A stretch of DNA of 62,212 bases from Patescibacteria group bacterium. GTDB taxonomy: Bacteria > Patescibacteriota > Gracilibacteria > UM-FILTER-43-11. A program made the position numbers and the translations under genes. The notes beneath the pieces were generated by a model. The model did no database searches. It saw only the letters and a program-made list of their open reading frames with translations, and had not been told where the DNA came from. This document shows, piece after piece, positions 1 through 62,212 of this stretch; position 1 is the first letter of the stretch, and each line of letters begins with the position of its first letter. The stretch is from contig JAJDCF010000007.1 in assembly GCA_029260955.1 (NCBI GenBank), positions 1 to 62,212 on the forward strand, read 5' to 3'.

Positions 1-108
1 AAGAACGCCACGGGCAATTAGACACTTAATTCTCGCACACAGGAAACAAAACCAGATTCTTTTTAAGAGCTAGGGCGTAGCCCTAAAAGGAAAACATGTA
101 TTTCATAT

Positions 109-230
109 AACTCGTTTTTATACGAAGTAAGTGCAGTATAACACCAAGATATTGTAGGTTATACGCACTATTTGAGGGTGAAAACGAGTTGAACCTGCTT
201 TTATGCGAAGTGTTTGCGCATAAGATGCAG
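109..230. repeat. Pair of related imperfect palindromes upstream of the recombinase gene (candidate recombination/att-like sites)
   Basis: Nested hairpin 109-190: outer arms AACTCGTTTT (109-118) / AAAACGAGTT (181-190), inner arms AGTGCAGTATAAC (130-142) / GTTATACGCACT (158-169). Second palindrome CTGCTTTTATGCG...CGCATAAGATGCAG at 195-230. Both share a TTTTATRCGAAGT-N3-TGC..ATAA core (116-142 and 199-224). Confidence 0.4.
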
Positions 231-335
231 AATTGTGTAGGTAAAGCGAAATAGAATTTGACCCCTTTTCAAAAAGGGTATAGGCTACTCTCCTTCCACA
301 GGCCCAACCGAATATTAGTATTAAATTGAATTATT

Positions 336-1178
336 ATGAAAACGACGGATTTTAAAATGCACATGTATAAACGTGAGCTTAGCTCTGTTAGGCATGTTAT
401 GCAGCTTCGAGGCTACAGCCCGCGCACTTGGCAGGCATATATTCCTTGTTTGTATCAATATTTTGAGGCAGTTCCGGGTTCGGAGCATTCTTTTGATGAA
501 TGCAAATTGAGGAATTACCTTCTTTCTTTGCAGTCTGAGGGGCTAGCGCCTAATAGCTTGAACATGCATCTTGCAGCGATTAAGTTTTATAAAGCATATA
601 TTCTGAAGGACTTTACTAAGTTGAATCTTCAATTTTCCAAGCGACCTCAAAGGCTACCTGTTGTTTTGTCACGTACTGACATTCAAGAGTTACTTGCTGT
701 AACGCATAATCAAAAGCACAATCTGCTGCTCAGCTTGGCCTACGGTGCAGGGCTTAGATTGGGTGAAGTTCGCATGCTTAAACTTAAGAACTTGGATTTT
801 AGAGAAGGCACTATTACTGTAAGGCAGGCGAAGGGGCAGAAGGACCGTATTACGATTATTCCCTCCAAAATTATTGGTGATTTGGGTGTTTTTGTTGAAC
901 GAAAGGAGCCGAATGACTTTGTTTTTGAGAGTGAGCGAGGTGGATCTATGGCTGCCAGAACTTTGCAGAAAATTTTTGAAAACTCAAAACTGAAGGCAGG
1001 TATTATCAAAGATGCCACTTTTCATTCACTCAGGCACAGTTTTGCAACTCATATTTTGGAAGATGGAACTGATATACGCTATGTTCAGGCGCTTTTGGGT
1101 CATTCTAATATTCGGACAACTCAAATCTATACACATGTGATGAATCCGCATTTGAAGCATATAAAAAGTCCGCTTTAA
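336..1178 (+). CDS. Tyrosine site-specific recombinase (phage-integrase/XerCD family, 280 aa)
   Basis: N-terminal SAM-like core-binding region. Catalytic motifs: AGLRLGE (Arg I), HSLRHSFATH (His-x-x-Arg), LLGHSNIRTTQIYTHV (His and nucleophile Tyr). Its stop overlaps the stop of convergent pfk in the palindrome TTAA (1175-1178). Confidence 0.9.
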   Translation: MKTTDFKMHMYKRELSSVRHVMQLRGYSPRTWQAYIPCLYQYFEAVPGSEHSFDECKLRNYLLSLQSEGLAPNSLNMHLAAIKFYKAYILKDFTKLNLQFSKRPQRLPVVLSRTDIQELLAVTHNQKHNLLLSLAYGAGLRLGEVRMLKLKNLDFREGTITVRQAKGQKDRITIIPSKIIGDLGVFVERKEPNDFVFESERGGSMAARTLQKIFENSKLKAGIIKDATFHSLRHSFATHILEDGTDIRYVQALLGHSNIRTTQIYTHVMNPHLKHIKSPL

Positions 1179-2401
1179 TCTGAAGCTAGAATCTTCTCAA
1201 GATCATATGTTTCAGGCTTTTCTACAAATTTACTCGCTTTTTCGTAATGCTCGGGTTTTAGGTAGTGCATATTAGAGAAGGCCAATTGGTAATCCTGTGC
1301 ATCCACGTCCACAAGTCTTGTTTTGATTTTCCCTGTTTCAGGATCTGCAATATCATTCAGATATAATGGGGTGAATTCGCCGTTAGCCTTAGCAACTACA
1401 ACGCAGCCTGTATGACCTTCATCAAATAGCTTTTTAACACCCATACCCAGCATGGTGCAGTAATTCATATCAAAGGCGGTAGGTGCGCAGGATCTTATTT
1501 CATAGCCAAGTTCGACAGGACGGCTCTTTACGGATAGCCCGATTTTTTTCAATTCTTTTTGCAGTAACATGTTGAAAATATGAGCTTTGGATACAGTCCC
1601 CAATTCCGGATGTCCATGTTCATCAAATGACAGATCGATTCCACAGTTCATGATTTCTGACTCATCCATAAAGTGGAATACACCTTCGCTTATAATAATT
1701 GCGCCGTGATGTACGTCGATTGTTTTTCGTATCAGGATTGATGAAATCATCATGTCTACGATTTTGCAGAAGGTGATTTTTTTACCTTTGAACATTTCCG
1801 GAATGATCACCAGTGGGTAATGGCAGGCTGTTCCGATGCCAAAAGCCAGGTGGCCAGCTTCTCTACCCATGACTGAAACTACGAACCAGTTTCCGCTGCT
1901 TCTGGCGTCTTCGTAAACCGTTTGGGCTATTCTAGTTCCTTCATTTTTTGCTGTTTGAAAACCAAAGGTAGGAAGTCTGTCTGGTAGGGGTAAGTCGTTA
2001 TCAATTGTTTTTGGAACGTGAATATTTTTGATATCTACCTTCTGTTCATTCAAATACTTGGTGATTCGATTTGCTGTAGCAGCCGTATCGTCGCCACCTA
2101 TTGTTACCAGTAATTTAACGTTGTTTTTTGTGAAAAAGGTTGTGTTGAATTCAGAATCTTTTGGCTTGTAGCGGCTCATTCTAAGTACACTTCCTCCACG
2201 ATTATAAATGTAGTCAGCATACTTAAAATCAAATTCGATGAACTCGGGATTATCGGTAAAGATCGTTTTGGTTCCTTCGTTAAACCCAATAACACGCCAA
2301 CCTTCTTTTAAGAAAGATTTTGCAATTGAACTGATCACTGAATTAATACCAGGCGCAGGTCCTCCACTACATAAGATTGCGACTGTTTTTTGTTCGGCCA
2401 T
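1175..2401 (-). CDS. pfp: 6-phosphofructokinase, PfkA family, with the signature residues of PPi-dependent enzymes
   Basis: CSGGPAPGIN nucleotide loop. GGDDT rather than GGDGS, and PKTIDND rather than PGTIDND; Asp and Lys at these two positions are the established PPi-PFK signature. Last gene of the fba-gap-pfk operon. Confidence 0.8.
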   Translation of the reverse strand: MAEQKTVAILCSGGPAPGINSVISSIAKSFLKEGWRVIGFNEGTKTIFTDNPEFIEFDFKYADYIYNRGGSVLRMSRYKPKDSEFNTTFFTKNNVKLLVTIGGDDTAATANRITKYLNEQKVDIKNIHVPKTIDNDLPLPDRLPTFGFQTAKNEGTRIAQTVYEDARSSGNWFVVSVMGREAGHLAFGIGTACHYPLVIIPEMFKGKKITFCKIVDMMISSILIRKTIDVHHGAIIISEGVFHFMDESEIMNCGIDLSFDEHGHPELGTVSKAHIFNMLLQKELKKIGLSVKSRPVELGYEIRSCAPTAFDMNYCTMLGMGVKKLFDEGHTGCVVVAKANGEFTPLYLNDIADPETGKIKTRLVDVDAQDYQLAFSNMHYLKPEHYEKASKFVEKPETYDLEKILASD

Positions 2402-2403
2402 AG

Positions 2404-3408
2404 CTATTTAGTGTTATAAAATAGTTCCATCATATCAACCAATCGGTTGGCATAACCCCACTCGTTATCATACCAGACGACGAGCTTGAGGTAATTACCA
2501 TCCGTTACCTGAGTAAGCTCCGTATCGACAATACCGGAGTGTGGGTTGGTTTTATAGTCGATTGAAACAAGTGGCTCATCACTGTAATCGATGATCGATT
2601 CGAAGCGAGGATCGCGTGCAATTTTGCGGAAGAATTCATTGATCTCGTCTTCACTGGTTCCTTTTTCCAGATGGCAAACAATGTCACAAACCGAACTGGT
2701 GGCAATCGGTACTCTGTAGGCCATGCCGTCTAGCTTTCCTTCCAGTTCCGGAATGATTTTGGCAGTGGCTTTTACAGCACCGGTGGTTGTTGGAATAACT
2801 GATTGCACGGCACTTCGTGATCTTCGTAGGTCGCGTCCTGAATTATCTAGTAAGTTCTGAGAATGCGTGAAGGAATGAATGGAAGAAACAGAGGCATTTT
2901 TTACGCCCCAGTTCTCGTGAAGCAGTTTAATGATAGGGGCGATACAGTTAGTCGTGCAGCTGGCGTTTGAAATCACTTTGTATTCCGGCTTCAGGTCCTT
3001 CTCGTTCACACCGATCACAAAGGTGGGTGTGTTGTCCTTCATGGGTGCGGAGACGAGGACTTTTTCTACTCCTCCCAAATGTCTGGCGGCAACCTCATAG
3101 GTTTTGGCTTTGCCGGTGCATTCGAGCACCATATTAACTTCTTTTTCCTTCCAGGGGATATCACCTGCGTCTTTTATGGCAAAGGATCTTACTTCTTTAC
3201 CGTCAATAATTAGATTCTTATCGTCGTGGCTGATTTCATTTGGCATTTTGCCGTGCAGAGAATCGTACTGCAAAAGATGTGCACGCATTTTATTGTTTTC
3301 ACTGCGTGCATTGATCGCTACAACCTCAATCCCGTTCTTCCTCTGCAGAAGAATACGGTGGACAATACGTCCGATGCGGCCATAGCCATTCAGACCAACT
3401 TTAATCAT
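2404..3408 (-). CDS. gap: Glyceraldehyde-3-phosphate dehydrogenase
   Basis: NGYGRIGR Rossmann motif and SNASCTTNC catalytic-Cys motif. Length 334 aa. Only a 2-nt gap to pfk. Confidence 0.95.
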   Translation of the reverse strand: MIKVGLNGYGRIGRIVHRILLQRKNGIEVVAINARSENNKMRAHLLQYDSLHGKMPNEISHDDKNLIIDGKEVRSFAIKDAGDIPWKEKEVNMVLECTGKAKTYEVAARHLGGVEKVLVSAPMKDNTPTFVIGVNEKDLKPEYKVISNASCTTNCIAPIIKLLHENWGVKNASVSSIHSFTHSQNLLDNSGRDLRRSRSAVQSVIPTTTGAVKATAKIIPELEGKLDGMAYRVPIATSSVCDIVCHLEKGTSEDEINEFFRKIARDPRFESIIDYSDEPLVSIDYKTNPHSGIVDTELTQVTDGNYLKLVVWYDNEWGYANRLVDMMELFYNTK

Positions 3409-3444
3409 AATAATGGAGGGTTAGATGATTAAGTGATTAGATTA

Positions 3445-4455
3445 TTATTCCATGTCAGTTGAGTATTTTCCGAGTGCTGCCAGGCCGTTAAACTTTCCTC
3501 TTTTGGCCAGGGCTGCTTGAGCCTCTTTCACATTCTCCTGGTTATCACTCCAGATTTTTAGGGCAGGCCGTTGAATGCTTCGTCCGTAAGAAAAACTTAG
3601 GGCCCATGGGAATCCGCCAATCTGATTCATGCGGTTTAGTCTTTCAGTTGCCTCAACATCCCCTTGCCCCCCAGAAAGGAAGACAATACCACCAATATTA
3701 TCCGGCACGCCTTCTTTTAGCCCTTCAATCGTTTTATTAGCAATTGTATCTAGGTCTGCTTGCTGTGGGCAGGCTTTACCAGGAAGAATCATACTGGTTT
3801 TTAGAATAGTTCCTTCTGGCGCAACACCTTGCTGCGCAAGTTGGGCAAATAGCATTTTCCAAGTTTTTACACTCACTTCGTAACATATTTCCATAGTGTG
3901 ATCCCCTTCCAAGATAATTTCCGGTTCTACCATAGGAACAATTCCAGCCTCTTGGCACAAGGCTGCATAACGAGCCAGGCCGTGCGCATTACCCATAATG
4001 CATGCATCAGTAGGCATGTTGTCTCCGATGGTAATAACAGCACGCCATTTGGCGAACTTGGCACCGAGCTCTTTGTATTCGGCTAGTCTTTCGCGTAGTC
4101 CTGTCAGTCCCTCTGTAACTTTTTCGCCAGCATGCAAGGCAAGGTCTTTAGCTCCCATATCCACTTTGATTCCAGGAAGCATTCCCCTCTTTGCGAGTTC
4201 TGCCGGGAAGGCTGTTCCGTCATCTGTCTTTTGGCGAAGTGTTTCATCAAAAAGAATCAATCCACTAACACCTTCATTTAGGCCGTCAGCGGTGATGAGT
4301 AGTTGGCGATAGGTTCGTCGACTTTCCTCATTACATTCAACGCCAAGAGCATCAAAACGCTTTTTACAGGTACCGTGGCTTTCATCAATGGCCAAAATTC
4401 CTTTTCCAGGAGCGACCATGGCTTTAGCAGTTTCGGTTAAGGCAGCAATATCCAT
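3445..4455 (-). CDS. fba: Fructose-bisphosphate aldolase, class I (Schiff-base type)
   Basis: GILAIDES motif near the N-terminus and PEGTILKTSM, equivalent to the LLKPNM Schiff-base Lys segment. Length 336 aa. Confidence 0.88.
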   Translation of the reverse strand: MDIAALTETAKAMVAPGKGILAIDESHGTCKKRFDALGVECNEESRRTYRQLLITADGLNEGVSGLILFDETLRQKTDDGTAFPAELAKRGMLPGIKVDMGAKDLALHAGEKVTEGLTGLRERLAEYKELGAKFAKWRAVITIGDNMPTDACIMGNAHGLARYAALCQEAGIVPMVEPEIILEGDHTMEICYEVSVKTWKMLFAQLAQQGVAPEGTILKTSMILPGKACPQQADLDTIANKTIEGLKEGVPDNIGGIVFLSGGQGDVEATERLNRMNQIGGFPWALSFSYGRSIQRPALKIWSDNQENVKEAQAALAKRGKFNGLAALGKYSTDME

Positions 4456-4487
4456 ATTTAAGAAAAATTAGATTTATTATTGATTAA

Positions 4488-5648
4488 CTAAGCAGGAGTT
4501 TCATCATCTTTCTTTTCTGCGTCAGTCTCACCTTCTGTTGCTTCGCCCGATTCGCTTGATTCACCTTGGGGTTTATCTTCACCCTCAGCTGGTGCTTCCG
4601 GTGCTGGTTCTGCTGGAGCCTCAGCAACAGGTTCTGCTGGAGCCTCAGGAGCAGCTTCCTCCTTTGTTTCCTCCGCTGATGTTTCAGGTGCAGCTTCTTC
4701 AACTGGCGCTTCTGGTGTTGATTCAGCAGGAGTCTCTGCAGGAGCTGTTTCTTCAGTTGCTGGAGTTTCAGGAGTTTCTTCTGCGGGTGCCTCAGCAGGT
4801 GCTTCTGGCTCTGCAGGAGTTTCAGGAGCGGGCTCTTCGGCAGGAGTTTCAGCTGGAGCTTCCTCAGTCTTCTCAGGCATTGGGCAAGCGTGACCTTCGG
4901 CCATTTCACCACCACACTTAGGGCATTTAGCAGGTTCAGCAGGAGCTTCGGGCTCTGCTGGTGTCTCTGGAGCAGCTTCTTCTTTTGGTTCTTCCGCAGG
5001 AGCCTCTGCCTCAGCAGGAGCTTCAGGAGTAGCTTCAGGAGTAGCTTCTTCAGCTGCTGGTTCTGCTGGAGCATCTTCCGTTTTCTCAGTTTTATCAAAA
5101 GAAACTTCAACATTTTCTCTCTGCTCTTCATCCTCTACTTCAAAGAATTCTTTATCTTCGAACTTGAACATCTTGGCTACTATGCTGTTAGGGAATTGCT
5201 GTAATTTTGTGTTGAAATCTCGAACAGTACTGTTGTAGAAACGTCGAGCTGCTTGGATTTTATCTTCTGTATCAACCAATTCGTTCTGAAGCTGCATGAA
5301 GTTTTCATTGGCCTTCAAGTCAGGATAATTTTCAGCGACTGCAAACAAAGATTTCAAAGCACCGCTCAACATGTTTTCGGCTTGTGCCTGCTCTTTCATG
5401 TTGCCGGCATTGATGGCCATGTTTCTCGCTTCAGTGACCTTGGTAAATACACCTTCTTCGTGAGTTGCATAACCTTTTACGGTTTCAACCAAGTTGGGAA
5501 TCAAGTTGTAACGCCTTTTTAATTGTACGTCGATATCGGACCAGGCTTCGTCTGCCTGATTTCGCATTTTGATCATCTTGTTATATAGGACTATAACGAA
5601 GGCAATAACCGCGACAACTAAGAAAGCAATAAGCATTAATGGAGACAT
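4488..5648 (-). CDS. lemA: LemA-family membrane protein with a roughly 200-aa acidic Pro/Glu/Ala-rich C-terminal extension containing a CPKC-x7-H-x-C knuckle
   Basis: N-terminal TM helix, then the LemA core (WSDIDVQLKRRYNLIPNLVETVKGYATHE ... FYNSTVRDFN). The tail from about nt 5095 to 4491 is PEAPAE-type low complexity. The knuckle is encoded at about 4875-4927. Confidence 0.85.
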   Translation of the reverse strand: MSPLMLIAFLVVAVIAFVIVLYNKMIKMRNQADEAWSDIDVQLKRRYNLIPNLVETVKGYATHEEGVFTKVTEARNMAINAGNMKEQAQAENMLSGALKSLFAVAENYPDLKANENFMQLQNELVDTEDKIQAARRFYNSTVRDFNTKLQQFPNSIVAKMFKFEDKEFFEVEDEEQRENVEVSFDKTEKTEDAPAEPAAEEATPEATPEAPAEAEAPAEEPKEEAAPETPAEPEAPAEPAKCPKCGGEMAEGHACPMPEKTEEAPAETPAEEPAPETPAEPEAPAEAPAEETPETPATEETAPAETPAESTPEAPVEEAAPETSAEETKEEAAPEAPAEPVAEAPAEPAPEAPAEGEDKPQGESSESGEATEGETDAEKKDDETPA

Positions 5649-5727
5649 GGGATTTATTTTAGAAAATAGTTGACTTCAATTTACCAAAAAAACCCCTAAC
5701 GGGGAAGTCGATGAAGGAGGAGGGGGT

Positions 5728-6234
5728 TCAGTTGTCCATTGTTATCCTTCTATATCCTTGCTTTCTATGTGCTTGCTCTGTCTTTATTGAGATATTTGGT
5801 TCATCAGGTTTATCCGCTTCAAATTCAATATTAGACTGTTTGGCAATTTTTTTGCAGTTACGATAAACAGCACTTAGTAATTCTCTGAGTTTTTCAATTA
5901 GATCTTCTTCTGTGGAAACATCCAGCTCTCGTGTTAGCTCTGAAGTATTTAGGAGCGCCCTGATTTCTATGGGTTCAAGAATGTCTTCATCTACGCCGAA
6001 TGTTGACCCATTTCTCCTTTGGCTATTGCTTCTTATTCTGCCCCTTGATAAGCAAAATACGCTTAGAACTGCTCCCCGTTGTCTTCGGTATAGTCGCATT
6101 AAGCTTTTGGCTTGCTCTTTTTTCACTGTCTCAGGTGATTCACCAAATCCCTCACATATTCTTCCAGTACTACTTATGACTCTTTTGCCTGCTTCAATCG
6201 ATGATTTGAATGGTCTTTTTGGCTTTGGAGGCAT
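5728..6234 (-). CDS. Hypothetical basic protein (168 aa)
   Basis: ORF starts directly after the epimerase stop (6235), which suggests co-transcription. I recognise no motif. Confidence 0.45.
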   Translation of the reverse strand: MPPKPKRPFKSSIEAGKRVISSTGRICEGFGESPETVKKEQAKSLMRLYRRQRGAVLSVFCLSRGRIRSNSQRRNGSTFGVDEDILEPIEIRALLNTSELTRELDVSTEEDLIEKLRELLSAVYRNCKKIAKQSNIEFEADKPDEPNISIKTEQAHRKQGYRRITMDN

Positions 6235-7197
6235 TTATCGAAGATTATCTGAACTGGTCTGGCGAATGCGGTCCAGTCGAATGTTCTCGACTTGCTCTTT
6301 GATGCCATCCTCAAGTTTTACGGTGGGCTCGTAGCCGAGAACTTCTTGGATTTTGCTGATGTCGGCGTTTTGACCCCGGACGTAGCCTTCTTTTACAGGA
6401 TTCTCGATGTATTTTGCTTTTATACCGTTGTTGAAGGCTTTTTCCAAGGCTTCAATGATCTCATTCAGCGAAGTGCCACGACCGGTACCTATGTTAAAGA
6501 CATCAGCGCCAAGTTTCTTATCTGTTTCAATTGCAAGCGTAAGCCCTTGAACCACATCTCTCACATTTGTGAAGTCACGAGTTTGACTGCCGTCACCGTA
6601 AATAACTGGTGCCAGGCCGCGGGCCATGTCCCAGCAGAACTGCGAAACCAAGTTGGCAAACTGGCCTTTAGCTTCTTCGTTGGGTCCGTAAACACTCATA
6701 AACCTAAAGCCGATAATGTCCATATCTGGATTTACCTTGTTGTAACAGGCAGAGCTGTACTCATACATCCTTTTGGTCACAGCGTAGTGATTGATGGGGG
6801 TTACTTCCTGAGTTTCGACCAGTGGCAATGGGTTGTTGCCGTAAAGCGATGAGGTTGAAGCGTAGACGACCTTCTTCACGCCATTTTTGGATGCCCATTC
6901 AAGTACGGTTATAAAGGATTCGATGGAATTCATGTAGCCTTTAATCAGCCCGTCCCCCATAAACATTGGTGCGCTGGAAGTTCCCGCCAGGTGAACTACA
7001 TAGTCTACAGGTCCGACCTTATCCAGGTCTTCCATTTTGCAGGCATCACCTTTTATGAATTTGATGTCAGGATCCAGATTCTTTTCATCTCCCAAGAACA
7101 GATTATCGAGAGCAGTGACCTCATATTTATCTTTGTTGATGTTGCAGAAGTTGGAGCCAATAAAGCCTGCGCCACCAGTAATTAGGACTTTTTTCAT
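6235..7197 (-). CDS. NAD-dependent nucleotide-sugar epimerase/dehydratase (SDR family)
   Basis: TGGAGFIGSN Rossmann motif and YAVTK (YxxxK) catalytic motif. Length 320 aa. Confidence 0.9.
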   Translation of the reverse strand: MKKVLITGGAGFIGSNFCNINKDKYEVTALDNLFLGDEKNLDPDIKFIKGDACKMEDLDKVGPVDYVVHLAGTSSAPMFMGDGLIKGYMNSIESFITVLEWASKNGVKKVVYASTSSLYGNNPLPLVETQEVTPINHYAVTKRMYEYSSACYNKVNPDMDIIGFRFMSVYGPNEEAKGQFANLVSQFCWDMARGLAPVIYGDGSQTRDFTNVRDVVQGLTLAIETDKKLGADVFNIGTGRGTSLNEIIEALEKAFNNGIKAKYIENPVKEGYVRGQNADISKIQEVLGYEPTVKLEDGIKEQVENIRLDRIRQTSSDNLR

Positions 7198-7255
7198 TTG
7201 TTTAAAGCTTAGAGCGTTGCTATTTTACCTCAGTTCTTGTTAAATTGGTACCACC

Positions 7256-8263
7256 ATGGTATTTAGAAAAAAAAGACCAAAACGGCTATACTATCCTACC
7301 AAATCTAGTTGGCACAGAAAGTCCCGCAAGCGGCCTAAAGTCAGGTCATCTCGTAAGATTTTTTCACATAGTATTCGAACTAACTTCACACGTGTATTAA
7401 AGGACTTCCTTCTTTATGTGATCATTGGAGTTGTATTTTTGGGCTTACTTACCTTCCTTATATTTTCGAGTCGTTTTGCCATCAATAAAATTGAAATTGC
7501 CAGAGACAACCTGCACATCGACAGTTCAGCTGTGACAAATTTGTTGGCCAATTATAGAGGTAAAAGTATTTTCACTTTTTCTAAGAGTAAGGCTCAAAGC
7601 TTGATTCAAAAGACCTATCCTGAGTTTGCTCGCGTTGATGTGAGAAAACTGCTTCCGAATACCATCAAAGTCGAACTGGAAACACACGAGATTGTGGCTA
7701 ATATAAAGGCTTACTATGTTTTGCCACAGGTTGAGACTGTTCTGTCTGATATAGATGAGGATGCACTCGAAATTACAGAGGCACTCAAAACAGCTTTTGA
7801 TTTAGAGGTTGGAACGGAGACGGAAGATAAGGAAAAACTTACACCTATCGAGCAAAAGGCTCTTCTAAATAGAATCGGTCAGGCCATTTTTGATCAGGAG
7901 GAGGACCTGCAGCTTATGACCATCAACATCGATGGCCTTTCACAGCCAATTGAGGATCGTGAAATCGTTATTCCAGAGGCTTCAATGGATTATATTGTGA
8001 ACTCTATCAAGTATTTCACTAATCTTATGCAAACAGAAATAACTTCTGTACGCTTTTTGCCAATTGCCAGAGAAGTTCATTTGCAAACTGAGGGTAATTT
8101 GACCCTTTGGATTGGCACCGAAAGGAGTTACAAAGAGCAGATAGATAAGTTACACACCATTTATAAGATTGCCGAACTTGACCAGGAAGATCTTGCTTAT
8201 ATTGACCTTCGCATAGGAGAGAAGCTAATATATTGCCCACGTGCATCAAGCTGCGCTCGCTGA
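7256..8263 (+). CDS. ftsQ: FtsQ/DivIB-like cell-division protein (basic N-terminus, TM helix, POTRA domain)
   Basis: Lys/Arg-rich N-terminus and a single TM helix (LLYVIIGVVFLGLLTFLIF). POTRA-like segment FAINKIEIARDNLHID...ARVDVRKLLPNTIKVELETHEIVA. Confidence 0.65.
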   Translation: MVFRKKRPKRLYYPTKSSWHRKSRKRPKVRSSRKIFSHSIRTNFTRVLKDFLLYVIIGVVFLGLLTFLIFSSRFAINKIEIARDNLHIDSSAVTNLLANYRGKSIFTFSKSKAQSLIQKTYPEFARVDVRKLLPNTIKVELETHEIVANIKAYYVLPQVETVLSDIDEDALEITEALKTAFDLEVGTETEDKEKLTPIEQKALLNRIGQAIFDQEEDLQLMTINIDGLSQPIEDREIVIPEASMDYIVNSIKYFTNLMQTEITSVRFLPIAREVHLQTEGNLTLWIGTERSYKEQIDKLHTIYKIAELDQEDLAYIDLRIGEKLIYCPRASSCAR

Positions 8264-8275
8264 AACCTTTAAAAA

Positions 8276-9163
8276 ATGTTAAGAAGTCTCATCAGCATCC
8301 TCATGCTCACTAGCATCGCTGCTCCAAGTGGTGGGGCTATTTATGATGTTACTGCTCCACAGGCTTTTGATGAAACAAGCTTGTTGGAAGTGAGTCCGAT
8401 TCCTATACTTCGGGATGACGCGCTTAATCCGGACATTGGGGCAAAGGCGGCACTTATTATGGATTACGACACAGGCCTTGTGCTCTACGACAAAAATATG
8501 CACGAAGAGATGCCGATGGCGAGTCTGACCAAAATTATGACAGCTATTTTGATTCTTGAAGACCATGACCTTTCTGAAGTGGTAACTGTTGGCTCAGGTT
8601 TTCCTGATTTAGAAGGAGTACGAATTTGGCTTAGACAGGGCGAAAAGCTTACTGTTCACGATCTTCTGCAGGCTCTTCTTATTCGCTCTGCCGGAGATGC
8701 GGCGATGGCACTAGCTGAGCATCACAGTGGAACGGTAGAAGAATTTGTGAATGCGATGAATGAGCGAACCAAAGAGCTAAATTTGATTCATACACAGTTC
8801 AAAAACCCGGTTGGTCTGGATGACGAGGGGCACTATTCTTCAGCTTATGACCTGGCAATTCTTAGTAAGTATGCCCTACATTTTAGTACTTTTCGGTCTA
8901 TCGTGGGAATGAGTGAGGCCAGTATTTCTTCTGTGGATGACAAGTTTCACCACCATTTCGACTCCACTAATTACCTGCTCAACAGTTACCTTGATATTTT
9001 GGGAGTTAAGACAGGTACGACTGCGGGGGCAGGAAAAAGTCTGATCAACTTGGCTCGTGACGACCGGGGAAATGAGATAATTGCGGTTCTTTTAAATAGC
9101 CCTGCTCGATTCCAAGAGAACAAAAGCATGATCGACTGGGCTTTTCGAAGTTATATGTGGTAA
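8276..9163 (+). CDS. D-alanyl-D-alanine carboxypeptidase (peptidase S11, PBP5-like) with a variant second motif
   Basis: Signal-like N-terminus, SLTK (SxxK) and KTGTT (KTG) motifs. The position normally SGNDAA reads SAGDAA, so the Asn of SxN is replaced by Gly. Confidence 0.8.
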   Translation: MLRSLISILMLTSIAAPSGGAIYDVTAPQAFDETSLLEVSPIPILRDDALNPDIGAKAALIMDYDTGLVLYDKNMHEEMPMASLTKIMTAILILEDHDLSEVVTVGSGFPDLEGVRIWLRQGEKLTVHDLLQALLIRSAGDAAMALAEHHSGTVEEFVNAMNERTKELNLIHTQFKNPVGLDDEGHYSSAYDLAILSKYALHFSTFRSIVGMSEASISSVDDKFHHHFDSTNYLLNSYLDILGVKTGTTAGAGKSLINLARDDRGNEIIAVLLNSPARFQENKSMIDWAFRSYMW

Positions 9164-9181
9164 GTCTCTGACAACTTATTT

Positions 9182-9727
9182 CTAGGCAGCTGCTGCTGGT
9201 GGAGTGCTTGAGGCTGCTGGTGCAGGTGCCGGTATATCGTTATCGTTTGCTGCAGCTTCTGATCCACCACCTCCACCGGGACCATAAATGTCCAATGTTC
9301 TATTTACACAGTTGCTTATTTTATCAAAAGCTTGGACTGCGGCTTTTCCCGGTATCTTTGCTGCTGCTACACCTGTATTGAAGGTGGTTTTTGCAGCTGC
9401 TACGGCTGTTGGAACAGGTGACACCATTACTTTTGCCACATTCTTACACATATTACCCATGCCCTTCATAGCTGTACAGACGCCTTTGACGGGTTGAAGT
9501 GTCACTATTTGTGTGCAGGCTTTAAGACTGTCTGTCACTGCGCCTACGGGTGCATCAACTAGTGCACTTAGTGCCTTCTTAGCCTCAATCGTAACGGAGC
9601 CACTACCTTTACATGTATCAATTACACCATTGCATGTATTTATAGCTGCTGATTTGACTGATTCAGCACTAGGTATAGCGCTTTCTGCTGCTTCTCTGGC
9701 TGTGTTTACGGCACTTCCAATACCCAT
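9182..9727 (-). CDS. Hypothetical Ala/Gly/Cys-rich protein (181 aa)
   Basis: No signal peptide. Eight Cys, a GGGGG tract and a PAPAPAASSTPPAAAA tail. Sits 2 nt downstream of the 95-aa ORF. Confidence 0.45.
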   Translation of the reverse strand: MGIGSAVNTAREAAESAIPSAESVKSAAINTCNGVIDTCKGSGSVTIEAKKALSALVDAPVGAVTDSLKACTQIVTLQPVKGVCTAMKGMGNMCKNVAKVMVSPVPTAVAAAKTTFNTGVAAAKIPGKAAVQAFDKISNCVNRTLDIYGPGGGGGSEAAANDNDIPAPAPAASSTPPAAAA

Positions 9728-9729
9728 TA

Positions 9730-10017
9730 TTATTTGAGTTTATTATAAATTGATTGAATTTTCAGCTCATCTTGTATACCAGTAAGAGATTCGGTATCTG
9801 TTGCAAGAGCTTTGTCAAAAACAGCCATGTCAGACTGCAAAGACTCCTCCCCTTCCTTTGCTAAAGCGTTTAGCTTATTTAGCTTATCGACTTCAGTTTC
9901 TGGTGTATTTTGAATAGCTACCTTCAGCATTTCAAAGTAATTTTGGTAGAGTTCCATGGTCGCTTTATAAAGCTCTTCCACGTCTGCCAGTGTTTGTTTT
10001 GCTGCAGTCAAATCCAT
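9730..10017 (-). CDS. Hypothetical small helical protein (95 aa)
   Basis: Composition predicted to be all helical or coiled-coil. Forms a two-gene unit with 9182-9727. Confidence 0.45.
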   Translation of the reverse strand: MDLTAAKQTLADVEELYKATMELYQNYFEMLKVAIQNTPETEVDKLNKLNALAKEGEESLQSDMAVFDKALATDTESLTGIQDELKIQSIYNKLK

Positions 10018-10236
10018 CTAAATATTTTACCATATTATGTATTTTGGGTCAATGATAGTTCCTTGCACAAACCTCAAAATAATGGCAAAATCCATACGAT
10101 CTAATGGACTCCCGCAATTCATGTTTATTCTTAGTCTTCTCTCATAAATAAGGACAAAGCAAATATTGAGGCTCGATTCGCCAGACATGCCAAGCTAGAT
10201 TCACAAGCTACTCCAAGCAATTCTGTTCCTACGGCA

Positions 10237-11313
10237 GTGCCACGGAAGTCACTTTTTGCTTGGCCAATCGACAAACTTCAGCGAATTATGGGGGTAGATT
10301 GCGAGAACTCCAGTATTTCCAGATTAGTTCGTAAAATGGTGGCCATCAGTGCAGCTTTTTTTGTCGTTAGCTCCTTTGGCCCAATGTACAGCCTTACCGA
10401 AGGGCATTTTCACTATGAAGATGCAGGATTTATCGAGTTTGCTGGCCAAGAGACGGACAACATACTCGCTGATATCATGACGGAGGACGGCTTTCTTCTT
10501 AAGCCTGCTCTGAACTCGACAGAAGGGGATCGCAGTACCGCTAGCGAGGTCTTTGCTTACGAGGTAGAGCCGGGTGACACTCTCTCTTCTTTGGCACAAC
10601 GTTTTGGCATCAAAAAGGAGACTTTGATCATGGAGAACAATCTATGGAATGCCAATAGTCTGCGAACAGGAATGACCATCAAAATCCTTCCTGTAGACGG
10701 CATTGCTCATGTGGTTAAAAAGGGTGATACAGTTGAAAAGATTGCCAAAAAATATAAGGTTGATGTTGAGACAATCGTTCGTCAAAATCAGTTGGAAGGG
10801 GAGGAAGTTTTACTTGCTGACTCAGCACTGATTATTCCTGGAGCAAAGAAGAGTGTCACTCCACCTAAAATTAACTATGGTGTAAGCGCACCTTCCAACC
10901 CAGCGATGTACAGTTATTCCGGTGGTGGAAGTGGGCGACTTATATGGCCGACATTGGGTAGCGCAAAATTGACTCAAGGCTTCCGTGGAGGCCACTATGC
11001 AATCGATATTGGTAATCGAGCTAAAGGTCCAATCTTTGCAGCTGCTGGAGGTAAGGTAATCAAGTCTGGGTATGGTTGGAATGGAGGCTATGGAAACTAC
11101 GTTATTCTCGATCATGGAAACGGAATGCAGACACTTTATGCTCACAACGAAAAGCTTTACGTGACCGAGGGGCAGTATGTTGACCAAGGGCAGACTCTAG
11201 CGTGGATGGGCCGCTCAGGACGTGTTTATGGACCTACCGGAATTCATCTCCACTTCGAAGTGCGCATTAATGGCGTCAAATATAATCCAATGAGCTTTTA
11301 CTGTAACCTTTAA
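10237..11313 (+). CDS. LysM-domain M23 family metallo-endopeptidase (cell-wall hydrolase)
   Basis: Two LysM repeats (YEVEPGDTLSSLAQRFGI..., HVVKKGDTVEKIAKKYKV...). M23 motifs HYAIDIG (HxxxD) and GIHLHFEV (HxH). The annotated start is GTG; internal ATG starts are possible. Confidence 0.88.
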   Translation: MPRKSLFAWPIDKLQRIMGVDCENSSISRLVRKMVAISAAFFVVSSFGPMYSLTEGHFHYEDAGFIEFAGQETDNILADIMTEDGFLLKPALNSTEGDRSTASEVFAYEVEPGDTLSSLAQRFGIKKETLIMENNLWNANSLRTGMTIKILPVDGIAHVVKKGDTVEKIAKKYKVDVETIVRQNQLEGEEVLLADSALIIPGAKKSVTPPKINYGVSAPSNPAMYSYSGGGSGRLIWPTLGSAKLTQGFRGGHYAIDIGNRAKGPIFAAAGGKVIKSGYGWNGGYGNYVILDHGNGMQTLYAHNEKLYVTEGQYVDQGQTLAWMGRSGRVYGPTGIHLHFEVRINGVKYNPMSFYCNL

Positions 11314-11504
11314 AAAAGGTTCCAGTACCTCCAAAATATCTGTATTCGCTCTAAATTTTCTTCGCCCAGCTTCGCAGCTTCCTTCACCGCACATGTCGCC
11401 TCACCCGCCTAAATTCTCTACTACTTTTTGTAGCTTTGCTCGTGTGGTCTAGTATACTCTTGGGTATATCGCGGGCTCGCAAAAATTTCTCACTCAGCTA
11501 TTGT

Positions 11505-11774
11505 ATGATGAAAGAAATCCTTCGATTTATTTGGCACATTCCACGAAATCTTTTTATGGGGTTTATTTGGCTATATCAAAAAACGCTTTCACCCGATCAC
11601 AGCTTTTGGGCAAAGGCGGTGAATATCAATGGTTACTGCAAATATCATCCGACTTGTAGTGCATATGCAAAAGAGGCCTTAAAAAAGCATGGGTTTCTTA
11701 AGGGCATGTTCAAAGGAATCCATCGCATTGGGCGCTGTAATCCTTGGTCAGATGGGGGAGTGGATAGGCCTTGA
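11505..11774 (+). CDS. yidD: Membrane protein insertion efficiency factor YidD
   Basis: YQKTLSP...[15 protein letters not shown]...[10 protein letters not shown] matches the YidD signature. I placed the start at the ATG at 11505; the ORF track extends to a TTG at 11436. Confidence 0.85.
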
Positions 11775-12188
11775 TTAGGCAATGGCAGATAGGGGAAGCT
11801 CTCTACTTTTCAAAGCTTTGCGATCGAGCTTCGTGGGTATGGAATCTATAAGGTCATTAAGCTCGCCACGCTTGATCCCCATTTTTTCTGCGTCATCAAT
11901 AAAGGCAAAGACTTCAAAATAATCCTCTTTCCCTAGACTCTGCTTTAGTTTGCTAAGAATATCATCTATTTTTTCTTGTTTAAGTGTGGCTTTCGCTTCC
12001 TTTCTGGCATTTTCGATGTGATCTCCTAGTTTCTGTTCAGGTTCTGTCCTTTCGTTGGCCATTGCCCTAATCCAAAGCTTGGCCGTTTCCTGGTTCATTT
12101 TTGGAAATTTATTACGAAGAAATTCAACAGTTGCTTCTTCAGCTGCCTGCTTCTCGGTCAAAGGGCGCGGTAGGTTTGTTTTAGACAT
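11775..12188 (-). CDS. Hypothetical protein (137 aa)
   Basis: ORF only. Charged and helical. No motif recognised. Confidence 0.4.
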   Translation of the reverse strand: MSKTNLPRPLTEKQAAEEATVEFLRNKFPKMNQETAKLWIRAMANERTEPEQKLGDHIENARKEAKATLKQEKIDDILSKLKQSLGKEDYFEVFAFIDDAEKMGIKRGELNDLIDSIPTKLDRKALKSRELPLSAIA

Positions 12189-12259
12189 TTTATTTTTGGT
12201 TATTGTTTTGGCCCAAAGGGCCCCCTTTGGGGTTTTAGTCCTCGCTTCCGACGAGAATA

Positions 12260-13984
12260 CTAAGAAGTTGGTTGAACATCTTCTGTTGGGTTATTTAGGT
12301 TTATATTTTGGTCAGGTTGTACTACTTGTGGTGCTTCAGGCATTTCGGGTGTAGGAGGATTTTGCTCTGGTTCTTGCGGAGCAGGTGGAATTTCTTTTGG
12401 TGCTTCAGGCTGTGGCGTTGGTTCTGGAGTAGGTTGCGCTTCAGGCTGAGGTTGTACGTCCTGCTTTTTAGGTTGTCCTTCTTGAAACTTATATTCTGTC
12501 TTTGGCTTCCTGTTTCTTGACCTCTTGCGCTTTGGTTTTTGCACATTTGGCTGAGTTTCGGGCTGAGCTTTAGGTTGAGCAGGAGTTTCTTCAGTTTTCT
12601 CATTCTTCGGAGTACGTTCATCTTTAAAGTCCAAATACTGAGAAGTGGTTGGCCCTTTTTTGGATGTTTTAACTTCTTCTACTTCTTTCTTTTGTACTGG
12701 CTCAGGAACTTGCTCAACAGTGTCATCCTTTCCGGCTTCCCCTGCAGATTCAGTTTTTTCTGTTGTCTCCTGCTTCGCCCCATCTGCACTCTGGGAATCA
12801 AGGGGTTTATCTTCAGGGTGAATGTTCAACCTGTTGCCTTGGTATTCTCTAACTTTAGTTAGAGTATCGTTGATTAGCTGTTCTAGGTTATTGCTGTCAC
12901 GCATCTTAAAGCCAGCGGCTCTCACATGGCCTCCACCACCATTTTCCTGACAAATCTTGCCCACATCCACACTGTTGGTTGTAGAACGCATGCTAACCGA
13001 AACAAAACCCTCGTCGTTATATTTGAAGAGCATGATCAGTTCAGCACCGGGAGCATTAGAAAGTAGGTCGTCAATAATGGACTCGCTTTCTTCCGAAGAT
13101 GCTCCAGATTCCTCTAGATCATGCTTGCTTATACTGGACCAAACCAGGCGATAAATGGGGTCGGTTTCTACCTTAGAAAGCACACTACCCCATAGCTTAA
13201 GGGTGCTCAGCTTCTTTGTCTTATATATGTTCTTGATGATTTCTTGCTGTCGTGCGCCCCTGTCCAGAAGCTTGGCAGCTGTTTCCATGGCATGCGGCGA
13301 AGTATTGGCATGTTGAAAACTGCCTGTGTCGGTAATCAGACCAGCTAAAAGTAGAGTTGCAATGTCTTCGTTGATGTACTTCTTTTGGTATTTCTTCTCC
13401 ATTTCCTCTAGTAGTCCAAGCAATACCTCGGTGGTACTGGCTGCTACCATATCTACCAAATTAATCGTTCCAAAATCAGTGTTACTGGCATGATGATCGA
13501 CATTTATAATTGGCACTTTAAAGAAAAGCTCCGAGTTTTGATCATAAATGGGTCCCAAATGTTCTAGGTTGCCTGTGTCAAAGGTCATGATTAAATCAAA
13601 ACTTCCAACTTCGTGATCGAAGCTTACATCTTCGGGTTTAAAGTGGCCCTTTGAGGGTGTTACAACTATATTCACACTATTCTTATCTTCAGCCAACTTA
13701 TACTTAATCTTATTTAGAGGGGTTCCGCTGATATCCAGTGTGATTACGAAATTCTTTGAAGTGATTGAATTTTGCACCACATTAATAGATGGCAGGAAGC
13801 TGAGGTTATCGGGGGCAGGATCGTTGGTTGCGGCTACGACTTCCTTGCCCAAGCTCTGAAGAACCTGGTACATACTAATCATGGAGCCTAGCCCATCACA
13901 GTCGGCTTTGGCGTGAGTCAGAAGCAGAATGCTCTGGCTTTTATCGATGAGGTTGAAGATTTGATCCTTTAAGTTTGGGTCCAT
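12260..13984 (-). CDS. nrnA: DHH/DHHA1 phosphoesterase (NrnA-like nanoRNase/pAp phosphatase) with a roughly 180-aa Pro/Glu/Gln/Lys-rich C-terminal tail
   Basis: DCDGLGS (DxD), NVDHHASN (DHH) and GGGGHVRAAGF (DHHA1) motifs. The tail (about 12263-12830) is low complexity. Confidence 0.85.
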   Translation of the reverse strand: MDPNLKDQIFNLIDKSQSILLLTHAKADCDGLGSMISMYQVLQSLGKEVVAATNDPAPDNLSFLPSINVVQNSITSKNFVITLDISGTPLNKIKYKLAEDKNSVNIVVTPSKGHFKPEDVSFDHEVGSFDLIMTFDTGNLEHLGPIYDQNSELFFKVPIINVDHHASNTDFGTINLVDMVAASTTEVLLGLLEEMEKKYQKKYINEDIATLLLAGLITDTGSFQHANTSPHAMETAAKLLDRGARQQEIIKNIYKTKKLSTLKLWGSVLSKVETDPIYRLVWSSISKHDLEESGASSEESESIIDDLLSNAPGAELIMLFKYNDEGFVSVSMRSTTNSVDVGKICQENGGGGHVRAAGFKMRDSNNLEQLINDTLTKVREYQGNRLNIHPEDKPLDSQSADGAKQETTEKTESAGEAGKDDTVEQVPEPVQKKEVEEVKTSKKGPTTSQYLDFKDERTPKNEKTEETPAQPKAQPETQPNVQKPKRKRSRNRKPKTEYKFQEGQPKKQDVQPQPEAQPTPEPTPQPEAPKEIPPAPQEPEQNPPTPEMPEAPQVVQPDQNINLNNPTEDVQPTS

Positions 13985-14111
13985 AGAGATATTAGTGTAG
14001 AAGATATATTATAAAATAATTTACGTGTTTTGTACAATTTCACTAGGTCAATGCTTAATTATAAAACATATTAAAAAATATGTCAAGTATTTTGATATCT
14101 TTTTTTGTTAT

Positions 14112-15449
14112 TTAGGTGGCAGACAAGTAGTCTTCACCAATTTTGTATACATCTCCTGCGCCCATAGTAACGGCAAGATCACCCTTTTTTAATTCTTTTT
14201 TGAGTGTTTCTAGGGTTTTTTCAGCATTTTCACCCCAACGACAGTTAGAATGTTGTTTGCTTATGGCTTTTACCAATTTTTCGGCAGAGATTTTAGCTTT
14301 ATCTTCATCTGTGTCGCGTGCCTCAAAAATATTCGGAATAATTACCATATCAGCATCACCAAAAGCATTAGCAAAATGATCTAGTAGTTCGTGCGTGCGA
14401 GAGTACTGATGTGGCTGAAAAATGCAGATCAGTCTTCTGCCGGGATTGGCTTCTTTAAGAGCTTTAAGGGTTGCGCGTACTTCTGTTGGGTGATGTCCAT
14501 AATCATCCATGATCAGTGCTCCATTTTTTTCGCCTTTTTTCTCCAGTCGCCTAGCTGTTCCGGAGAAGTTTTGCAGACCATTTCGTACACCGTGCATGTT
14601 TTTGGTTATTTGTTTGGCAGCTTCTAAAGCATGGGCGGCGTTCATTTGATTGAATTCGCCGGGTACATTTAGACTGAGATTTTTGCTTGCTGCTGATGCA
14701 ACAGGAAGCTTTTTGCCTTTGTATGATTCGCTGATTAACCGGCAATTTTCATCCTCCTCGTTATAAACCAAAAATCCATCTTCCGGTATTTTTGAAACCA
14801 ATTCCTGATAGGCAGAAAGATAATCTGCTTCACTTTTGTAATAATCCACATGTTCCAGTTCGCAGTTCAAAAGCACTACTCCGAATGGTTGAAAGTGCAA
14901 AAAGGAGCGCCTGTATTCGCAGCCCTCTGCCACTAGCCACTGACTATGACCAATCTGAATATTCCTATTTTCAAAGGTAGGCACCCTACTGCCGACTATT
15001 ACTGTTGGATCTTCACCAGCTTTAATAAGTGCCAGGCCTAGCATGGCAGTGGTTGTAGTTTTGCCATGAGTTCCTGCTATTACAATCGTCTTTTTGTGAG
15101 TGGATAGTTGCCCCAGGGCTTCAAAGTAACTCAAAGTCGAAATTTCACGTTTGTTGGCTTCCAAGAATTCAGGATTCTCTTTTTTGTCTATGGCCTCGGA
15201 GTAAATAACCAGCTCACATAGCTCACTCAAATTATCCTTACTATGTCCGATGTGAATTTGTACCCCCTCCTTTTCCAGCTTTTCCGTGGTCGGATTTGGT
15301 GCAATGTCAGAGCCACTCACTTTGATTCCATGAGCTATAGCCATATAGGCAAGTGCGCTAATGCCGCTTCCGCCAACCCCTATAAAATGTATGTGTCGAA
15401 AATTGTCTAACATATTTAGTTCAGGTAACATGTTAGCATTATGATGCAA
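14112..15449 (-). CDS. murC: UDP-N-acetylmuramate--L-alanine ligase
   Basis: HFIGVGGSGISALA and GTHGKTTTTAM P-loop. Length 445 aa. The true start is probably an internal Met (15431 or 15413), which would remove the 9-nt head-to-head overlap with 15441-15914. Confidence 0.93.
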   Translation of the reverse strand: MHHNANMLPELNMLDNFRHIHFIGVGGSGISALAYMAIAHGIKVSGSDIAPNPTTEKLEKEGVQIHIGHSKDNLSELCELVIYSEAIDKKENPEFLEANKREISTLSYFEALGQLSTHKKTIVIAGTHGKTTTTAMLGLALIKAGEDPTVIVGSRVPTFENRNIQIGHSQWLVAEGCEYRRSFLHFQPFGVVLLNCELEHVDYYKSEADYLSAYQELVSKIPEDGFLVYNEEDENCRLISESYKGKKLPVASAASKNLSLNVPGEFNQMNAAHALEAAKQITKNMHGVRNGLQNFSGTARRLEKKGEKNGALIMDDYGHHPTEVRATLKALKEANPGRRLICIFQPHQYSRTHELLDHFANAFGDADMVIIPNIFEARDTDEDKAKISAEKLVKAISKQHSNCRWGENAEKTLETLKKELKKGDLAVTMGAGDVYKIGEDYLSAT

Positions 15450-15914
15450 AAAAAGTCATTCACATTTCAGCTATTTATTATGGGCGGCTTCTTCTTCTTT
15501 TTCTATATGTTCTTTGCACTCGCCACCTCTATTTATCGTGATTACAAATTAGAGACTGAAATTGAAACATTTGAGGACGTCATTAATGATCTTGCAGATA
15601 GGGCGAATCAGAAGCCATCAGACTTGAAATATTTACAGTCTGATGAGTACAAAGATCGCTATGCTAAGGAAAATCTTAACCTGCTGAATCCAGGGGAAAA
15701 GCTGATTATTTTGCCGGACCCAAAGCAGAATGTGGAACAAGGTCCAGTTGAATTAATGACTGACATACTGTCGCCTAATTCTGTTTTAAACAAGCCGAAT
15801 AATCAACAATGGTGGGGGTACTTTTTTGGGCAAACCTTGTCAGTTGATACTACAACCAATAATGTTCCTAATCGCTTCTTTGAGCCTGAAGAGTCTGAGC
15901 CTATTGAGAGCTGA
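15441..15914 (+). CDS. Septum formation initiator (FtsB/DivIC-like)
   Basis: N-terminal TM helix, a coiled-coil segment, then DEYKDRYAKENLNLLNPGEKLIIL, which resembles the conserved FtsB/DivIC C-terminal motif. Confidence 0.6.
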   Translation: MMQKKSFTFQLFIMGGFFFFFYMFFALATSIYRDYKLETEIETFEDVINDLADRANQKPSDLKYLQSDEYKDRYAKENLNLLNPGEKLIILPDPKQNVEQGPVELMTDILSPNSVLNKPNNQQWWGYFFGQTLSVDTTTNNVPNRFFEPEESEPIES

Positions 15915-15918
15915 GTCA

Positions 15919-16153
15919 TCTACCCCTCATTAGGTTGGTGTCATTCAACCTGCTTCGCTCCTACTCGGTCTAGTCTATCATTAGGGGTGTATGCTATTCG
16001 CCCAATATGGCCTTGGCCATCTACCCATCCTAAAACTGGTGTCACCTTTTACAGCTTCGCTGATCTAATCGACAAGGTGGCATTCTACCCTATTAAGTTG
16101 GTGTCATCCCTTGTGCTATTCGCCCAATATGGCCTTGGCCATCAAGGGGTGTA
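15919..16153. repeat. Cluster of direct repeats abutting the 3' end of tRNA-fMet
   Basis: 29-bp perfect direct repeat GCTATTCGCCCAATATGGCCTTGGCCATC at 15993-16021 and 16115-16143. Three copies of TCTACCC..(N)..GGTGTCA at about 15919, 16020 and 16084. GGGGTGTATG occurs at 15984-15993 and 16146-16155. Confidence 0.8.
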
Positions 16154-16228
<75 letters not shown>

Positions 16229-16233
16229 AAGGG

Positions 16234-16261
16234 ATTATACGGATTTGCGGTTTGAAATCAA
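16234..16261 (-). promoter_or_regulatory. Sigma70-type promoter for tRNA-fMet
   Basis: On the minus strand: TTGATT (16261-16256), 16-nt spacer, TATAAT (16239-16234). Only 5 nt separate the -10 hexamer from tRNA position 1 (16228). Confidence 0.55.
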
Positions 16262-16861
16262 ACAAAAACGACAAAAAGCTTCTGCGGATTGTCAAATTTG
16301 ACGACCTGTCTAGCTTGACATAGTTTAAGCTTTATTATTGGACAGAATGTCCTGCATAACATTTTGTTTTTTGTGCAAGTCTAAATGTGAAACAAATGTC
16401 TATTAATACAGTTATATATGGCGAACATGAAGGAATTCTGATAATCTTTCGGAGAGTAATTAAAAGTTAGGAAAAGGCTTAGTATAAGCCCTGCAGACAT
16501 GGAAAGTAGACATGGCCCCATCTTCTAAAATGGTGGCGTCGTGCCTGCGAGTCATGCTATCCCTACGTCTAGCTTTGGCTAAGACAAATGGGTTTGTATG
16601 AGGCGCTGATCATTAACAGCATAGGAGGTAGACACGGGATCTAATGTCTATCTAAACATTATAAAAATAAGAATTAATTTTTCTTATCCAAATCTTGGCC
16701 AATATTATTGGTCACTTAGGTTCGATATAAAACTCGGACTTATACCTATTATATATAGCGAGGTCACTTAGGCTCCTTTGTTAATGGCAATGGAAAGCCA
16801 CCAAATAATATAGATTTCGCGATTTATAAGAACTTTTATTTATTTTATACCCATACAAATT

Positions 16862-19800
16862 ATGGATATTGCTCTTAGGTTGAAAAGAGTTGTAGCTACT
16901 GTTGCTGCTGGTGCACTTTTTGCATCATCTGCCGGTATTGCTATGGCTCAGACATTCAACGACGTTGGTACCGATGCATGGTACTACGATTACGTTGAAC
17001 AACTAGTAGGCGATGGTGTCATCGATGTTGCTGACACATACCGACCTGCTGACGCACTCAACCGTGCGGAACTTGTAAAGATTGCTATTACTGCAATCGA
17101 CGGACTAGCTGGATACGAAGCTCCTGCTACTCCTACTTTTGACGATGTACCTGCTGATGCTTGGTTCTTCGATTATATCGAGGCCGGTGTACAGCTTGGC
17201 ATTGTTAACGGTTATACCGACGCTAACGGAAACCTTACTGGTTTCTTCGGCCCTGGCGACATGGTAAACCGTGCTGCTTCTACAAAGATCCTTGTTAATG
17301 CATTTAGCGTTCCAACTGATCTAGACCCAGCTTCTGTTTTTCCAGACGTAATGTCTGCTGACTGGTTCCATGATTACGTTCTTACCGCTTATAACCAATC
17401 TGTTCTAGATGGTTATGACAATGGATACTTTGGCCCAGCTGATGCTGTTACCCGCGCTCAAGTTGCAAAACTTGTCGTCAACTCTCAGAACCCTGTAGAA
17501 AGAATGGTTTCTGGTGAAGGCGAAGGCGAAGGCGAAGGCGAAGGTGAGCCATCATCTGAGGGAGACCTTGAGGTTTCTCTAAACGATGATACAGCCTCTT
17601 CTTCTACACTTTCTCTAAGTGCTAACGGTGTAGCTGTAGCATCTTTTGATTTCACTGCTGATCAAGACGACGTTTATGTTTCTAACCTCGTTCTTACTCG
17701 TGGTGGTGTAGGTCAAGCTGCTGACTGGCAGAATCTTTACGTTTACGATGGTTCTCAACGTTTGACCACTGGTCGTACTGTTAATAACGACACTAACACA
17801 GCTACCTTCCCTCTCAAATTGACTGTAGAGGCTGGTACTACTACAACTGTTACTCTAGTTGGTGACGTTTCTTCTACTGCTGGTGCTTCAAGTCAACACT
17901 ACTTCTATGTAGCTTCTGCTGCTAACGTAACAAGCAACGCTCAATCTGTTGCTGGTGACTTCCCTGTAGCTGGTAACACCTTCACAATGGGTGGTGCCAA
18001 CACAGTTGTTAACTCTGTTACTGTTACTGCTGGAACTGCTCCTCCAATTGTAACTATTGGTGAGCAGGATGCTGAGATTGCTAGCGTTCGTCTTGCTGCT
18101 GGTTCTACTAACGATATCGCTGTTCATCAGTTTGCTTTCACTAACGGAGGATCTCTTTCTTCTGCTAAAATGGTCAATCTACGACTTCTTCGTGGAACTG
18201 ACGAGGTAGCTACTGCTGATGGATTTGTAGGTGATGTTGTTACTTTTGTACTCGACACTCCTTATGTAATTCAGGATGGTCAAACTAAGACTTTCTATGT
18301 TCGTGCAGATATTGACGGTGGTCGAACCACTGACAACATCATCATGTATCTTGACGAAAACACTGATCTGATTGCTGTTGATCAGCAATATGGTTTCGGT
18401 GCTTCTGTCACTAACACATTTGCTCGTGTTAACGCTAATACCGTTGCACTTGAAGGTGGTGATGTAACTGTTGTTGATAACGGTCCTGCTGCAACTCAAA
18501 TTGCTCAGAATGCTACCAACATCGAACTTTTGAACTTCTCTGTTACTACTGCTAGAGACCTAACTGTACGTGATACTTTCATCCAGCTAGACATCCAAGA
18601 TGCTGCTGGTAATGGTCCAACTCTACCTGTAACTGGTACTGGTGTTGTTGCTACTGGTGATGGTGGTTTTGCTGATGATAGTTCTATATTCTGTATGCTT
18701 GATGCTCCAGCTGCAACCTTTGCACTTGGTGACATGATTCAGATGACAGCTACTTCTGGTACTGTTTATGGAATTGTTGATGCTATTACTAACTCTGGAA
18801 CTTGTGGTGCTGGTGCAAATACTGAAATCCAGACCAATTTAGCTGCAGGTGATGCCGTTGCTGATGGCTCTACTGTTACTGAAGTTGATCCTTACGATTA
18901 CGTTAGGAATCTAAAATTGGTTGATCTTGATGCTACTACTACTTTGGCTGGTCCTTTGACTGATGCTAATACAGGTGCAACTTTGGTTCCTAACCAGAGT
19001 ACTGGTTTTGCAACTGCTGAATCTTACAGCAGAGTTCACACCGAGGATTACGAATTCACCGGTGGTGAAACTCGTCATCTTTCTGTTCAGTCAGATCTAA
19101 ACCTAAACATGGCTTCTGGTTACCAGATACGTGCTCGCGTTAGATTCTCTGATGGTGGAACTACTTCTTACATCAAGGATGACGCTGCTAACGAGTTTGT
19201 AGCTAGTTCTGCAATTATCGGTGCTGGTACTACTGCACTTGCTGGTAATTTCATGACTACTGCTCAGAACAGCCTAGCTGTTGCTCTTGCTTCTACTCCT
19301 ACTTCACAAAGTTATGTGAAGGGTGATACAGATGTTCCTTCTTTGGGTGTTGCACTTACAGCCGGTGATGCTGGAGATGTAACTCTAAAGCGTCTAACAG
19401 TTCGTGTTTACGCTGATTCTGGTACTGTCTTTGGTGGTACTGGTCCTGGTGAAGGTGATACTGCTGCTAATACACTTGTTTCTAGCGTAACTCTTTACGA
19501 TGGTAACGATGTTGTAGCAGGTCCTAAGAGTATTAGCCTAGTTGATACTAACGTTGCTGGCTTTGTCGCTGACACTGCTGACTACTATCGAGCTCAGTTT
19601 GATGACATCAACATGGTCATCACTAAGGGTGCTACAAAGACTCTAACTGCTAAGGTAAACCTTCTTAACACAGCTACTGTACAAAGTTACATCGCTGTTG
19701 ATGTACTTCCATCTGCTGATATCCTTGTTGAGGATTCTGATGCTAATACCATCACAGCTACTGGAGGTCAGCTTAACCTTGCTGGTGCTCACGTTCCATT

Positions 19801-21076
19801 AATCACTGTTCTTACATCTGGTACTTTGACTGCTTCTTCTGAAGGTAACCCAGATGCAGACATTGCTGTTGCTGGTGTAACTGAACAACTTGCTTCTAAG
19901 TACGTGTTCAGTGCGCTAGACGAAGATTTCAATGTTAAGAAATTGACTGTAATGAACGATGTTACTGGACCATTTGGTACTGCTGTTACTACAGCTTCTG
20001 TTGCTAACGTAACTATCAAGTATCCAGATGTGAACGGTGTTCAACAGAGCGCTACTAGCTCTTTATCTGGTGGTACTGCTACATTTGCCGGTCTTGAACT
20101 CTTTGTTCCTGCTGGTGAACAAGCTACTCTTGAGATTTACGCTGATGTAAATACCAAGTCTGCTGTTGGTGAATCTATTTCTGGTCAAACCTTCCGTCTT
20201 GGTATGCAAGACACTGGTAATACAATTACTAGCTTCGAAGCTATTGGTCAGTCTTCTTCTACCAATGTAAGTGCTCCTACCATTACTAACGCTGCTAGTG
20301 TAAATGGATTTGTTGTTCGCAAATCTGTACCTACATTTGCTAATGTTAGTACCTCTACAACTCTATCCGATGGTGAAAGAACTCTTATGAGCTTCAGTGT
20401 TACTGCTGATAGCCAGGGTGCTGTTGCTATGGGACGTCTAGCCTTTGAAATCGTAAGATCTGATGCTGCTACAGCTAATCTTGATCTTTCAGACTTCAAA
20501 TTCTACAGAGGTTCTACATTGCTGACTAATGTTGGAATATTTGATGGTACTGCTCAGGCAGATGCAGACTATGTTGCTTCTGCTGCTTCACCATTGAATG
20601 CCGCCCCTGGTGGTGGTACAGATACTGTTATTGTTAGCTTCGAACAGGAAGAAACTATTCCTGCTGCTACAAGCCAGACTTATAGCCTAAAGGCTACAGT
20701 CATCGCTTCAGCTACCAATGACACAATCGACACCAAGATTGCTATTGGTGACGAAAGCGTTCCAATTACTGGTCTTACCACTAATAATGGTAATGCTAAT
20801 ACTGGTAGAGTTTCAGCTGCTAATACAGACAATATTGCATTGTTTGGTGATGCTTCTACTCAGTGTGCTACTACTGATTCAGCTGCCACTGGCTTTGCTG
20901 ATGAAACTGGTACAGCATGTAACGTTATCTGGTCTGACAAATCTGCTGACTCTCACCTTTACCCAACTGTGAGTGGAGCAGGATCAGTAACTGTTGCTTC
21001 TGGTACATATGACTTTACAAATGGATATCTTCTAGATATCACTAGCCTACAATCTCAAACTCTTAGCAAGAACTAA
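16862..21076 (+). CDS. SLH-domain surface (probable S-layer) protein, 1,404 aa
   Basis: Signal peptide (…AGIAMAQ). Three SLH repeats at nt 16952-17482 (FNDVGTDAWYYDYV.., FDDVPADAWFFDYI.., FPDVMSADWFHDYV..). A (GE)6 linker from GGTGAA-(GGCGAA)x4-GGTGAG at 17513-17548. The remaining roughly 1,150 aa are Thr/Ala/Val/Gly-rich with a beta-type composition. Followed by a strong terminator. Confidence 0.8.
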   Translation: MDIALRLKRVVATVAAGALFASSAGIAMAQTFNDVGTDAWYYDYVEQLVGDGVIDVADTYRPADALNRAELVKIAITAIDGLAGYEAPATPTFDDVPADAWFFDYIEAGVQLGIVNGYTDANGNLTGFFGPGDMVNRAASTKILVNAFSVPTDLDPASVFPDVMSADWFHDYVLTAYNQSVLDGYDNGYFGPADAVTRAQVAKLVVNSQNPVERMVSGEGEGEGEGEGEPSSEGDLEVSLNDDTASSSTLSLSANGVAVASFDFTADQDDVYVSNLVLTRGGVGQAADWQNLYVYDGSQRLTTGRTVNNDTNTATFPLKLTVEAGTTTTVTLVGDVSSTAGASSQHYFYVASAANVTSNAQSVAGDFPVAGNTFTMGGANTVVNSVTVTAGTAPPIVTIGEQDAEIASVRLAAGSTNDIAVHQFAFTNGGSLSSAKMVNLRLLRGTDEVATADGFVGDVVTFVLDTPYVIQDGQTKTFYVRADIDGGRTTDNIIMYLDENTDLIAVDQQYGFGASVTNTFARVNANTVALEGGDVTVVDNGPAATQIAQNATNIELLNFSVTTARDLTVRDTFIQLDIQDAAGNGPTLPVTGTGVVATGDGGFADDSSIFCMLDAPAATFALGDMIQMTATSGTVYGIVDAITNSGTCGAGANTEIQTNLAAGDAVADGSTVTEVDPYDYVRNLKLVDLDATTTLAGPLTDANTGATLVPNQSTGFATAESYSRVHTEDYEFTGGETRHLSVQSDLNLNMASGYQIRARVRFSDGGTTSYIKDDAANEFVASSAIIGAGTTALAGNFMTTAQNSLAVALASTPTSQSYVKGDTDVPSLGVALTAGDAGDVTLKRLTVRVYADSGTVFGGTGPGEGDTAANTLVSSVTLYDGNDVVAGPKSISLVDTNVAGFVADTADYYRAQFDDINMVITKGATKTLTAKVNLLNTATVQSYIAVDVLPSADILVEDSDANTITATGGQLNLAGAHVPLITVLTSGTLTASSEGNPDADIAVAGVTEQLASKYVFSALDEDFNVKKLTVMNDVTGPFGTAVTTASVANVTIKYPDVNGVQQSATSSLSGGTATFAGLELFVPAGEQATLEIYADVNTKSAVGESISGQTFRLGMQDTGNTITSFEAIGQSSSTNVSAPTITNAASVNGFVVRKSVPTFANVSTSTTLSDGERTLMSFSVTADSQGAVAMGRLAFEIVRSDAATANLDLSDFKFYRGSTLLTNVGIFDGTAQADADYVASAASPLNAAPGGGTDTVIVSFEQEETIPAATSQTYSLKATVIASATNDTIDTKIAIGDESVPITGLTTNNGNANTGRVSAANTDNIALFGDASTQCATTDSAATGFADETGTACNVIWSDKSADSHLYPTVSGAGSVTVASGTYDFTNGYLLDITSLQSQTLSKN

Positions 21077-21114
21077 TCTTAGTTCCTGATAAGACGAGAC
21101 TTAGGTTGAGTCAC

Positions 21115-21152
21115 GAAAAACCCCGTTGGCCTTCGGGCCGGAGGGGTTTTTT
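21115..21152 (+). terminator. Rho-independent terminator of the S-layer gene
   Basis: CCCCGTTGGCC-TTCG-GGCCGGAGGGG hairpin with a UUCG loop (21121-21146), followed by TTTTTT (21147-21152) and preceded by an A-run. Confidence 0.8.
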
Positions 21153-21213
21153 GATATATAAGTTTCTACTTCATTCTGTTAAAATATGGGTAGTAATTCT
21201 TTACATTTTTCCC

Positions 21214-22380
21214 ATGAAAAAAACAGCTATTTTCCTTCTTTTATTTCTGTTTTTGGTTCCAAGTGCTTTGGCGGCCACTATTGTTTCGGAATGGCAAACG
21301 GTTGTGTTTCAGAACGATATAGGTGAAATGGCCCCTATGCTTATAACTTCGACCAGTGATGGTGACATTACTTCAGAACATGGTATTCGAATCATGCTAG
21401 ACCCCGAAATCATGTTGCTGTTGGATGATGCGGAGCTGTATATCTCAGGTACGGCTAAAGACAACGGCAAAGTAGATTTGAATGTACAGCCAGAATATGC
21501 CCCAGACTACAAATCGTTTTATATTCCTGTTATGCAGGATTTTGAAGCTGCAGATTGGCTTAGTATTCAGGGGGTGAAAGTGCGTAGCTACTACGAATAC
21601 ACCAATGATAAATTTTTAGGCCTTGATCTCGATGGAGATGGAATTGCAGATGTGAGCGATATTAATACGTATCGTGTGGGTCAGTCTACGAAGGTGGACT
21701 ATACACCTCCTTTTCCTGTTTTGAATGCAGATTATGTTCGTAATGATGATGGCACTGTTAGCTTTACGTGGGATCCCCCAATTGATTTCGACTATGATGC
21801 TACAATTATTAACCGTGTTCGAATTAAGAATGGTTTCCCTATGGAATCTACTGTCTACAATGATTTTGCGGCCTCTTTTACTGATACAGATTTAAAGGAT
21901 GTAACATCTGCGACCTACTCTTTAGTTAGCAAAGACAGCGGTGGCAACCAAGGTGATCCAGTAACACTTGTTGTAGATCCAATCGTACTTGATGAAGAAC
22001 CGGTTGTTGAGGAGCCAGTTATTGAGGAGCCTATTCCTGAGCCTGCTGCCCCTGAAGATGAGGTTGATGAACTAAGTCGACTTTTAAACTATTATAACGT
22101 CCGTTACAGCATCAAATGTATGCCTTCCGGACTTGCTGTCGCAGAAAACAATAGCGCCTGTCTATGGGCACGTATTGACCTTGTGTACGCTCAAGATCGT
22201 ACCGGTGATGAAAAGGTTGCAGACCTTGCTCTTTCTACCCGTGATTTGGAGTTGATGGAAACTCGCCGCAAATGGCCTGAAATGCGCTACGAAGACAATT
22301 GTATAACCGCTGCAACACCGGCTGGTTATTGCCCTGCCTTGGGGAAGGCGTTGGATCGAATCAGTTATTTTCTTGATTAG
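21214..22380 (+). CDS. Secreted hypothetical protein with an FN3-like segment and an acidic EEPV linker
   Basis: Start moved to the ATG at 21214 (MKKTAIFLLLFLFLVPSALAA signal peptide); the track's upstream extension runs through the terminator. The FN3-like call (…TVSFTWDPP…) is weak. Confidence 0.6.
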   Translation: MKKTAIFLLLFLFLVPSALAATIVSEWQTVVFQNDIGEMAPMLITSTSDGDITSEHGIRIMLDPEIMLLLDDAELYISGTAKDNGKVDLNVQPEYAPDYKSFYIPVMQDFEAADWLSIQGVKVRSYYEYTNDKFLGLDLDGDGIADVSDINTYRVGQSTKVDYTPPFPVLNADYVRNDDGTVSFTWDPPIDFDYDATIINRVRIKNGFPMESTVYNDFAASFTDTDLKDVTSATYSLVSKDSGGNQGDPVTLVVDPIVLDEEPVVEEPVIEEPIPEPAAPEDEVDELSRLLNYYNVRYSIKCMPSGLAVAENNSACLWARIDLVYAQDRTGDEKVADLALSTRDLELMETRRKWPEMRYEDNCITAATPAGYCPALGKALDRISYFLD

Positions 22381-22422
22381 ATCCCTCAGCTTTATTACAA
22401 TGATCACCTAATAATCAATATT

Positions 22423-22968
22423 ATGAAAATTAGTAGGTTGTTCATCATCGGATTCTCTGCACTGCTTTTGGCAGGTTGCAATAGCTATAAAATTGATGTG
22501 GATTTGTCGTCGGATGAAATTAAGAATATCAAAGCTGATATTGAATCTTTGAAAGTTAAACTTGATAACTACGTTGCTAAAGACGAAGGAGAAATCGCTT
22601 GGGCTCAGACCATAGATTTGGCTAGGGCTTACAAAAAGCTGGGTGAAATCGGTAAAGCCATAAAGGTGTACGAGGATGTTTTGGAAGATGGCCATACAAC
22701 GCAGTCCATTCTTAATAATTTGGGTCGCCTTTATGAAAGTACCGAGCAATATGATAAGGCCGTAGTCATGTACCAGCGTCTTAACGATGAATATTTCGAT
22801 CACGACTATCTTTACGATATTACCTGGGCTTATATAAAGGCTGGTGAGCGTAAACTGGCTGAAAAATATTTTAATGCTTGGCAGCTAGAGTTTAATAAGA
22901 CAGATGAGCAAACTCAACGGGCCATCAAGAAGCTCCGTGAGGCCGAGAAAGCTAATGCGAATGGCTAA
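22423..22968 (+). CDS. Lipoprotein with TPR-like repeats
   Basis: Lipobox LLAGC after a basic/hydrophobic N-terminus. TPR-like helical pairs (LARAYKKLGEIGKAIKVYEDVL; LGRLYESTEQYDKAVVMYQRL). Confidence 0.7.
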   Translation: MKISRLFIIGFSALLLAGCNSYKIDVDLSSDEIKNIKADIESLKVKLDNYVAKDEGEIAWAQTIDLARAYKKLGEIGKAIKVYEDVLEDGHTTQSILNNLGRLYESTEQYDKAVVMYQRLNDEYFDHDYLYDITWAYIKAGERKLAEKYFNAWQLEFNKTDEQTQRAIKKLREAEKANANG

Positions 22969-23030
22969 AGGTTGTCATTTAATACCTTTTAATGTAGGCT
23001 AACTTAGCTTATTTATTTATATGTTTTTTT

Positions 23031-24320
23031 ATGAAAGCTGAAATCAAGAAACTTCCAAAATCTCAAGTTGAACTTACTATTACTGTTCCTTATGCTGACT
23101 ATGCCAAGGCTGAAAAGCAGGCTATCGAGCAAATTAGCAAAGAAATGAAGGTTGATGGCTTTCGTTCAGGCAATATCCCAGAGGATGTGGTGCGTGAAAA
23201 GGCCGGGCCAGAAACTATTCAATCCTTTACTCTTGAAAATATCATCCCCATTTCCTATTCAGCTGCGGTTAAAGAGAATGATGTTATGGTCATTGCTCAG
23301 CCACAAGTGGACATCAAAAGTCACGTTGCAAAAGAGGGGGACGACTTTGTTTATACAGCGGTTGTATCCGTTATGCCAGAAGTAAAACTGGGTAACTACA
23401 AAAAGATCAAAGTGAAAAAAGAAGAGGTTAAAGTGACTGACAAAGAGTTAAATGAAACTCTCGAAATGATCACAAGTCGTTTTGCTGAATGGAAGAATGT
23501 TGAGCGTGCTGCAAAAATGGGTGATCGAGTGGATGTTGATTTTGAGGGTTTTGATAAGGATGGTAAAACCCTTCCAAATACAGCCAGCAAGAATCATCCT
23601 GTAATTCTTGGTTCTAAAGCAATGATTCCTGGATTCGAAGAAGCCATTGTTGGTATGAAGGCAGATGAAGAAAAAGAGTTTGATATTGATTTCCCAAAAG
23701 AGTATCACGCCAAAGATATGCAGGGGAAAAAGGTGTCTTTTAAGGCCAAAGTTAACCGTGTAGAGGAGAAGCTTGATCAGGAGCTTAATGAGGCTATGGT
23801 TGAAAAGGCTACGGGTCAAAAGCAATCAGTCGATGACTTTAAAAAGCGTGTTAAGGAGGATCTGACGCGTGAAATGGAGCAACGTGCTCAGACAGAGGTC
23901 GACAATAAAGTTGTGCAGGAAATCATCAAAATTACCACAGTCGAACTCCCTCAGTCTTTGATTGAAGATGAGATCAACCTGCTCAAGGAAGAGAGAAAAC
24001 AGGCTGTCACTAAGCAGGGGCTTACTTGGGAACAATATCTTCAGCACATCAAGAAATCTGACGAGGATTTTGCCAAAGACCACCAAAAACCTGCCGAAGA
24101 AAGACTTATAGCTCGTTTGGGAGTAAATCAGATTATTAAAGAGGAAAAGGTTGAAGCGGATGTTGCCGATGTGGACAAGCGTGTTCAAGAGATAGCTGCT
24201 AATTATCCAGCAGAACAGAAGGAGAAGGTACTTGAGTACTACAAAAAGGATTCAGAGGCTTATAGGGCGCTCAAAAACAATATGTCAGCCGACAAGCTAA
24301 TCAATATGTTTGTTGTCTGA
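23031..24320 (+). CDS. tig: Trigger factor
   Basis: N-terminal ribosome-binding domain with GFRSGNIP (GFRxGxxP motif) and a central FKBP-like segment (GDRVDVDFEGF...IPGFEEAIVGMK). Length 429 aa. Confidence 0.92.
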   Translation: MKAEIKKLPKSQVELTITVPYADYAKAEKQAIEQISKEMKVDGFRSGNIPEDVVREKAGPETIQSFTLENIIPISYSAAVKENDVMVIAQPQVDIKSHVAKEGDDFVYTAVVSVMPEVKLGNYKKIKVKKEEVKVTDKELNETLEMITSRFAEWKNVERAAKMGDRVDVDFEGFDKDGKTLPNTASKNHPVILGSKAMIPGFEEAIVGMKADEEKEFDIDFPKEYHAKDMQGKKVSFKAKVNRVEEKLDQELNEAMVEKATGQKQSVDDFKKRVKEDLTREMEQRAQTEVDNKVVQEIIKITTVELPQSLIEDEINLLKEERKQAVTKQGLTWEQYLQHIKKSDEDFAKDHQKPAEERLIARLGVNQIIKEEKVEADVADVDKRVQEIAANYPAEQKEKVLEYYKKDSEAYRALKNNMSADKLINMFVV

Positions 24321-24334
24321 AAACTTTAAAAAGG

Positions 24335-26440
24335 TTATTTTCGGATCTCCTTTACTTTGAATACGTCAGGAACGGTTTCCAGTTCATGTACCAGTTTGTC
24401 TAAAGCTCCTACGCTGTGCACGACGGTATCTATGGTAAGGGCTTTGCCTATTTTTAGATCAAGGATGGAAAGATTATTTCTTGTAAAAATTTCTGCTATA
24501 TCTCTTAGCAGGCCAACACGAGATTTCTTTTCTATGCCCAATCTAACGTTGTAGGCGGGTTTATTCTTAATTCCCCACGAAGCTTTTACAAACCTATTTC
24601 TGTCGTGTCCCATCAGGACTTTGCAATAAGATCTATGAATTGTAACACCTCGTCCTCGTGTGATGTAGCCTATGATTTCATTCTCAATTGTAGGCTTACA
24701 GCAAGTGGCAAGTTGAGTTTTGTAGCCCTTTTGTCCCGTGATCAACACTTCATTTTTCTTTTCTAGCTTAATGCTGTCGGTGAGCACCTTTTTATTTACA
24801 GTGGGTTCGATCTGTTTGCTTGCAAGAATATCTTTTGGCACGATTTTTTTGATCACGCTGACGGCTTCAACCGAACCATTTCCTACTTTTTCCAGAACTT
24901 CTTCACGCTCTCTTACAGTCAATCTTTTGTCTGAATACTTTTTTAACAGTCCCAATTCGCCACTTAAGGGCGGCATTCCCAGGCGTTTTAAGTGTTTGTT
25001 TAGGAGGTCTTTACCCATCTTAACCAAATTCTCCTTTTCTTGGGCGTTGAACCAGTGCTTAATGCTGCTTTTGGCATGAGATGTAATGGTAAATGAAAGC
25101 CAGTAGCGATTTGGAGAGGGTGTGTTGCTGGTTAGGATTTCTACTACTTCATTGTTCTTCAGTTTGTAATCAAGGGGTACTATTTTGCCATCTACTTTGG
25201 CCCCTTTGCATTTGTTACCTACATCGGTATGAATGGAATAGGCAAAATCAACGGGAGTGGCGTCGCGTGGTAAATCCTTCACATCTCCTTTGGGTGTTAC
25301 TACAAAAATGCGATCATGGAAGATATCCATGTTTAGATTTTCGATAAATTCTGAGTTACTTTTCAGATTATCATGAAGGGCAACAAGATTTTGTACCCAG
25401 TTCAATTTGTCCTCTGGAACGGCAATAGAGTAGCCTGCTTTTTCCTTGTATTCCCAGTGTGCCGCAATACCGTACTTGGCCACGTTATTCATATCATGTG
25501 TACGTATCTGAATTTCAATAGGTTGGTTATTCAGACTTGGCACCAGGCCTACAATGGTTGTATGCAAACTCTGATAATCATTACTTTTCTTGTTGGCAAT
25601 ATAGTCCTTAAAACGCCTTGTTAAAGGGGTCCAGTTTTTGTGAATTATGCCCAATGCCTGATAACATTCTGCTTCTGAATCGACGATAATGCGCAGGGCG
25701 AAGATGTCATAAAGTTCAGAAATGTAGTTTTTATCTTTGCGTTTCAGTTTTCGGTGAATGCTGTAGAAGTGTTTCACCCTACCCTCAATCTCTGCCTGCA
25801 TATTATTCTTTTTGAGGACTTTTTTCAGAATAATCGTACCCTTTTTAATGATGTTCTTCTGAAGTCCAGTAGTTTCTGCCATGTCTTTGCGAAGCCGTTC
25901 ATTGTCTTTTGGATGCAAGTACTTGAAACACAGATCATCCATTTCATTCTTAATATGAAAGATACCCAGTCTGGATGCGATAGGGGAATAAACCGACAGT
26001 GTTTCTTCTGCTATTCGCTTTTGTTTATCGGGTTTTACATGATCCAGCGTTCTCATGTTGTGCAGCCGGTCACAAAGCTTTACCAAAATTACACGAATAT
26101 CTTTGGCCATGGCCAGGAACATTTTTCTTAAATTTTCTACTTGTCTTTCCCTTCCTTGGTAGTAGATCTTACCTAATTTTTCCAGACCTTTTAAAAGCGG
26201 AATGATGCGCTCGTCAAAATTTTCTCGAATTTCATCGGCAGTTATTTCTGTATCTTCCAGAACATCATGAAGCAAGGCAGCAATAATCGAATCTTCGTCG
26301 GGTTTTAGATCCAGAAGAATCTTAGCCGTTTCTAAGGGGTGTTGTATGTAAGGCTCCCCACTTTCTCTTGTCATTCCTTCATGGGCTTTTTTGGCGTATT
26401 CGTAAGCCCTTAAAATCCTTTCCTCATCTACATGTGGCAA
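24335..26440 (-). CDS. rel: Bifunctional (p)ppGpp synthetase/hydrolase, RelA/SpoT family
   Basis: HD hydrolase motifs (HPLETAKIL, LLHDVLEDT), synthetase domain (YQSLHTTI, EIQIRT), and TGS and ACT-like C-terminal regions. The annotated start is TTG; the open frame continues 26 more codons upstream with no ATG, GTG or TTG. Confidence 0.9.
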   Translation of the reverse strand: MPHVDEERILRAYEYAKKAHEGMTRESGEPYIQHPLETAKILLDLKPDEDSIIAALLHDVLEDTEITADEIRENFDERIIPLLKGLEKLGKIYYQGRERQVENLRKMFLAMAKDIRVILVKLCDRLHNMRTLDHVKPDKQKRIAEETLSVYSPIASRLGIFHIKNEMDDLCFKYLHPKDNERLRKDMAETTGLQKNIIKKGTIILKKVLKKNNMQAEIEGRVKHFYSIHRKLKRKDKNYISELYDIFALRIIVDSEAECYQALGIIHKNWTPLTRRFKDYIANKKSNDYQSLHTTIVGLVPSLNNQPIEIQIRTHDMNNVAKYGIAAHWEYKEKAGYSIAVPEDKLNWVQNLVALHDNLKSNSEFIENLNMDIFHDRIFVVTPKGDVKDLPRDATPVDFAYSIHTDVGNKCKGAKVDGKIVPLDYKLKNNEVVEILTSNTPSPNRYWLSFTITSHAKSSIKHWFNAQEKENLVKMGKDLLNKHLKRLGMPPLSGELGLLKKYSDKRLTVREREEVLEKVGNGSVEAVSVIKKIVPKDILASKQIEPTVNKKVLTDSIKLEKKNEVLITGQKGYKTQLATCCKPTIENEIIGYITRGRGVTIHRSYCKVLMGHDRNRFVKASWGIKNKPAYNVRLGIEKKSRVGLLRDIAEIFTRNNLSILDLKIGKALTIDTVVHSVGALDKLVHELETVPDVFKVKEIRK

Positions 26441-26582
26441 GTACTCTTTGGCGCCCTTGATTAGATCATTGATCGTGGCTTTTTTCAGTTGTGAATTCGT
26501 TAGTGATTGCCTTTTATCTTACTAAAGAACTGGTCTTGAAGCAAATTTATGAGTAGAATAAGGGCAATCTAAAAGTCGAAAA

Positions 26583-28091
26583 ATGAACAAAGTTATCCTT
26601 ACAATTTTAGATGGATTTGGTGAAGCACCTGCTGGGCCGGGGAATGCAATTGCCACTGCTAACACACCCAATCTCGATAAACTTCGGGAAGAATATCCAT
26701 TTAGTATCCTCCAGGCATCTGGTGAGGCTGTTGGTTTGACCGAAGGGAGTATGGGCGGTTCTGAAGTTGGCCATTTTACCATTGGTTCAGGGCGAATTAC
26801 CCCTCAATTTCTGTTGGAGATCAATCGAGCAGTCAAAGATGGTTCCTTTTTTGAGAACAAGGAACTCAAGGCGGCTTATGATTATGCGAAGACGAAAAAT
26901 AAGCCCCTTCATTTAATGGGAATGATTTCAAACAAGGGGGTTCATTCTCATATCGATCATTTGTTTGCCTTGCTTGAGTGGGCTAAAAAGGAAGGGATGA
27001 CGGATGTTTATGTCCACTGCATCGGCGACGGTCGTGACGTTAAGGAGCGAAGTATTAAAACCTATCTTAAACAACTTCAAGACAAAATCGATGAGCTGGG
27101 TGTGGGTAAGATTGCTACAGTTATCGGTCGTTATTACTCCATGGATCGCGACAAAAACTGGGATCGTACCGAAGTCGGCTACAAGCTGATCACGCAGGGG
27201 GAAGGTTTAGCACTTGATGACCCTATGGCGGCTGTTGAACATTTTTACGAAGCAGATGCCAAGATTACAGATTATTATTTGCCTGCCATGCTTATCAACG
27301 ACGAAGGTCTGATTAAAGAGGGAGATGCAGTGATTTTTTTCAATTACCGAACCGATCGTACTCGTCAGCTTACGGCAGCTTTTGTGCATCCTACTTTTGC
27401 CGGCTTTAAAAAGTTGATTGGCGATGTACACTTTGTTTGCATGGGGCCTTATTCAGATTTTGCCCCTATTGCTTTCAATGTGCCGGAAATCAAAAATAAT
27501 TTGGCTCACTATCTTTCTGATAATGGTATTAAGCAATTACGTGTGGCTGAGACCGAGAAATACGCGCATGTGACTTTCTTCTTCAATTCGCAAATTGAAC
27601 ACAAGGTAGAGAATGAGGATCGCGTTATGATCGCTTCACCTAAGGTGCCAAGCTATGCGCAGAAACCCGAAATGTCGGCCTCTGAAGTCACTCATACAGT
27701 TCTGAATTCTTTGGAATCCGCAGAGCATGAAGTGATCATCGTTAATTATGCGAACTGTGATTTGGTTGGGCATTCTGGTGATTTACAGGCCTCTATCAAG
27801 GCCGTGGAAGTGATTGATGACTGCGTAGGGCAGATTCAAAAAAAAGCTATGGAGGCAGGTTATACCTTTATGCTGACGGGCGATCACGGTAACGCTGATG
27901 ACATGCTTTATCCCGATGGCTCACAGCGTCCTGCACATTCCATGAACCCGGTCATCTTGATGATTGCTGATTCTGAAAAAAAGATCACCAAGGTAAAAGA
28001 CGGGGGGCTTGCCGATGTGGCGCCTACACTACTAAAAATTCTTGGCTTGCCTAAGCCGGAAGAGATGACTGGTGAGAGCTTGATTGACTAA
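26583..28091 (+). CDS. gpmI: 2,3-bisphosphoglycerate-independent phosphoglycerate mutase
   Basis: LDGFG, GGSEVGHFTIGSGR (catalytic Ser region) and TGDHGNAD motifs. Length 502 aa. Confidence 0.93.
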   Translation: MNKVILTILDGFGEAPAGPGNAIATANTPNLDKLREEYPFSILQASGEAVGLTEGSMGGSEVGHFTIGSGRITPQFLLEINRAVKDGSFFENKELKAAYDYAKTKNKPLHLMGMISNKGVHSHIDHLFALLEWAKKEGMTDVYVHCIGDGRDVKERSIKTYLKQLQDKIDELGVGKIATVIGRYYSMDRDKNWDRTEVGYKLITQGEGLALDDPMAAVEHFYEADAKITDYYLPAMLINDEGLIKEGDAVIFFNYRTDRTRQLTAAFVHPTFAGFKKLIGDVHFVCMGPYSDFAPIAFNVPEIKNNLAHYLSDNGIKQLRVAETEKYAHVTFFFNSQIEHKVENEDRVMIASPKVPSYAQKPEMSASEVTHTVLNSLESAEHEVIIVNYANCDLVGHSGDLQASIKAVEVIDDCVGQIQKKAMEAGYTFMLTGDHGNADDMLYPDGSQRPAHSMNPVILMIADSEKKITKVKDGGLADVAPTLLKILGLPKPEEMTGESLID

Positions 28092-28101
28092 TTATTCCTC
28101 A

Positions 28102-28362
28102 CTATTTTTTTGCCTTCTTAGCTTGCTTTGCAGCAGCAGATTTACTCTTTTCAATAATTGTCATGGCAAATTTTATAGGTTGCCACAGATAATGATTGAC
28201 CAAATCCATCGTATCCTTAGCCTTGGCAGTAACATTGTTAATGTTGGATAGTATTTTGATCAGATGATAAAGCGCAAGTACAAGAAAGAGCGCAAAGAAC
28301 GCGATCGCAATTGATAGGACAAGATAAAGGATGTCCAATGGTGTAGAATATAGTTCGAGCAT
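28102..28362 (-). CDS. Small membrane protein (86 aa), hypothetical
   Basis: One N-terminal TM helix plus a Lys/Ala-rich tail. No firm family assignment. Confidence 0.45.
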   Translation of the reverse strand: MLELYSTPLDILYLVLSIAIAFFALFLVLALYHLIKILSNINNVTAKAKDTMDLVNHYLWQPIKFAMTIIEKSKSAAAKQAKKAKK

Positions 28363-28391
28363 AATTAATTTTTTGTTTTTTCCATTGTAAC

Positions 28392-29927
28392 ATGCTTAAA
28401 CGCATCCCAGCAACATTAATCTTGGCCGTGTCAGCGCTACTTAGTCGCTTGCTTGGGCTTATCCGAGATCACTTGTTGGCTCGCAGTTTTGGTGCGAGTT
28501 CAGGTGAGGGAATTTATAATTTGGACGCTTATTATGCTGCTTTCAGAATTCCTGATTTACTTTATAACTTGCTAATTTTTGGCGCGATTTCGGCAGCGTT
28601 CATTCCGATTTTTACGCAGTATAAAAAGTCAGATGAACTAAAAAAAGCATGGGAGTTTGCCAGTAATATGATGCATCTAATGCTCATATTCATTCTGATT
28701 GTGTCTGGTGTAGCCTATCTTTTTGCGCCTCAGCTTGCGCTTTTGGTGGCAGGTGGATTTGAGGGTGAAGCCTTTGATCTTACTGTTCGGCTCATGCGAA
28801 TCATGCTCCTTTCCCCTATCATCTTTTCCTTTTCTGCTATTTTCATCAGCATCCAAGATAGCTTTAAAGTCTTTTTTTGGAGGAGTCTTGCACCGCTTTT
28901 TTATAATTTGGGAATCATCTTTGGCGTCATTTATTTTGCTCAGGACTTTGGTGTGGTTGGAGTAACTTGGGGGGTAATCATTGGCGCCCTTATGCAGCTT
29001 ATCGTCCAGCTTCCTGCGCTCAAAACAGTTGGCTACAAGCATGTTTGGCTACTTGATTCTGCCCGGTCAGACGTACGAAAGGCCTTCAAGCTGATTGTGC
29101 CTCGAGTGGTTGGCCTTTCCCTCACGCAGATAACTTTGATTATCAATACCTTGATTGCCAGTTTTCTGGTAACAGGATCGATCACCATCTTCTATTTTGC
29201 AGACAACCTGCAGGCAGTGCCACTAGGTATCATCGGTATTTCGTTTGCTATTGCTTCTTTTGCAACTCTTTCGGAATTGGCGATGGAAAAAACGTCGAAA
29301 GGATTTGTAACGGAGATCAGTCGGGTGGCCCATCAAGTACTTTTCCTTATTATTCCGGCGACATTAGGCATGTTCTTTTTACGCGCGAAGATCATTGATG
29401 TGATTTTGGTAGCGGGGAAGTTTACCGCTTCTGATGCGGCCATTTTGGAGGCTGTACTTGGTTTCTTGCTTATCTCACTCTTCGCCCAGTCGCTTATTCC
29501 GCTGTTTAGCCGGGGGTTTTACGCTTATCACAATACAAAAACACCTGTTGCTACGGCTGTATTAGGTTCACTGGTTAGCATTGTTGGAAGTTATCTGTTG
29601 GCCATTGTGTATGGCATGGGAGTCGTCGGTATTGGTATCGCTTTTTCGGCCGGGGCTATTTTGAACTTTGTTTTGCTCTATATCCTTATGTCCAACAAAT
29701 GTAAGGAATGGATTTTTGACTGGCTAAATGTGTTTAAAATAATCATATCTGGGGCATTTATGTATGGCGTCTTGTATGTGGTTGGTGATTATGTGAACTA
29801 TGGGGCACGATTGATTGATCGAATGGGTGGGCTTGCACTTTTGACGTTAATTGGTATGATTAGCTACTTTCTGGCAGCTTATATTTTGAAGATTCCAGAA
29901 CTTAGAATGATTACACGACGTAAATAG
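28392..29927 (+). CDS. murJ: Lipid II flippase MurJ (MviN family)
   Basis: N-terminal signature LSRLLGLIRDHLLARSFGAS...DAYYAAFRIPDLLYNLL. Polytopic membrane protein of 511 aa. Confidence 0.88.
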   Translation: MLKRIPATLILAVSALLSRLLGLIRDHLLARSFGASSGEGIYNLDAYYAAFRIPDLLYNLLIFGAISAAFIPIFTQYKKSDELKKAWEFASNMMHLMLIFILIVSGVAYLFAPQLALLVAGGFEGEAFDLTVRLMRIMLLSPIIFSFSAIFISIQDSFKVFFWRSLAPLFYNLGIIFGVIYFAQDFGVVGVTWGVIIGALMQLIVQLPALKTVGYKHVWLLDSARSDVRKAFKLIVPRVVGLSLTQITLIINTLIASFLVTGSITIFYFADNLQAVPLGIIGISFAIASFATLSELAMEKTSKGFVTEISRVAHQVLFLIIPATLGMFFLRAKIIDVILVAGKFTASDAAILEAVLGFLLISLFAQSLIPLFSRGFYAYHNTKTPVATAVLGSLVSIVGSYLLAIVYGMGVVGIGIAFSAGAILNFVLLYILMSNKCKEWIFDWLNVFKIIISGAFMYGVLYVVGDYVNYGARLIDRMGGLALLTLIGMISYFLAAYILKIPELRMITRRK

Positions 29928-29933
29928 CCCTTA

Positions 29934-30683
29934 ATGTCACTGCACGCTGAAACATCGGAACAGTTGAATGAACAATCAAAAGAGCGTGTTCAGGAATTCA
30001 TGCAAAAGCGTGAACTTGTGTCCCCTGATGCGTATCGTGAGATGATGAAGCGTACAATGACGCGTACTGGTTGCATTCCCTGGCTTGTGAGCTGTAGCCA
30101 AGGACGTTTGCATTTGTACAAAAAAGGTTATCCGCTTATTGTTGATAAAATATTGGTTTATGATGGCATAGAACCCCTCCATCCCTTTAGGGAAGATCTT
30201 TATGAATTACATGCTTTAGAGGAAGCAGTGCGCCTTGCTTATTTGGCTGGTAATGTTTTCGGTCCAGATAGTTTTTATCAAGATTTTGGCCCAAGAAATA
30301 AAGTGGAGAAAATGCATGAGATTGTCACTAACATTCGCTTGAGTATTGTACAACCTGTTGGAAAAGATATTAAAATGGTTCCTATTTTTGGTGCTACCAA
30401 ACAGCAACTTGTTGATACTATTGGTAGTCCTGAAGATCAAATAAAAAATGACCTGATTGATCCGGAGTGGAAGTTTTATGAGGGGCGACGAGCTGCTTTG
30501 CGAAGTGCTTTTGAAGAGGCAAAACGAAAAGAAAGGGAGGAAGGGAAAAGAGGGCTAGCTGGTCAATATGCAAAATCCAATATGGAAATGGCCGGTCTTT
30601 ATATGCAAGCATTGAATCCAGTTGCTGGAAGTATTGAGTTAAATGAAATGCTTCGCTTGTATAATGGTAGCTCTTCTGATTAG
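29934..30683 (+). CDS. Hypothetical protein (249 aa)
   Basis: ORF 6 nt downstream of murJ. No motif recognised. Confidence 0.45.
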   Translation: MSLHAETSEQLNEQSKERVQEFMQKRELVSPDAYREMMKRTMTRTGCIPWLVSCSQGRLHLYKKGYPLIVDKILVYDGIEPLHPFREDLYELHALEEAVRLAYLAGNVFGPDSFYQDFGPRNKVEKMHEIVTNIRLSIVQPVGKDIKMVPIFGATKQQLVDTIGSPEDQIKNDLIDPEWKFYEGRRAALRSAFEEAKRKEREEGKRGLAGQYAKSNMEMAGLYMQALNPVAGSIELNEMLRLYNGSSSD

Positions 30684-30703
30684 ACGTGAGGATTTGGAAA
30701 GGG

Positions 30704-32044
30704 TTAAGTCAGGCTATTTGTAATTTCCTTAAAATGCTTCCCACGTTCTTTGGCATTTTTAAACATGTCAAAGCTGGCGCAGGCAGGGGATAGCACAATG
30801 TTGTCTCCGGGTTGGGCCATTTGGTGAGCACGAATGATGATCTCTGGGAAGTCGGCAGACTCGTCTAGGGCCATGATGGAATAATTGGGATCTTCAGCTT
30901 TAATGGCTTCTTCAATACGAGGGCCTTCTTTTCCGTACAGGTAGACTCGGACTCGGTTTTCTACAATATGGTGAGCCAAGAAGGAGAAATCGGAATCTTT
31001 TGAGCTACCACCGAGAAGTAAGATTAGTTTGCCTTCTGGGAATTGGTTGATGGCGACCTTGGCTGACTCCGGAGTGGTGCAAGCTGAGTCGTTGTAAAAC
31101 TTTACGCCCTCAACTTCCTTCACAAATTCAAGTCGATGCTCTGCACCCTTAAATTCTGATAGCTCCTTTTTGATCAGGGTGGGATCGACTTTATGAATAA
31201 GGCTTACGGCGATGGCGCATAAAATGTTATCTGGATGAGTTTTGAGAGTGAGGTCGTCTTTGCTTAGAATCTTCATCTCTTTGCCCTCAAATTGAGCGAT
31301 CAGATCTTTGCTTTCCCAGGTAGCCCAATCATGACCACCTTTTTTGCCAAGCCAGAAGATTTTGCTGGGTGTTTTGCTGCCAAGTTTTGCACTGCTTTCA
31401 TCGTTTGCATTCAAAATACACCAATCAGTATGGCTTTGATGAGCGATGAGATTCGTTTTTGCATGGGCATAGTCTTCCAGATTCTCATGCCAGTCCAAAT
31501 GATTAGGAGTTATGTTTAGGACTGCAGAAATATGTGGAGATTGTTGGATGTCTGCGAACTGAAAGCTCGAAACCTCCATCAAAATCGGCTCATCTGAGCG
31601 CTTGATGGCCTCTTGCAATACCGGCTTTCTGTCGTTGCCCCCTACGATTATCTTGTCCTTGTAGTGAGCTTTCAGGATCTTTTCCAGCATAGCTACAGTG
31701 GTTGTTTTCCCATTGCTCCCCGTAATGGCCGTAATTCTGTCCTCGGCAACCTCTAGGGTTAGCTCGGTCATCGAGGTGATTGTTGATCCTGATTCCTTGG
31801 CCTGTTTGATTCCTGGTAAATCATAATGAACTCCAGGACTTCGGATGATGGTTTTGAATTCAGTAAGATTTACGAAGGCATTTTCACCAAGTTGGGATTT
31901 TATTTCACCTGGTAGCTCGACTGATTCTTTTTCATCACAAATAGTGATGTCAGAAATATTCTGGGCTTGCAGGAAATCTAAAGCAGCTTGCCCTTCCACG
32001 CCAAAACCGAGGATGGCAACTGGTGTTTTTATTTGAATCTTCAT
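30704..32044 (-). CDS. murD: UDP-N-acetylmuramoylalanine--D-glutamate ligase
   Basis: N-terminal Rossmann-like GFGVEG and GSNGKTTTVAM P-loop. Mur ligase C-terminal domain. Length 446 aa. Confidence 0.9.
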   Translation of the reverse strand: MKIQIKTPVAILGFGVEGQAALDFLQAQNISDITICDEKESVELPGEIKSQLGENAFVNLTEFKTIIRSPGVHYDLPGIKQAKESGSTITSMTELTLEVAEDRITAITGSNGKTTTVAMLEKILKAHYKDKIIVGGNDRKPVLQEAIKRSDEPILMEVSSFQFADIQQSPHISAVLNITPNHLDWHENLEDYAHAKTNLIAHQSHTDWCILNANDESSAKLGSKTPSKIFWLGKKGGHDWATWESKDLIAQFEGKEMKILSKDDLTLKTHPDNILCAIAVSLIHKVDPTLIKKELSEFKGAEHRLEFVKEVEGVKFYNDSACTTPESAKVAINQFPEGKLILLLGGSSKDSDFSFLAHHIVENRVRVYLYGKEGPRIEEAIKAEDPNYSIMALDESADFPEIIIRAHQMAQPGDNIVLSPACASFDMFKNAKERGKHFKEITNSLT

Positions 32045-32170
32045 GGGGGAATTATAACCTAAATAATATGTGATTACGACATAAATAGGATTTAGTTAAA
32101 TATAATAAAGTATAATGAACATTGACAAGACTAGTTACCTTTAACTAGACTGTGCTCAAGTTAAAAAGAT

Positions 32171-32275
32171 TTAATTTAGTTAAAAAAGAGTTAATTAAAT
32201 TAAACAAAAGCTAACAAAAGTTAATTAAAATAAATTAATATAAAAAGAACTTAATTAAATTGAAATAAGTTAATT
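32171..32275. repeat. Five helically phased copies of an RTTAATTWAA motif in a very AT-rich spacer
   Basis: TTAATT begins at 32171, 32191, 32221, 32251 and 32270, giving spacings of 20, 30, 30 and 19 bp. Each copy is preceded by an AAG-type purine run. The array lies between the murD start (32044) and the HTH gene start (32308). Confidence 0.6.
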
Positions 32276-32307
32276 TAAATTAAGTCACTTTTAATACAAA
32301 AATAAAA

Positions 32308-32487
32308 ATGCCCGTGGTTGATCGACTTTACACCACTGAACAAGTTGCCAAACTCCTCCAAATCCATCCCCTTACTGTATTAAAGTACATTAATTCAGGT
32401 AAGCTGCGAGCCGTTAAATTAGGCCGAGTTTATCGTGTTACAGAGACAGGTCTCCAAAAATTCTTGGAAGATGGGATGACTAGTTAA
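32308..32487 (+). CDS. Excisionase-family (MerR-like HTH_17) small DNA-binding protein, 59 aa (below the ORF-track cutoff)
   Basis: My translation: MPVVDRLYTTEQVAKLLQIHPLTVLKYINSGKLRAVKLGRVYRVTETGLQKFLEDGMTS. It matches the excisionase-type helix-turn-helix pattern (LxTxxEvAxxL..s..Tv.r.i..G.l.a.k.Gr.yRi....l..fl). Confidence 0.75.
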   Translation: MPVVDRLYTTEQVAKLLQIHPLTVLKYINSGKLRAVKLGRVYRVTETGLQKFLEDGMTS

Positions 32488-32529
32488 ATTTTCAACATAA
32501 AGTTGGAAAATAAAACAAAAATATGTAGG

Positions 32530-32561
32530 AATACCCTAGACATATCGCTCGCTAGGGTATT
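32530..32561. terminator. Bidirectional terminator between the HTH gene and the giant-protein operon
   Basis: Perfect 10-bp stem AATACCCTAG (32530-32539) / CTAGGGTATT (32552-32561) with a 12-nt loop. T-rich tracts follow on both strands. Confidence 0.6.
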
Positions 32562-32572
32562 TCTGCTGCCTT

Positions 32573-34036
32573 TTATTTTTTAGGTTTATTTTGGCATTGT
32601 CTGGCAGAAAGCGCTGCAACTTCGCGGGTCAAAGTTGGAATGCTCTCGCCCGCATCTTCGTGAACATCTTCATAGCCTCGTTTGATTTGCGAGTTCATAT
32701 CCCATAGAAGGTCTCCCATAAAATAAACACCGTTCTCCGCTACACTATCCATCGTAATGCTGTAAATAAAGGCGGTCTCTACTTCTTTCTTAGCTTTGGC
32801 ATTTTCTTCTATAAGCTCTATTTGGTTGTGTAGAAAATGCGTTACAGAAAAGCTTTGATCTCTATTGCGGAAGCGATCACAGCGAACATCACCTTGTTCT
32901 GGCTCTTTACCTTCCTTACATCTTCTATACATGTCGCTTTCCACAGGGATTTTGCAATTTCTAAATTCACCTTCTTTTCCCTTTTCAGGATCAAAAAGTA
33001 TACACTCTTTTTCCACTTGGTCTTGAAACTTTTCCACATTTTCTAATTTATCACTATTGGCATAGTCAATAATAGCCGTGACCGGACCCACCATATTTTT
33101 GGCGATTTCTAGCTGTGTTTTTACACTGCCTACAAACTTGTCCCAGCCACCACCTTTAACCAGGCTTTCTGTGCTGCCACCTTCCTCGCCACCTATGGTA
33201 AGTGAGATCTGATTGTCTCGAATCCACTCTCTTGCTCTTATGCGGGCGTTGGCTTCGGCCATGGTCCATATGTCACCCCATTCCACTCCTTGGCCTGAAC
33301 CGAGCACTTTTAGAACTTCAAAGCTGCGAAGAACTTGATCGAAGGCTGCTTCGAATTCGCCTTCCGGACAACCTGTAGGGTCAGATGAGTCAAAAATACC
33401 TACGTTTGAATAATAATTAAGAGGATTCGGGCCTTGAGGCTTTTCGCCAAAAAAGTAATTGTTAGAACTATATTCACCTTCGGTGGTTTGAATCATTGCT
33501 GTCGGGTCTGAGCCATATTTGCGCAATAAATCCAGGTGAACACTCAGATAAATGTAGTCCACCATTAATATTTCTCCGTGGTAGGTATCGCGCAGCATAT
33601 AGGCTTTTACCATCTCTGATCCCACAAAGTCCCTAAGAGTTTCCAGGTTCCATATTTCGTCTCTCAGACAATTGCTTAGCCACTCTCCATTAGTCGCGTT
33701 GAAGTTGAAGATCATCATGATTGAATCGAGGGGGAATAGGGTGAAGAAATTGATAGTAGTATTGAAAATAAGATCTTGAGCGACTCTGGCATCGCCGGAT
33801 ATTCCGGTTTCCCTGCCTTCATCTCGCTTAGCTTTGTCGAAGGCTTTAAAGTTCTCAATCTCTTCCAAAATAGTTTTCGAACCATTCTGCGCCTGCGAAC
33901 TTTGTACGTGCTCCTTAATAATTGATACTGTCTGTGACAGCCTTGGTGAATAAAGTGCGTGCACGTTGCTTGCCTGGACGGTGAGTCCAATCAGAAGGGT
34001 CATGCCAATGATGAGGTGCTTTAATTTTTTGGGCAT
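32573..34036 (-). CDS. Secreted hypothetical protein (487 aa), last gene of the giant-protein operon
   Basis: Signal peptide MPKKLKHLIIGMTLLIGLTVQASNVHA. Start overlaps the upstream gene by 16 nt. No recognisable family. Confidence 0.6.
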   Translation of the reverse strand: MPKKLKHLIIGMTLLIGLTVQASNVHALYSPRLSQTVSIIKEHVQSSQAQNGSKTILEEIENFKAFDKAKRDEGRETGISGDARVAQDLIFNTTINFFTLFPLDSIMMIFNFNATNGEWLSNCLRDEIWNLETLRDFVGSEMVKAYMLRDTYHGEILMVDYIYLSVHLDLLRKYGSDPTAMIQTTEGEYSSNNYFFGEKPQGPNPLNYYSNVGIFDSSDPTGCPEGEFEAAFDQVLRSFEVLKVLGSGQGVEWGDIWTMAEANARIRAREWIRDNQISLTIGGEEGGSTESLVKGGGWDKFVGSVKTQLEIAKNMVGPVTAIIDYANSDKLENVEKFQDQVEKECILFDPEKGKEGEFRNCKIPVESDMYRRCKEGKEPEQGDVRCDRFRNRDQSFSVTHFLHNQIELIEENAKAKKEVETAFIYSITMDSVAENGVYFMGDLLWDMNSQIKRGYEDVHEDAGESIPTLTREVAALSARQCQNKPKK

Positions 34037-35976
34037 TGTTCTTTTGTGTCTAGGCTAGTTTCGAAAACCATTTGTTCAAATTTTGATTCTATTCTTTCAA
34101 AACTCCCTTTCATCTGTAAAAGCAGTGGATTTATTCTACCGCCGACTTCTTGATCGCTAATAACTTCATTGGTCAATTGAGATACGTAGGTGTCTCTCAG
34201 AGTTTTATCCAATGATGCCTCACTTTGTTTTGCTGTGTCGCTGAGTGACTGCCAGGTAGTCTTAGATTTTTCTTGGCTGGTTGTAACTGGTGCTGCCTTA
34301 TTTTCGGAAGCTGCCTTACTTTGATTGGCTTTACCTACACTGTTTTGGGCTGTTCCAGTGTACTTATATTTTAACTTACTTTTGGTAGCAGTATTCAGAT
34401 TAAATGAGAAGTTGACGCCATAAGGACTGCTGGTGCTGAAAGACGAAGTGGTATTTTTCAGAGGTGTTACGTTGGTTTCTAGGGCACCTTCAACTGCATC
34501 TACCATGGCTGTAATGTGACAGTCCACACAGCCTTCATCTTCAGTATAAGTTGATTGAGGACGGTTCTCTTTTTTTATGTTGACGCAAAATAGGGCTTGG
34601 ATAGCAGGTGCGATTTCCGCAACAGCTTCATCCTCTATCCAACCTTCACCAAACAAGAAGTCTTGAGCATCCTTGAAATCTGCACAAAATTCAGTTGGTA
34701 GGCATTGAGGAATATCATATTGTTCGCCAGCTATATTTATTCCTAATGTTTCCTCACCCTTAGCTGTGGCGGAAGCTCCCCCCTCGGTTGCACTGGCATT
34801 AAAAAACCCTGTTGGACATGGTGGTTTGTTGCTTGCTGGGAATTGCTTCATTGTACCCCCTAAAAATGGACCTGGATATTCGGGGCTTTGTGGAGCTTCT
34901 TGTGGTGGTCCGGCTTCTTCACCCTCAAAACCTGTTCCACTTTTTGGGAACATTCCCTCTGGACATTCGTTGGCACTGCCATCATCGTTTTCATCGTCAG
35001 TGCCTGCATTGTCTTTGGGTTTTTTAAAGGTGACTGCTTCTGGGTCCATACATTGGTCACTCGAGCCACTGGCTTCCGTTTGGCAGTATTGGTTACAACC
35101 GTCGCCTGACTGATCATTTCCGTCGTCACACTGTTCGGCCACCAAAATATCGATTACTCCATTTCCACAAAGCGTATTTTCATAACCACTGCCTGGTCCA
35201 TCTCCAAGATCAGCATCTGGGTCATCTGGTAAAACGCAGTCTGGCGGTAATCCTCCTTCACCTGACTTGGTCACTGCTATGCCTGGATCTTCAGTGTCTT
35301 CAAAGCCTTCATCTGTTGTTTCCTCATCTTCTTCATCGGGCAATAGTTCGTCGAGTGGGGTATCACCCTCTTCTCCATCAGCCGCTTCTTCTTTCTTGGC
35401 AGGAAAAGAATAAACTTCGTCCATCCATGTTGCTTGAGAGCCAAAAAGAACGATCTCAATCAAGTTTAGATCCACTATTAAATCAAAAGGGGCATCAGGC
35501 AATATGGTTTTAATCTCTCCATCCCAATATTGTTCAGAGACTTTGAACTTAAAGGCAAGACTGGCACTTTTTTGCTGAATCTTTTTTTCTTTGTTGTAAG
35601 CATTTCGAATGTTTTCAAATACATCCCAGTTTCGCAAGGTTTCTCCTACCGAGCTTCCAGCAGGCAAGCATGCATCTTGTATGGATTGTGGTAGCTTAGC
35701 TCTTTCACTATCACTGTACTCCACAATTGATTCACAAATGTTGTCGGCCAGAACTTCCTTAATCTGATCTCCGCTCATGCCAAATTGAGTAGCTAAAATT
35801 TCCACAATTTCTTTGTCAGCAGTTTCATTGTCAAATATCCGAATGTTACAATAGATGTTTTCGTAGTGAGTATCTGTATTATTCTGATTGCACACGTTTG
35901 CTTGGGCATCATGATTTGGCAGTATGATGGCTGCAATTATCAGAACTCCTGTGATGAAGCGTTTACAATTCTTCAT
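34021..35976 (-). CDS. Secreted acidic protein (651 aa) with one Myxococcus-type cysteine-rich repeat
   Basis: Signal peptide (…ILPNHDAQA). Asp/Glu-rich linker. CGNGVIDILVAEQCDDGNDQSGDGCNQYC (about nt 35085-35185) fits the CGNG..E.CDDGN...GDGC...C repeat. Confidence 0.65.
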   Translation of the reverse strand: MKNCKRFITGVLIIAAIILPNHDAQANVCNQNNTDTHYENIYCNIRIFDNETADKEIVEILATQFGMSGDQIKEVLADNICESIVEYSDSERAKLPQSIQDACLPAGSSVGETLRNWDVFENIRNAYNKEKKIQQKSASLAFKFKVSEQYWDGEIKTILPDAPFDLIVDLNLIEIVLFGSQATWMDEVYSFPAKKEEAADGEEGDTPLDELLPDEEDEETTDEGFEDTEDPGIAVTKSGEGGLPPDCVLPDDPDADLGDGPGSGYENTLCGNGVIDILVAEQCDDGNDQSGDGCNQYCQTEASGSSDQCMDPEAVTFKKPKDNAGTDDENDDGSANECPEGMFPKSGTGFEGEEAGPPQEAPQSPEYPGPFLGGTMKQFPASNKPPCPTGFFNASATEGGASATAKGEETLGINIAGEQYDIPQCLPTEFCADFKDAQDFLFGEGWIEDEAVAEIAPAIQALFCVNIKKENRPQSTYTEDEGCVDCHITAMVDAVEGALETNVTPLKNTTSSFSTSSPYGVNFSFNLNTATKSKLKYKYTGTAQNSVGKANQSKAASENKAAPVTTSQEKSKTTWQSLSDTAKQSEASLDKTLRDTYVSQLTNEVISDQEVGGRINPLLLQMKGSFERIESKFEQMVFETSLDTKEQCPKN

Positions 35977-35984
35977 TGTTGTTA

Positions 35985-36788
35985 TTAGCTGATGCTGGCA
36001 TCTTCCAGCTGAATCGGAAGTGGTTCAATGACATTTCTTAGGTTTTCCAAAGCTCTTCTGTATTGATCCAGAAATTTGAGGGTGCATTGAAAATGAACAT
36101 GCATCACAAAGGCCAGTCGTAGTTCTTTTAATGAGTGGAACATCAAATCGATGGCCATAAGTGAGCTATCGATTTCCATTTGTCGTTGTCTTTCTATGGT
36201 ACTTGCACTTTTAGCTGTCAGTAATTGTATGCCAGTGAGAGGTTCACCTTTTTCATTAGTTATGGTACTTGCTAAATAAAAATCTTTGCCTATTTCGTTT
36301 AGATTTTCTTTGTAGGCATTATGAGCATCCAAAATAGGTTTAAGCATTTGGCTGGGTTCAGTGTTTTGAATAATCTCTTTCAGTTCTTCATTTGTCAGAC
36401 ATGCCTGGTCAGACGCCATCCAGTCAATTGCACTTCCAAGAACTGGAACAGCACTTAGGCTAGTTAGATTCGCGGCCATGCTTCCTCCGCTGTCTGCACC
36501 ATCACTTTTCATTATCTCTTTTTCAGCAAAATCAAATATGCACCCCACATAATCATGATGGGCTTCTTGCATTTCTTCGAAGGCTATTTTGTAGTCACTC
36601 TGGTCTTTGGGGTCAGCCTTTCCCCAGGCTTCCAGTTCATACGCTTTGTCGAGTATTTTCTTTTTAGCTTTGCAGGCAATTTCTGGTTTAGTTAGGGCTG
36701 CTTCTTGGGCGTAGCTTATTGGTGCACCAGCATTTGATACTAAAGAGAGAATAATTGTTAGGCCAATGATTTTTTTGGTGTATTTCAT
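35985..36788 (-). CDS. Secreted hypothetical protein (about 267 aa)
   Basis: Start set at the ATG at 36788 (MKYTKKIIGLTIILSLVSNAGAPISYAQ signal peptide), 4 nt after the upstream stop. Four Cys. Helical composition. Confidence 0.6.
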   Translation of the reverse strand: MKYTKKIIGLTIILSLVSNAGAPISYAQEAALTKPEIACKAKKKILDKAYELEAWGKADPKDQSDYKIAFEEMQEAHHDYVGCIFDFAEKEIMKSDGADSGGSMAANLTSLSAVPVLGSAIDWMASDQACLTNEELKEIIQNTEPSQMLKPILDAHNAYKENLNEIGKDFYLASTITNEKGEPLTGIQLLTAKSASTIERQRQMEIDSSLMAIDLMFHSLKELRLAFVMHVHFQCTLKFLDQYRRALENLRNVIEPLPIQLEDASIS

Positions 36789-36792
36789 ATTT

Positions 36793-37659
36793 TTAATCAC
36801 ATTTAGCTGCATAACACGAGAATCGGCTATCTAGTTTGTTCAAAAAGCCTTGTAAATATCCGACATGTTCTTCCATAACACTCAGCTTGGTAACAATAGT
36901 TGCTAATTTCCTCTCCATGGCACTTGCCTTTTGGTCGGCGTGGGATTTTTTTAATACGTTTTCTAAAGTAACAAAGGCATTTGAAGTTTCCGGGCAAATT
37001 CCATCGTTGGCTTCGGCAACTTCTGCGGGGCAGCCAAACTGCTTTTCTAAGGCGATTTTACAGCCGCTATAATTTGATCTGGCCTGCACTACGTTTGGAA
37101 ATTCATTGTCGTTGGAACCCGTCATACATCGTGGGAAGTAATTGATCTTATTATCAACGAATGCTTTGTCGATTGTATCCGCAGCAACACCAACGACTGG
37201 AATTTCTTTAAAAGTTTGTATGAGTAGGTTGTATTCACTTTCCATTCTTAGATCTTCCGGAGCTTGGCAACCGGGTACAGTTCCCAAATGCTCACTGCGC
37301 AGGCCTGTTCCATAGGCGCTTTCGATGGGCGCATGACCGCTGAATTCAACTGCGCGACATATGTACTCCAGCCAACAGTTATAGGTTCTTAGACTTTCAT
37401 ATCCTTCACCTACCATTTCGCTGGCAGGTTTTTCCTGGTCAATAAGGTTCTGTAAACTGTTTTGCCAATCTTTATTGGCGGCGTCTAATGCTCCATTATA
37501 GTCAATGCAACATGCGTTGCTTGTCCCAACTTCATCTTTACATGCTTGTGCGTATTTTGAGGGCTCGGGTTCTTGTGAATGGGTGGCAATATCCCAGCTC
37601 AGAACGCCATATCCTATGCACAAAATAATGGCCGCTAATGTGATGTAAGATTTTTTCAT
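36793..37659 (-). CDS. Secreted cysteine-rich hypothetical protein (288 aa)
   Basis: N-terminal signal/anchor. Twelve Cys in the predicted mature part. Starts 2 nt after the stop of the giant ORF. Confidence 0.6.
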   Translation of the reverse strand: MKKSYITLAAIILCIGYGVLSWDIATHSQEPEPSKYAQACKDEVGTSNACCIDYNGALDAANKDWQNSLQNLIDQEKPASEMVGEGYESLRTYNCWLEYICRAVEFSGHAPIESAYGTGLRSEHLGTVPGCQAPEDLRMESEYNLLIQTFKEIPVVGVAADTIDKAFVDNKINYFPRCMTGSNDNEFPNVVQARSNYSGCKIALEKQFGCPAEVAEANDGICPETSNAFVTLENVLKKSHADQKASAMERKLATIVTKLSVMEEHVGYLQGFLNKLDSRFSCYAAKCD

Positions 37660-37661
37660 GT

Positions 37662-40600
37662 TTATTTGCTAAATATTACTTCTGTACTTTCACTTAACAA
37701 TATCTCGTGTGTTTCCAAGTCTGTAATGGCCGTCATAAAGCGATCTTCAGCCATAAATCCTGTCGTAAAGTCAACAAAGCCACATAACTCTCCTGGGCCC
37801 ACATAAACCCCAGGATCTTTTGCTGGGAAGTTATCGTTTAATTCAGGGCATCCATCTTCATCATCCACTCCATCAATGTCTTCCGGAATAGTTGGGCACA
37901 AGTCGGTGGCTTCACAAGCACTCGCAACTTGATCAGAGTTGGCTACAAAAATACAATTATCAATTTCAACAATTTCCACACCTTCAGCACCTTCTGCACT
38001 TTCAACTGCTAGTTTGGATGGATCAAGTAAGCCACTTTCATCAAAAATACAAATTGGATTGAGGATTCCATCACTATCTATGTCATCGTCACATACATCT
38101 CGAATACCATCCTCATCTGTGTCGTTCATGTTGGGGTTATCGCTACATTCACAGAGTTCAATTGGTTCAATTGGTAGAATCGGCTCTTCTTCACAAATAT
38201 TTCCGATGGTATTGGTATCGAAGTCTACCTGATCTTCATTCGGATCAAATATGCAATTATCTAATGGTGACCCTAAAGTAAGAACTCCTTCGGCCAGTTT
38301 TTTGGGGTCGATTTCACCTGTGTCGGTAAATATACAAAGTGGGTTCAGTACGCCGTCGTTATCGATGTCCAGGTCACAGACGTCCTTCTTCCCATCACCG
38401 TCCGTGTCCAATGTCCACGGGCTGTCGTAGCATGGACAAGCCCGATCAGCATCGGGTGTAAATATATCCATGTCATGGGTCATTTCCCACCAGTCGGGCA
38501 CTCCATCGTCATCGGTATCTACAATACGACATTCACTCAGATCTTTGACTCCGGCAGCCATAAATGCGAATTCGCCGCGAGTAATTTCTACATCTGGGCC
38601 AACCACACCAAAATTTGATTGAATCAGTCCAATTTCTACCGCTGTGTAAACATAGTCCACGTACCAGGCGTATTCAGGCACATCTACAAAGGCATTCTCA
38701 GGAGCTTCCACTATCTCGATGCCTGATTGTCTCAGCAGAACGGCTGCGGCCTCTGCGCGGCTAATGTTGCGTTCTGGGCGGAAGAATCCGTCACCATAAC
38801 CGGTGATCATGCCCAGTTCTTTGGCTATCGAAATACAGTAGAAGTACCACGATGGCAAGCTGACATCAGGGAACGGATTACTGGTGTATTTTTCTTTAAC
38901 GGCGGCATTTGGAGTGGTACAGTCCACACAATTTGTTACTCCAAGGGCAATCTTTATGAATTCGGCGCGAGTTAGTTTTTGATCTGGTTTAAAGCTGCCA
39001 TCACCGTATCCACTGATCACCCGGCTCTTGTACAATTCTAATATTTGGCTGAAGAAAGGATGGCTTTCATCAACATCGGGGAATGGATTTCCCTCAACTT
39101 CACGTGGTTCTTCTATTTCGAATTGGAACCCTGGAACAGGTGTAGTGTCTATTTCGGTAGATGTTTCTGGGGTAGATTGTGCAAAGGCTGTATCTACTGG
39201 CTTCAGGAATCCAATTTGCGTATTCAAGCTGTCCATGTCGGTGGAATTATCCACCTGGAGATTGTCAAAATTCGCCTGAATAAATATGTCATAAATAGGG
39301 CTGCCACCACTCGTTACGATTTGGAATATGTATTTTCCATCCCCCGACGTTTTGTTCTTAATTCTTAATTCGTAACCAGCTTTCATCATGCGAATCGTGC
39401 CATCTTTGTCTACCAAGGCTACATTTTCCTGAGCTCCGTCTTCAAAAATTGCCACACCGCCTGGGAAGCTAGGTCCATTTACTGGAATTACAGCGGCTAC
39501 AACGTCATCACTGGCATTTGCATCACCTACAGTTACTCCACTACTTTCCACATTGCTCAAGGTGAGTGATGAGTCTTTGATGGTGACATTGTTGGTTGTG
39601 TCGGCGATGTAATAAACGTTACCTAAAAGTTCTTCAGTCTCTCTCTTTATGATTGCAATATGTGTAGGGTATTCTGTGCCACCTGGTACAGCTTTAATAT
39701 CAAAGCTAGGGTCATTCAGATTAATCAGCCCGCTGTCTGGCTCCACTTCTGCCACTACATTCCCTTCATGGTCTTTCAGAAGAATTGGACTTGGGTCTAA
39801 AAGCTCAAAGCCTTCAATGTTATATGAACCGTCTGAGGCGACGGAAAAGTAATGCTGCTCAGTGTCCAGGGCAGGGCTGGTTGCGGTTTTGTCGGTGTCT
39901 TCTGCGCGCAAAATACCGATGTTCTTCCAGGTGCCAAGTCTCTTTCTGAATACACTGAATGGAATATCAGAAAGATCATCACCTGCTGCTCGCTGAATAG
40001 GCTCCATATCGCCCGCAATAATACCTTCGCCTAACTGTTCAGGGTCTAGATTAATGGTTGGTATATAAACTATTACCGTAAAGGTTTTTTCGAAGGTTTC
40101 AAAACTGTTGTCTTCAATATTTTGTGTGGCAACTAGCTTTACTTTGAACTTCTTTTCCTCGTTCTGTCCGGCTATGTTTAACGTATTACCGACCTCTGGA
40201 GTCAGAGTGTTGGTTTCGGGATTAAGGAACCAGTAGTAATTATAATCACCTGCCAGATCTACAAAAATCTCACTGGCTCTAATCTCCTTGTCCTTGAAGA
40301 TTGGCATGTAGTATGTGTCTGTTTGGCTCACGTCGATTGGATCGGCAGAACTTGCGTATATTTGCGGTGCCAGTATTTCATTTTGGTTGTAACTTGCTAT
40401 ATTCGCATACTGGTCAAACCATGTCATTTTTATTTGGTAGTAACCATTCTCCATACTCATGTTGTACGAAGATCCTGTTAGTTGGTCGAAATAAACAGCC
40501 TTATTTTCACTGACGTTAATCAGGGCGTTACTGACGGTGGGGAATCTTACTTCACTCACACCTGTCACAATGTTTCTTGGAGAAACGCCAAATTTCTTGG

Positions 40601-43600
40601 CTGCTTCCTCCTTGTTGGTCAGGCTGGTGACCAAGGTTCCAAAGCTAATAGGCTGATCGTCAGCTGTTACTGCTGGTGTCTCCCCTTCATCATCAGCAGG
40701 GAGTAAAATAATCTTGGTGTCGGCTAATTGATTATTCTGTTTATTGCTGTCATAACCGCTAATCGTTCGTTCCAGCTCAATGCCATAACCGTAAATATCC
40801 GAATGGGCGGTTGGTTTCCAGGTAAAGGTAGATGCACCGTTTTCGGTGAATGTGGTCTGTAGCATATTCACTGCTTCCATTGGCTGTTCGCTGATGTGAA
40901 GCTGAGACGCAATCTCATCAAATTCATAGCGTTTTGGATTGCCGGTATCAGTGTTTTTATCGTCGTCAACAAGTGTTAGGTCACGTTTTAAGTAAAGTCC
41001 TGTTCCGTCACTGTAGGCCAGGTGGCCATTTGGCATAAAGAGCGTTTCTGAACTACCTATCAAGTCAATGTGTGGAATAACAGGGACTGGCTTCTTTGTA
41101 ATTGTGTCCGGTAGACAAACCGCGGCAGGGCATCCTCCACTCAAGCCTCCAGCTGGAGCTTCACCTTCTGATCCTGAAATCTGCCCTACAGTTCTTTCGA
41201 CACGCTCCTCTAATTTCATAAATGCTTTGCTGACTGGATTCTCATCGCTTTTAGCCAATGCCTTTGGTGGTAGGGCGCTGGTGAAAACTTTTATTTCATT
41301 ATTTTCTGGATTCAGTGTTGCCTCTGCTAACTCATATGGGAGTGCGCTTCTTGGTGGTTTTCCGGCAATGGCATTCAGGTCGGTTATGTGCTTTTGACCC
41401 ACTGCCTCTGCCATTAGTTGGTCACTGTGCTTTATGAGTTCTTGCTCCATTAATCTAAGCTTGTCCACTGTGGTTTTGCGCGGCAGCGGTTTGTAATCCG
41501 GTACACCAAATTTTTCTTTCAGCACCTTGTAATCCACCATCTCGTTTTCGTTTACCTCATCGATAGCCTCTGTCATTTTGGTTAGCAAAGACCGTATTTC
41601 ATGTCCTTGTGGAGTATTGAGAATTTGCTTTGCATATTCTTCTTCCGAAATCTGTGGACTTGTAACTGGTTGTGATTGAATTGGTGGCACTTGAGCAATT
41701 AGCTTATTCTCCTTTGGCAATTCAGGATTGATTGTGGCGCTAGCTTCTTTATCGTCACCAAAGTAGGCCTCTTTGTTGTTTTTACAATCTGGCCAAGCAT
41801 GTAAGCATATGCTTAGCCTTGTTAATACCGTTGGCCCAGCGACTAATGACTCATTAATCTTTTCAGCCACTAAATCAAGTATTTCTTGTAGTTCATCAGC
41901 CGGAGTACCTTCATCTATGTACTCAAATATCTTTGCCATTGGAGTTATCCAGCCAATCCAATCTGCATTTTCAGCAAACCATTTTTTTAATTTGTCTGCG
42001 GCTTCACCGCTCCACTTGTTAACGGTTTCGTTGGCACTATTTATGGCTTTGTAGTACTCCTCATAGCTCAGATCGCTTCCAATTTCATCAGCGAATGCCT
42101 GCCATTCACCTTCTTTATCTCTTAGCCATTTGTCAGCTTCTTCCAATTTCTTTCCGAGTGAGTCATCAATTGCTCCTTGCAGGGTTTGCACACATTCATC
42201 CGCTTCCCAATCGTACTCTATACATCCTTCGCTAATTGTATCCGCAATTTTTGCCATACCTTCCTCAACGTCATCGAGCAAAGCCTGAAAATCTTTTTCT
42301 ATGACTTCAATATATTCAGAGTAAGCCTTGTTCATGGCAATTGGTATTTCTGCTATCCATCCATTCCAGTCTTCAGATAGCTTTTCCAACGGTTTGGATG
42401 CTACGTTTAGCCTCAGTCCCAAATAGACTATGGTTTCTATTCTCAGTTCGTTAAAGCCAATGTCGAACAAGGCTATATCGGGCAGTTGAATTTTCAAAAG
42501 ATCCAGTGGAATCAGGTATGCCGGTCTATTAGTCAGCAAGGTAATTTGATCGTTTAACATTTGCTCGGGGACAGGTGCGAAGGATTTTTTCATGATGCAC
42601 CAAATCTCCAGAACTTTTTCGATAATTGGAATAATGGCTTCAAAAGCTTGCGCTACATCTGGCAATTTTGGTGGAACTGGCAGGGTTGGTAAATCAATGG
42701 TTGGAATTGGCGGAAGCGGTGGTAAATCAGGTAGCTCAGGTAGTCTTGGAAGAATTGGAAGTGGTGGCAGTGTTAGCAAAATGCTGATGCTTGGCAAGTC
42801 CGGTAGGGTTATGTATGGCAAAGGCGGAAGTGGAATAGGCTTTGTCCGAATATTGAGTACTGGCAGTTCAATATCTATGAGTGCGTCCATGTTCGACATA
42901 TCTAGTACTATGTCTGGTATCTTTGGGAACTGAATTATGGGAATTTCCGGCAGCACGATTCCGAGCAACATCCACCAGCCAAAATTCGCGTAACGTTCAT
43001 TTGTGCATATGTCACAGTTGGCATCAAAATTGGTGAACAAATCAAACAACTCTTCAATATTATCTATGATTGCAACGATGGTCAGAATGAGCTCTGCCCA
43101 CGAGACCATTTGTTGTTGAATGGTGGCCATCCATCCACCCATCATTTGGGCAACCACATCTAAATGACAAGCGACTTGCCTGATGTAATCAGCTAGTTGT
43201 TGTTTGAATTTAACTAGCTGTTTGGGGAATGCCAAGTATGACTGAAGTACTTCAATATTCTCTTTTACGCTGTTGATCAGTGGGTCAAGATTTAGACCAA
43301 AGGCATCTGCCAAATGCCTACCCACGCATTCTGCACTGTTTTCTGACAGGCTGCCACCGTCCACTACGTCGGGTTTATCGTCACAGGTGAGCGCTTCCCA
43401 TTTGTCTTTCACACGGGCATATTCTCGCTCGTAATAAACAACCCAGTTTTGAGCCTCCATTATCCAAGCCTGAATTTCGGCGGCGGATAACCACGGAATG
43501 TCGAATTGAATTGGCTTTTCTGTAAGTCTGACAAGTGGCAAGGTGCTGGCTACATCGTACAAGCCTTCTAGAGCGTTCAGGTTGTAGATTGATGCCTGAG

Positions 43601-46600
43601 TTTCTATAGCATCAACGTATTGAAGGACTTTGCTGCCGCTCACGTCTTGCATTCCACTCTTAATATTCTGTATCACTGTTTTACTGCTTGAAGTATTCGA
43701 TTCGTCTTTACTCTGACTGATTTTATCAATGGCATTTAGCGTTTCCGACATTGAGCCTGACATCGTATTTTTCCAACTTTCAAATTCTTTTTCAGTCTTT
43801 TGAAAGTCTGATGTGAAGAGTGATTTTACGTCTGGTAGGAAGATGCTAAACGTGGGCAAGGTCAGTAGCTTGTTCTTGATTTCCATTGTTTGTCTGTCGA
43901 ACCAACCCGAAATCACGCCGCCAATAGAGTCAAATGTTGGAATATGAGTATTTGAGAAGGCTTTGGCAGGGGGGTCGAATTTCATGGATTCTCCCAAGTT
44001 CACTGCAAGACTGATTTCTAGCCCGCCTGCACCCTGGTCGGGGCCGCCCTGTTCAATGCTACCGGGTATGTTGGGATTGTTATTAATGTCGTTGACTGTG
44101 GAATTGACTTTGTTGATTCCGGAACTGATTAAATCCATCAGCGGAATAAAGACTTCATCTCGAAGGGTGGAACATGCACCGGCAAATAGGTCATCTACTG
44201 GTAAGGCGGTTACCATGCAATTTCCCACTGGAGGTGGATACGGAATAGGCCACACAGGTGGCGGTACAGCTGGAGCTTGTGGATACGGCCCCCAACACAT
44301 TGCTATGCCTATTCCTCCTGTTAAAGTGGGTGAAAGATACAGGCGAATTGCGGACATTATTGGCCCTGGAATGCTGGCAGCACCAATGGGTGTTATGGCA
44401 TGAAACACATCGAAAAATGGCATTGGTCCAATTGGAGTTGGCAGAGTAGTGGGAAAGGCAAAAATTGGCATTGCAAAATCAGGTGGCACTAGGAATGCCC
44501 TATTGAATGGCATGGGGAAACACCCACCACCCATACACGAGAAGTCAGCAATGGCTTCTCCAATGTCATCCAGTACTTCCTCTGCACAACCGACACTGGT
44601 GATATCATCACCGAAGTTGCTAACATCCTCAAAACAGTCGTTATTGCCCGTTATTTCATCAAGGACATCCCCATAGCTGGCACCAATCTTGGGTTCTGGT
44701 GGTGGGAAATCTTTACTAAAATTCCCGCCTGAATGAGCCTTCATTTGATTCATCAAATCTCCAAAATCATTCAGTGCATCGCTTGATTCAGGTGGCTCAG
44801 GGTCATTGCTTTCGGTGGTTGCGTAGCTCCTTGGTCCAGTCGTATAGTGCAGCAGTAGCTTCCCGGTGTTGTTGTAAGGTGGGGACGCCAGAATGTCCAA
44901 ATATTCATCAATGATTGAGTTTGGATTTGGTAGATTTTCATTTGGTTCATTGATTCTTTGAAGCAGTACATCAGCTTCTGGCGTGTGCGCAACAAAAACG
45001 TCGTAACTAATTATGGTTGTTTGGCCGGCACTTAAATTAAGTCCGCTAAAGAAGGCTTTAATAGAATTCTTTTTGGCTTCCATGCTTTGGCATCCTCCTT
45101 GTAAACAAGTAACGCTGTTTTTGTCGAAAGCCAAAGAGTCTGGCACTGTGTCGGCAATGATTACATTGTTTAGATTCGCTCCCGAGTTAATTGTAATGGT
45201 GTATGTTAGGGTTTCCTCCAAATCCACATTCTCGGAATCCGGGCGATCTTTGTTGCTCACTTTTTTGCTCACGCTCAGTGAGCCGACGGACTCAATTGGA
45301 GCAAAATATGTTTCGGTTTCATCACCTTCTGGCCATGGTAGCTTGGGTACTCCTCCACTGTTTTGCGCTGCAGCGACGGGATTTTCGGCTGCTGCCTTGG
45401 TGGCATCTGTTTGCCCTTGTATGAAGGGTAGTGTTAAGAAATCGGGAACATTTCCACCAATTTCATAGCCTTCCAAAGGTGGTTTGCCACCAGGTGGTAC
45501 GACTTCATTTCCGGGTTCCTGACCAGGTTCGCTAGGTTCAGACATGCCGGTATAGCGAATATCAAGGTCGGTGTTTAAGTTGGCATCCAGCTTTAGGCTG
45601 TATCCGTAGTTGGCTATCCATTTTCCATTTTCCGGGAATTTTCCTTTTGCTGGGTCGTAGTAAAAAATATAAATATCTCCGCGACTATCCAGAATCACTA
45701 AATCTCCGTAGCCATCCTGGTCCATGTCGCCCTTCAGAATCTTGTACATCTTTTTGCCGATGTTCAGCTTGTGATCACTTCGCGTGATCACTTCTTTATC
45801 ATTGTGCAAAATCGCCAATCTGCCTGCATCTGTAGCGACCAGCAGATCTTCGTAGTTGTCTTTATCAAAGTCAAAAGATTCCAGTGCTACGCCTCCATCT
45901 ACCAAGAATGCGATGTTTCCTTTGTCCTTATAGGGCGGCTCTGTGGCACCACCTTCCAGTAGTCTCACGCGCCCATCTTCGGTAAGTAGTGCGATATCTT
46001 GATTGCCATCGTTGTTAAAATTGAAATGATTGATCGAAGCAATTTGCTTACTCTCCGCGTCTTCGTAAATCTGTTGACCGGTGGCTCTGTTGTAATTTAG
46101 GCTCGATGTGCTTTTGGTTTTTAGTTTGATTGTTGGGTCGCCCAGCAAAATGGCATTGGCCGGCATATTGAACTTAACTGCATCACCTGCATTCGTTCCG
46201 CTGGCAAAGAGTGACAAGTATTTCTGTTTATCTTCAAGGCCGTAAAATTCATTCCGAATCACCTCTGGCACCTCTGCGTTTTGAGCGAAGAAGGTTAACC
46301 CAGTTGGGTCATTCGTGCTGGTGCCACCATAGGTTGTGTTCCACTTTAGGCCAGGATTTATATCACCAAAATCTCCTGGTTCAATTGTCTCAGGATTCAG
46401 ACTTATCAGTACTCTTGCCGGAGTCACTAGGCCATTTGTTAATTTCAGTTCAATAACGTTGTATTCAGGTTGAGATTCATATTCCCACGTGAAATTACTG
46501 TCGTTAATGTAGGCGCCATTTGGTTGCAGGTTGGCAATGACTTCATTGTAAAGATTCCTTATTTGCAGTCCATTATTGTTCTTCAGAGTCACATAGTCAG

Positions 46601-49600
46601 TATCCAAAATATCCACGTACATCTTGCCAATTTCAGGTGGGGTGTTCTCGTATTTTTCAACAGCATCAAAATTCAAGGCCACTTTTTTACTGATCAAAGT
46701 CTGCATGGTTTTTTGATCGAAGGCCTGTAGCAATAGTTCATTATTTGGGAATTCCACATAAACGATTTGGCTTTGTCCCGTGGTGGTGATCAGATGATTA
46801 GGAGCAATGCTCACTGTTGTTTCTGGGGTTGGTGCACTCAAGAATGAGTAAACTGCTTCAGTTTTTCCTCCAAAAAGATGAGTGCCACCAAAGTAGTTTT
46901 CTTGGGTAAAGTCACCTGCCGGGAATCCAACAAAAGACGCAAACAAGTTTTGTGGGTAGGTTTTTTCCCAGTCGGCTGAATCCACTCTGGCTAGCAGTGG
47001 TATATCCACTTGTGCCCCTCTCAGGTCATCATGAGTGGCAATTAGTTTTATGTCGGCGGTTTCTTTTCCACCCTTAATTATTGCAGTTCCAACTCCTTTG
47101 ATCATGACGACATATGGACTGACCAAGCTTGCAAACTCCGCAGATTTTTCATCGAGTTGAACGCTTATAGTTCCGTTGAAATCTTCTCCCGGAAAACCAA
47201 AATTGTCGGCTGCAAGCACTTCCATTTCTACTTCTTTTCCAATGGGAATGTATGGTGGGGCCCTCAAGATTATTTGAGTAGCGGCAGCGCCTGTTGGATG
47301 AATCACAAATGGTTCTCCGGTAATACCAGGAGTTTTGTCTTTGCTAATCAGTGTTATAGTTTTTTTGCCTGGTGTTGGAATGAATTTGATTGTACCTTTT
47401 CCGTTCAATAGCTTTACTTGTCCGCCATTTTCAAATCCACCATCGGCTGGCTGCTCTGGACCAATTGCAAGGGTATCGTTGATATTAGTTATGTGGCTGC
47501 CGTCTGGTTTTTTTAAGGTTACCGAAATTGTGAATTCTGATCGCCCTGCTTTAATCTCTTCTGTCGCTCCCCATCCGATATCAACGCTGTCGTAAACATT
47601 AATAGTGATTTCACGATGTTTCTTATTTTCCGGCAGGCCATCCATGGTGATTTTCAGTTTGCTGGAGCCGGTTTTTTTGGCGGTGAATTTAATTTCTCTT
47701 TCGCCAGTGTAGATATAAACATCTTTGCCTTTGTTTGAGAATGTCCCCAGGCTTGGATCATCTAACACAAGTTTTATAGGCATGTCGATGTATCCGAGTA
47801 CAGGTTCACCTTTTTCGTTCAGGGCCGAGATTTTGATTAATTCCTCTTGTCCCGGAACCAAGCTTTTTCGTTTCATCTGCACATCAAAGGTAGCAGCAGT
47901 AGAGAGTATTTGATCAAAGATATCTTCTGACTCTTCTTCCTCTTCGGGTGGAAGAGGAGCTGCACTACAGCTGTTATCAAGTTTAAAAAGTTCTTCTGCT
48001 GGCAAAATTTCTTCTTCAATCCAACACTGAAGGGCCTCGAACCATTCCCAAATTTCTACACCGGCTGGGTCTCCACAAAGATAGTTACCATCTCCCTCTC
48101 CATCTCCAGTTCCATCTCCGCCATCATCATCAGCGTCGGGACCACCCGTCCCTGTCCCATCGCCATCACTCTCATCGCTGGCGGAACTAGGTGCCTGAGC
48201 TTGCATGGCTCTGTTAAGTCCAAATTGGTACCCTTGCGCATCACCGTCGGCCACAATATGCAGCACTTCGTACCCCTCTGGTTTGTTTTGTGGTGATTTT
48301 CTTGGGTTGTAAAATGGGGTTGGCATGACACTGTCTCTGTCTACATATTTGGGAATGATGTCAGCCAGTTTTTGGTCGATGCTGGCAGCTCTCCAGATGA
48401 CGGGCTCGATGATTTCGGCATTATCAACAAAGAAATCCTCAAAAAGATTGCTTTGTGCAGTTGTTTTTGTGTTGAGTTCTTGCTGTTTTTTAGCTATTTG
48501 ACTGAGCAAGTTCTTAGTTATTTCCTCTTGATTGTCCCCATCTACTCTAAAAAGATTTAGGTATTCAAAGGCTTGCTTTAGCCCATTTTTAGCAAAAGAA
48601 ATATATCTAATTCCGTCAGCAGGAATGCTTGGGGTGGTGAGTTGCGGGAATTTAACTTGTCCAGTTAGGGGGTCCATCCGTGGTTCTCCAATATGTTTGA
48701 TGGCTTTGATGGTTTCGTTCGTTGGTTCAACGTGAGCGTAAAGTGTGTCGATGTTCTTTTTTTCAGTCGTTACGCTTATATCAATTTCCACCGATGGTAT
48801 AGGTGAATAGCTAAGTTCTTGTCCGCTAGCAATCAATCTTTGTACCACAAAAGATCCCTTCGTAATTGGGTCGGCATTGGGAAAATTTCCATGTAAATCC
48901 TCATACGCCTCATCGATTACTTCGGTGAGGGTGGTGTCTAGGCTTATTGGCACTACCAGTCCTGAGGCGGCTACAGAAAAGTACTGAAGTATGTTCGGCA
49001 ATCTAAAAGTCATTTTCTGAATGTCGCATCGGCCTGCTAAATCTACCGCGTCTTCCGCTTGTGCTTCTATGGAACCGAGAATGTCGTAAATAGATCCGGC
49101 TGCCAATGTTGGCTGACACTTGTTTGGACTGCTACCAGTTTCCTCTATCGTCATACTGTTGTTAAAAACACAGCCTGCATATTTTTTGTACGTTTCTGAC
49201 TCTGCTAATTCCCATTCATCATCGTCATCCGGTGGTGTCAAAAGAGTATCCGGATTGTACATGCGGTTGGCATTGACCATCACGGAATTATTTTCTAAAA
49301 CGGATTGTCCTTCCTGCCTTTGCTGCCCAACTTTTATGCCACATTGTGGAGAAACCAAGATATCACTGGCCTTTTGACCATCAAAATAGCCGTCAAAATC
49401 AAATGTATTACTGTCTATCTCAATTCCCAAAATACTCATTTCTACTTTTAGCTTGGCTTTGGTGAATATATTTTCTTGTCTTGCTCCAAAGCTGACATTA
49501 TTCTGGATGAACTCATCAGTTTCCTTTTCCAAAATCAATTGCTTACGTTTGATCTGATATTTGCCGTATTCGTCGCGCATGGTAATAAGAGATTCGGGAG

Positions 49601-50624
49601 AATCCACTTCGGCAGGGCTCCAGCGCCCAGTTCTTTCAATGCTTTCGTTAATGCCGCTTCTATAAATTTTGAGGGCTTCGGCAAAGTTGTAGGCGTATTT
49701 CTTGAATATATTCTCAGTATGAACATCAAACATGTTGTCGATGGTGCTATCATCCATAATTGGACTGTCGGGACTTCCCAAGTCTGTACTCACATCTTTC
49801 ACCATTTCTTTGAGCAGATGTTTGTTGAAACGATTCATGACTAACTCCTCCATGTATTTTATATAGCGACCGTAATTACTGTAATCGATGTAATTCATCT
49901 GTTTTTCCATTTCTGGAAAGTTGGCGTACAGCATTCGTTTCTCAAAATCAGCAAATATCGGATTGCCTGTACTGAATTCATAATTCTTATCAAAATAGGC
50001 TATTAATTCTTGTTTAGCGGTGCTTGGGTCCTTACTTGGTGGCACAATTAGGCCATGCCAAACTTCGGGTGTTGGTGCACTAACGTCTGCATTTGCTTCA
50101 AACTGACCTGTTTCATGATTGTAAATATATGCTTTCCGGTAAAAATCAGTGTAGGGGTAAATACTTGGAGCCGTCATTCCATCATCTTCGTGTACGACTG
50201 GAATTGGCACATCCCCGATTAGCACCACACCAAGTAATTGATTGTTATCCTCCTTTTTGGAGTTATTGTTGAGCGGGTTGCCGTCAATTTGATCAGTATC
50301 TATGCCTTCGAAATAGAGTTTTTCCAGCATGCTGGCAATTCGGAAGGTGGATTCGTTTTTGTCGACCTCCAAAACAAAAGACTTGGAATGAGGTGTCCTT
50401 TTTTGTGCGCTGTTCGCGTAAGTCATGATCCTTCCTCGCATGTCAAAATCATCCATCAATCCGTCTTCGACAAGAATGGCTATAAGGCCTAATTTGTTCA
50501 GATCTTCATTTTCGGCTGGATTTATGGTCTGTACAGGTATTTGCACATCCTCAATTTCGGCTTGTGCAAGTGCTTTTTGTACGACAAAATCCTGAAATGG
50601 CAAATAGTCTAGGTAATTTCCCAA
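37662..50624 (-). CDS. Giant mosaic surface protein (4,320 aa as tracked; the true start is probably further upstream)
   Basis: Uninterrupted 12,963-nt ORF. Modules read from the translation, with approximate nt ranges:
- Asp/Gly-rich linker, 48075-48190.
- Ig-like beta modules, 46985-47885.
- FG-GAP/VCBS-like repeats, 45650-46030.
- DUF11-like repeat (LEETLTYTITINSG..ADTVPDSL), 45000-45290.
- Two Pro-rich hydrophobic blocks, 44200-44540 and 42650-42930.
- Long helical region, 41400-43900.
- Three SLH domains, 38520-39089.
- Two TSP3-like Ca-binding modules, 37854-38519. Confidence 0.9.
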   Translation of the reverse strand: MGNYLDYLPFQDFVVQKALAQAEIEDVQIPVQTINPAENEDLNKLGLIAILVEDGLMDDFDMRGRIMTYANSAQKRTPHSKSFVLEVDKNESTFRIASMLEKLYFEGIDTDQIDGNPLNNNSKKEDNNQLLGVVLIGDVPIPVVHEDDGMTAPSIYPYTDFYRKAYIYNHETGQFEANADVSAPTPEVWHGLIVPPSKDPSTAKQELIAYFDKNYEFSTGNPIFADFEKRMLYANFPEMEKQMNYIDYSNYGRYIKYMEELVMNRFNKHLLKEMVKDVSTDLGSPDSPIMDDSTIDNMFDVHTENIFKKYAYNFAEALKIYRSGINESIERTGRWSPAEVDSPESLITMRDEYGKYQIKRKQLILEKETDEFIQNNVSFGARQENIFTKAKLKVEMSILGIEIDSNTFDFDGYFDGQKASDILVSPQCGIKVGQQRQEGQSVLENNSVMVNANRMYNPDTLLTPPDDDDEWELAESETYKKYAGCVFNNSMTIEETGSSPNKCQPTLAAGSIYDILGSIEAQAEDAVDLAGRCDIQKMTFRLPNILQYFSVAASGLVVPISLDTTLTEVIDEAYEDLHGNFPNADPITKGSFVVQRLIASGQELSYSPIPSVEIDISVTTEKKNIDTLYAHVEPTNETIKAIKHIGEPRMDPLTGQVKFPQLTTPSIPADGIRYISFAKNGLKQAFEYLNLFRVDGDNQEEITKNLLSQIAKKQQELNTKTTAQSNLFEDFFVDNAEIIEPVIWRAASIDQKLADIIPKYVDRDSVMPTPFYNPRKSPQNKPEGYEVLHIVADGDAQGYQFGLNRAMQAQAPSSASDESDGDGTGTGGPDADDDGGDGTGDGEGDGNYLCGDPAGVEIWEWFEALQCWIEEEILPAEELFKLDNSCSAAPLPPEEEEESEDIFDQILSTAATFDVQMKRKSLVPGQEELIKISALNEKGEPVLGYIDMPIKLVLDDPSLGTFSNKGKDVYIYTGEREIKFTAKKTGSSKLKITMDGLPENKKHREITINVYDSVDIGWGATEEIKAGRSEFTISVTLKKPDGSHITNINDTLAIGPEQPADGGFENGGQVKLLNGKGTIKFIPTPGKKTITLISKDKTPGITGEPFVIHPTGAAATQIILRAPPYIPIGKEVEMEVLAADNFGFPGEDFNGTISVQLDEKSAEFASLVSPYVVMIKGVGTAIIKGGKETADIKLIATHDDLRGAQVDIPLLARVDSADWEKTYPQNLFASFVGFPAGDFTQENYFGGTHLFGGKTEAVYSFLSAPTPETTVSIAPNHLITTTGQSQIVYVEFPNNELLLQAFDQKTMQTLISKKVALNFDAVEKYENTPPEIGKMYVDILDTDYVTLKNNNGLQIRNLYNEVIANLQPNGAYINDSNFTWEYESQPEYNVIELKLTNGLVTPARVLISLNPETIEPGDFGDINPGLKWNTTYGGTSTNDPTGLTFFAQNAEVPEVIRNEFYGLEDKQKYLSLFASGTNAGDAVKFNMPANAILLGDPTIKLKTKSTSSLNYNRATGQQIYEDAESKQIASINHFNFNNDGNQDIALLTEDGRVRLLEGGATEPPYKDKGNIAFLVDGGVALESFDFDKDNYEDLLVATDAGRLAILHNDKEVITRSDHKLNIGKKMYKILKGDMDQDGYGDLVILDSRGDIYIFYYDPAKGKFPENGKWIANYGYSLKLDANLNTDLDIRYTGMSEPSEPGQEPGNEVVPPGGKPPLEGYEIGGNVPDFLTLPFIQGQTDATKAAAENPVAAAQNSGGVPKLPWPEGDETETYFAPIESVGSLSVSKKVSNKDRPDSENVDLEETLTYTITINSGANLNNVIIADTVPDSLAFDKNSVTCLQGGCQSMEAKKNSIKAFFSGLNLSAGQTTIISYDVFVAHTPEADVLLQRINEPNENLPNPNSIIDEYLDILASPPYNNTGKLLLHYTTGPRSYATTESNDPEPPESSDALNDFGDLMNQMKAHSGGNFSKDFPPPEPKIGASYGDVLDEITGNNDCFEDVSNFGDDITSVGCAEEVLDDIGEAIADFSCMGGGCFPMPFNRAFLVPPDFAMPIFAFPTTLPTPIGPMPFFDVFHAITPIGAASIPGPIMSAIRLYLSPTLTGGIGIAMCWGPYPQAPAVPPPVWPIPYPPPVGNCMVTALPVDDLFAGACSTLRDEVFIPLMDLISSGINKVNSTVNDINNNPNIPGSIEQGGPDQGAGGLEISLAVNLGESMKFDPPAKAFSNTHIPTFDSIGGVISGWFDRQTMEIKNKLLTLPTFSIFLPDVKSLFTSDFQKTEKEFESWKNTMSGSMSETLNAIDKISQSKDESNTSSSKTVIQNIKSGMQDVSGSKVLQYVDAIETQASIYNLNALEGLYDVASTLPLVRLTEKPIQFDIPWLSAAEIQAWIMEAQNWVVYYEREYARVKDKWEALTCDDKPDVVDGGSLSENSAECVGRHLADAFGLNLDPLINSVKENIEVLQSYLAFPKQLVKFKQQLADYIRQVACHLDVVAQMMGGWMATIQQQMVSWAELILTIVAIIDNIEELFDLFTNFDANCDICTNERYANFGWWMLLGIVLPEIPIIQFPKIPDIVLDMSNMDALIDIELPVLNIRTKPIPLPPLPYITLPDLPSISILLTLPPLPILPRLPELPDLPPLPPIPTIDLPTLPVPPKLPDVAQAFEAIIPIIEKVLEIWCIMKKSFAPVPEQMLNDQITLLTNRPAYLIPLDLLKIQLPDIALFDIGFNELRIETIVYLGLRLNVASKPLEKLSEDWNGWIAEIPIAMNKAYSEYIEVIEKDFQALLDDVEEGMAKIADTISEGCIEYDWEADECVQTLQGAIDDSLGKKLEEADKWLRDKEGEWQAFADEIGSDLSYEEYYKAINSANETVNKWSGEAADKLKKWFAENADWIGWITPMAKIFEYIDEGTPADELQEILDLVAEKINESLVAGPTVLTRLSICLHAWPDCKNNKEAYFGDDKEASATINPELPKENKLIAQVPPIQSQPVTSPQISEEEYAKQILNTPQGHEIRSLLTKMTEAIDEVNENEMVDYKVLKEKFGVPDYKPLPRKTTVDKLRLMEQELIKHSDQLMAEAVGQKHITDLNAIAGKPPRSALPYELAEATLNPENNEIKVFTSALPPKALAKSDENPVSKAFMKLEERVERTVGQISGSEGEAPAGGLSGGCPAAVCLPDTITKKPVPVIPHIDLIGSSETLFMPNGHLAYSDGTGLYLKRDLTLVDDDKNTDTGNPKRYEFDEIASQLHISEQPMEAVNMLQTTFTENGASTFTWKPTAHSDIYGYGIELERTISGYDSNKQNNQLADTKIILLPADDEGETPAVTADDQPISFGTLVTSLTNKEEAAKKFGVSPRNIVTGVSEVRFPTVSNALINVSENKAVYFDQLTGSSYNMSMENGYYQIKMTWFDQYANIASYNQNEILAPQIYASSADPIDVSQTDTYYMPIFKDKEIRASEIFVDLAGDYNYYWFLNPETNTLTPEVGNTLNIAGQNEEKKFKVKLVATQNIEDNSFETFEKTFTVIVYIPTINLDPEQLGEGIIAGDMEPIQRAAGDDLSDIPFSVFRKRLGTWKNIGILRAEDTDKTATSPALDTEQHYFSVASDGSYNIEGFELLDPSPILLKDHEGNVVAEVEPDSGLINLNDPSFDIKAVPGGTEYPTHIAIIKRETEELLGNVYYIADTTNNVTIKDSSLTLSNVESSGVTVGDANASDDVVAAVIPVNGPSFPGGVAIFEDGAQENVALVDKDGTIRMMKAGYELRIKNKTSGDGKYIFQIVTSGGSPIYDIFIQANFDNLQVDNSTDMDSLNTQIGFLKPVDTAFAQSTPETSTEIDTTPVPGFQFEIEEPREVEGNPFPDVDESHPFFSQILELYKSRVISGYGDGSFKPDQKLTRAEFIKIALGVTNCVDCTTPNAAVKEKYTSNPFPDVSLPSWYFYCISIAKELGMITGYGDGFFRPERNISRAEAAAVLLRQSGIEIVEAPENAFVDVPEYAWYVDYVYTAVEIGLIQSNFGVVGPDVEITRGEFAFMAAGVKDLSECRIVDTDDDGVPDWWEMTHDMDIFTPDADRACPCYDSPWTLDTDGDGKKDVCDLDIDNDGVLNPLCIFTDTGEIDPKKLAEGVLTLGSPLDNCIFDPNEDQVDFDTNTIGNICEEEPILPIEPIELCECSDNPNMNDTDEDGIRDVCDDDIDSDGILNPICIFDESGLLDPSKLAVESAEGAEGVEIVEIDNCIFVANSDQVASACEATDLCPTIPEDIDGVDDEDGCPELNDNFPAKDPGVYVGPGELCGFVDFTTGFMAEDRFMTAITDLETHEILLSESTEVIFSK
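37854..38519 (-). other. Tandemly duplicated thrombospondin-type-3-like Ca-binding / Cys module at the C-terminus of the giant protein
   Basis: CPCYDSPWTLDTDGDGKKDVCDLDIDNDGVLNPLCIF...DPKKLA...DNCIFDPNEDQV, repeated as CECSDNPNMNDTDEDGIRDVCDDDIDSDGILNPICIF...DPSKLA...DNCIFVANSDQV. Confidence 0.7.
38520..39089 (-). other. Three SLH (S-layer homology) domains within the giant protein
   Basis: NPFPDVDESHPFFSQILELYKSRVISGYGDGSFKPDQKLTRAEF; NPFPDVSLPSWYFYCISIAKELGMITGYGDGFFRPERNISRAEA; FVDVPEYAWYVDYVYTAVEIGLIQ...EITRGEF. I verified the Asn codon of the first NPFPDV at 39087-39089. Confidence 0.8.
45650..46030 (-). other. FG-GAP/VCBS-like (integrin-alpha-type) repeats within the giant protein
   Basis: NFNNDGNQDIALLTEDGRVRLL; DFDKDNYEDLLVATDAGRLAIL; GDMDQDGYGDLVILDSRGDIYIF. 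This is the D-x-D/N-x-D-G-x-x-D Ca-binding loop followed by a beta strand. Confidence 0.65.
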
Positions 50625-50727
50625 AGTTACAAGTACCAGAAGTCCGGCGATTAGACGTTTTATTTTTGCTATTTTTTGTTTTACTTAAGACATTTTTTGC
50701 CATTTTACAGTGTATCAAAATTGGCCT

Positions 50728-50755
50728 TTATCACCAAAGAGAAATAACCTATAAT
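50728..50755 (+). promoter_or_regulatory. Candidate sigma70 promoter for tRNA-Val
   Basis: TTATCA (50728-50733), 16-nt spacer, TATAAT (50750-50755), about 40 nt upstream of the tRNA. An 8-bp palindrome, TTGCCTAC (50756-50763) / GTAGGCAA (50777-50784), lies in the leader. Confidence 0.45.
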
Positions 50756-50794
50756 TTGCCTACCAAAAAAGAGGTTGTAGGCAAGACTACAAGG

Positions 50795-50871
50795 GGGCGG
50801 TTAGCTCAGTTGGCTAGAGCGCGGCATTGACGTTGCTGAGGTCAGAGGTTCGACTCCTCTACCGCCCACCA
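50795..50871 (+). tRNA. tRNA-Val(GAC)
   Basis: 77-nt cloverleaf: GGGCGGT-TA-GCTC-AGTTGGCTA-GAGC-G-CGGCA-TTGACGT-TGCTG-AGGTC-AGAGG-TTCGACT-CCTCT-ACCGCCC-A-CCA. Anticodon GAC. CCA is encoded. Confidence 0.9.
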
Positions 50872-51031
50872 CCCATCACTGAACTACTGCCTACGAATGA
50901 ACCTCTGGTAAGGCTCTTTCTTCGGCATACGTTCAGTTCTGGGTCCCACCCCGTAAAATCCTTCTCGTCCTCACTTTGTTCGTCCTGCGATTGAATTTTG
51001 CGGGGAGCCCGTTTTTTTTGGGCGGTAGTAC

Positions 51032-51059
51032 TTGTCTTTTTATGCGAATCTGGTACAAT
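51032..51059 (+). promoter_or_regulatory. Candidate extended -10 promoter of the signalling operon
   Basis: TTGTCT (51032-51037), 16-nt spacer ending in TGG, TACAAT (51054-51059), about 58 nt upstream of the histidine kinase ATG. Confidence 0.45.
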
Positions 51060-51116
51060 TTAGCCTGTAGTTGCACTTGGAAATAAAAAGAAAAACAAGC
51101 CATAAATTACATTTTT

Positions 51117-53090
51117 ATGTCTTCAATTTCTCATATCAAAGGCAAGAAAATAGTTAAGGCTAAGCTAAAGCTTAAGAAGCCTCATAGTGAGACTTGTTTA
51201 GAGAAGGTTCAAGGTACTCATACATGTATGGCTGCTTCGCAAGAAATGTACCGGGATTTGGTTGAAATGGCGCATGAGGGGATCACTATGGTTGATCCGG
51301 ATGACAATCTGACTTTTGTTAATAAGCAATTTGCTAAGAGCTTGGGCTATAAGGTGAATGAGCTTGTTGGTCGTACTCTCTTTAGCCTTTCCACAAAAGC
51401 GTCGGCCACAATGATGAAGAAGGAGACAGAGAAGCGGAAAATGGGTAAGAAATCACGTTATGAAGTAGTGATGTTTCATCGAGACGGAAGTAAAAAGTAT
51501 TTTTGGCTTTCTGCTAGTCCCATGTATGGTCCTTCGCGAGAATTTATTGGCTCCATGGGAGTTTATGCAGATTTGACGGAAAAGAGGGTAATGGAGGTTA
51601 AGCTTAAGAGAAAAGTCCGACAAATCGATACTCTTTATAAAGTTTATGAGCACGCAAGAATGGTTAAGCCCTTGGGTGTGGTGCTCAATGGAATTACACA
51701 AGAAGTGTGTCAGGCCCTTCCTTCTGCCAAGCATGTTCAAGCCAAGCTTGTTTTTGATCAGAAGACTTACACATATCCAAAAAAGCTTAAGAGTTTTGTT
51801 AAAAAAATTGAGGTTCCACTAGAGATCGTGGGCATTAAAAGAGGGGTGTTGCAAGTTGGTTATAATAAAGTTTTGCCCAATATAGTTGGCGAGGATTCCT
51901 TGAAAGAGGAGAAAAAGCTGGTTAAGAATGTAGCTAAAATTCTTTGCAAGCATATGTATGCTCGCGGAGTTCTAGATCGTCATAGAGTGATTATTCAAAA
52001 GGCTTTTACCGCCATTATCATTGTTAATGACAAAAAAATTGCCTACGTAAATCCTAAGTTTTATAGGATGTTCAAGTGCAAAGAAGACCAGGCAATTGGT
52101 GAGAAGATTCGGAAGTTCTTGCCGAATTGCACTTCTCAGTGTGGGATGGATAGGAGGGTGCGAGAGTGTATTGGCAAACGTTTAACCGGGGAAAACATTG
52201 ATTTGGCGATGATTACGCAGCGCATTAGCTATCATGGTAAGCCTTCCACTCTAATTCGTGTTAACGATATTTCTGCACTGAAGAAAGCTCAGGCAAGGTT
52301 GAGCGGCTTTAATCAAGAGCTGCAAAAAACAGTGAAAGAAAAGACGCTTCATTTGGAGGAGGCAAATAAGAGACTTCAGTCTATCAATCAGCTTAAGGAT
52401 GAGTTTATTGCCATTACTTCTCACGAACTTCGTTCGCCTCTTACTTCGATACGGGGGTATCTCTCTTTTTTGGTTGAGGAAGAATCCATCGAGCAGATTT
52501 CTGATCCCTATCGGGAATATTTGATTCGAGCCTATAGCACAACCGATTCTCTAAACTATCTGATCAACAATATCCTTGATGTTTCTCGCTTGGATATGGG
52601 CCGTTTTCAACTGCAAAGGCAGGATACTGACATCATTAAGCTCACCTGTAATATTTTGGAAAGTCTTTCTTTTCAAATGAGTGAAAAGCGACTTGAACTT
52701 GAATTTGATAATTGCACTGGCCAGAATCAGCTCATTATCTCTATCGATTCGATTCGTATGTCTCAAGTTTTCAGAAACATTCTTGATAATTCCATTAAGT
52801 TCACTAAAAGGGGCAAAAAAATTAAAGTTTCAATCAAGTATCAAGCTAAAGGCAAGGGTCTTTGTATTTCTGTTGCTGACCAAGGTGTTGGAATACCTAA
52901 GGCTAAATTGGATCAGATTTTTGATAAGTTTATGCAGGTCAAAAACACTCATACGAAGTACAAAGGTGGTGTTGGATTGGGACTTTTTATTGCTAAGAGA
53001 ATTGTTGAATTGCACAAGGGGCAAATTAAAGCCGTTAAGAATATCGATGGAGGAACCACCATATCAATTCATTTGCCTTTAACCGATTAA
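51117..53090 (+). CDS. PAS-domain sensor histidine kinase (cytoplasmic; no TM helix evident)
   Basis: PAS-like segments (YRDLVEMAHEGITMVDPDDNLTFVNKQFAKSLGY...; IIQKAFTAIIIVNDKKIAYVNPKFYRMF...). H-box ITSHELRSPLTSIRGY, N-box RNILDNSIKFT, G1 VADQGVGIP, G2 GGVGLGLFIAKRIV. Confidence 0.9.
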   Translation: MSSISHIKGKKIVKAKLKLKKPHSETCLEKVQGTHTCMAASQEMYRDLVEMAHEGITMVDPDDNLTFVNKQFAKSLGYKVNELVGRTLFSLSTKASATMMKKETEKRKMGKKSRYEVVMFHRDGSKKYFWLSASPMYGPSREFIGSMGVYADLTEKRVMEVKLKRKVRQIDTLYKVYEHARMVKPLGVVLNGITQEVCQALPSAKHVQAKLVFDQKTYTYPKKLKSFVKKIEVPLEIVGIKRGVLQVGYNKVLPNIVGEDSLKEEKKLVKNVAKILCKHMYARGVLDRHRVIIQKAFTAIIIVNDKKIAYVNPKFYRMFKCKEDQAIGEKIRKFLPNCTSQCGMDRRVRECIGKRLTGENIDLAMITQRISYHGKPSTLIRVNDISALKKAQARLSGFNQELQKTVKEKTLHLEEANKRLQSINQLKDEFIAITSHELRSPLTSIRGYLSFLVEEESIEQISDPYREYLIRAYSTTDSLNYLINNILDVSRLDMGRFQLQRQDTDIIKLTCNILESLSFQMSEKRLELEFDNCTGQNQLIISIDSIRMSQVFRNILDNSIKFTKRGKKIKVSIKYQAKGKGLCISVADQGVGIPKAKLDQIFDKFMQVKNTHTKYKGGVGLGLFIAKRIVELHKGQIKAVKNIDGGTTISIHLPLTD

Positions 53091-53101
53091 TACTGTAGCT
53101 C

Positions 53102-53503
53102 ATGGCTAAAACTTCAAAAAATGTTAAGGTGCTGATCGTTGAAGATAACGCGAATATCTGTGAAATGTATGCGGTTACTTTTATGCGTCGAGGTTTTACA
53201 GTTTACACAGCTCCCGATGGTCGGAGCGCTATACAAAAGTACCAGAACAAGAAGCCTGATATCATTTTGCTGGACATCATGATGCCTCATGTTGATGGCT
53301 ATAAGGTGTTAAGCGAAGTGCGAAAGGACGTGAATGAGTACACTCCGGTGATTATGCTTACGAATCTGGATGCTAATGATTTTGCCAGGGAATCGCAGCT
53401 CGAAAATATAGATGCATACCTTATAAAATCACATCACAGTCCCCGAGAGGTGGTTGATAAGACTATTGAGGTGCTTAGAATCAACAATATTGCAGTCGAA
53501 TAG
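53102..53503 (+). CDS. Single-domain response regulator (REC only, CheY-like)
   Basis: VLIVEDN acidic pocket, phospho-acceptor Asp in IILLDIMMP, and AYLIKS conserved Lys. At 133 aa it has no output domain. Confidence 0.9.
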   Translation: MAKTSKNVKVLIVEDNANICEMYAVTFMRRGFTVYTAPDGRSAIQKYQNKKPDIILLDIMMPHVDGYKVLSEVRKDVNEYTPVIMLTNLDANDFARESQLENIDAYLIKSHHSPREVVDKTIEVLRINNIAVE

Positions 53504-53568
53504 CTTGAAAAAAGCTCTGTTTTATGCTAAAATAATAGGAAATAATTTTATTTTAGTAATAATTAATT

Positions 53569-54054
53569 ATGGCTGGACCAGAATCACAACCAGAGGTGTT
53601 AAGCCAAGAAGATGTTAATATTCAAAAAATGGGGGGATTCATGCCTGAAAAGAAGGCTGAGGGAACTTCAGGTGGGGCGGAGGACAAGGAGCAGAATGAG
53701 GCACTTCAAAAGAAGGCGCGAGATATGTTAGGCAAGAAACTAACTGGCGCAGTAAAGCACGTAATGAATGACCCTGAAGTTAAGGATCTAATAGATGAAT
53801 ACAAAAATGAAGGAGCTGTTCGTGAGAAAGATTTGAAAATGGTCTATGCTAAGCTTAAAATGGCTGGGACGGATTTCATAAATGGCCTCTTGAATGATCC
53901 AAATTTTCCCGGTGTAGAACATCTAGTATATAGCGACGGTGAAAGGAGTGGTGCTTATTCAGAGCGGGGGCTATTGAAGTTGGGTAATATTGCTTGTGGG
54001 ATAGATGCCGAAGCGAATGATAGTGGCGGAATTACCATTACAACACCAAAGTAA
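53569..54054 (+). CDS. Hypothetical protein (161 aa) inside the signalling cluster
   Basis: ORF only. No motif recognised. Confidence 0.45.
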   Translation: MAGPESQPEVLSQEDVNIQKMGGFMPEKKAEGTSGGAEDKEQNEALQKKARDMLGKKLTGAVKHVMNDPEVKDLIDEYKNEGAVREKDLKMVYAKLKMAGTDFINGLLNDPNFPGVEHLVYSDGERSGAYSERGLLKLGNIACGIDAEANDSGGITITTPK

Positions 54055-54081
54055 TAGCTTAAGCGATATGAATATTATATT

Positions 54082-54924
54082 TTGAGCTGTGTTAGTTTGA
54101 TAAGTGATACCTCTGAAAAAATAAAAGTGCCAAAACACAAAATTGAATTCACATTACCGTCTGATCTAAAGTTCTCCGCTCTTGTGCGGCGAATTTCTGA
54201 GGAAGTATTTCATCATGTTGGCTTTAACAAAGAATGGGCTGGTCGCCTCAAACTTGTGGTTGATGAACTTTATATGAATGCTGCTCGATATGGCTCCACG
54301 ACGGATGATGACAAGATTTATCTTCTCTTTACCTTTGATGAAAGTGAAATTAGTTTTCGAATTGAAGATGAAGGAAAGGGGGAAAGAAAAACGAACGCAG
54401 AGGATCTAAAAAAATTGATAAACAAAAATACTGGTGAGGTGACTGATGTGACTAAAACAAGCGGTAGAGGCCTTGCTCTGATTTCTAATTTGTGGACCGA
54501 TGGTATGACGATAGAAGATAGTGAGCATGGCGGAATTGCCATTACTTTTACAAAGAAAATTTCTGTTGACGCACCACCACCACCTCCACCAATGAAGGCA
54601 GTTGAACTGGAATCTGCTGTTCCTACAGCTCCACAAGGTGCAAAAGAGGAAATGAAACTTTCGGGTGAAATTGATGCTGCTAATCTTGAGGAGAAGGTGA
54701 AGCCTGTCAGTGAAAAGGTTACAGCTTTGCCGGTCGGAAGCACGCTTGTGTTGGACTGTGCAGACCTCGTTTATATCAATTCAACTGTTATTGGACACAT
54801 GGCTGGCTGGCTCAACGAGCTTCAGGCAAAACAAGGCCATTTGGTACTAAAAAATACGAATGAACAAATTCGAGAAGTGCTCGATTTGGTCGGAATTAGC
54901 AAAGTAGTTTATTTGGAATCCTAA
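54082..54924 (+). CDS. Fusion protein: RsbW/SpoIIAB-like anti-sigma Ser kinase (GHKL ATPase) plus C-terminal STAS (RsbV/SpoIIAA-like antagonist) domain
   Basis: N-terminal half: N-box ELYMNAARYG, G1 EDEGKG, G2 GRGLALI. PPPPPPP linker. C-terminal half: STAS-like MKLSGEIDAAN...LVLDCADLVYINSTVIGHMAGW...LVLKNTNEQIREVLDLVGI, with Ser/Thr at the usual phospho-acceptor position (INST). TTG start. Confidence 0.72.
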   Translation: MSCVSLISDTSEKIKVPKHKIEFTLPSDLKFSALVRRISEEVFHHVGFNKEWAGRLKLVVDELYMNAARYGSTTDDDKIYLLFTFDESEISFRIEDEGKGERKTNAEDLKKLINKNTGEVTDVTKTSGRGLALISNLWTDGMTIEDSEHGGIAITFTKKISVDAPPPPPPMKAVELESAVPTAPQGAKEEMKLSGEIDAANLEEKVKPVSEKVTALPVGSTLVLDCADLVYINSTVIGHMAGWLNELQAKQGHLVLKNTNEQIREVLDLVGISKVVYLES

Positions 54925-54926
54925 GT

Positions 54927-56114
54927 ATGCGATTTATTCGAAAAAGCATCATCGGAAAAGCCATTTTCTTTCTCATTGTACTATTGGGAGGAATTGTAGG
55001 TGGTAGCGTCTACTTGCGCAACAACGGCATGACGGAGCTTCCATCTGATTGGGTTTTGTATGGAATGATTGGAGTCTTGCTTCTAATTTTCATGGTCTTT
55101 GTGTGGGATATTTTTATTCCAATTTCTAAAGTAACTAAGCAGGTTACCAGCTTGCTAACGGGTAAGGAATATAAGCGAATTACTCCAACAACTATTGACG
55201 AAGTCGGTGTATTTACTCACTTTTTCAACGAGATTACTCAGGATCTTGAAAAGATTTCTTACGATGTGAAAGAAAGGCGTCGTATGTCTTCCGAATTGGA
55301 TATTGCATCCAACATTCAGCGCGATGTACTGCCAAAGGAAGCCCCAGAGGCTCCAGGTCTTGATGTAATGGCTAAAACCCGTTCGGCGGCGGAGGTTGGG
55401 GGTGATACTTTCGACTTTTTGACCTCAGCTGATGGTAGCCAGGTTTTTATCTACATCGGTGATGTTACAGGCCATGGTGTGCCATCTGGACTTATTATGA
55501 TGATGGTTGATACAATTGTGGAAGCCATGGTTTATCAGGGTGTTGCGAGTGGGCAGAAGCTTGTTACTCATACCAATTTCCTTCTACACCCACGCATTGC
55601 CTCACGTCTGTTTATGACTTCTGTAATGCTCAGGTGGGACAAGTCAAATCAGCAGATGTATTACACGGGAGCCGGTCATGAGCACATTCTGATTTACCGC
55701 AAAAAAACAGAAGAGGTTGAGTCAATCGCATCGGGCGGAATTGCTTTGGGAATGATTCCTGATGTGAGTAAGATTGCCCAGGAGAAACCGGTTTCTTTAG
55801 AGATAGGTGATTGCCTTGTTTTGTATACCGATGGTATTACCGAGGCAAAAAACCATACTGGTGAAATGTATGAATTAGAAAGGCTGAAAAAGGCCTTGAA
55901 GAAAAATGGCTACAAGCCATCTGTTGACGCTGTTTTTGATGGTCTGACCAAGGATTTCTCAGATTTTGTGGAGGAATATGTTCAAATAGACGACATCACA
56001 ATGATTGTGATCAAGTACATGGGTAAAGATTTTGCTTCTCAAAAAGTGAAACTTACGGTTAGTAAGGCTGATGAAGAGGGTGCTGCGAAGAGCAAAAAGT
56101 GGGACTGGAGCTAA
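54927..56114 (+). CDS. Membrane-bound HAMP-PP2C (SpoIIE/RsbU-type) serine phosphatase
   Basis: Two TM helices and a HAMP-like linker. PP2C/SpoIIE motifs: ASNIQRDVLP, GGDTFDF, IGDVTGHGVPSGLIMMM, YTDGITEA. Starts 2 nt after the fusion gene. Confidence 0.85.
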   Translation: MRFIRKSIIGKAIFFLIVLLGGIVGGSVYLRNNGMTELPSDWVLYGMIGVLLLIFMVFVWDIFIPISKVTKQVTSLLTGKEYKRITPTTIDEVGVFTHFFNEITQDLEKISYDVKERRRMSSELDIASNIQRDVLPKEAPEAPGLDVMAKTRSAAEVGGDTFDFLTSADGSQVFIYIGDVTGHGVPSGLIMMMVDTIVEAMVYQGVASGQKLVTHTNFLLHPRIASRLFMTSVMLRWDKSNQQMYYTGAGHEHILIYRKKTEEVESIASGGIALGMIPDVSKIAQEKPVSLEIGDCLVLYTDGITEAKNHTGEMYELERLKKALKKNGYKPSVDAVFDGLTKDFSDFVEEYVQIDDITMIVIKYMGKDFASQKVKLTVSKADEEGAAKSKKWDWS

Positions 56115-56130
56115 GGTAGGGCTTTGAACG

Positions 56131-56724
56131 TTAATCAAGGTGCTTAGTGCAGTTGGAGCACACTATTTTGTGATTTTTATCTTCATCAATTTCAAATATA
56201 TTAACGCTGGTATTGTGTTGATTGTCAACATCTTGAATATCTTCATGCTTTTTGTTTGATATTACAGCTATCAGTGCCTTATTAATGCCATTGTGCCCAA
56301 CTAACAATACAGTTTCGTCATGATGCTTTGCGATTGTCTCATGGAGAAATCTTTCTACCCTGCGATATAGCATTTCCATATCTTCACCCTTTTTTGGTTG
56401 AATTTGCGTTACTTTGGAATCTTTTGCATTCCAGCCAAAATCGCTTTTTTTCTTTCCTTGAAATTCTCCTAAATTTCTTTCCCGTAAATCCTCTACGAAT
56501 TTAATTGGGGTTTTTGGGTGTAATTTCGCAATTTCTTTTGCAGTATCAGAAGCTCTGGCCAGATCACTTGAATAAATGAAATCAATTTCTTCATCCTTTA
56601 ATCTTAGGGCTACTTTTTTAGCCTGATCTACTCCGGTTGCAGAAAGTTTTCCTGGCAAATGCCCTTGCAAAATACCAGCTCTATTCTCTTCAGTTTCGCC
56701 GTGTCTTGTTATGATGAGTTTCAT
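56131..56724 (-). CDS. Histidine phosphatase (phosphoglycerate-mutase-like superfamily)
   Basis: LIITRHGETEEN (RHG motif) and VGHNG (second catalytic His). Start set at the ATG at 56724, which forms an ATGA overlap with the glycosyltransferase stop. Confidence 0.85.
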   Translation of the reverse strand: MKLIITRHGETEENRAGILQGHLPGKLSATGVDQAKKVALRLKDEEIDFIYSSDLARASDTAKEIAKLHPKTPIKFVEDLRERNLGEFQGKKKSDFGWNAKDSKVTQIQPKKGEDMEMLYRRVERFLHETIAKHHDETVLLVGHNGINKALIAVISNKKHEDIQDVDNQHNTSVNIFEIDEDKNHKIVCSNCTKHLD

Positions 56725-57827
56725 ACATTTGTTATTAACCGATAAACTTCCTCTGCACATTTCTCCCAGGAGTATTTTTCGAGCTGTCTTGAATACGTGC
56801 TTATCAATTCTTTATTTGAATCCGGATTGTCTGCAATTTGCTTCATCAGTTTTGCAAGTGCCTGAGCATCTTCTTTTTCAAAAAATAGGGCGCTTTCACC
56901 AGCAACTTCTTTTGAGCTTGGAATATCTGATGCGATTATTGTTACGTTTGCATCCATGGCTTCCAGTAGCGGAATTCCGAAGCCCTCAAAGCGAGAAGGA
57001 AAGATGAAGCTAAGGGTATTTTTCAGAAGTACAGCTTTTTCTGTTTCGCCAATATAGCCAGTAAAAGTGATTCGATGTTTTAGTTCGGCGGGAATATCTT
57101 TTATTATTTTTTCACCGCCATGCCCTGGGAAGCCAGCTAATACAAGTTGAATATCTTCATTATCCTGGGCAAATTCACCAAAAGCTTTAATTAGCGTGTC
57201 AGTGTTCTTTTTATATTCGATGCGGCCGATGAATAAGAAGTATTTTTTTGGCTTAAGAGAGAATTTCCCCAATATTTCTTCTTCGTCCATGATCTCTGCC
57301 TTGGTAGGTGTGAAGCCAAGAGGAATGACTGAGATTTTATTGGAATCTGCCCCATAAAATTTGATTAGGTCCTGCTTGGTTGCCTCAGAGGGGGTGATGA
57401 TTCTTTTTGCGTTCTTTACGGCAAATTTGGTAGCCCAATCTAGGTAGATCCGTGAAAAAATTCCATAGCTTTCCGGTGAATACTTAAACACCACATCGTG
57501 AATTGTGATAGTGGATTTTTTAGGGTAGATAAGCGGAAGAACGTGTGAAGGCACAAATAGATTATCTATTTTTTTGCTTTTAAAAATCTCCCAACTCAGT
57601 CGAATTAGTGTCCATAGTCTGGGAAACGGTATGACTATTTGCTTTACATCTAATTCGATTTTTCTTGGGCTGATTAGGGTGATATTTTCACCGTGTTGCT
57701 TAACTAGTTCATTGATCAAATAATAAGAGTAGTTTTCGACTCCGGTTTTTCTTCCAGTGTTTGAGTAGCGGGACGCGTCAATGTAAATCATAAGACTAAT
57801 TAGGTTTGCCATTCTGGCACTCATCAT
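56721..57827 (-). CDS. Glycosyltransferase, GT4 (GT-B fold)
   Basis: C-terminal EGFGIPLLEAM (EX7E region). The true start may be the internal Met at 57791 (MIYIDASR...). Confidence 0.85.
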   Translation of the reverse strand: MMSARMANLISLMIYIDASRYSNTGRKTGVENYSYYLINELVKQHGENITLISPRKIELDVKQIVIPFPRLWTLIRLSWEIFKSKKIDNLFVPSHVLPLIYPKKSTITIHDVVFKYSPESYGIFSRIYLDWATKFAVKNAKRIITPSEATKQDLIKFYGADSNKISVIPLGFTPTKAEIMDEEEILGKFSLKPKKYFLFIGRIEYKKNTDTLIKAFGEFAQDNEDIQLVLAGFPGHGGEKIIKDIPAELKHRITFTGYIGETEKAVLLKNTLSFIFPSRFEGFGIPLLEAMDANVTIIASDIPSSKEVAGESALFFEKEDAQALAKLMKQIADNPDSNKELISTYSRQLEKYSWEKCAEEVYRLITNV

Positions 57828-57865
57828 TATAATAGGCTAGTAATAATTTTTTAACTACAAAATAA

Positions 57866-58252
57866 ATGGCTGATGATTATCAATTTGATGACTTAGATTC
57901 TGCTTTAGACGCTAAGGAAGTGAGTGAGACAAAAACTGAAGAGAGTAGTGCTACTACTACTGACCCCGTGTCAGAGCCAGTAGCTGAACCTGCTGCTGAC
58001 CCTGTTGCTAGTACAGCAAGTGCTGGAAGTGGAGGTAATACTGGTGGTGGAAACGGTTATGCTGCTGAATTATTCTCAAAGCAAATCAAGGCTAAATTCC
58101 GTACTTTCTTTATTGATTTGAAAGAGAGCTCCAATGGCAAATTTATCAAAATTAGCGAAAAGAGCCATGGTCGTAAGAGTACGATTATGATGGATGCAGA
58201 AGATGTTCCAGTCTTCATTGAGGCACTTAAAGAAGTAAGTGATCATCTCTAA
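57866..58252 (+). CDS. PUR-alpha/DUF3276-like nucleic-acid-binding protein with an acidic disordered N-terminus
   Basis: The C-terminal 65 aa, LFSKQIKAKFRTFFIDLKESSNGKFIKISEKSHGRKSTIMMDAEDVPVFIEALKEV, fits the single PUR-repeat pattern (RTxFFDxKE...I.E....k..I.....d...F...L). Confidence 0.55.
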   Translation: MADDYQFDDLDSALDAKEVSETKTEESSATTTDPVSEPVAEPAADPVASTASAGSGGNTGGGNGYAAELFSKQIKAKFRTFFIDLKESSNGKFIKISEKSHGRKSTIMMDAEDVPVFIEALKEVSDHL

Positions 58253-58263
58253 ATCAGATAATT

Positions 58264-58297
58264 AAAAAAGGCCCCGCGATTAGCAGGGCCTTTTTTT
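58264..58297. terminator. Bidirectional rho-independent terminator between convergent genes
   Basis: AAAAAA-GGCCC-CGCGATTAGCA-GGGCC-TTTTTTT (stem 58270-58290). Confidence 0.75.
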
Positions 58298-58307
58298 GTA
58301 TCTTGGT

Positions 58308-59870
58308 CTATTTTGCCATATCCGTGGCCCTTGTTTCTCTTATTACCTGAACTTTGATGGTGCCTGGGTAGGCCAGCTCCGCTTCAATCTTTCTGGCAAT
58401 TTCATGAGAAAGCTTGATGGCAGCCATGTCGTCTACTTTTTCGGGTCGTACGAATACACGTACTTCACGACCAGCCTGAATAGCGTATGCCTTATCTACA
58501 CCGTCAAATGAGGTTGTAAGGTTTTCCAGTTCCCTAAGACGCTTGATGTAGTTTTCTACATTCTCACTTCGAGCTCCTGGTCTGGATGCTGAAATAGCGT
58601 CAGCTGCCATGATTACAAATGCCTCAGCGGTGTTGAGTGAAATTTCCTCATGATGAGCCTCTACTGCGTGAACCACTGCTTCTGGAAGGCCATATTTCCT
58701 AAGGATGTCAGCTCCGATTAGAGCATGACTACCTTCTATTTCGTGATCGACAGCCTTACCAATGTCGTGCAGGAATCCTGCTACCTTGGCCACATGTGGG
58801 TCAGCTCCAATACTGGCTGCCAGATGACCAGCCAAAATACCTACCTCCATACTGTGCTTTATCACATTCTGACCATAACTGGTTCTAAAGCGAAGTCTTC
58901 CAATAATCTTAATCAAATCAGGATGTAGCCCCGTAATACCCATTTCGAAAGCGGCTTTTTCGCCGAATTCTTTCATCATTTGATGTACTTGCTCCTTGGT
59001 TTCTTCGACCACGGTTTCAATTCTAGCTGGGTGAATACGTCCGTCTTCTACTAATTTAGTCAGCGCTCTTTTAGCAACGTAGCGACGCACCAAATCAAAA
59101 CCAGAAATCATAATTGCGTTTGGCGTGTCATCTACAATCACATCAACGCCTGTAAGATGCTCAAAGGCATTAATATTGCGACCTTCTTTACCGATCACAC
59201 GACCCTTAATGTCGTCACTAGGTAGTTCGACAATGGTTTGTGTGGATTCAGAAGTTACATCTGAAGCAAGTTTTTGAATGGCCTGAGCTAATACATTTGT
59301 AGCTTCCTTTTGGGCACCTTCCTTAACTTCCTCATTCATTTTTTTGTAGTGGCTGACCAGCTCATCTTTGTAATCACGTTCCATGTTATTCAGAAGCATT
59401 TGCCTTGCTTCATCTTTGGTGAGCTTGGTGATATTGGCTAGCTTTTCTTCCTGCTGTTTGTAAATCGCTTCCAACTTTTCTTCATCTACTCTTAGATCTT
59501 CCCCTCTTTTTTCATAATTTAGCTTGGTCTTTTCTATCTCTGTTGTCTTCTTTTCCAGAAGATCTTCTTTAGAAATAAGGCGTTCTTCTTGCTTCTCAAG
59601 TTGACGTCTCATGGCTTGCCCTTCCTTCTTCGTCTCTTCGACGATTTCTAGGGCGCGTTTTTTTGCATCAAGGATTTTTTCCCTGAGCTTGCTCTCTGCT
59701 ACGGAAGCTTTTTGCTCAATCTCTACAAGTTTCTTTTGAGCGTGAGATATCTTTTTTTCATTGGCGTCCTCAATCTTTTTCAGATGTTTATTGCCTTCAG
59801 ATTTGAAATAAAGATAAACCCCAGCAACCCCAGCAATCATACCGACTAGTATGTAAATGATGGTGTTCAT
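58308..59870 (-). CDS. rny: Ribonuclease Y
   Basis: N-terminal TM helix, long coiled coil, KH domain (GRVIGKEGRNI) and HD domain (HSMEV...LHDIGKA). Length 520 aa. Confidence 0.95.
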   Translation of the reverse strand: MNTIIYILVGMIAGVAGVYLYFKSEGNKHLKKIEDANEKKISHAQKKLVEIEQKASVAESKLREKILDAKKRALEIVEETKKEGQAMRRQLEKQEERLISKEDLLEKKTTEIEKTKLNYEKRGEDLRVDEEKLEAIYKQQEEKLANITKLTKDEARQMLLNNMERDYKDELVSHYKKMNEEVKEGAQKEATNVLAQAIQKLASDVTSESTQTIVELPSDDIKGRVIGKEGRNINAFEHLTGVDVIVDDTPNAIMISGFDLVRRYVAKRALTKLVEDGRIHPARIETVVEETKEQVHQMMKEFGEKAAFEMGITGLHPDLIKIIGRLRFRTSYGQNVIKHSMEVGILAGHLAASIGADPHVAKVAGFLHDIGKAVDHEIEGSHALIGADILRKYGLPEAVVHAVEAHHEEISLNTAEAFVIMAADAISASRPGARSENVENYIKRLRELENLTTSFDGVDKAYAIQAGREVRVFVRPEKVDDMAAIKLSHEIARKIEAELAYPGTIKVQVIRETRATDMAK

Positions 59871-60207
59871 AATAAATAATAAGGTTAATGGTTAACCTCA
59901 AAGCTAATAAAAGTTTGATTGAGCAGCTTGTTGTTTCTCCCTGCCTAGGCAAGGTAATGATTTTTTACTTTAACAGTTGAATAAACAATTTTCAGATGGA
60001 GTAGTTGCTCAGATTAACGCTCGTATTTTATCTGATTCATAGCTCTTTTTTTGCTTCTTTAGCCCGAGATTAACAGAAATGTATATCAGTATTATAGAAT
60101 CACCTAATTAATTGTCAAACAATATTTGTTTGGCTATTTTAAGCCATTTAGCTTTTTTAAGCACTAGTTTAACCCCCTCAGTCTTTGTCTTTTTTCTATA
60201 AAACCCC

Positions 60208-60236
60208 TTGCTATGTTGAGATAATTTTGGTATAAT
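60208..60236 (+). promoter_or_regulatory. Near-consensus extended -10 sigma70 promoter with no downstream ORF
   Basis: TTGCTA (60208-60213), 17-nt spacer ending in TGG, TATAAT (60231-60236). Confidence 0.55.
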
Positions 60237-60242
60237 GATATG

Positions 60243-60662
60243 AAACGTAAGAAAAGATGTTCCTTAAAAATTAGATCTGAGTGAGAGAAACCTGTCTTAG
60301 AAACAAAAATAAAATTCATTTTTTATTTTCTAATTATATTTACGGCTTTAATAATTTTCGAAATTATTAATGTGAATATTATTAGATTATCTTGGGCAGG
60401 TTCCTCTCACTGATGAATATTGTTAATTTACTAACGAAACAGAAATAAAAGTTTTCTTTTTTACTGCCTAGCCCCCTAGGTTAGTGAATGGTTTACATAA
60501 TGTTCCTGATTTAGTTCAGGTTATGGGTTTTGTTGGAGCTTAGTAGTCACTGCATTTACTTCGGTATGTGTTGTGGTTGTTAAGATTTAGCTTTTGATTC
60601 GGTGATTGGACTAAAAAACTCTGGTGTTGATTCTACTTCGGTAGATTCTCCTGGGGTTTTTT
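60243..60662 (+). ncRNA. Candidate structured non-coding transcript (family unknown)
   Basis: No ORF of 60 aa or more on either strand. 18-nt inverted repeat GAGTGAGAGAAACCTGTC (60279-60296) / GGCAGGTTCCTCTCACTG (60395-60412), 15 of 18 complementary, enclosing AT-rich hairpins such as TTAATAATTT-TCG-AAATTATTAA. Two cUUCGg-capped hairpins at 60553-60570 and 60629-60648. T6 run at 60657-60662. Confidence 0.3.
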
Positions 60663-60685
60663 AGCGTCCCGAAATCTTTTTGCAT

Positions 60686-60707
60686 AAAAAAAAGACCCAG
60701 GAGGGTC
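60686..60707 (-). terminator. Rho-independent terminator of the 96-aa gene
   Basis: On the minus strand: GACCC-TCCT-GGGTC followed by T8. Confidence 0.7.
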
Positions 60708-60729
60708 TTAATAAATTACTTAATCCAGC

Positions 60730-61020
60730 TTAGGCAGCTGTATCAGGTATTCTTATGTCATTGTCGTTGGCTGGTATGGCTGTGGGATAGATCGCTCCGA
60801 TGGATTCTGCGGCAAGTTCTGTGTGGTGCTGTGTGACTGAGAAGTTTGCACCATTCTTATCTACAGTAAGTCTTAATGCGCCACGAATGTCATTAATAAG
60901 CCTTGGAATACCCTTGGTCATCATTGCTTCAATAACTGACTCTTTGCTGATAATCCCTCTATTGCCTTCTCGCTCAATCAGATCGAGAAATTCCATTAGG
61001 GAATAGTTTTTTTGACTCAT
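60730..61020 (-). CDS. Hypothetical protein (96 aa)
   Basis: ORF with its own terminator. No motif recognised. Confidence 0.5.
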   Translation of the reverse strand: MSQKNYSLMEFLDLIEREGNRGIISKESVIEAMMTKGIPRLINDIRGALRLTVDKNGANFSVTQHHTELAAESIGAIYPTAIPANDNDIRIPDTAA

Positions 61021-61275
61021 TAGTTTTTTTGTTATCTTCCAAGTATACCTTAAATAAGGGGGGAAATCAATACTAATAAGTGTTAAGTTGGAAGGATTTG
61101 CCGTATTATTGATATAATATTGACAAAGCTTAAATTATATATTATTATTGCCTACTCCTGTATCGACAGATTAATAGTTTTGTATTACGGGATCTCCCCC
61201 AAGTTGCCTTTCTATGTAAAAATAGAAGTTATCTTGGGGCGTTTTTGTATCGGTAAACCCCTCCCGATATGAAAT

Positions 61276-62212
61276 ATGAAAAGAGTAGCTGCAATTATTA
61301 TTTCCTTCCTATTAGTCCTCAGTCAGGCGAATTTGGTGGTTTTTGCTCAAGAGTTGCCAATTGAGGAGTCCGTTCCTGTTGTAGAGGAAGCTGTTGAGCA
61401 GTTGCCAGTGGAACCGGAGCCTGTGTTGATTGAAGAATCTCCTCCTGAAGAGCCAATTCCCGAACCCGAACCCGAACCCGAACCCGAACCCGAACCCGAA
61501 CCCGAACCCGAACCCGAACCCGAACCCGAACCCGAACCCGAACCCGAACCCGAACCCGAACCCGAACCCGAACCCGAACCCGAACCGCAGTCGCCTGTAG
61601 TATTTATTAATGAAATTCTTGCTGACCCTAAAGAGAAGGATGCTGAGAATGAATTTATAGAAATCTATAATGCTGGAACTGAATCAGTTGATCTTCGTGG
61701 TTGGCAATTGGATGATACGAAGGTTGATGACGGATCGTATTTCTTTTTGAACGATTCACTTGATTATGTTTTGCAGCCAAATTCTTATTTGGTCCTTTTT
61801 AGACCTGAGACACACATAACTCTAAACAATGACACTGATTCAGTTATTCTTCTTGATGCCAATGGGAATGAAATCGATTCATATGTGTTCGAGTCTCCGG
61901 GCGCTGGCCTTTCGTGGGGTAGGAGCCCAGAATATATTGAAGAATGGATGATATTTAAAACCCCTACACCAGGATCAGTTAATGTGATTGAACCAAATGA
62001 TTTACCTGTGGCGGTGATTGATATTCAGCAAGATACTGCTTATATGAAGCTTAATGTTACGGGTGCAAATAGCTTTGATACTGATGGAGATGTGCTTAGC
62101 TTTTTGTGGGAATTCGAGGAAGATATTTTTGATGAGCGTGAAAATCCGTTGATTTATGAATATTTGACGATTGGGGATAAGGTAGTGTATCTGACCGTCA
62201 TTGATATTCATG
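61276..62212 (+). CDS. Secreted protein with a (PE)n linker, lamin-tail domain (LTD) and PKD-like domain; 3'-truncated by the window edge (absent from the ORF track)
   Basis: My translation from the ATG at 61276: [25 protein letters not shown] (signal peptide) ... (PE)21 ... [40 protein letters not shown] (LTD signature) ... [21 protein letters not shown] (PKD-like). The frame is open to the end of the window. Confidence 0.8.
61459..61584 (+). repeat. Perfect hexanucleotide microsatellite (CCCGAA)x21 inside the CDS
   Basis: I counted 21 uninterrupted CCCGAA units from 61459 to 61584, encoding (Pro-Glu)21. Confidence 0.95.

Follow-up and report, generated by a model that had tools for sequence, protein, structure and literature searches.

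Organisation of the operon and its surroundings

The 62,212-nt stretch of Patescibacteria DNA analysed here (the window) carries five co-directional minus-strand genes between 32573 and 50624, which encode a giant protein followed by four smaller proteins, A to D (Table 1). The tight packing of these genes reported in the preliminary description was recovered in every detail: the giant gene and A are separated by 2 nt (TAA-ac-ATG), A and B by 4 nt up to Met9 of B (TAA-aaat-ATG), and B and C by 8 nt (TAA-taacaaca-ATG), while C and D overlap by 16 nt. None of the junctions shows a Shine-Dalgarno sequence.

The block had also been described as bounded by a bidirectional terminator and a divergent tRNA-Val. 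Both the tRNA gene and the hairpin exist, but the hairpin was not called in a terminator scan and its fold (centroid -11 kcal/mol) is not significantly better than that of shuffled sequences (z = -1.2). It is plausible that it serves as a shared terminator for D and the HTH_17 gene. The adjacency of tRNA-Val and the giant gene is conserved among relatives and the orientation of the tRNA is not. The HTH_17 gene, absent from the preliminary list, directly follows D in 18 loci (53-95% identity), including L024 and L025; as a sixth gene it belongs to the conserved neighbourhood, and its product is a candidate regulator. The kinase/response-regulator pair that flanks the giant gene is found in the same place in L027 and L028; we treat it as context, and it may have a regulatory role. 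The window is rich in cell-wall and division genes (FtsQ, DivIC, DacA-like, M23, Mur ligases), and the chromosomal position of the operon beside murD and murJ is conserved within Peregrinibacteria. In L024 and L025 this adjacency is missing, and the operon has type IV pilus or toxin-antitoxin genes as neighbours.

Table 1. Positions of the genes, protein domains and other features of the locus in the window.
Feature	Position	Strand	Remarks
HTH_17 gene (excisionase/MerR-like), 59 aa	32308..32487	+	convergent with D; HTH_17 52.7 bits
Hairpin	32530..32561	.	12-nt loop on a 10-bp stem; separates D from the convergent HTH_17 gene
Subunit D, 487 aa	32573..34036	-	secreted, all-alpha; 59 clusters in its orphan family; ends QCxNK
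Subunit C, 651 aa	34021..35976	-	secreted, very acidic; Cys within last 5 residues
CxxCH motif of C	34516..34530	-	conserved
DUF4215/TIGR02232 Cys-rich repeat of C	35071..35175	-	one copy
Subunit B, 275 aa (Met1) or 267 aa (Met9, 36788)	35985..36812	-	secreted, orphan family; FVMHVHFQC motif conserved
Subunit A, 288 aa	36793..37659	-	secreted, acidic, orphan family; C-terminal helix, ends C-x4-C-[D/T]
Giant gene, 4320 aa	37662..50624	-	from first canonical start (TTG); 12,963 nt
Conserved C-terminal domain of giant, 60 aa	37665..37844	-	after TSP3 repeats
TSP type-3 calcium-binding repeats, aa about 4031-4260	37845..38534	-	acidic, Cys-rich: 29% Asp+Glu, 15 Cys
Three SLH domains, aa about 3847-4030	38535..39086	-	E = 2.5e-27, 3 stretches
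Signature central domain, aa 2020-2770 (750 aa)	42315..44567	-	hydrophobic, proline-rich (13-27% Pro)
DUF11/TIGR01451-type repeat, aa about 1784-1883	44976..45275	-	NCBIfam TIGR01451
FG-GAP/integrin-alpha-like beta-propeller region, aa about 1460-1700	45525..46247	-	DxDxDG calcium loops conserved
Conserved N-terminal domain, aa 46-360	49545..50489	-	invariant motifs GVVLIGDVPIPVV, SxYPYTDFYRK, PExWHG
Probable 5' extension, signal-peptide n- and h-regions (I/M-AKIKRLIAGLLVLVT-)	50625..50672	-	in-frame conservation
tRNA-Val(gac)	50795..50871	+	adjoins 5' end of giant gene
PAS histidine kinase and receiver-only response regulator	51117..53503	+	divergent from giant gene

The giant protein

The giant protein (about 476 kDa, pI 4.3) is identical to P0060 in an NCBI-derived collection, and all its amino-acid numbers are counted from the TTG at 50624. 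Its signal peptide lies upstream of this first canonical start and is probably translated from a non-canonical ATA, for which the candidate is at 50670-50672. In the window, L027 and L028 the signal peptide is in frame directly after a TAA, with an ATA five codons before a conserved Arg, and the orthologs P0065, P0071, P0092 and P0094 have the same signal peptide preceded by an upstream ATG. The upper boundary of 50693 proposed earlier does not hold as a start; the ATG at 50691-50693 is not usable, as it runs into TCT TAA (in-frame TAA at 50685-50687). This corrects the annotation, in that gene callers cut the signal peptide off the giant, the start of which is apparently ATA. In at least one lineage with recoded UGA, NCBI splits the giant gene into fragments.

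From the modules previously listed for the giant, the three SLH domains, FG-GAP, TSP3 and a DUF11-type repeat were retrieved, the last above cut-off with TIGR01451 only (28.6 bits, cut-off 24; Pfam DUF11 17.5-20 bits, below its cut-off of 24.6), but the Ig-like assignment is weak here (Glyco_hydro2_C5, E = 0.05), homologs being recorded with Invasin_D3 and Big_1. SLH triads of characterised proteins bind pyruvylated secondary cell-wall polymer. The SLH block is among the most conserved parts of the giant, scores 95 bits against a Pfam (PF00395) cut-off of 20.8 and matches the SLH structure of Sap (E = 1.8e-7), and non-covalent anchoring of the giant on the wall via this triad is well supported by these matches; csaB was not found within the window. 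Sortase-dependent attachment was considered and rejected: none of the five proteins has an LPx[TSA]G motif, and a match to the isopeptide domain RrgB_K2N_iso_D2 in the DUF11-type region (23.8 bits) is under the cut-off of 30. The TSP3 repeats score 32.4 bits (cut-off 25) and the family profile matches COMP (3.3e-20) and thrombospondin-2 (2.7e-18). In the propeller region FG-GAP_3 scored 39.1 bits (cut-off 26.9), FG-GAP 25.3 (22.1) and Beta-prop_BBS7 31 bits on the tile, a separate search matched BBS7 at 1e-4, the FG-GAP match being above cut-off on the tile only and below it in the whole-protein scan; calcium-loop motifs are found at aa 1535 and 1633, with invariant Asp and Asn.

The N-terminal domain is kept even in giants of 5000-6000 aa (E about 1e-35) and gave no Pfam match on the tile and no PDB match even at E <= 10. 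It contains VLIGDxPIP, YxD and WHG motifs, which had suggested a gingipain-like domain. Peptidase C25 (PF01364) was however rejected, as searches against Pfam (on the tile) and PDB (E <= 10) were blank and aa 46-427 hold zero Cys for a His/Cys dyad. The central domain, with a period-3 LPxLPxLP tract and invariant Cys pairs, is the best-conserved block of the family; its hydropathy is positive (GRAVY +0.06 to +0.52) and it has no classical transmembrane helices. A search with it returned 414 clusters at E <= 1e-3, the best 150 of which are all giants (about 3500-6000 aa) or shorter presumed fragments, and within the reach of this search the proline-rich hydrophobic domain is restricted to the giant family (414 clusters). 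Its AlphaFold model is poor (pLDDT 55.7), suggests long helical hairpins with beta-hairpins at the flanks at aa about 2360-2540, and gave no Foldseek match. BLAST detected no internal repeats in the giant at E <= 10.

The four partner proteins

Each of A to D has a basic and hydrophobic N-terminal segment with an AxA-like site, as their signal-like N-termini had suggested, and signal peptides are present on all five operon products, which are all acidic (pI 4.2-5.2). Because cysteines are invariant in every subunit, extracytoplasmic disulfides would fit. Apart from DUF4215/TIGR02232 in C, the one Cys-rich repeat already recognised, A to D match no Pfam, NCBIfam, PHROG or PDB family. The CxxCH motif of C, of the kind that attaches haem in c-type cytochromes, is present in 17 of 18 homologs with both Cys invariant (His is replaced by Asn in L008), and Pfam and NCBIfam scans gave no cytochrome family match for C. 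The AlphaFold model of D has a pLDDT of 70.7 (about 90 for aa 30-200), and D has no structural or sequence relative in PDB. As parts of T5SS, T9SS, T4SS, T7SS or chaperone-usher systems A to D were rejected for want of a family match or PDB relative. A phage tail or tape-measure module was likewise dismissed, PHROG matches being confined to the SLH region and a 17-bit tape-measure noise match.

One large propeller protein followed by four small proteins with hydrophobic N-terminal segments recalls PilY1 with its minor pilins, and pilus genes adjoin the operon in one distant locus; the L025 giant gene directly follows pilB-, pilC- and pilin-like genes, and in L024 a pilin-like gene lies 4 kb upstream. 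It is nevertheless highly improbable that the operon specifies a type IV pilus-associated tip or priming complex, with the giant as a PilY1-like adhesin and A to D acting like four minor pilins, since the signal peptides of A to D are of Sec type, prepilin (class III) leaders (G-F/M-T-L-x-E) and N_methyl or T2SSG matches were not found, no sequence or structural similarity to the pilus proteins was found, the surroundings of the operon in the window, L004, L006, L027 and L028 are free of pilus genes, and SLH anchoring is ill-suited to a position at the pilus tip.

Several secreted helical proteins encoded side by side are also characteristic of the alpha-helical pore formers Hbl/Nhe/Ahl/Smh and YaxAB, and the four per operon recall such multi-component systems. 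It is conceivable, if unlikely, that the central domain and the helical A to D insert in or bridge to a host envelope as a feeding or junction device, a conduit for an epibiotic parasite. A best-conserved signature domain that is hydrophobic without classical transmembrane helices, and the helical hairpins suggested for it, would suit such a device, and the family is confined to a clade containing known epibiotic predators (PMC8080830). On the other hand, Foldseek showed no structural likeness to a pore-forming toxin, secretion-system part or fusogen, the hairpins come from a low-confidence model, and the operon has no linked ATPase or energising component. Unlike the subunits of those toxins, A to D are not detectable paralogs of one another, and the model of D has no Foldseek match better than E = 1.

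Conservation and synteny among relatives

The giant-A-B-C-D order is found in 14 of the 14 distinct related loci long enough to show it. Two distant Gracilibacteria-labelled loci, with giants of 5047 and 5316 aa, keep the order as well; the four genes downstream of the giant there match in size and share the C-terminal Cys motifs, and synteny is strict despite deep divergence (down to 24-34% identity in the D family). Among the genomes compared, the operon is kept intact across Peregrinibacteria and related Gracilibacteria, and the notion that the five genes form one dedicated unit, with partners belonging to the giant as claimed at the outset, is supported. The code-25 relative P0148 (L029) and P0149 (L026) keep the giant core, and in both the SLH domains and the four partners are missing.

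About 38 independently assembled giant orthologs (4118-4464 aa) are collinear over their full length, which shows that the 13-kb open reading frame is real and refutes the assembly chimera that had been considered. The label "mosaic" given to the giant is wrong: collinearity extends from end to end of the protein, its length varies within narrow limits, and its evolution is about as slow as that of MurJ (giant vs MurJ identity 55% vs 55% with L006, 50% vs 52% with L004). Conservation is uniform, the variable stretches look like linkers and there is no hypervariable tip domain. Gracilibacteria-labelled giants have a second SLH module in the N-terminal third.

The MurJ-like rate, collinearity and narrow length range, the linker-like nature of the variable stretches, the two SLH modules in Gracilibacteria-labelled versions and the conserved position by murD and murJ in a window where wall and division genes abound all favour the main rival explanation, a housekeeping envelope scaffold, e.g., a lattice that is S-layer-like or organises the wall, a spacer, or a structure for division or shape, which the cell would need with or without a partner cell. 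We consider this possible rather than probable. An SLH triad is shared with the S-layer proteins Sap/EA1 of Bacillus anthracis and SpaA of Paenibacillus alvei, but known S-layer proteins are far smaller and lack four obligate partners, the SLH domains lie here towards the C-terminal end of a protein of 4,300 aa and the likeness is confined to them. The start codon, probably a weak ATA, fits poorly with the very high expression that S-layer proteins typically show, the murD/murJ adjacency is absent where pilus or toxin-antitoxin genes flank the operon, and P0148 and P0149 retain a giant core without SLH domains and partners.

A possible extracellular contact complex

The gene organisation of the operon, its conservation, its export signals and its anchoring and calcium-binding modules point to a dedicated, undescribed cell-surface complex. 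The explanation we favour, at a probability of about 0.5, is that the operon product is an extracellular complex of five subunits, anchored by SLH domains and stabilised by calcium and disulfides, that contacts another cell. The giant (roughly 480 kDa) would be exported via its Sec signal peptide, held non-covalently on the wall polymer by the SLH triad at its C-terminal side, and stiffened by calcium (TSP3 repeats, FG-GAP loops) and disulfides. The acidic, signal-peptide-bearing and largely helical A to D would be made by coupled translation and attach to the giant, perhaps by way of C-terminal helices and terminal cysteines, giving a stoichiometric complex of five subunits on the Peregrinibacteria (Patescibacteria/CPR) cell. 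The assembled structure would most likely contact the surface of another cell, e.g., a host or a sibling. The contact would be made by the integrin-like propeller, by modules of Ig-like and DUF11 type and by the unique central domain, which is hydrophobic and rich in proline.

That the five proteins physically assemble and that they serve in contact are proposals of this model, attachment or host contact being suggested by two things, the adhesion-type modules and the way of life of related bacteria. For about 75% of the giant there is no match to a Pfam, NCBIfam, PHROG or PDB family, and because this part and all of A to D are without recognisable fold or motif, the case for a contact function draws on the smaller share of the sequence. 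Host-specific adhesins are usually not collinear, narrow-sized and slow-evolving. Several observations go against the contact reading: the N-terminal domain of the giant, expected to be distal, is among its best-conserved parts; the uniform, MurJ-like conservation is unexpected for a host-specific adhesin; the second SLH module in Gracilibacteria-labelled giants suggests a wall-hugging rather than a projecting structure; and the locus is set among cell-wall and division genes.

The giant resembles large calcium-dependent adhesins (RTX proteins such as LapA and MpIBP; FG-GAP/VCBS and TSP3 proteins) in size class, acidic calcium repeats, Ig-like modules and propeller. It differs from them in having no long tandem-repeat stalk, T1SS signal or linked transporter, in its slow collinear evolution rather than repeat expansion and in that most of it is of unknown fold. 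Other counterparts are the large extracellular Cys-rich proteins bearing integrin, DUF11 or SLH domains in the genomes of Peribacter, Vampirococcus and Strigamonas (PMC4736985, PMC8080830, PMC13059738), which belong to the same or sister lineages, are very large and have signal peptides and FG-GAP/DUF11/SLH annotations. The genome papers on these related lineages propose a role in host attachment for very large surface proteins with SLH, integrin or DUF11 domains (PMC4736985, PMC8080830, PMC13059738). They name such proteins generically and do not describe this orthologous giant family, its collinearity, its central domain, the four partners or HTH_17; the papers searched on these lineages speak only of "large extracellular proteins, possibly for attachment" and do not describe a giant-A-B-C-D operon. 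The original remark that no described system with this gene order was known is supported to this extent, the partners matching no pilus, T5SS, T9SS or other described component and the operon not being described in the papers searched.

It is tempting to speculate, though we hold it to be rather doubtful, that the operon encodes an unrecognised lineage-defining envelope machine of Peregrinibacteria-Gracilibacteria, with a roughly 480-kDa SLH core, a unique proline-rich hydrophobic domain of 750 aa, four orphan-fold subunits and a dedicated HTH regulator, which would form a junction or feeding conduit on the host envelope outside the known secretion, pilus and adhesin classes.

On how CPR/Patescibacteria attach to other cells and draw resources from them, the proposals made so far for the Peregrinibacteria-Gracilibacteria-Absconditabacteria branch are limited to pili and unspecified "giant surface proteins". 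The operon provides a concrete target that can be traced across many genomes. It combines a single orthologous giant with four constant partners and a linked HTH gene, and the locus is about as tightly conserved as the gene of a cell-wall flippase. Should the complex turn out to be a housekeeping envelope scaffold, these bacteria would still have in it a major envelope component not described before.

Operon Organization and Translation Start of the Giant Gene

The five genes follow each other on the minus strand, as the preliminary description had claimed and as the ORF list agrees, and their organization as an operon is established. The junctions are, in order, TAA-ac-ATG, TAA-aaat-ATG, TAA-taacaaca-ATG and a 16-nt overlap, and no Shine-Dalgarno sequence is recognizable at any of the four, a layout that fits coupled translation of the five genes. 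The tRNA-Val proposed as one boundary was found in place; three genomes have it adjacent to the 5′ end of the giant gene, in divergent orientation in the window and co-directional in the two orthologous Peregrinibacteria-type loci L027 and L028. At the other boundary, the hairpin taken for a bidirectional terminator does exist, but it was not called by a terminator scan and its stability is not significantly above that of shuffled sequence. A convergent HTH_17 gene just beyond it was overlooked earlier.

Coordinates of the operon and of neighboring features in the window
Feature	Position	Strand	Description
Giant	37662-50624	minus	4320 aa, TTG start (ORF list)
A	36793-37659	minus	288 aa (ORF list)
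B	35985-36812	minus	275 aa, or 267 aa from ATG at 36788 (ORF list)
C	34021-35976	minus	651 aa (ORF list)
CxxCH motif of C	34516-34530	minus	CVDCH, aa 483-487
D	32573-34036	minus	487 aa (ORF list)
Hairpin	32530-32561		10-bp stem
HTH_17 gene	32308-32487	+	59 aa, excisionase/MerR-like, convergent to D
murD/HTH_17 intergenic region	32110-32300		AT-rich
Degenerate repeat	32158-32275		about 20-30 nt
AACATTGACA box	near 32117-32127		
Region 5′ of giant ORF, with signal peptide	50625-50693	minus	ATA at 50670-50672; equivalents in L027 and L028 both about 2900-3000
tRNA-Val(gac)	50795-50871		L027, 2768-2844; L028, 1270-1346
Signaling cluster	51117-56114	+	divergent from operon
Second SLH protein	16862-21076	+	1404 aa, three SLH domains near N-terminus
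Tyrosine recombinase (Phage_integrase)	336-1178	+	left edge of window, beside glycolysis genes

The ATG at 50693, previously taken as the upper limit, is followed immediately by TCT TAA and is not the start. A signal peptide (K-I/F-K/Q-R-x-I-A/S-G-L-L...LGN...ALA|QAE) is conserved in frame upstream of the first ATG/GTG/TTG of the giant, and because the same signal peptide is seen in orthologs that possess an upstream ATG, the mature giant is exported. In the window, L027 and L028, which are independent orthologs, the coding sequence for this peptide comes directly after an in-frame TAA and the alignment offers a single candidate start, an ATA placed five codons ahead of the conserved Arg. Initiation probably takes place at a weak non-canonical codon, and the ATA shared by the three orthologs suggests that such initiation is conserved. 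As the signal peptide lies upstream of the first canonical start, gene callers truncate the giant and let it begin at 'MLGN...'.

Conservation of the Locus

That the five genes belong together is borne out by synteny. The order giant-A-B-C-D is kept in every related locus that reaches far enough, which amounts to 14 distinct loci from GTDB genome and metagenome look-ups, and in 18 loci, two distant ones among them, the next gene after D is a convergent HTH_17 gene (53-95% identity). Of the distant pair, one has a giant of 5316 aa with downstream genes of 217/234/588/371 aa and the other a giant of 5047 aa with downstream genes of 197/212/639/365 aa; the terminal Cys motifs of the partners are retained in both. 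It is established that the five genes and the HTH gene are obligately linked. Within Peregrinibacteria the conserved neighborhood is wider, with murD and murJ flanking the operon at one end and tRNA-Val plus a PAS histidine kinase and a response regulator at the other. One distant locus has pilB-, pilC- and pilin-like genes directly 5′ of the giant gene. All homologs with a source name are from Patescibacteria, Candidatus Peregrinibacteria/Peribacteria or Candidatus Gracilibacteria. Two divergent giants, P0149 (3817 aa, locus L026) and P0148 (4377 aa, locus L029), are without SLH domains and without the four partners and keep the N-terminal and central signature domains. P0148 is from a code-25 lineage and in the NCBI annotation its gene is split into numerous small pieces, in keeping with UGA recoding. 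The metagenome contigs of loci L008, L010, L011, and L015 end a few hundred bases past D, within or just beyond HTH_17; the first three stop inside the intergenic region that is very AT-rich and bears the repeat, possibly a weak point for assembly.

The Giant Protein

Profile searches confirmed most of the modules first proposed for the giant, i.e., three SLH domains (E = 2.5e-27), TSP type-3 calcium repeats (32 bits; 3e-20 for the family profile against COMP), an FG-GAP propeller with calcium loops (39 bits when scanned as a tile) and a DUF11/TIGR01451 repeat (above the cut-off for TIGR01451, below that for Pfam DUF11), while the Ig-like modules are weakly supported in the window's giant, with Invasin_D3 and Big_1 recorded for homologs. 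The SLH, TSP3, and FG-GAP modules are bona fide members of those families, and SLH anchoring and calcium binding are, as predictions from homology, established. About three quarters of the length has no match in Pfam, NCBIfam, PHROGs or the PDB sequence set. A phage origin was rejected as the PHROG matches run only through SLH, and a C25/gingipain-like N-terminal domain is without Pfam or PDB support. When the N-terminal domain alone was used as query it gave only eight short matches (214-626 aa), read as N-terminal giant fragments.

About 38 full-length orthologs (4118-4464 aa, 36-73% identity) are on record. An alignment of 36 is collinear with few gaps, at 0.3-0.75 identity per 60-aa window, and its low-identity stretches look like linkers; no internal repeats were found by BLAST at E ≤ 10. 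Collinearity and lack of repeats together rule out the giant as a mosaic, as it had been labeled, and the independent full-length orthologs in NCBI, JGI, ENA, and Logan assemblies exclude that the 13-kb ORF is an assembly chimera. Relative to two syntenic genomes the identity is 55 and 50% for the giant, 55 and 52% for MurJ, and 63 and 64% for MurD; the giant is thus under strong purifying selection along its whole length.

About 50 further giants (5000-6400 aa), from Gracilibacteria-labeled genomes wherever a source name is given, share collinear blocks with the window's giant (aa 55-290, 640-880, 1040-2270, 2340-2770, 3360-3790, and the SLH region). Among the longer giants examined, five (P0099, P0102, P0116, P0130, and P0136) have the SLH triad a second time, in the N-terminal third, and in the first four the neighboring beta-rich region (from about aa 3580-3616 in the window's giant) is duplicated with it. 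Two of these five proteins are found in the distant Gracilibacteria-labeled loci L024 and L025. The duplicated triad would imply two wall-attachment points in the longer giants. Such a double SLH module in relatives, taken with the housekeeping-like conservation of the giant, its conserved N-terminal domain and the cell-wall gene neighborhood, points towards a rival explanation, namely that the complex formed by the operon products would be a housekeeping envelope scaffold.

The central domain (aa 2020-2770) is hydrophobic, contains 13-27% proline and has a period-3 LPxLP tract. An exhaustive HMMER search returned 414 clusters at E ≤ 1e-3, the best 150 of which are giants or shorter proteins taken as giant fragments, and in full-length matches the domain lies roughly two-thirds along. 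It therewith appears to be a signature of the giant family, no other architecture being seen among the best 150 of the 414 matches. An AlphaFold model built with only 18 sequences was too poor to use (pLDDT 55.7) and gave no match in Foldseek; long helical hairpins are predicted in its best part (aa about 2360-2540). An alternative resting mainly on this unique hydrophobic domain is that the giant complex would be a membrane-engaging feeding or junction device.

The Four Partner Proteins

The signal-like segments reported for A-D are Sec-type signal peptides on all four, and export of all five products is established. An analogy with PilY1 and minor pilins fails because the leader peptides of the partners do not fit. 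All four are acidic (pI 4.2-5.2) with invariant cysteines, and their C-termini consist of a helix and then a Cys no more than about 10 residues from the end (C-x4-C-[D/T] in A, ..QC.. in C, QCxNK in D). B keeps FVMHVHFQC; its end reads ..C(T/Q)G in L024 and L025 and ..TCGG in the related locus L023. The shared pattern is a motif for which homology is not demonstrated; hhalign probabilities of ≤35% between families and ≤2% against the giant give no sign that A-D are paralogs of each other or of giant segments. D has homologs in 59 clusters, all about 485 aa, and an AlphaFold model that is all-alpha and confident in its N-terminal domain; neither fold nor sequence comparison gave a PDB relative, and a pore-forming toxin fold was rejected as Foldseek gave no match. 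A likewise is without a PDB relative. A single Cys-rich repeat in C is of the DUF4215/TIGR02232 type. A CxxCH motif of C opens a predicted helix; 17 of the 18 homologs have it, both Cys are invariant, and the remaining homolog has Asn in place of His. The motif could serve for c-type heme attachment or form a redox-active disulfide. The operon proteins were also checked against pilins, LPXTG proteins and components of known secretion or adhesion systems, and all of these identities were rejected.

Chromosomal Context and Putative Regulation

The window is ordinary core chromosome, with glycolysis genes and genes for FtsQ, DD-carboxypeptidase, M23 peptidase, Mur ligases, DivIC, trigger factor, RelA, iPGM, MurJ, MurD, and RNase Y. 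The second SLH protein belongs to no family outside SLH, and a 424-aa ORF without family follows it. The signaling cluster encodes a PAS histidine kinase, a receiver-only response regulator, a 161-aa protein, an RsbW-like kinase fused to STAS and a SpoIIE/PP2C phosphatase; the giant of L027 is likewise flanked by the kinase and the regulator, and that of L028 by the kinase.

The HTH_17 gene, whose conservation far exceeds that of the operon proteins, may encode a dedicated regulator. A TTAATTTAAATTAAGTC box is found just upstream of it, with close variants (consensus TTTAATTAAATTAAGTC) in most Peregrinibacteria loci, and the AACATTGACA box also recurs; these boxes and the degenerate repeat are likely promoter or operator elements. 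GTTAATTAAA is not enriched across the window (6 matches against 8.9 expected), and four of the six matches cluster ≤90 bp upstream of the HTH gene.

Functional Implications

The operon had been viewed as a wall-anchored machine for attachment or host contact. Of this the anchoring stands by homology and the linkage stands as well, whereas contact and joint assembly are what we infer: the five proteins would form one extracellular complex, and this would contact another cell. The contact role is supported by the adhesion-type modules and by what has been published on giant surface proteins of sister lineages (PMC4736985; PMC8080830; PMC13059738). A literature search on the present lineages gave only generic mentions of large surface proteins, and no pilus, secretion, adhesin or S-layer operon described so far corresponds to the whole system, as was suspected from the gene arrangement. 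The operon encodes an SLH-anchored giant of the cell surface with a core domain specific to its family, together with four obligate partners that are orphans, and we tentatively give about one chance in four that it represents a new kind of envelope machine.

Follow-up and report, generated by a model that had tools for sequence, protein, structure and literature searches.

The window analysed here, a whole stretch of 62,212 nucleotides (62 kb), carries five ORFs at positions 51117-56114, all on the forward strand, as the first-pass annotation of this DNA had proposed. The features of the locus are the following:

50795..50871, forward strand: tRNA-Val(GAC), which bounds the operon on its upstream side (ARAGORN, Rfam)
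51000-51012, 3' of the tRNA-Val: terminator-like hairpin with a T-run (consensus scan, suggestive only)
51032-51059, 3' of the tRNA-Val: promoter-like site (consensus scan, suggestive only)
51117..53090, forward strand: sensor histidine kinase, 657 aa (Pfam; NCBIfam, matches below equivalog cut-offs)
53102..53503, forward strand: single-domain response regulator (REC only), 133 aa (Pfam Response_reg, E=2e-21)
53569..54054, forward strand: orphan ORF of 161 aa between the REC and the fusion (ORF list, codon usage)
54082-54924, forward strand: HATPase_c_2-STAS fusion ORF, 280 aa from TTG 54082 (Pfam)
54127..54573, forward strand: GHKL Ser-kinase part of the fusion, RsbW/SpoIIAB-like, residues 1-149 of the 265-aa protein (Pfam HATPase_c_2, AlphaFold, Foldseek)
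54574..54639, forward strand: Pro-rich flexible linker PPPPPPMKAVELESAVPTAPQG (direct reading; low pLDDT of 54-60)
54640..54924, forward strand: RsbV/SpoIIAA-like STAS domain, residues 172-265, and stop codon (Pfam STAS, STAS_2)
54927-56114, forward strand: membrane-anchored PP2C phosphatase, 395 aa (Pfam, hydropathy)

The gaps between the five ORFs are, in order, 11, 65, 27 (72 with a GTG start at 54127) and 2 nt. The terminator- and promoter-like sites come from a consensus scan whose site counts were not above those of shuffled controls. Every annotated domain of the cluster scores above the Pfam curated cut-offs, which confirms the HATPase_c_2, STAS and SpoIIE assignments, and all the NCBIfam matches of its proteins lie below the curated (equivalog) cut-offs. 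The genes neighbouring the module are housekeeping genes (Pfam, window ORFs), and a PADLOC scan of the window proteins returned generic histidine kinase and REC domain matches only, leaving the fusion and the PP2C without a match. The components of a partner switch are present, i.e. a GHKL kinase with intact N, G1 and G2 boxes, a STAS domain with a serine at helix alpha-2 and an adjacent SpoIIE-family PP2C. On balance, the cluster is probably a chromosomal partner-switching module linked to a two-component system, in a small, uncultured Peregrinibacteria (CPR) bacterium.

The fourth gene joins a GHKL Ser-kinase to a STAS domain through a Pro-rich linker, an architecture that had been claimed from the first reading and is conserved. 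Its most likely start is the GTG at 54127, which gives a protein of 265 aa matching P0001 and most homologues. The HATPase_c_2 domain covers residues 26-151 of the 280-aa ORF (53.5 bits against a Pfam cut-off of 27.4), and the N-box (E47/N51), G1 (D81-x-G83-x-G85) and G2 (G113-R-G-L116) motifs are all invariant in a 40-sequence family alignment. Foldseek matches this domain to SpoIIAB (1til_E/1th8_A), RsbW (6m36_A/6m37_A) and 8ih8_D with target TM scores of 0.71-0.92, supporting the GHKL fold on which the initial proposal depended; in NCBIfam and PDB comparisons its sequence is nearest to RsbW and SpoIIAB, and these comparisons gave no RsbT match. The linker contains six prolines (GCA CCA CCA CCA CCT CCA CCA ATG) and not the seven initially counted, and is longer in relatives by up to ~45 residues (P0079; family alignment). 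The STAS domain covers residues 192-276 of the 280-aa ORF (40.2 bits against a Pfam cut-off of 22.6) and its identity is confirmed by Foldseek matches to RsbV/SpoIIAA (rmsd 1.6-2.6 A). The candidate phospho-serine is Ser219 (Ser234 of the 280-aa ORF; nt 54781-54783), the serine of the INST stretch pointed out in the first-pass annotation. It aligns with RsbV Ser56 and SpoIIAA Ser58 (PDB alignments with RsbV 6m36_B and SpoIIAA 1th8_B), opens a helix predicted by AlphaFold at residues 219-234, the equivalent of helix alpha-2, and belongs to a Y216-x-N218-S219 motif that is invariant in 40 aligned family sequences. The AlphaFold model of the whole fusion has a pLDDT of 85.8 and a pTM of 0.77; by our estimate, domains of 145 and 95 residues placed independently of each other would reach a pTM of ~0.5, which suggests that the model predicts a defined docking of the kinase and the STAS.

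A fusion of this kind could be an artefact in which a frameshift, a missed stop or a mis-assembly has joined two genes. Errors or pseudogenes do occur in the fusion family, as in a related contig (L034) that carries an in-frame TAA inside the kinase domain. Yet, that stop sits away from the domain boundary, the reading frame of the window's gene is open and unbroken across a linker without any homopolymer run, and both domains are found in 118 of 120 homologues among the matches listed, from NCBI, JGI, ENA and Logan assemblies. The same architecture is present in 22 GTDB species representatives, and ~60 representatives after clustering at 50% identity are full-length fusions. The architecture of the homologues, the family alignment and the open frame through the linker lead us to reject the artefact, the probability of which is close to nil. 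All the named sources of the fusion are Peregrinibacteria and related Patescibacteria. The HATPase_c_2-STAS fusion is therefore genuine and conserved, and it had not previously been described in Peregrinibacteria.

In every one of the 28 related loci, the last gene of the module sits next to the kinase gene; in the window it follows the fusion after 2 nt. Its SpoIIE/PP2C domain spans residues 170-363 (SpoIIE E=6e-43, Pfam), with invariant GGD and GDVTGHG motifs. The N-terminus contains two hydrophobic/TM segments (~9-31 and ~41-67), separated by a minimal outside loop of ~9 residues and followed by a HAMP-like linker at ~68-120. This linker has no Pfam HAMP match at E<=0.1; residues ~27-124 give partial NCBIfam matches to the TM2/HAMP regions of histidine kinases (E=4e-4 to 1.7e-2), and the orthologue at L006 has a weak HAMP match. 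The original designation as a membrane HAMP-PP2C thus stands for the two TM segments and the SpoIIE domain, its HAMP part being weakly supported by these partial and orthologous matches. The best NCBIfam match of the protein is SiaA (E=5e-16, 58.3 bits against a cut-off of 700).

The first two genes of the module encode the two-component proteins. The histidine kinase has a PAS domain at ~43-155, another PAS-like stretch starting near residue 293, a HisKA domain at 427-494 (E=2e-15, H-box SHELRSPL) and a HATPase_c domain at 544-656 (E=4e-29, Pfam). Its N-terminus contains no hydrophobic segment, and the protein is predicted from its sequence to be a cytoplasmic sensor. It is encoded 11 nt 5' of the REC-only protein, in which the Pfam scan detects no domain besides Response_reg. 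The phospho-acceptor of this REC is Asp58 (nt 53273-53275); E14/D15, D58 and K109 are invariant across 21 orthologues, as is the threonine of the VIMLTN motif (85-87), and its dN/dS of 0.012 (L019 vs L021) makes it the most constrained gene of the module. The histidine kinase and the REC might be an independent two-component system that is a mere neighbour of the partner-switch genes: neither gene lies beside the fusion at L015 and L028 or in the divergent L029-L033 group, L020 has the REC and no histidine kinase, and nothing in the sequence ties the REC to the PP2C because it has no output domain. Nevertheless, the two genes lie upstream of the fusion in 21 of the 28 related loci, where the order HK-REC-fusion-(STAS)-PP2C is kept with short gaps around fusions as low as ~40% identical to that of the window, and REC-PP2C and REC-PP2C-kinase fusions functionally link these domains elsewhere. 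Such independence seems unlikely. The REC-PP2C fusions of other systems (RsfR, the PA3346/HsbR response regulator) indicate that a REC can control a phosphatase/kinase pair; by analogy with them, and given the conserved adjacency, the stand-alone REC may feed the phosphatase.

The 161-aa ORF is found at none of the related loci and constitutes an insertion between the REC and the fusion. It has no match in Pfam, NCBIfam, PADLOC or PHROG, and a search among 5.8 billion proteins returned only itself. Its codon usage is native in frame 0 alone (+0.37 bits/codon vs -0.55 and -0.64), and its single-sequence AlphaFold model is poor (pLDDT 56).

The reading that we favor, to which we give a probability of roughly 55% when taken as a whole, is a tethered switch gated by the two-component pair, in which the action of the kinase and the PP2C is deduced from sequences, models and analogies. 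The GHKL domain would phosphorylate the tethered STAS at Ser219, acting in cis or between the two subunits of a dimer, and the membrane-anchored, HAMP-like PP2C would strip the phosphate from it. The unphosphorylated STAS would dock on the kinase domain and occlude it, while its phosphorylation would free this domain for target binding, the fusion imposing a 1:1 tethered switch. Upstream, the PAS kinase would phosphorylate the REC-only protein, which would bind directly to the PP2C, the kinase or both, modulate them in this way and stand in for the covalent REC-PP2C of RsbY, RsfR, HsbR and SypE. The output would be the sequestration, through protein-protein contacts, of a target encoded outside the window; this target might be a sigma factor (perhaps the primary sigma) or an effector of another kind.

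The searches for such a target combined Pfam on 30 further ORFs of the window with six-frame phmmer/hmmsearch scans of all stop-to-stop segments from 35 aa upward. Neither a sigma-70-family segment nor another STAS or RsbW-like kinase turned up in the 62-kb window, and Pfam detected no GGDEF protein in it. The initial view of a two-component and partner-switching module without a sigma factor is therefore borne out, and the lack of a sigma factor extends from the cluster to the whole window. The scans yielded no switch-target candidate in the operon or the window, and the target is probably encoded outside the window.

The related loci call into question whether the fused STAS is the substrate, as first stated. 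A separate STAS gene lies between the fusion and the PP2C in 17 of the 28 loci; it encodes ~117-136 aa and has a conserved serine in an F-x-[DNS]-S-K motif, equivalent to the fused serine, so that the role of main substrate may not fall to the fused STAS. The sub-clade of the window has lost this free gene. Among the divergent fusions, those at L029, L032 and L033 have a free STAS alongside and no PP2C, histidine kinase or REC nearby, and in P0190, P0167 and P0163 the fused serine is gone (some divergent fusions have E, H or D in its place). Moreover, the fused STAS itself has been lost in three relatives through at least two independent deletions. These STAS-less kinase genes (L019/L021; L035/L036) remain under purifying selection (dN/dS 0.13), as does the intact PP2C beside them; thus the fused STAS is not the only partner of the kinase, and the kinase and PP2C have a role that does not need it. 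One possibility is that the fused STAS serves chiefly as a pseudo-substrate on a tether, or as an auto-inhibitory or scaffolding domain, and that the true substrate is a separate STAS, found beside the fusion in most relatives, which would here be encoded elsewhere or lost. CapK, which has an internal STAS, phosphorylates a separate STAS protein. Yet, the fused serine is invariant in the Peregrinibacteria clade, an invariance that a mere scaffold would not call for, the window contains no other STAS, and the tethered STAS of Rv1364c can be a true substrate. We consider this explanation possible and rather improbable. In the original claim, the conserved serine stands and the exclusivity was overstated, given the free STAS genes, the serine losses and the STAS-less kinases.

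RsbT activates RsbU in the sigma-B pathway of B. subtilis. A similar logic could apply here if the partner of the kinase were the adjacent PP2C: the tethered STAS would hold the kinase, as RsbS does, until phosphorylated, and the output would be PP2C activity. The constant adjacency of the kinase and the PP2C, which includes the three STAS-less loci, would be congruent with this scenario, as would the locus (L011) where kinase, STAS, TM, HAMP and PP2C form a single 685-aa ORF, and the lack of any other target in the cluster. However, the kinase resembles RsbW/SpoIIAB and does not match RsbT, the TM and HAMP-like N-terminus of the PP2C differs from the RsbU-type N-terminal domain, and the fused STAS is the sole visible PP2C substrate in the window. 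This scenario is distinctly unlikely.

The tethered switch can be compared with several known systems. It shares with RsbU-RsbV-RsbW and SpoIIE-SpoIIAA-SpoIIAB of Bacillus a HATPase_c_2 Ser kinase, a STAS serine starting helix alpha-2 and a SpoIIE-family PP2C, and its folds match the Bacillus structures 6M36, 1TH8 and 1TIL. Contrary to the Bacillus switches, the kinase and the STAS form one polypeptide, the PP2C is membrane-anchored, the operon has no sigma factor and the equivalog models score far below their cut-offs. Rv1364c from Mycobacterium tuberculosis (PAS-PP2C-GHKL-STAS) is reported to act on Ser600 of its own STAS both as kinase and as phosphatase (PMC7693655, PMC10950880). It has the GHKL and STAS domains in the same order on one chain and is matched by Foldseek (3KE6), but the sequences are not close (E ~2e-3, query TM 0.36). 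The window's fusion is compact (265 aa), its PP2C is a separate membrane protein and the PAS domains lie on a separate histidine kinase; a covalent PP2C occurs only in L011, at the C-terminal end, whereas it is N-terminal to the kinase in Rv1364c. The locus thus has the GHKL-STAS part of an Rv1364c-type chain, with PAS and PP2C in other polypeptides.

Two-component-driven switches comprise RsbK-RsbY (B. cereus), RsfS-RsfR (M. smegmatis), HptB-HsbR-HsbA (P. aeruginosa) and SypE-SypA (V. fischeri), in which a histidine kinase or phosphorelay and a receiver gate PP2C/GHKL action on a STAS serine, some with non-sigma outputs. The cognate histidine kinase is nearby here as well, but the REC, which those systems fuse to the PP2C and in some cases to the kinase as well, is a stand-alone protein of 133 aa, and the partner fused to the kinase is the STAS instead of a REC-PP2C. 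Sigma-less partner switches are also established (SiaABCD, HptB-HsbR-HsbA, All4160/HenR). In SiaABCD of P. aeruginosa, SiaA is a 2TM-HAMP-PP2C and SiaB/SiaC a kinase/STAS-like pair with a non-sigma target (PMC7647112). The window's phosphatase matches the architecture of SiaA, weakly for the HAMP part, whereas the Sia operon has SiaB and SiaC as two proteins, includes the gene of the target, the diguanylate cyclase SiaD, and lacks an HK-REC pair; with the SiaA model far below its cut-off and no GGDEF protein in the window, the locus was not assigned to this system. CapK, an HTH-STAS-GHKL kinase with a separate STAS substrate, regulates defence operons together with CapS (EMBO J 2026, PMC13373217). 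Its GHKL kinase with its own STAS and a separate STAS protein recalls the fusion and free STAS of most of the family, and differs in its reversed domain order, a wHTH on the substrate, the association with defence operons and, in the available passages, the lack of a described PP2C. The GHKL-STAS order, the absence of an HTH, the fusion and PP2C without PADLOC match and the housekeeping neighbours set the locus apart from CapK/CapS. It is not a stressosome (RsbR/RsbS/RsbT/RsbX) either, as its only STAS is fused to the kinase and no RsbR-like protein is present in the window.

Since linked kinase-STAS proteins (Rv1364c, CapK), two-component-driven switches and sigma-less switches are all known, the novelty implied by the first-pass annotation is smaller than stated: the Peregrinibacteria operon is a variation on the well-known bacterial partner switch and no new kind of system. 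A last, highly doubtful scenario is a closed, sigma-free hybrid of two-component and partner-switching systems, in which the REC, the most constrained gene of the cluster, would be the switch partner of the kinase domain. Phosphorylation of the tethered STAS would decide whether the REC is sequestered or set free, or else the phosphorylated REC would push the STAS aside; the system would then deliver its output as the amount of free receiver. If true, genome-reduced CPR bacteria would have a minimal regulatory design of their own, and the survival of the kinase without any STAS in some lineages would be explained.

The module spans positions 51117-56114 and is composed of five open reading frames (ORFs) running in one direction, separated by gaps of 11, 65, 27 (72 from the GTG start preferred below) and 2 nt. 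In gene order, the Pfam matches are the following:

PAS histidine kinase, 657 aa: PAS (two stretches), HisKA and HATPase_c
Stand-alone receiver protein (REC), 133 aa: Response_reg only
53569-54054 (+), protein of 161 aa: no domain
54082-54924, ORF of 280 aa: HATPase_c_2 at residues 26-151 (53.5 bits, cut-off 27.4) and STAS at residues 192-276 (40.2 bits, cut-off 22.6)
54927-56114, membrane phosphatase of 395 aa: SpoIIE/PP2C (E=6e-43)

The HATPase_c_2, STAS and SpoIIE domains proposed in the first-pass annotation were all recovered, the kinase and STAS matches above their cut-offs. In NCBIfam, models for RsbW, SpoIIAB, anti-sigma-factor antagonists and SiaA are matched, all of them far below the curated cut-offs, so the module proteins are members of these superfamilies and not equivalogs. 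At its N-terminus the PP2C protein has two hydrophobic segments, spaced by a loop of ~9 residues, and then a weakly supported HAMP-like stretch. The fusion probably starts at the GTG at 54127, which gives a protein of 265 aa, the version used for residue numbers here. Direct reading of the DNA finds six prolines in its linker, instead of the seven first reported, encoded by CCA/CCT codons without any homopolymer run.

The orphan 161-aa ORF sits between the REC and fusion genes. No homologue was found among 5.8 billion proteins, it is absent from all 27 related loci, its PHROGs matches are insignificant and its single-sequence structural model is poor (pLDDT 56). Codon usage is native in its own frame only, and the ORF may be a young lineage-specific gene within a conserved operon.

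The kinase-STAS fusion is genuine. The search of 5.8 billion proteins retrieved 138 relatives, 120 of them listed; both domains are present in 118 of these 120, at 40-76% identity and from NCBI, JGI, ENA and Logan assemblies. Where names are given among the listed homologues, they are Candidatus Peregrinibacteria or Patescibacteria. Among GTDB species representatives, 22 loci were detected, all from Peregrinibacteria, Peribacteria, Gracilibacteria or Patescibacteria MAGs or from MAGs titled only "bacterium". When 1.84 billion representatives were searched exhaustively with a profile, ~60 full-length fusions emerged at 50% clustering, together with relatives that have only the kinase and some proteins in which the order is reversed (STAS-GHKL). 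Four proteins of ~260-275 aa (P0229, P0235, P0248 and P0257), in which the RsbW-like kinase is C-terminal (residues ~125-265) and accompanied by a second matched stretch, appear to be such reverse-order fusions resembling the CapK-like family.

The N-box (E47, N51), the G1 box (D81xGxG85), the G2 box (G113-R-G-L116) and, in the STAS domain, Y216-x-N218-S219 are invariant across 40 aligned sequences. The serine of the INST motif, Ser219, is thus conserved, and in alignments it corresponds to the phosphorylated serines of RsbV and SpoIIAA. The AlphaFold model based on this alignment (pLDDT 85.8, pTM 0.77) has low confidence only in the ATP-lid region and the linker, and places Ser219 at the start of helix 219-234. 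Foldseek hits for the N-terminal half were SpoIIAB, RsbW and the anti-sigma-F chain of 8ih8 (target TM 0.71-0.92), and those for the C-terminal half were RsbV and SpoIIAA, with rmsd values of 1.6-2.6 A. The linker DNA and the conservation of the fusion in independent assemblies rule out a frameshift or a missed stop. The single polypeptide originally described therefore has a GHKL fold, a STAS domain and no sign of two joined genes. One apparent STAS-only homologue, P0087, was considered as a natural split between kinase and STAS and rejected, as it is explained by the fusion gene of locus L034 (L034:2344-3144), where codon 104, in the ATP-lid region, is an in-frame TAA. The RNase Y gene of that locus is also broken, and the stop is probably a sequencing error or the mark of a decaying copy or pseudogene.

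The best-supported reading is that of a phospho-switch working by partner switching, its antagonist tethered to the kinase; it is drawn from motif conservation, the arrangement of the genes, a docked AlphaFold model and characterised systems that link these same domains covalently. The GHKL domain would phosphorylate Ser219 of its own STAS domain, in cis or within a dimer, and the membrane-anchored PP2C would reverse this modification. The unphosphorylated STAS would occupy the kinase domain, and its phosphorylation would free that domain for a target encoded elsewhere. A second input would come from the PAS kinase/REC pair, the phosphorylated REC binding either the PP2C or the kinase.

The 28 distinct related loci tabulated, window included, bear directly on this reading. 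In 17 of them the gene order is histidine kinase, REC, fusion, free STAS and PP2C, where the free STAS is a separate gene product of ~117-136 aa with a serine at the position matching that of the fused domain (motif F-x-[DNS]-S-K). Accordingly, one alternative is that the fused STAS may be a pseudo-substrate and the free STAS the true substrate. The free STAS is absent from eight of the 28 loci: a sub-clade with a D-E-G-x-G G1 box, to which the window belongs, plus L011. The latter has a single 685-aa ORF (L011:5989-8046) joining kinase, STAS, a 12-residue junction, TM, HAMP and PP2C, either a natural triple fusion or the product of a lost stop codon in one MAG. At the other extreme, three of the 28 loci have a kinase-only gene followed 10-14 nt later by the PP2C; contigs from MAGs of this type include JAZDNJ010000043.1 and JAHJFD010000003.1. 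The STAS-less kinase genes are:

L019:6001-6450
L021:6001-6450
L035:3466-3945
L036:3102-3581

The kinases of L019 and L021 end before the linker, whereas those of L035 and L036 retain a stub of it, proline-rich, and are 66-68% identical to the former. These different breakpoints and this divergence indicate at least two independent losses of the fused STAS. Between L019 and L021, dN/dS is 0.13 for the STAS-less kinase (at dS 0.45), 0.14 for the histidine kinase, 0.05 for the PP2C and 0.012 for the REC, values that mark all these genes, STAS-less kinase included, as working genes under purifying selection. That such kinase/PP2C pairs persist is an argument against the fused STAS accounting for everything, and the comparative data also keep alive an RsbT/RsbS/RsbU-type logic, in which the adjacent PP2C may be the partner of the kinase domain. 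The initial proposal that the STAS is the substrate of its own kinase is favoured by the invariant serine but weakened by the free STAS genes and the STAS-less pairs.

Divergent fusions lacking the histidine kinase and REC are accompanied by the free STAS only (L029, L032, L033) or by the PP2C only (L030, L031), and in a few divergent fusions the fused serine is replaced by E, H or D. Judging from gene content, the constant core is the kinase domain with STAS and/or PP2C, and the histidine kinase-REC input, found in 21 of the 28 loci, looks like an addition of the Peregrinibacteria clade. Some divergent fusions (L030:1-8954, P0165, P0194) show W where Gly is conserved (for example SGRGL read as HWRWL), as would be expected if the wrong genetic code had been applied in gene calling for UGA-recoded relatives (Gracilibacteria/Absconditabacteria).

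The module, with its tethered antagonist, is predicted to work like the RsbU/V/W partner switch and shows all three sequence-level hallmarks of that family; no candidate target was found in the operon or the window. Rv1364c is a precedent for the covalent linkage of kinase, STAS and PP2C, but in the window the PP2C and PAS are separate genes. RsfR and the response regulator PA3346/HsbR are precedents for REC-PP2C proteins, as are RsbY and SypE, a class from which the window module is distinguished by its stand-alone REC. Compared with CapK/CapS, the fusion has a reversed domain order, no HTH and no defence context. The module is neither a stressosome nor a SiaABCD system, although its PP2C is SiaA-like. 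Such precedents make the tethering of kinase and STAS less surprising than first supposed. Likewise, a sigma-less operon is not unusual, because SiaABCD, HptB-HsbR-HsbA and All4160/HenR have non-sigma outputs. The literature searched contained nothing relevant on partner switching in CPR bacteria or on Peregrinibacteria sigma factors.

The lack of a sigma factor, initially noted for the cluster, extends to the whole 62-kb window, where Pfam scans and a six-frame search found no sigma-70-family protein, second STAS or second RsbW-like kinase. The surroundings are ordinary chromosome (PFK, GAPDH, aldolase, Mur ligases, MurJ, RelA/SpoT, trigger factor, iPGM, a large SLH-domain surface protein, RNase Y), and Rfam detected only two tRNAs. 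Several other features were recorded:

336-1178 (+), tyrosine recombinase (Phage_integrase and SAM-like N-terminal domain) at the window start, beside glycolysis genes
16862-21076 (+), 1404-aa ORF with SLH domains (Pfam)
37662-50624 (-), 4320-aa ORF; in L001 and L004, comparable giant proteins with SLH domains (4257 and 4314 aa) are located upstream of the module and divergent from it
56131-56760 (-), His_Phos_1 histidine phosphatase between the PP2C and a GT4 glycosyltransferase
57866-58252 (+), PurA-like (PF04845/DUF3276) small nucleic-acid-binding protein, with its window partner at 58308-59870 (-)

As annotated, the histidine-phosphatase ORF shares 40 nt with the GT4 ORF, so translation probably begins further inside, at the Met of MKLIITRHG. 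This gene is present in no related locus and, like the 161-aa ORF, is peculiar to the window genome among the 28 loci compared. The PurA-like gene is always paired with RNase Y and GT4 downstream of the module in syntenic relatives; the window protein has a longer acidic N-terminal extension (128 aa versus 94-117 aa).

Three candidate roles or targets were considered. By analogy with All4160, the conserved GT4 could be the target, but it has no STAS domain and the GT4/PurA-like/RNase Y synteny is absent from several module-bearing loci (L005, L013, L016, L018, L022). A defence role, as for CapK/CapS, finds no support, as neither the fusion nor the PP2C matched a PADLOC model and housekeeping genes surround the module. 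In L030, rpoB-ssb-rpoC is directly followed by the genes for the fusion and the PP2C, an arrangement repeated in none of four other divergent loci; RNA polymerase is thus a faint lead at best.

The original observation is confirmed and its interpretation partly supported. The sequences delineate a compact family of GHKL-STAS fusions, with Peregrinibacteria and related Patescibacteria at its centre; in the window the fusion is accompanied by a stand-alone REC and by a membrane PP2C resembling SiaA. Proteins that fuse kinase and STAS, inputs from two-component systems and outputs other than sigma factors were already known elsewhere, and existing knowledge is not overturned. Yet the module is not trivial, because it is conserved, uncharacterised and occurs naturally with two, one or zero STAS domains, an informative series. 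This series beside one kinase/phosphatase pair lets the contribution of the antagonist domain be tested, and also bears on whether tethering, with its fixed 1:1 stoichiometry and choice of cis or trans phosphorylation, alters the behaviour of the switch. The genomes of CPR bacteria are very small and encode few regulators; a conserved four-to-five-gene module is thus likely to be among the main sensing circuits of Peregrinibacteria and their relatives.
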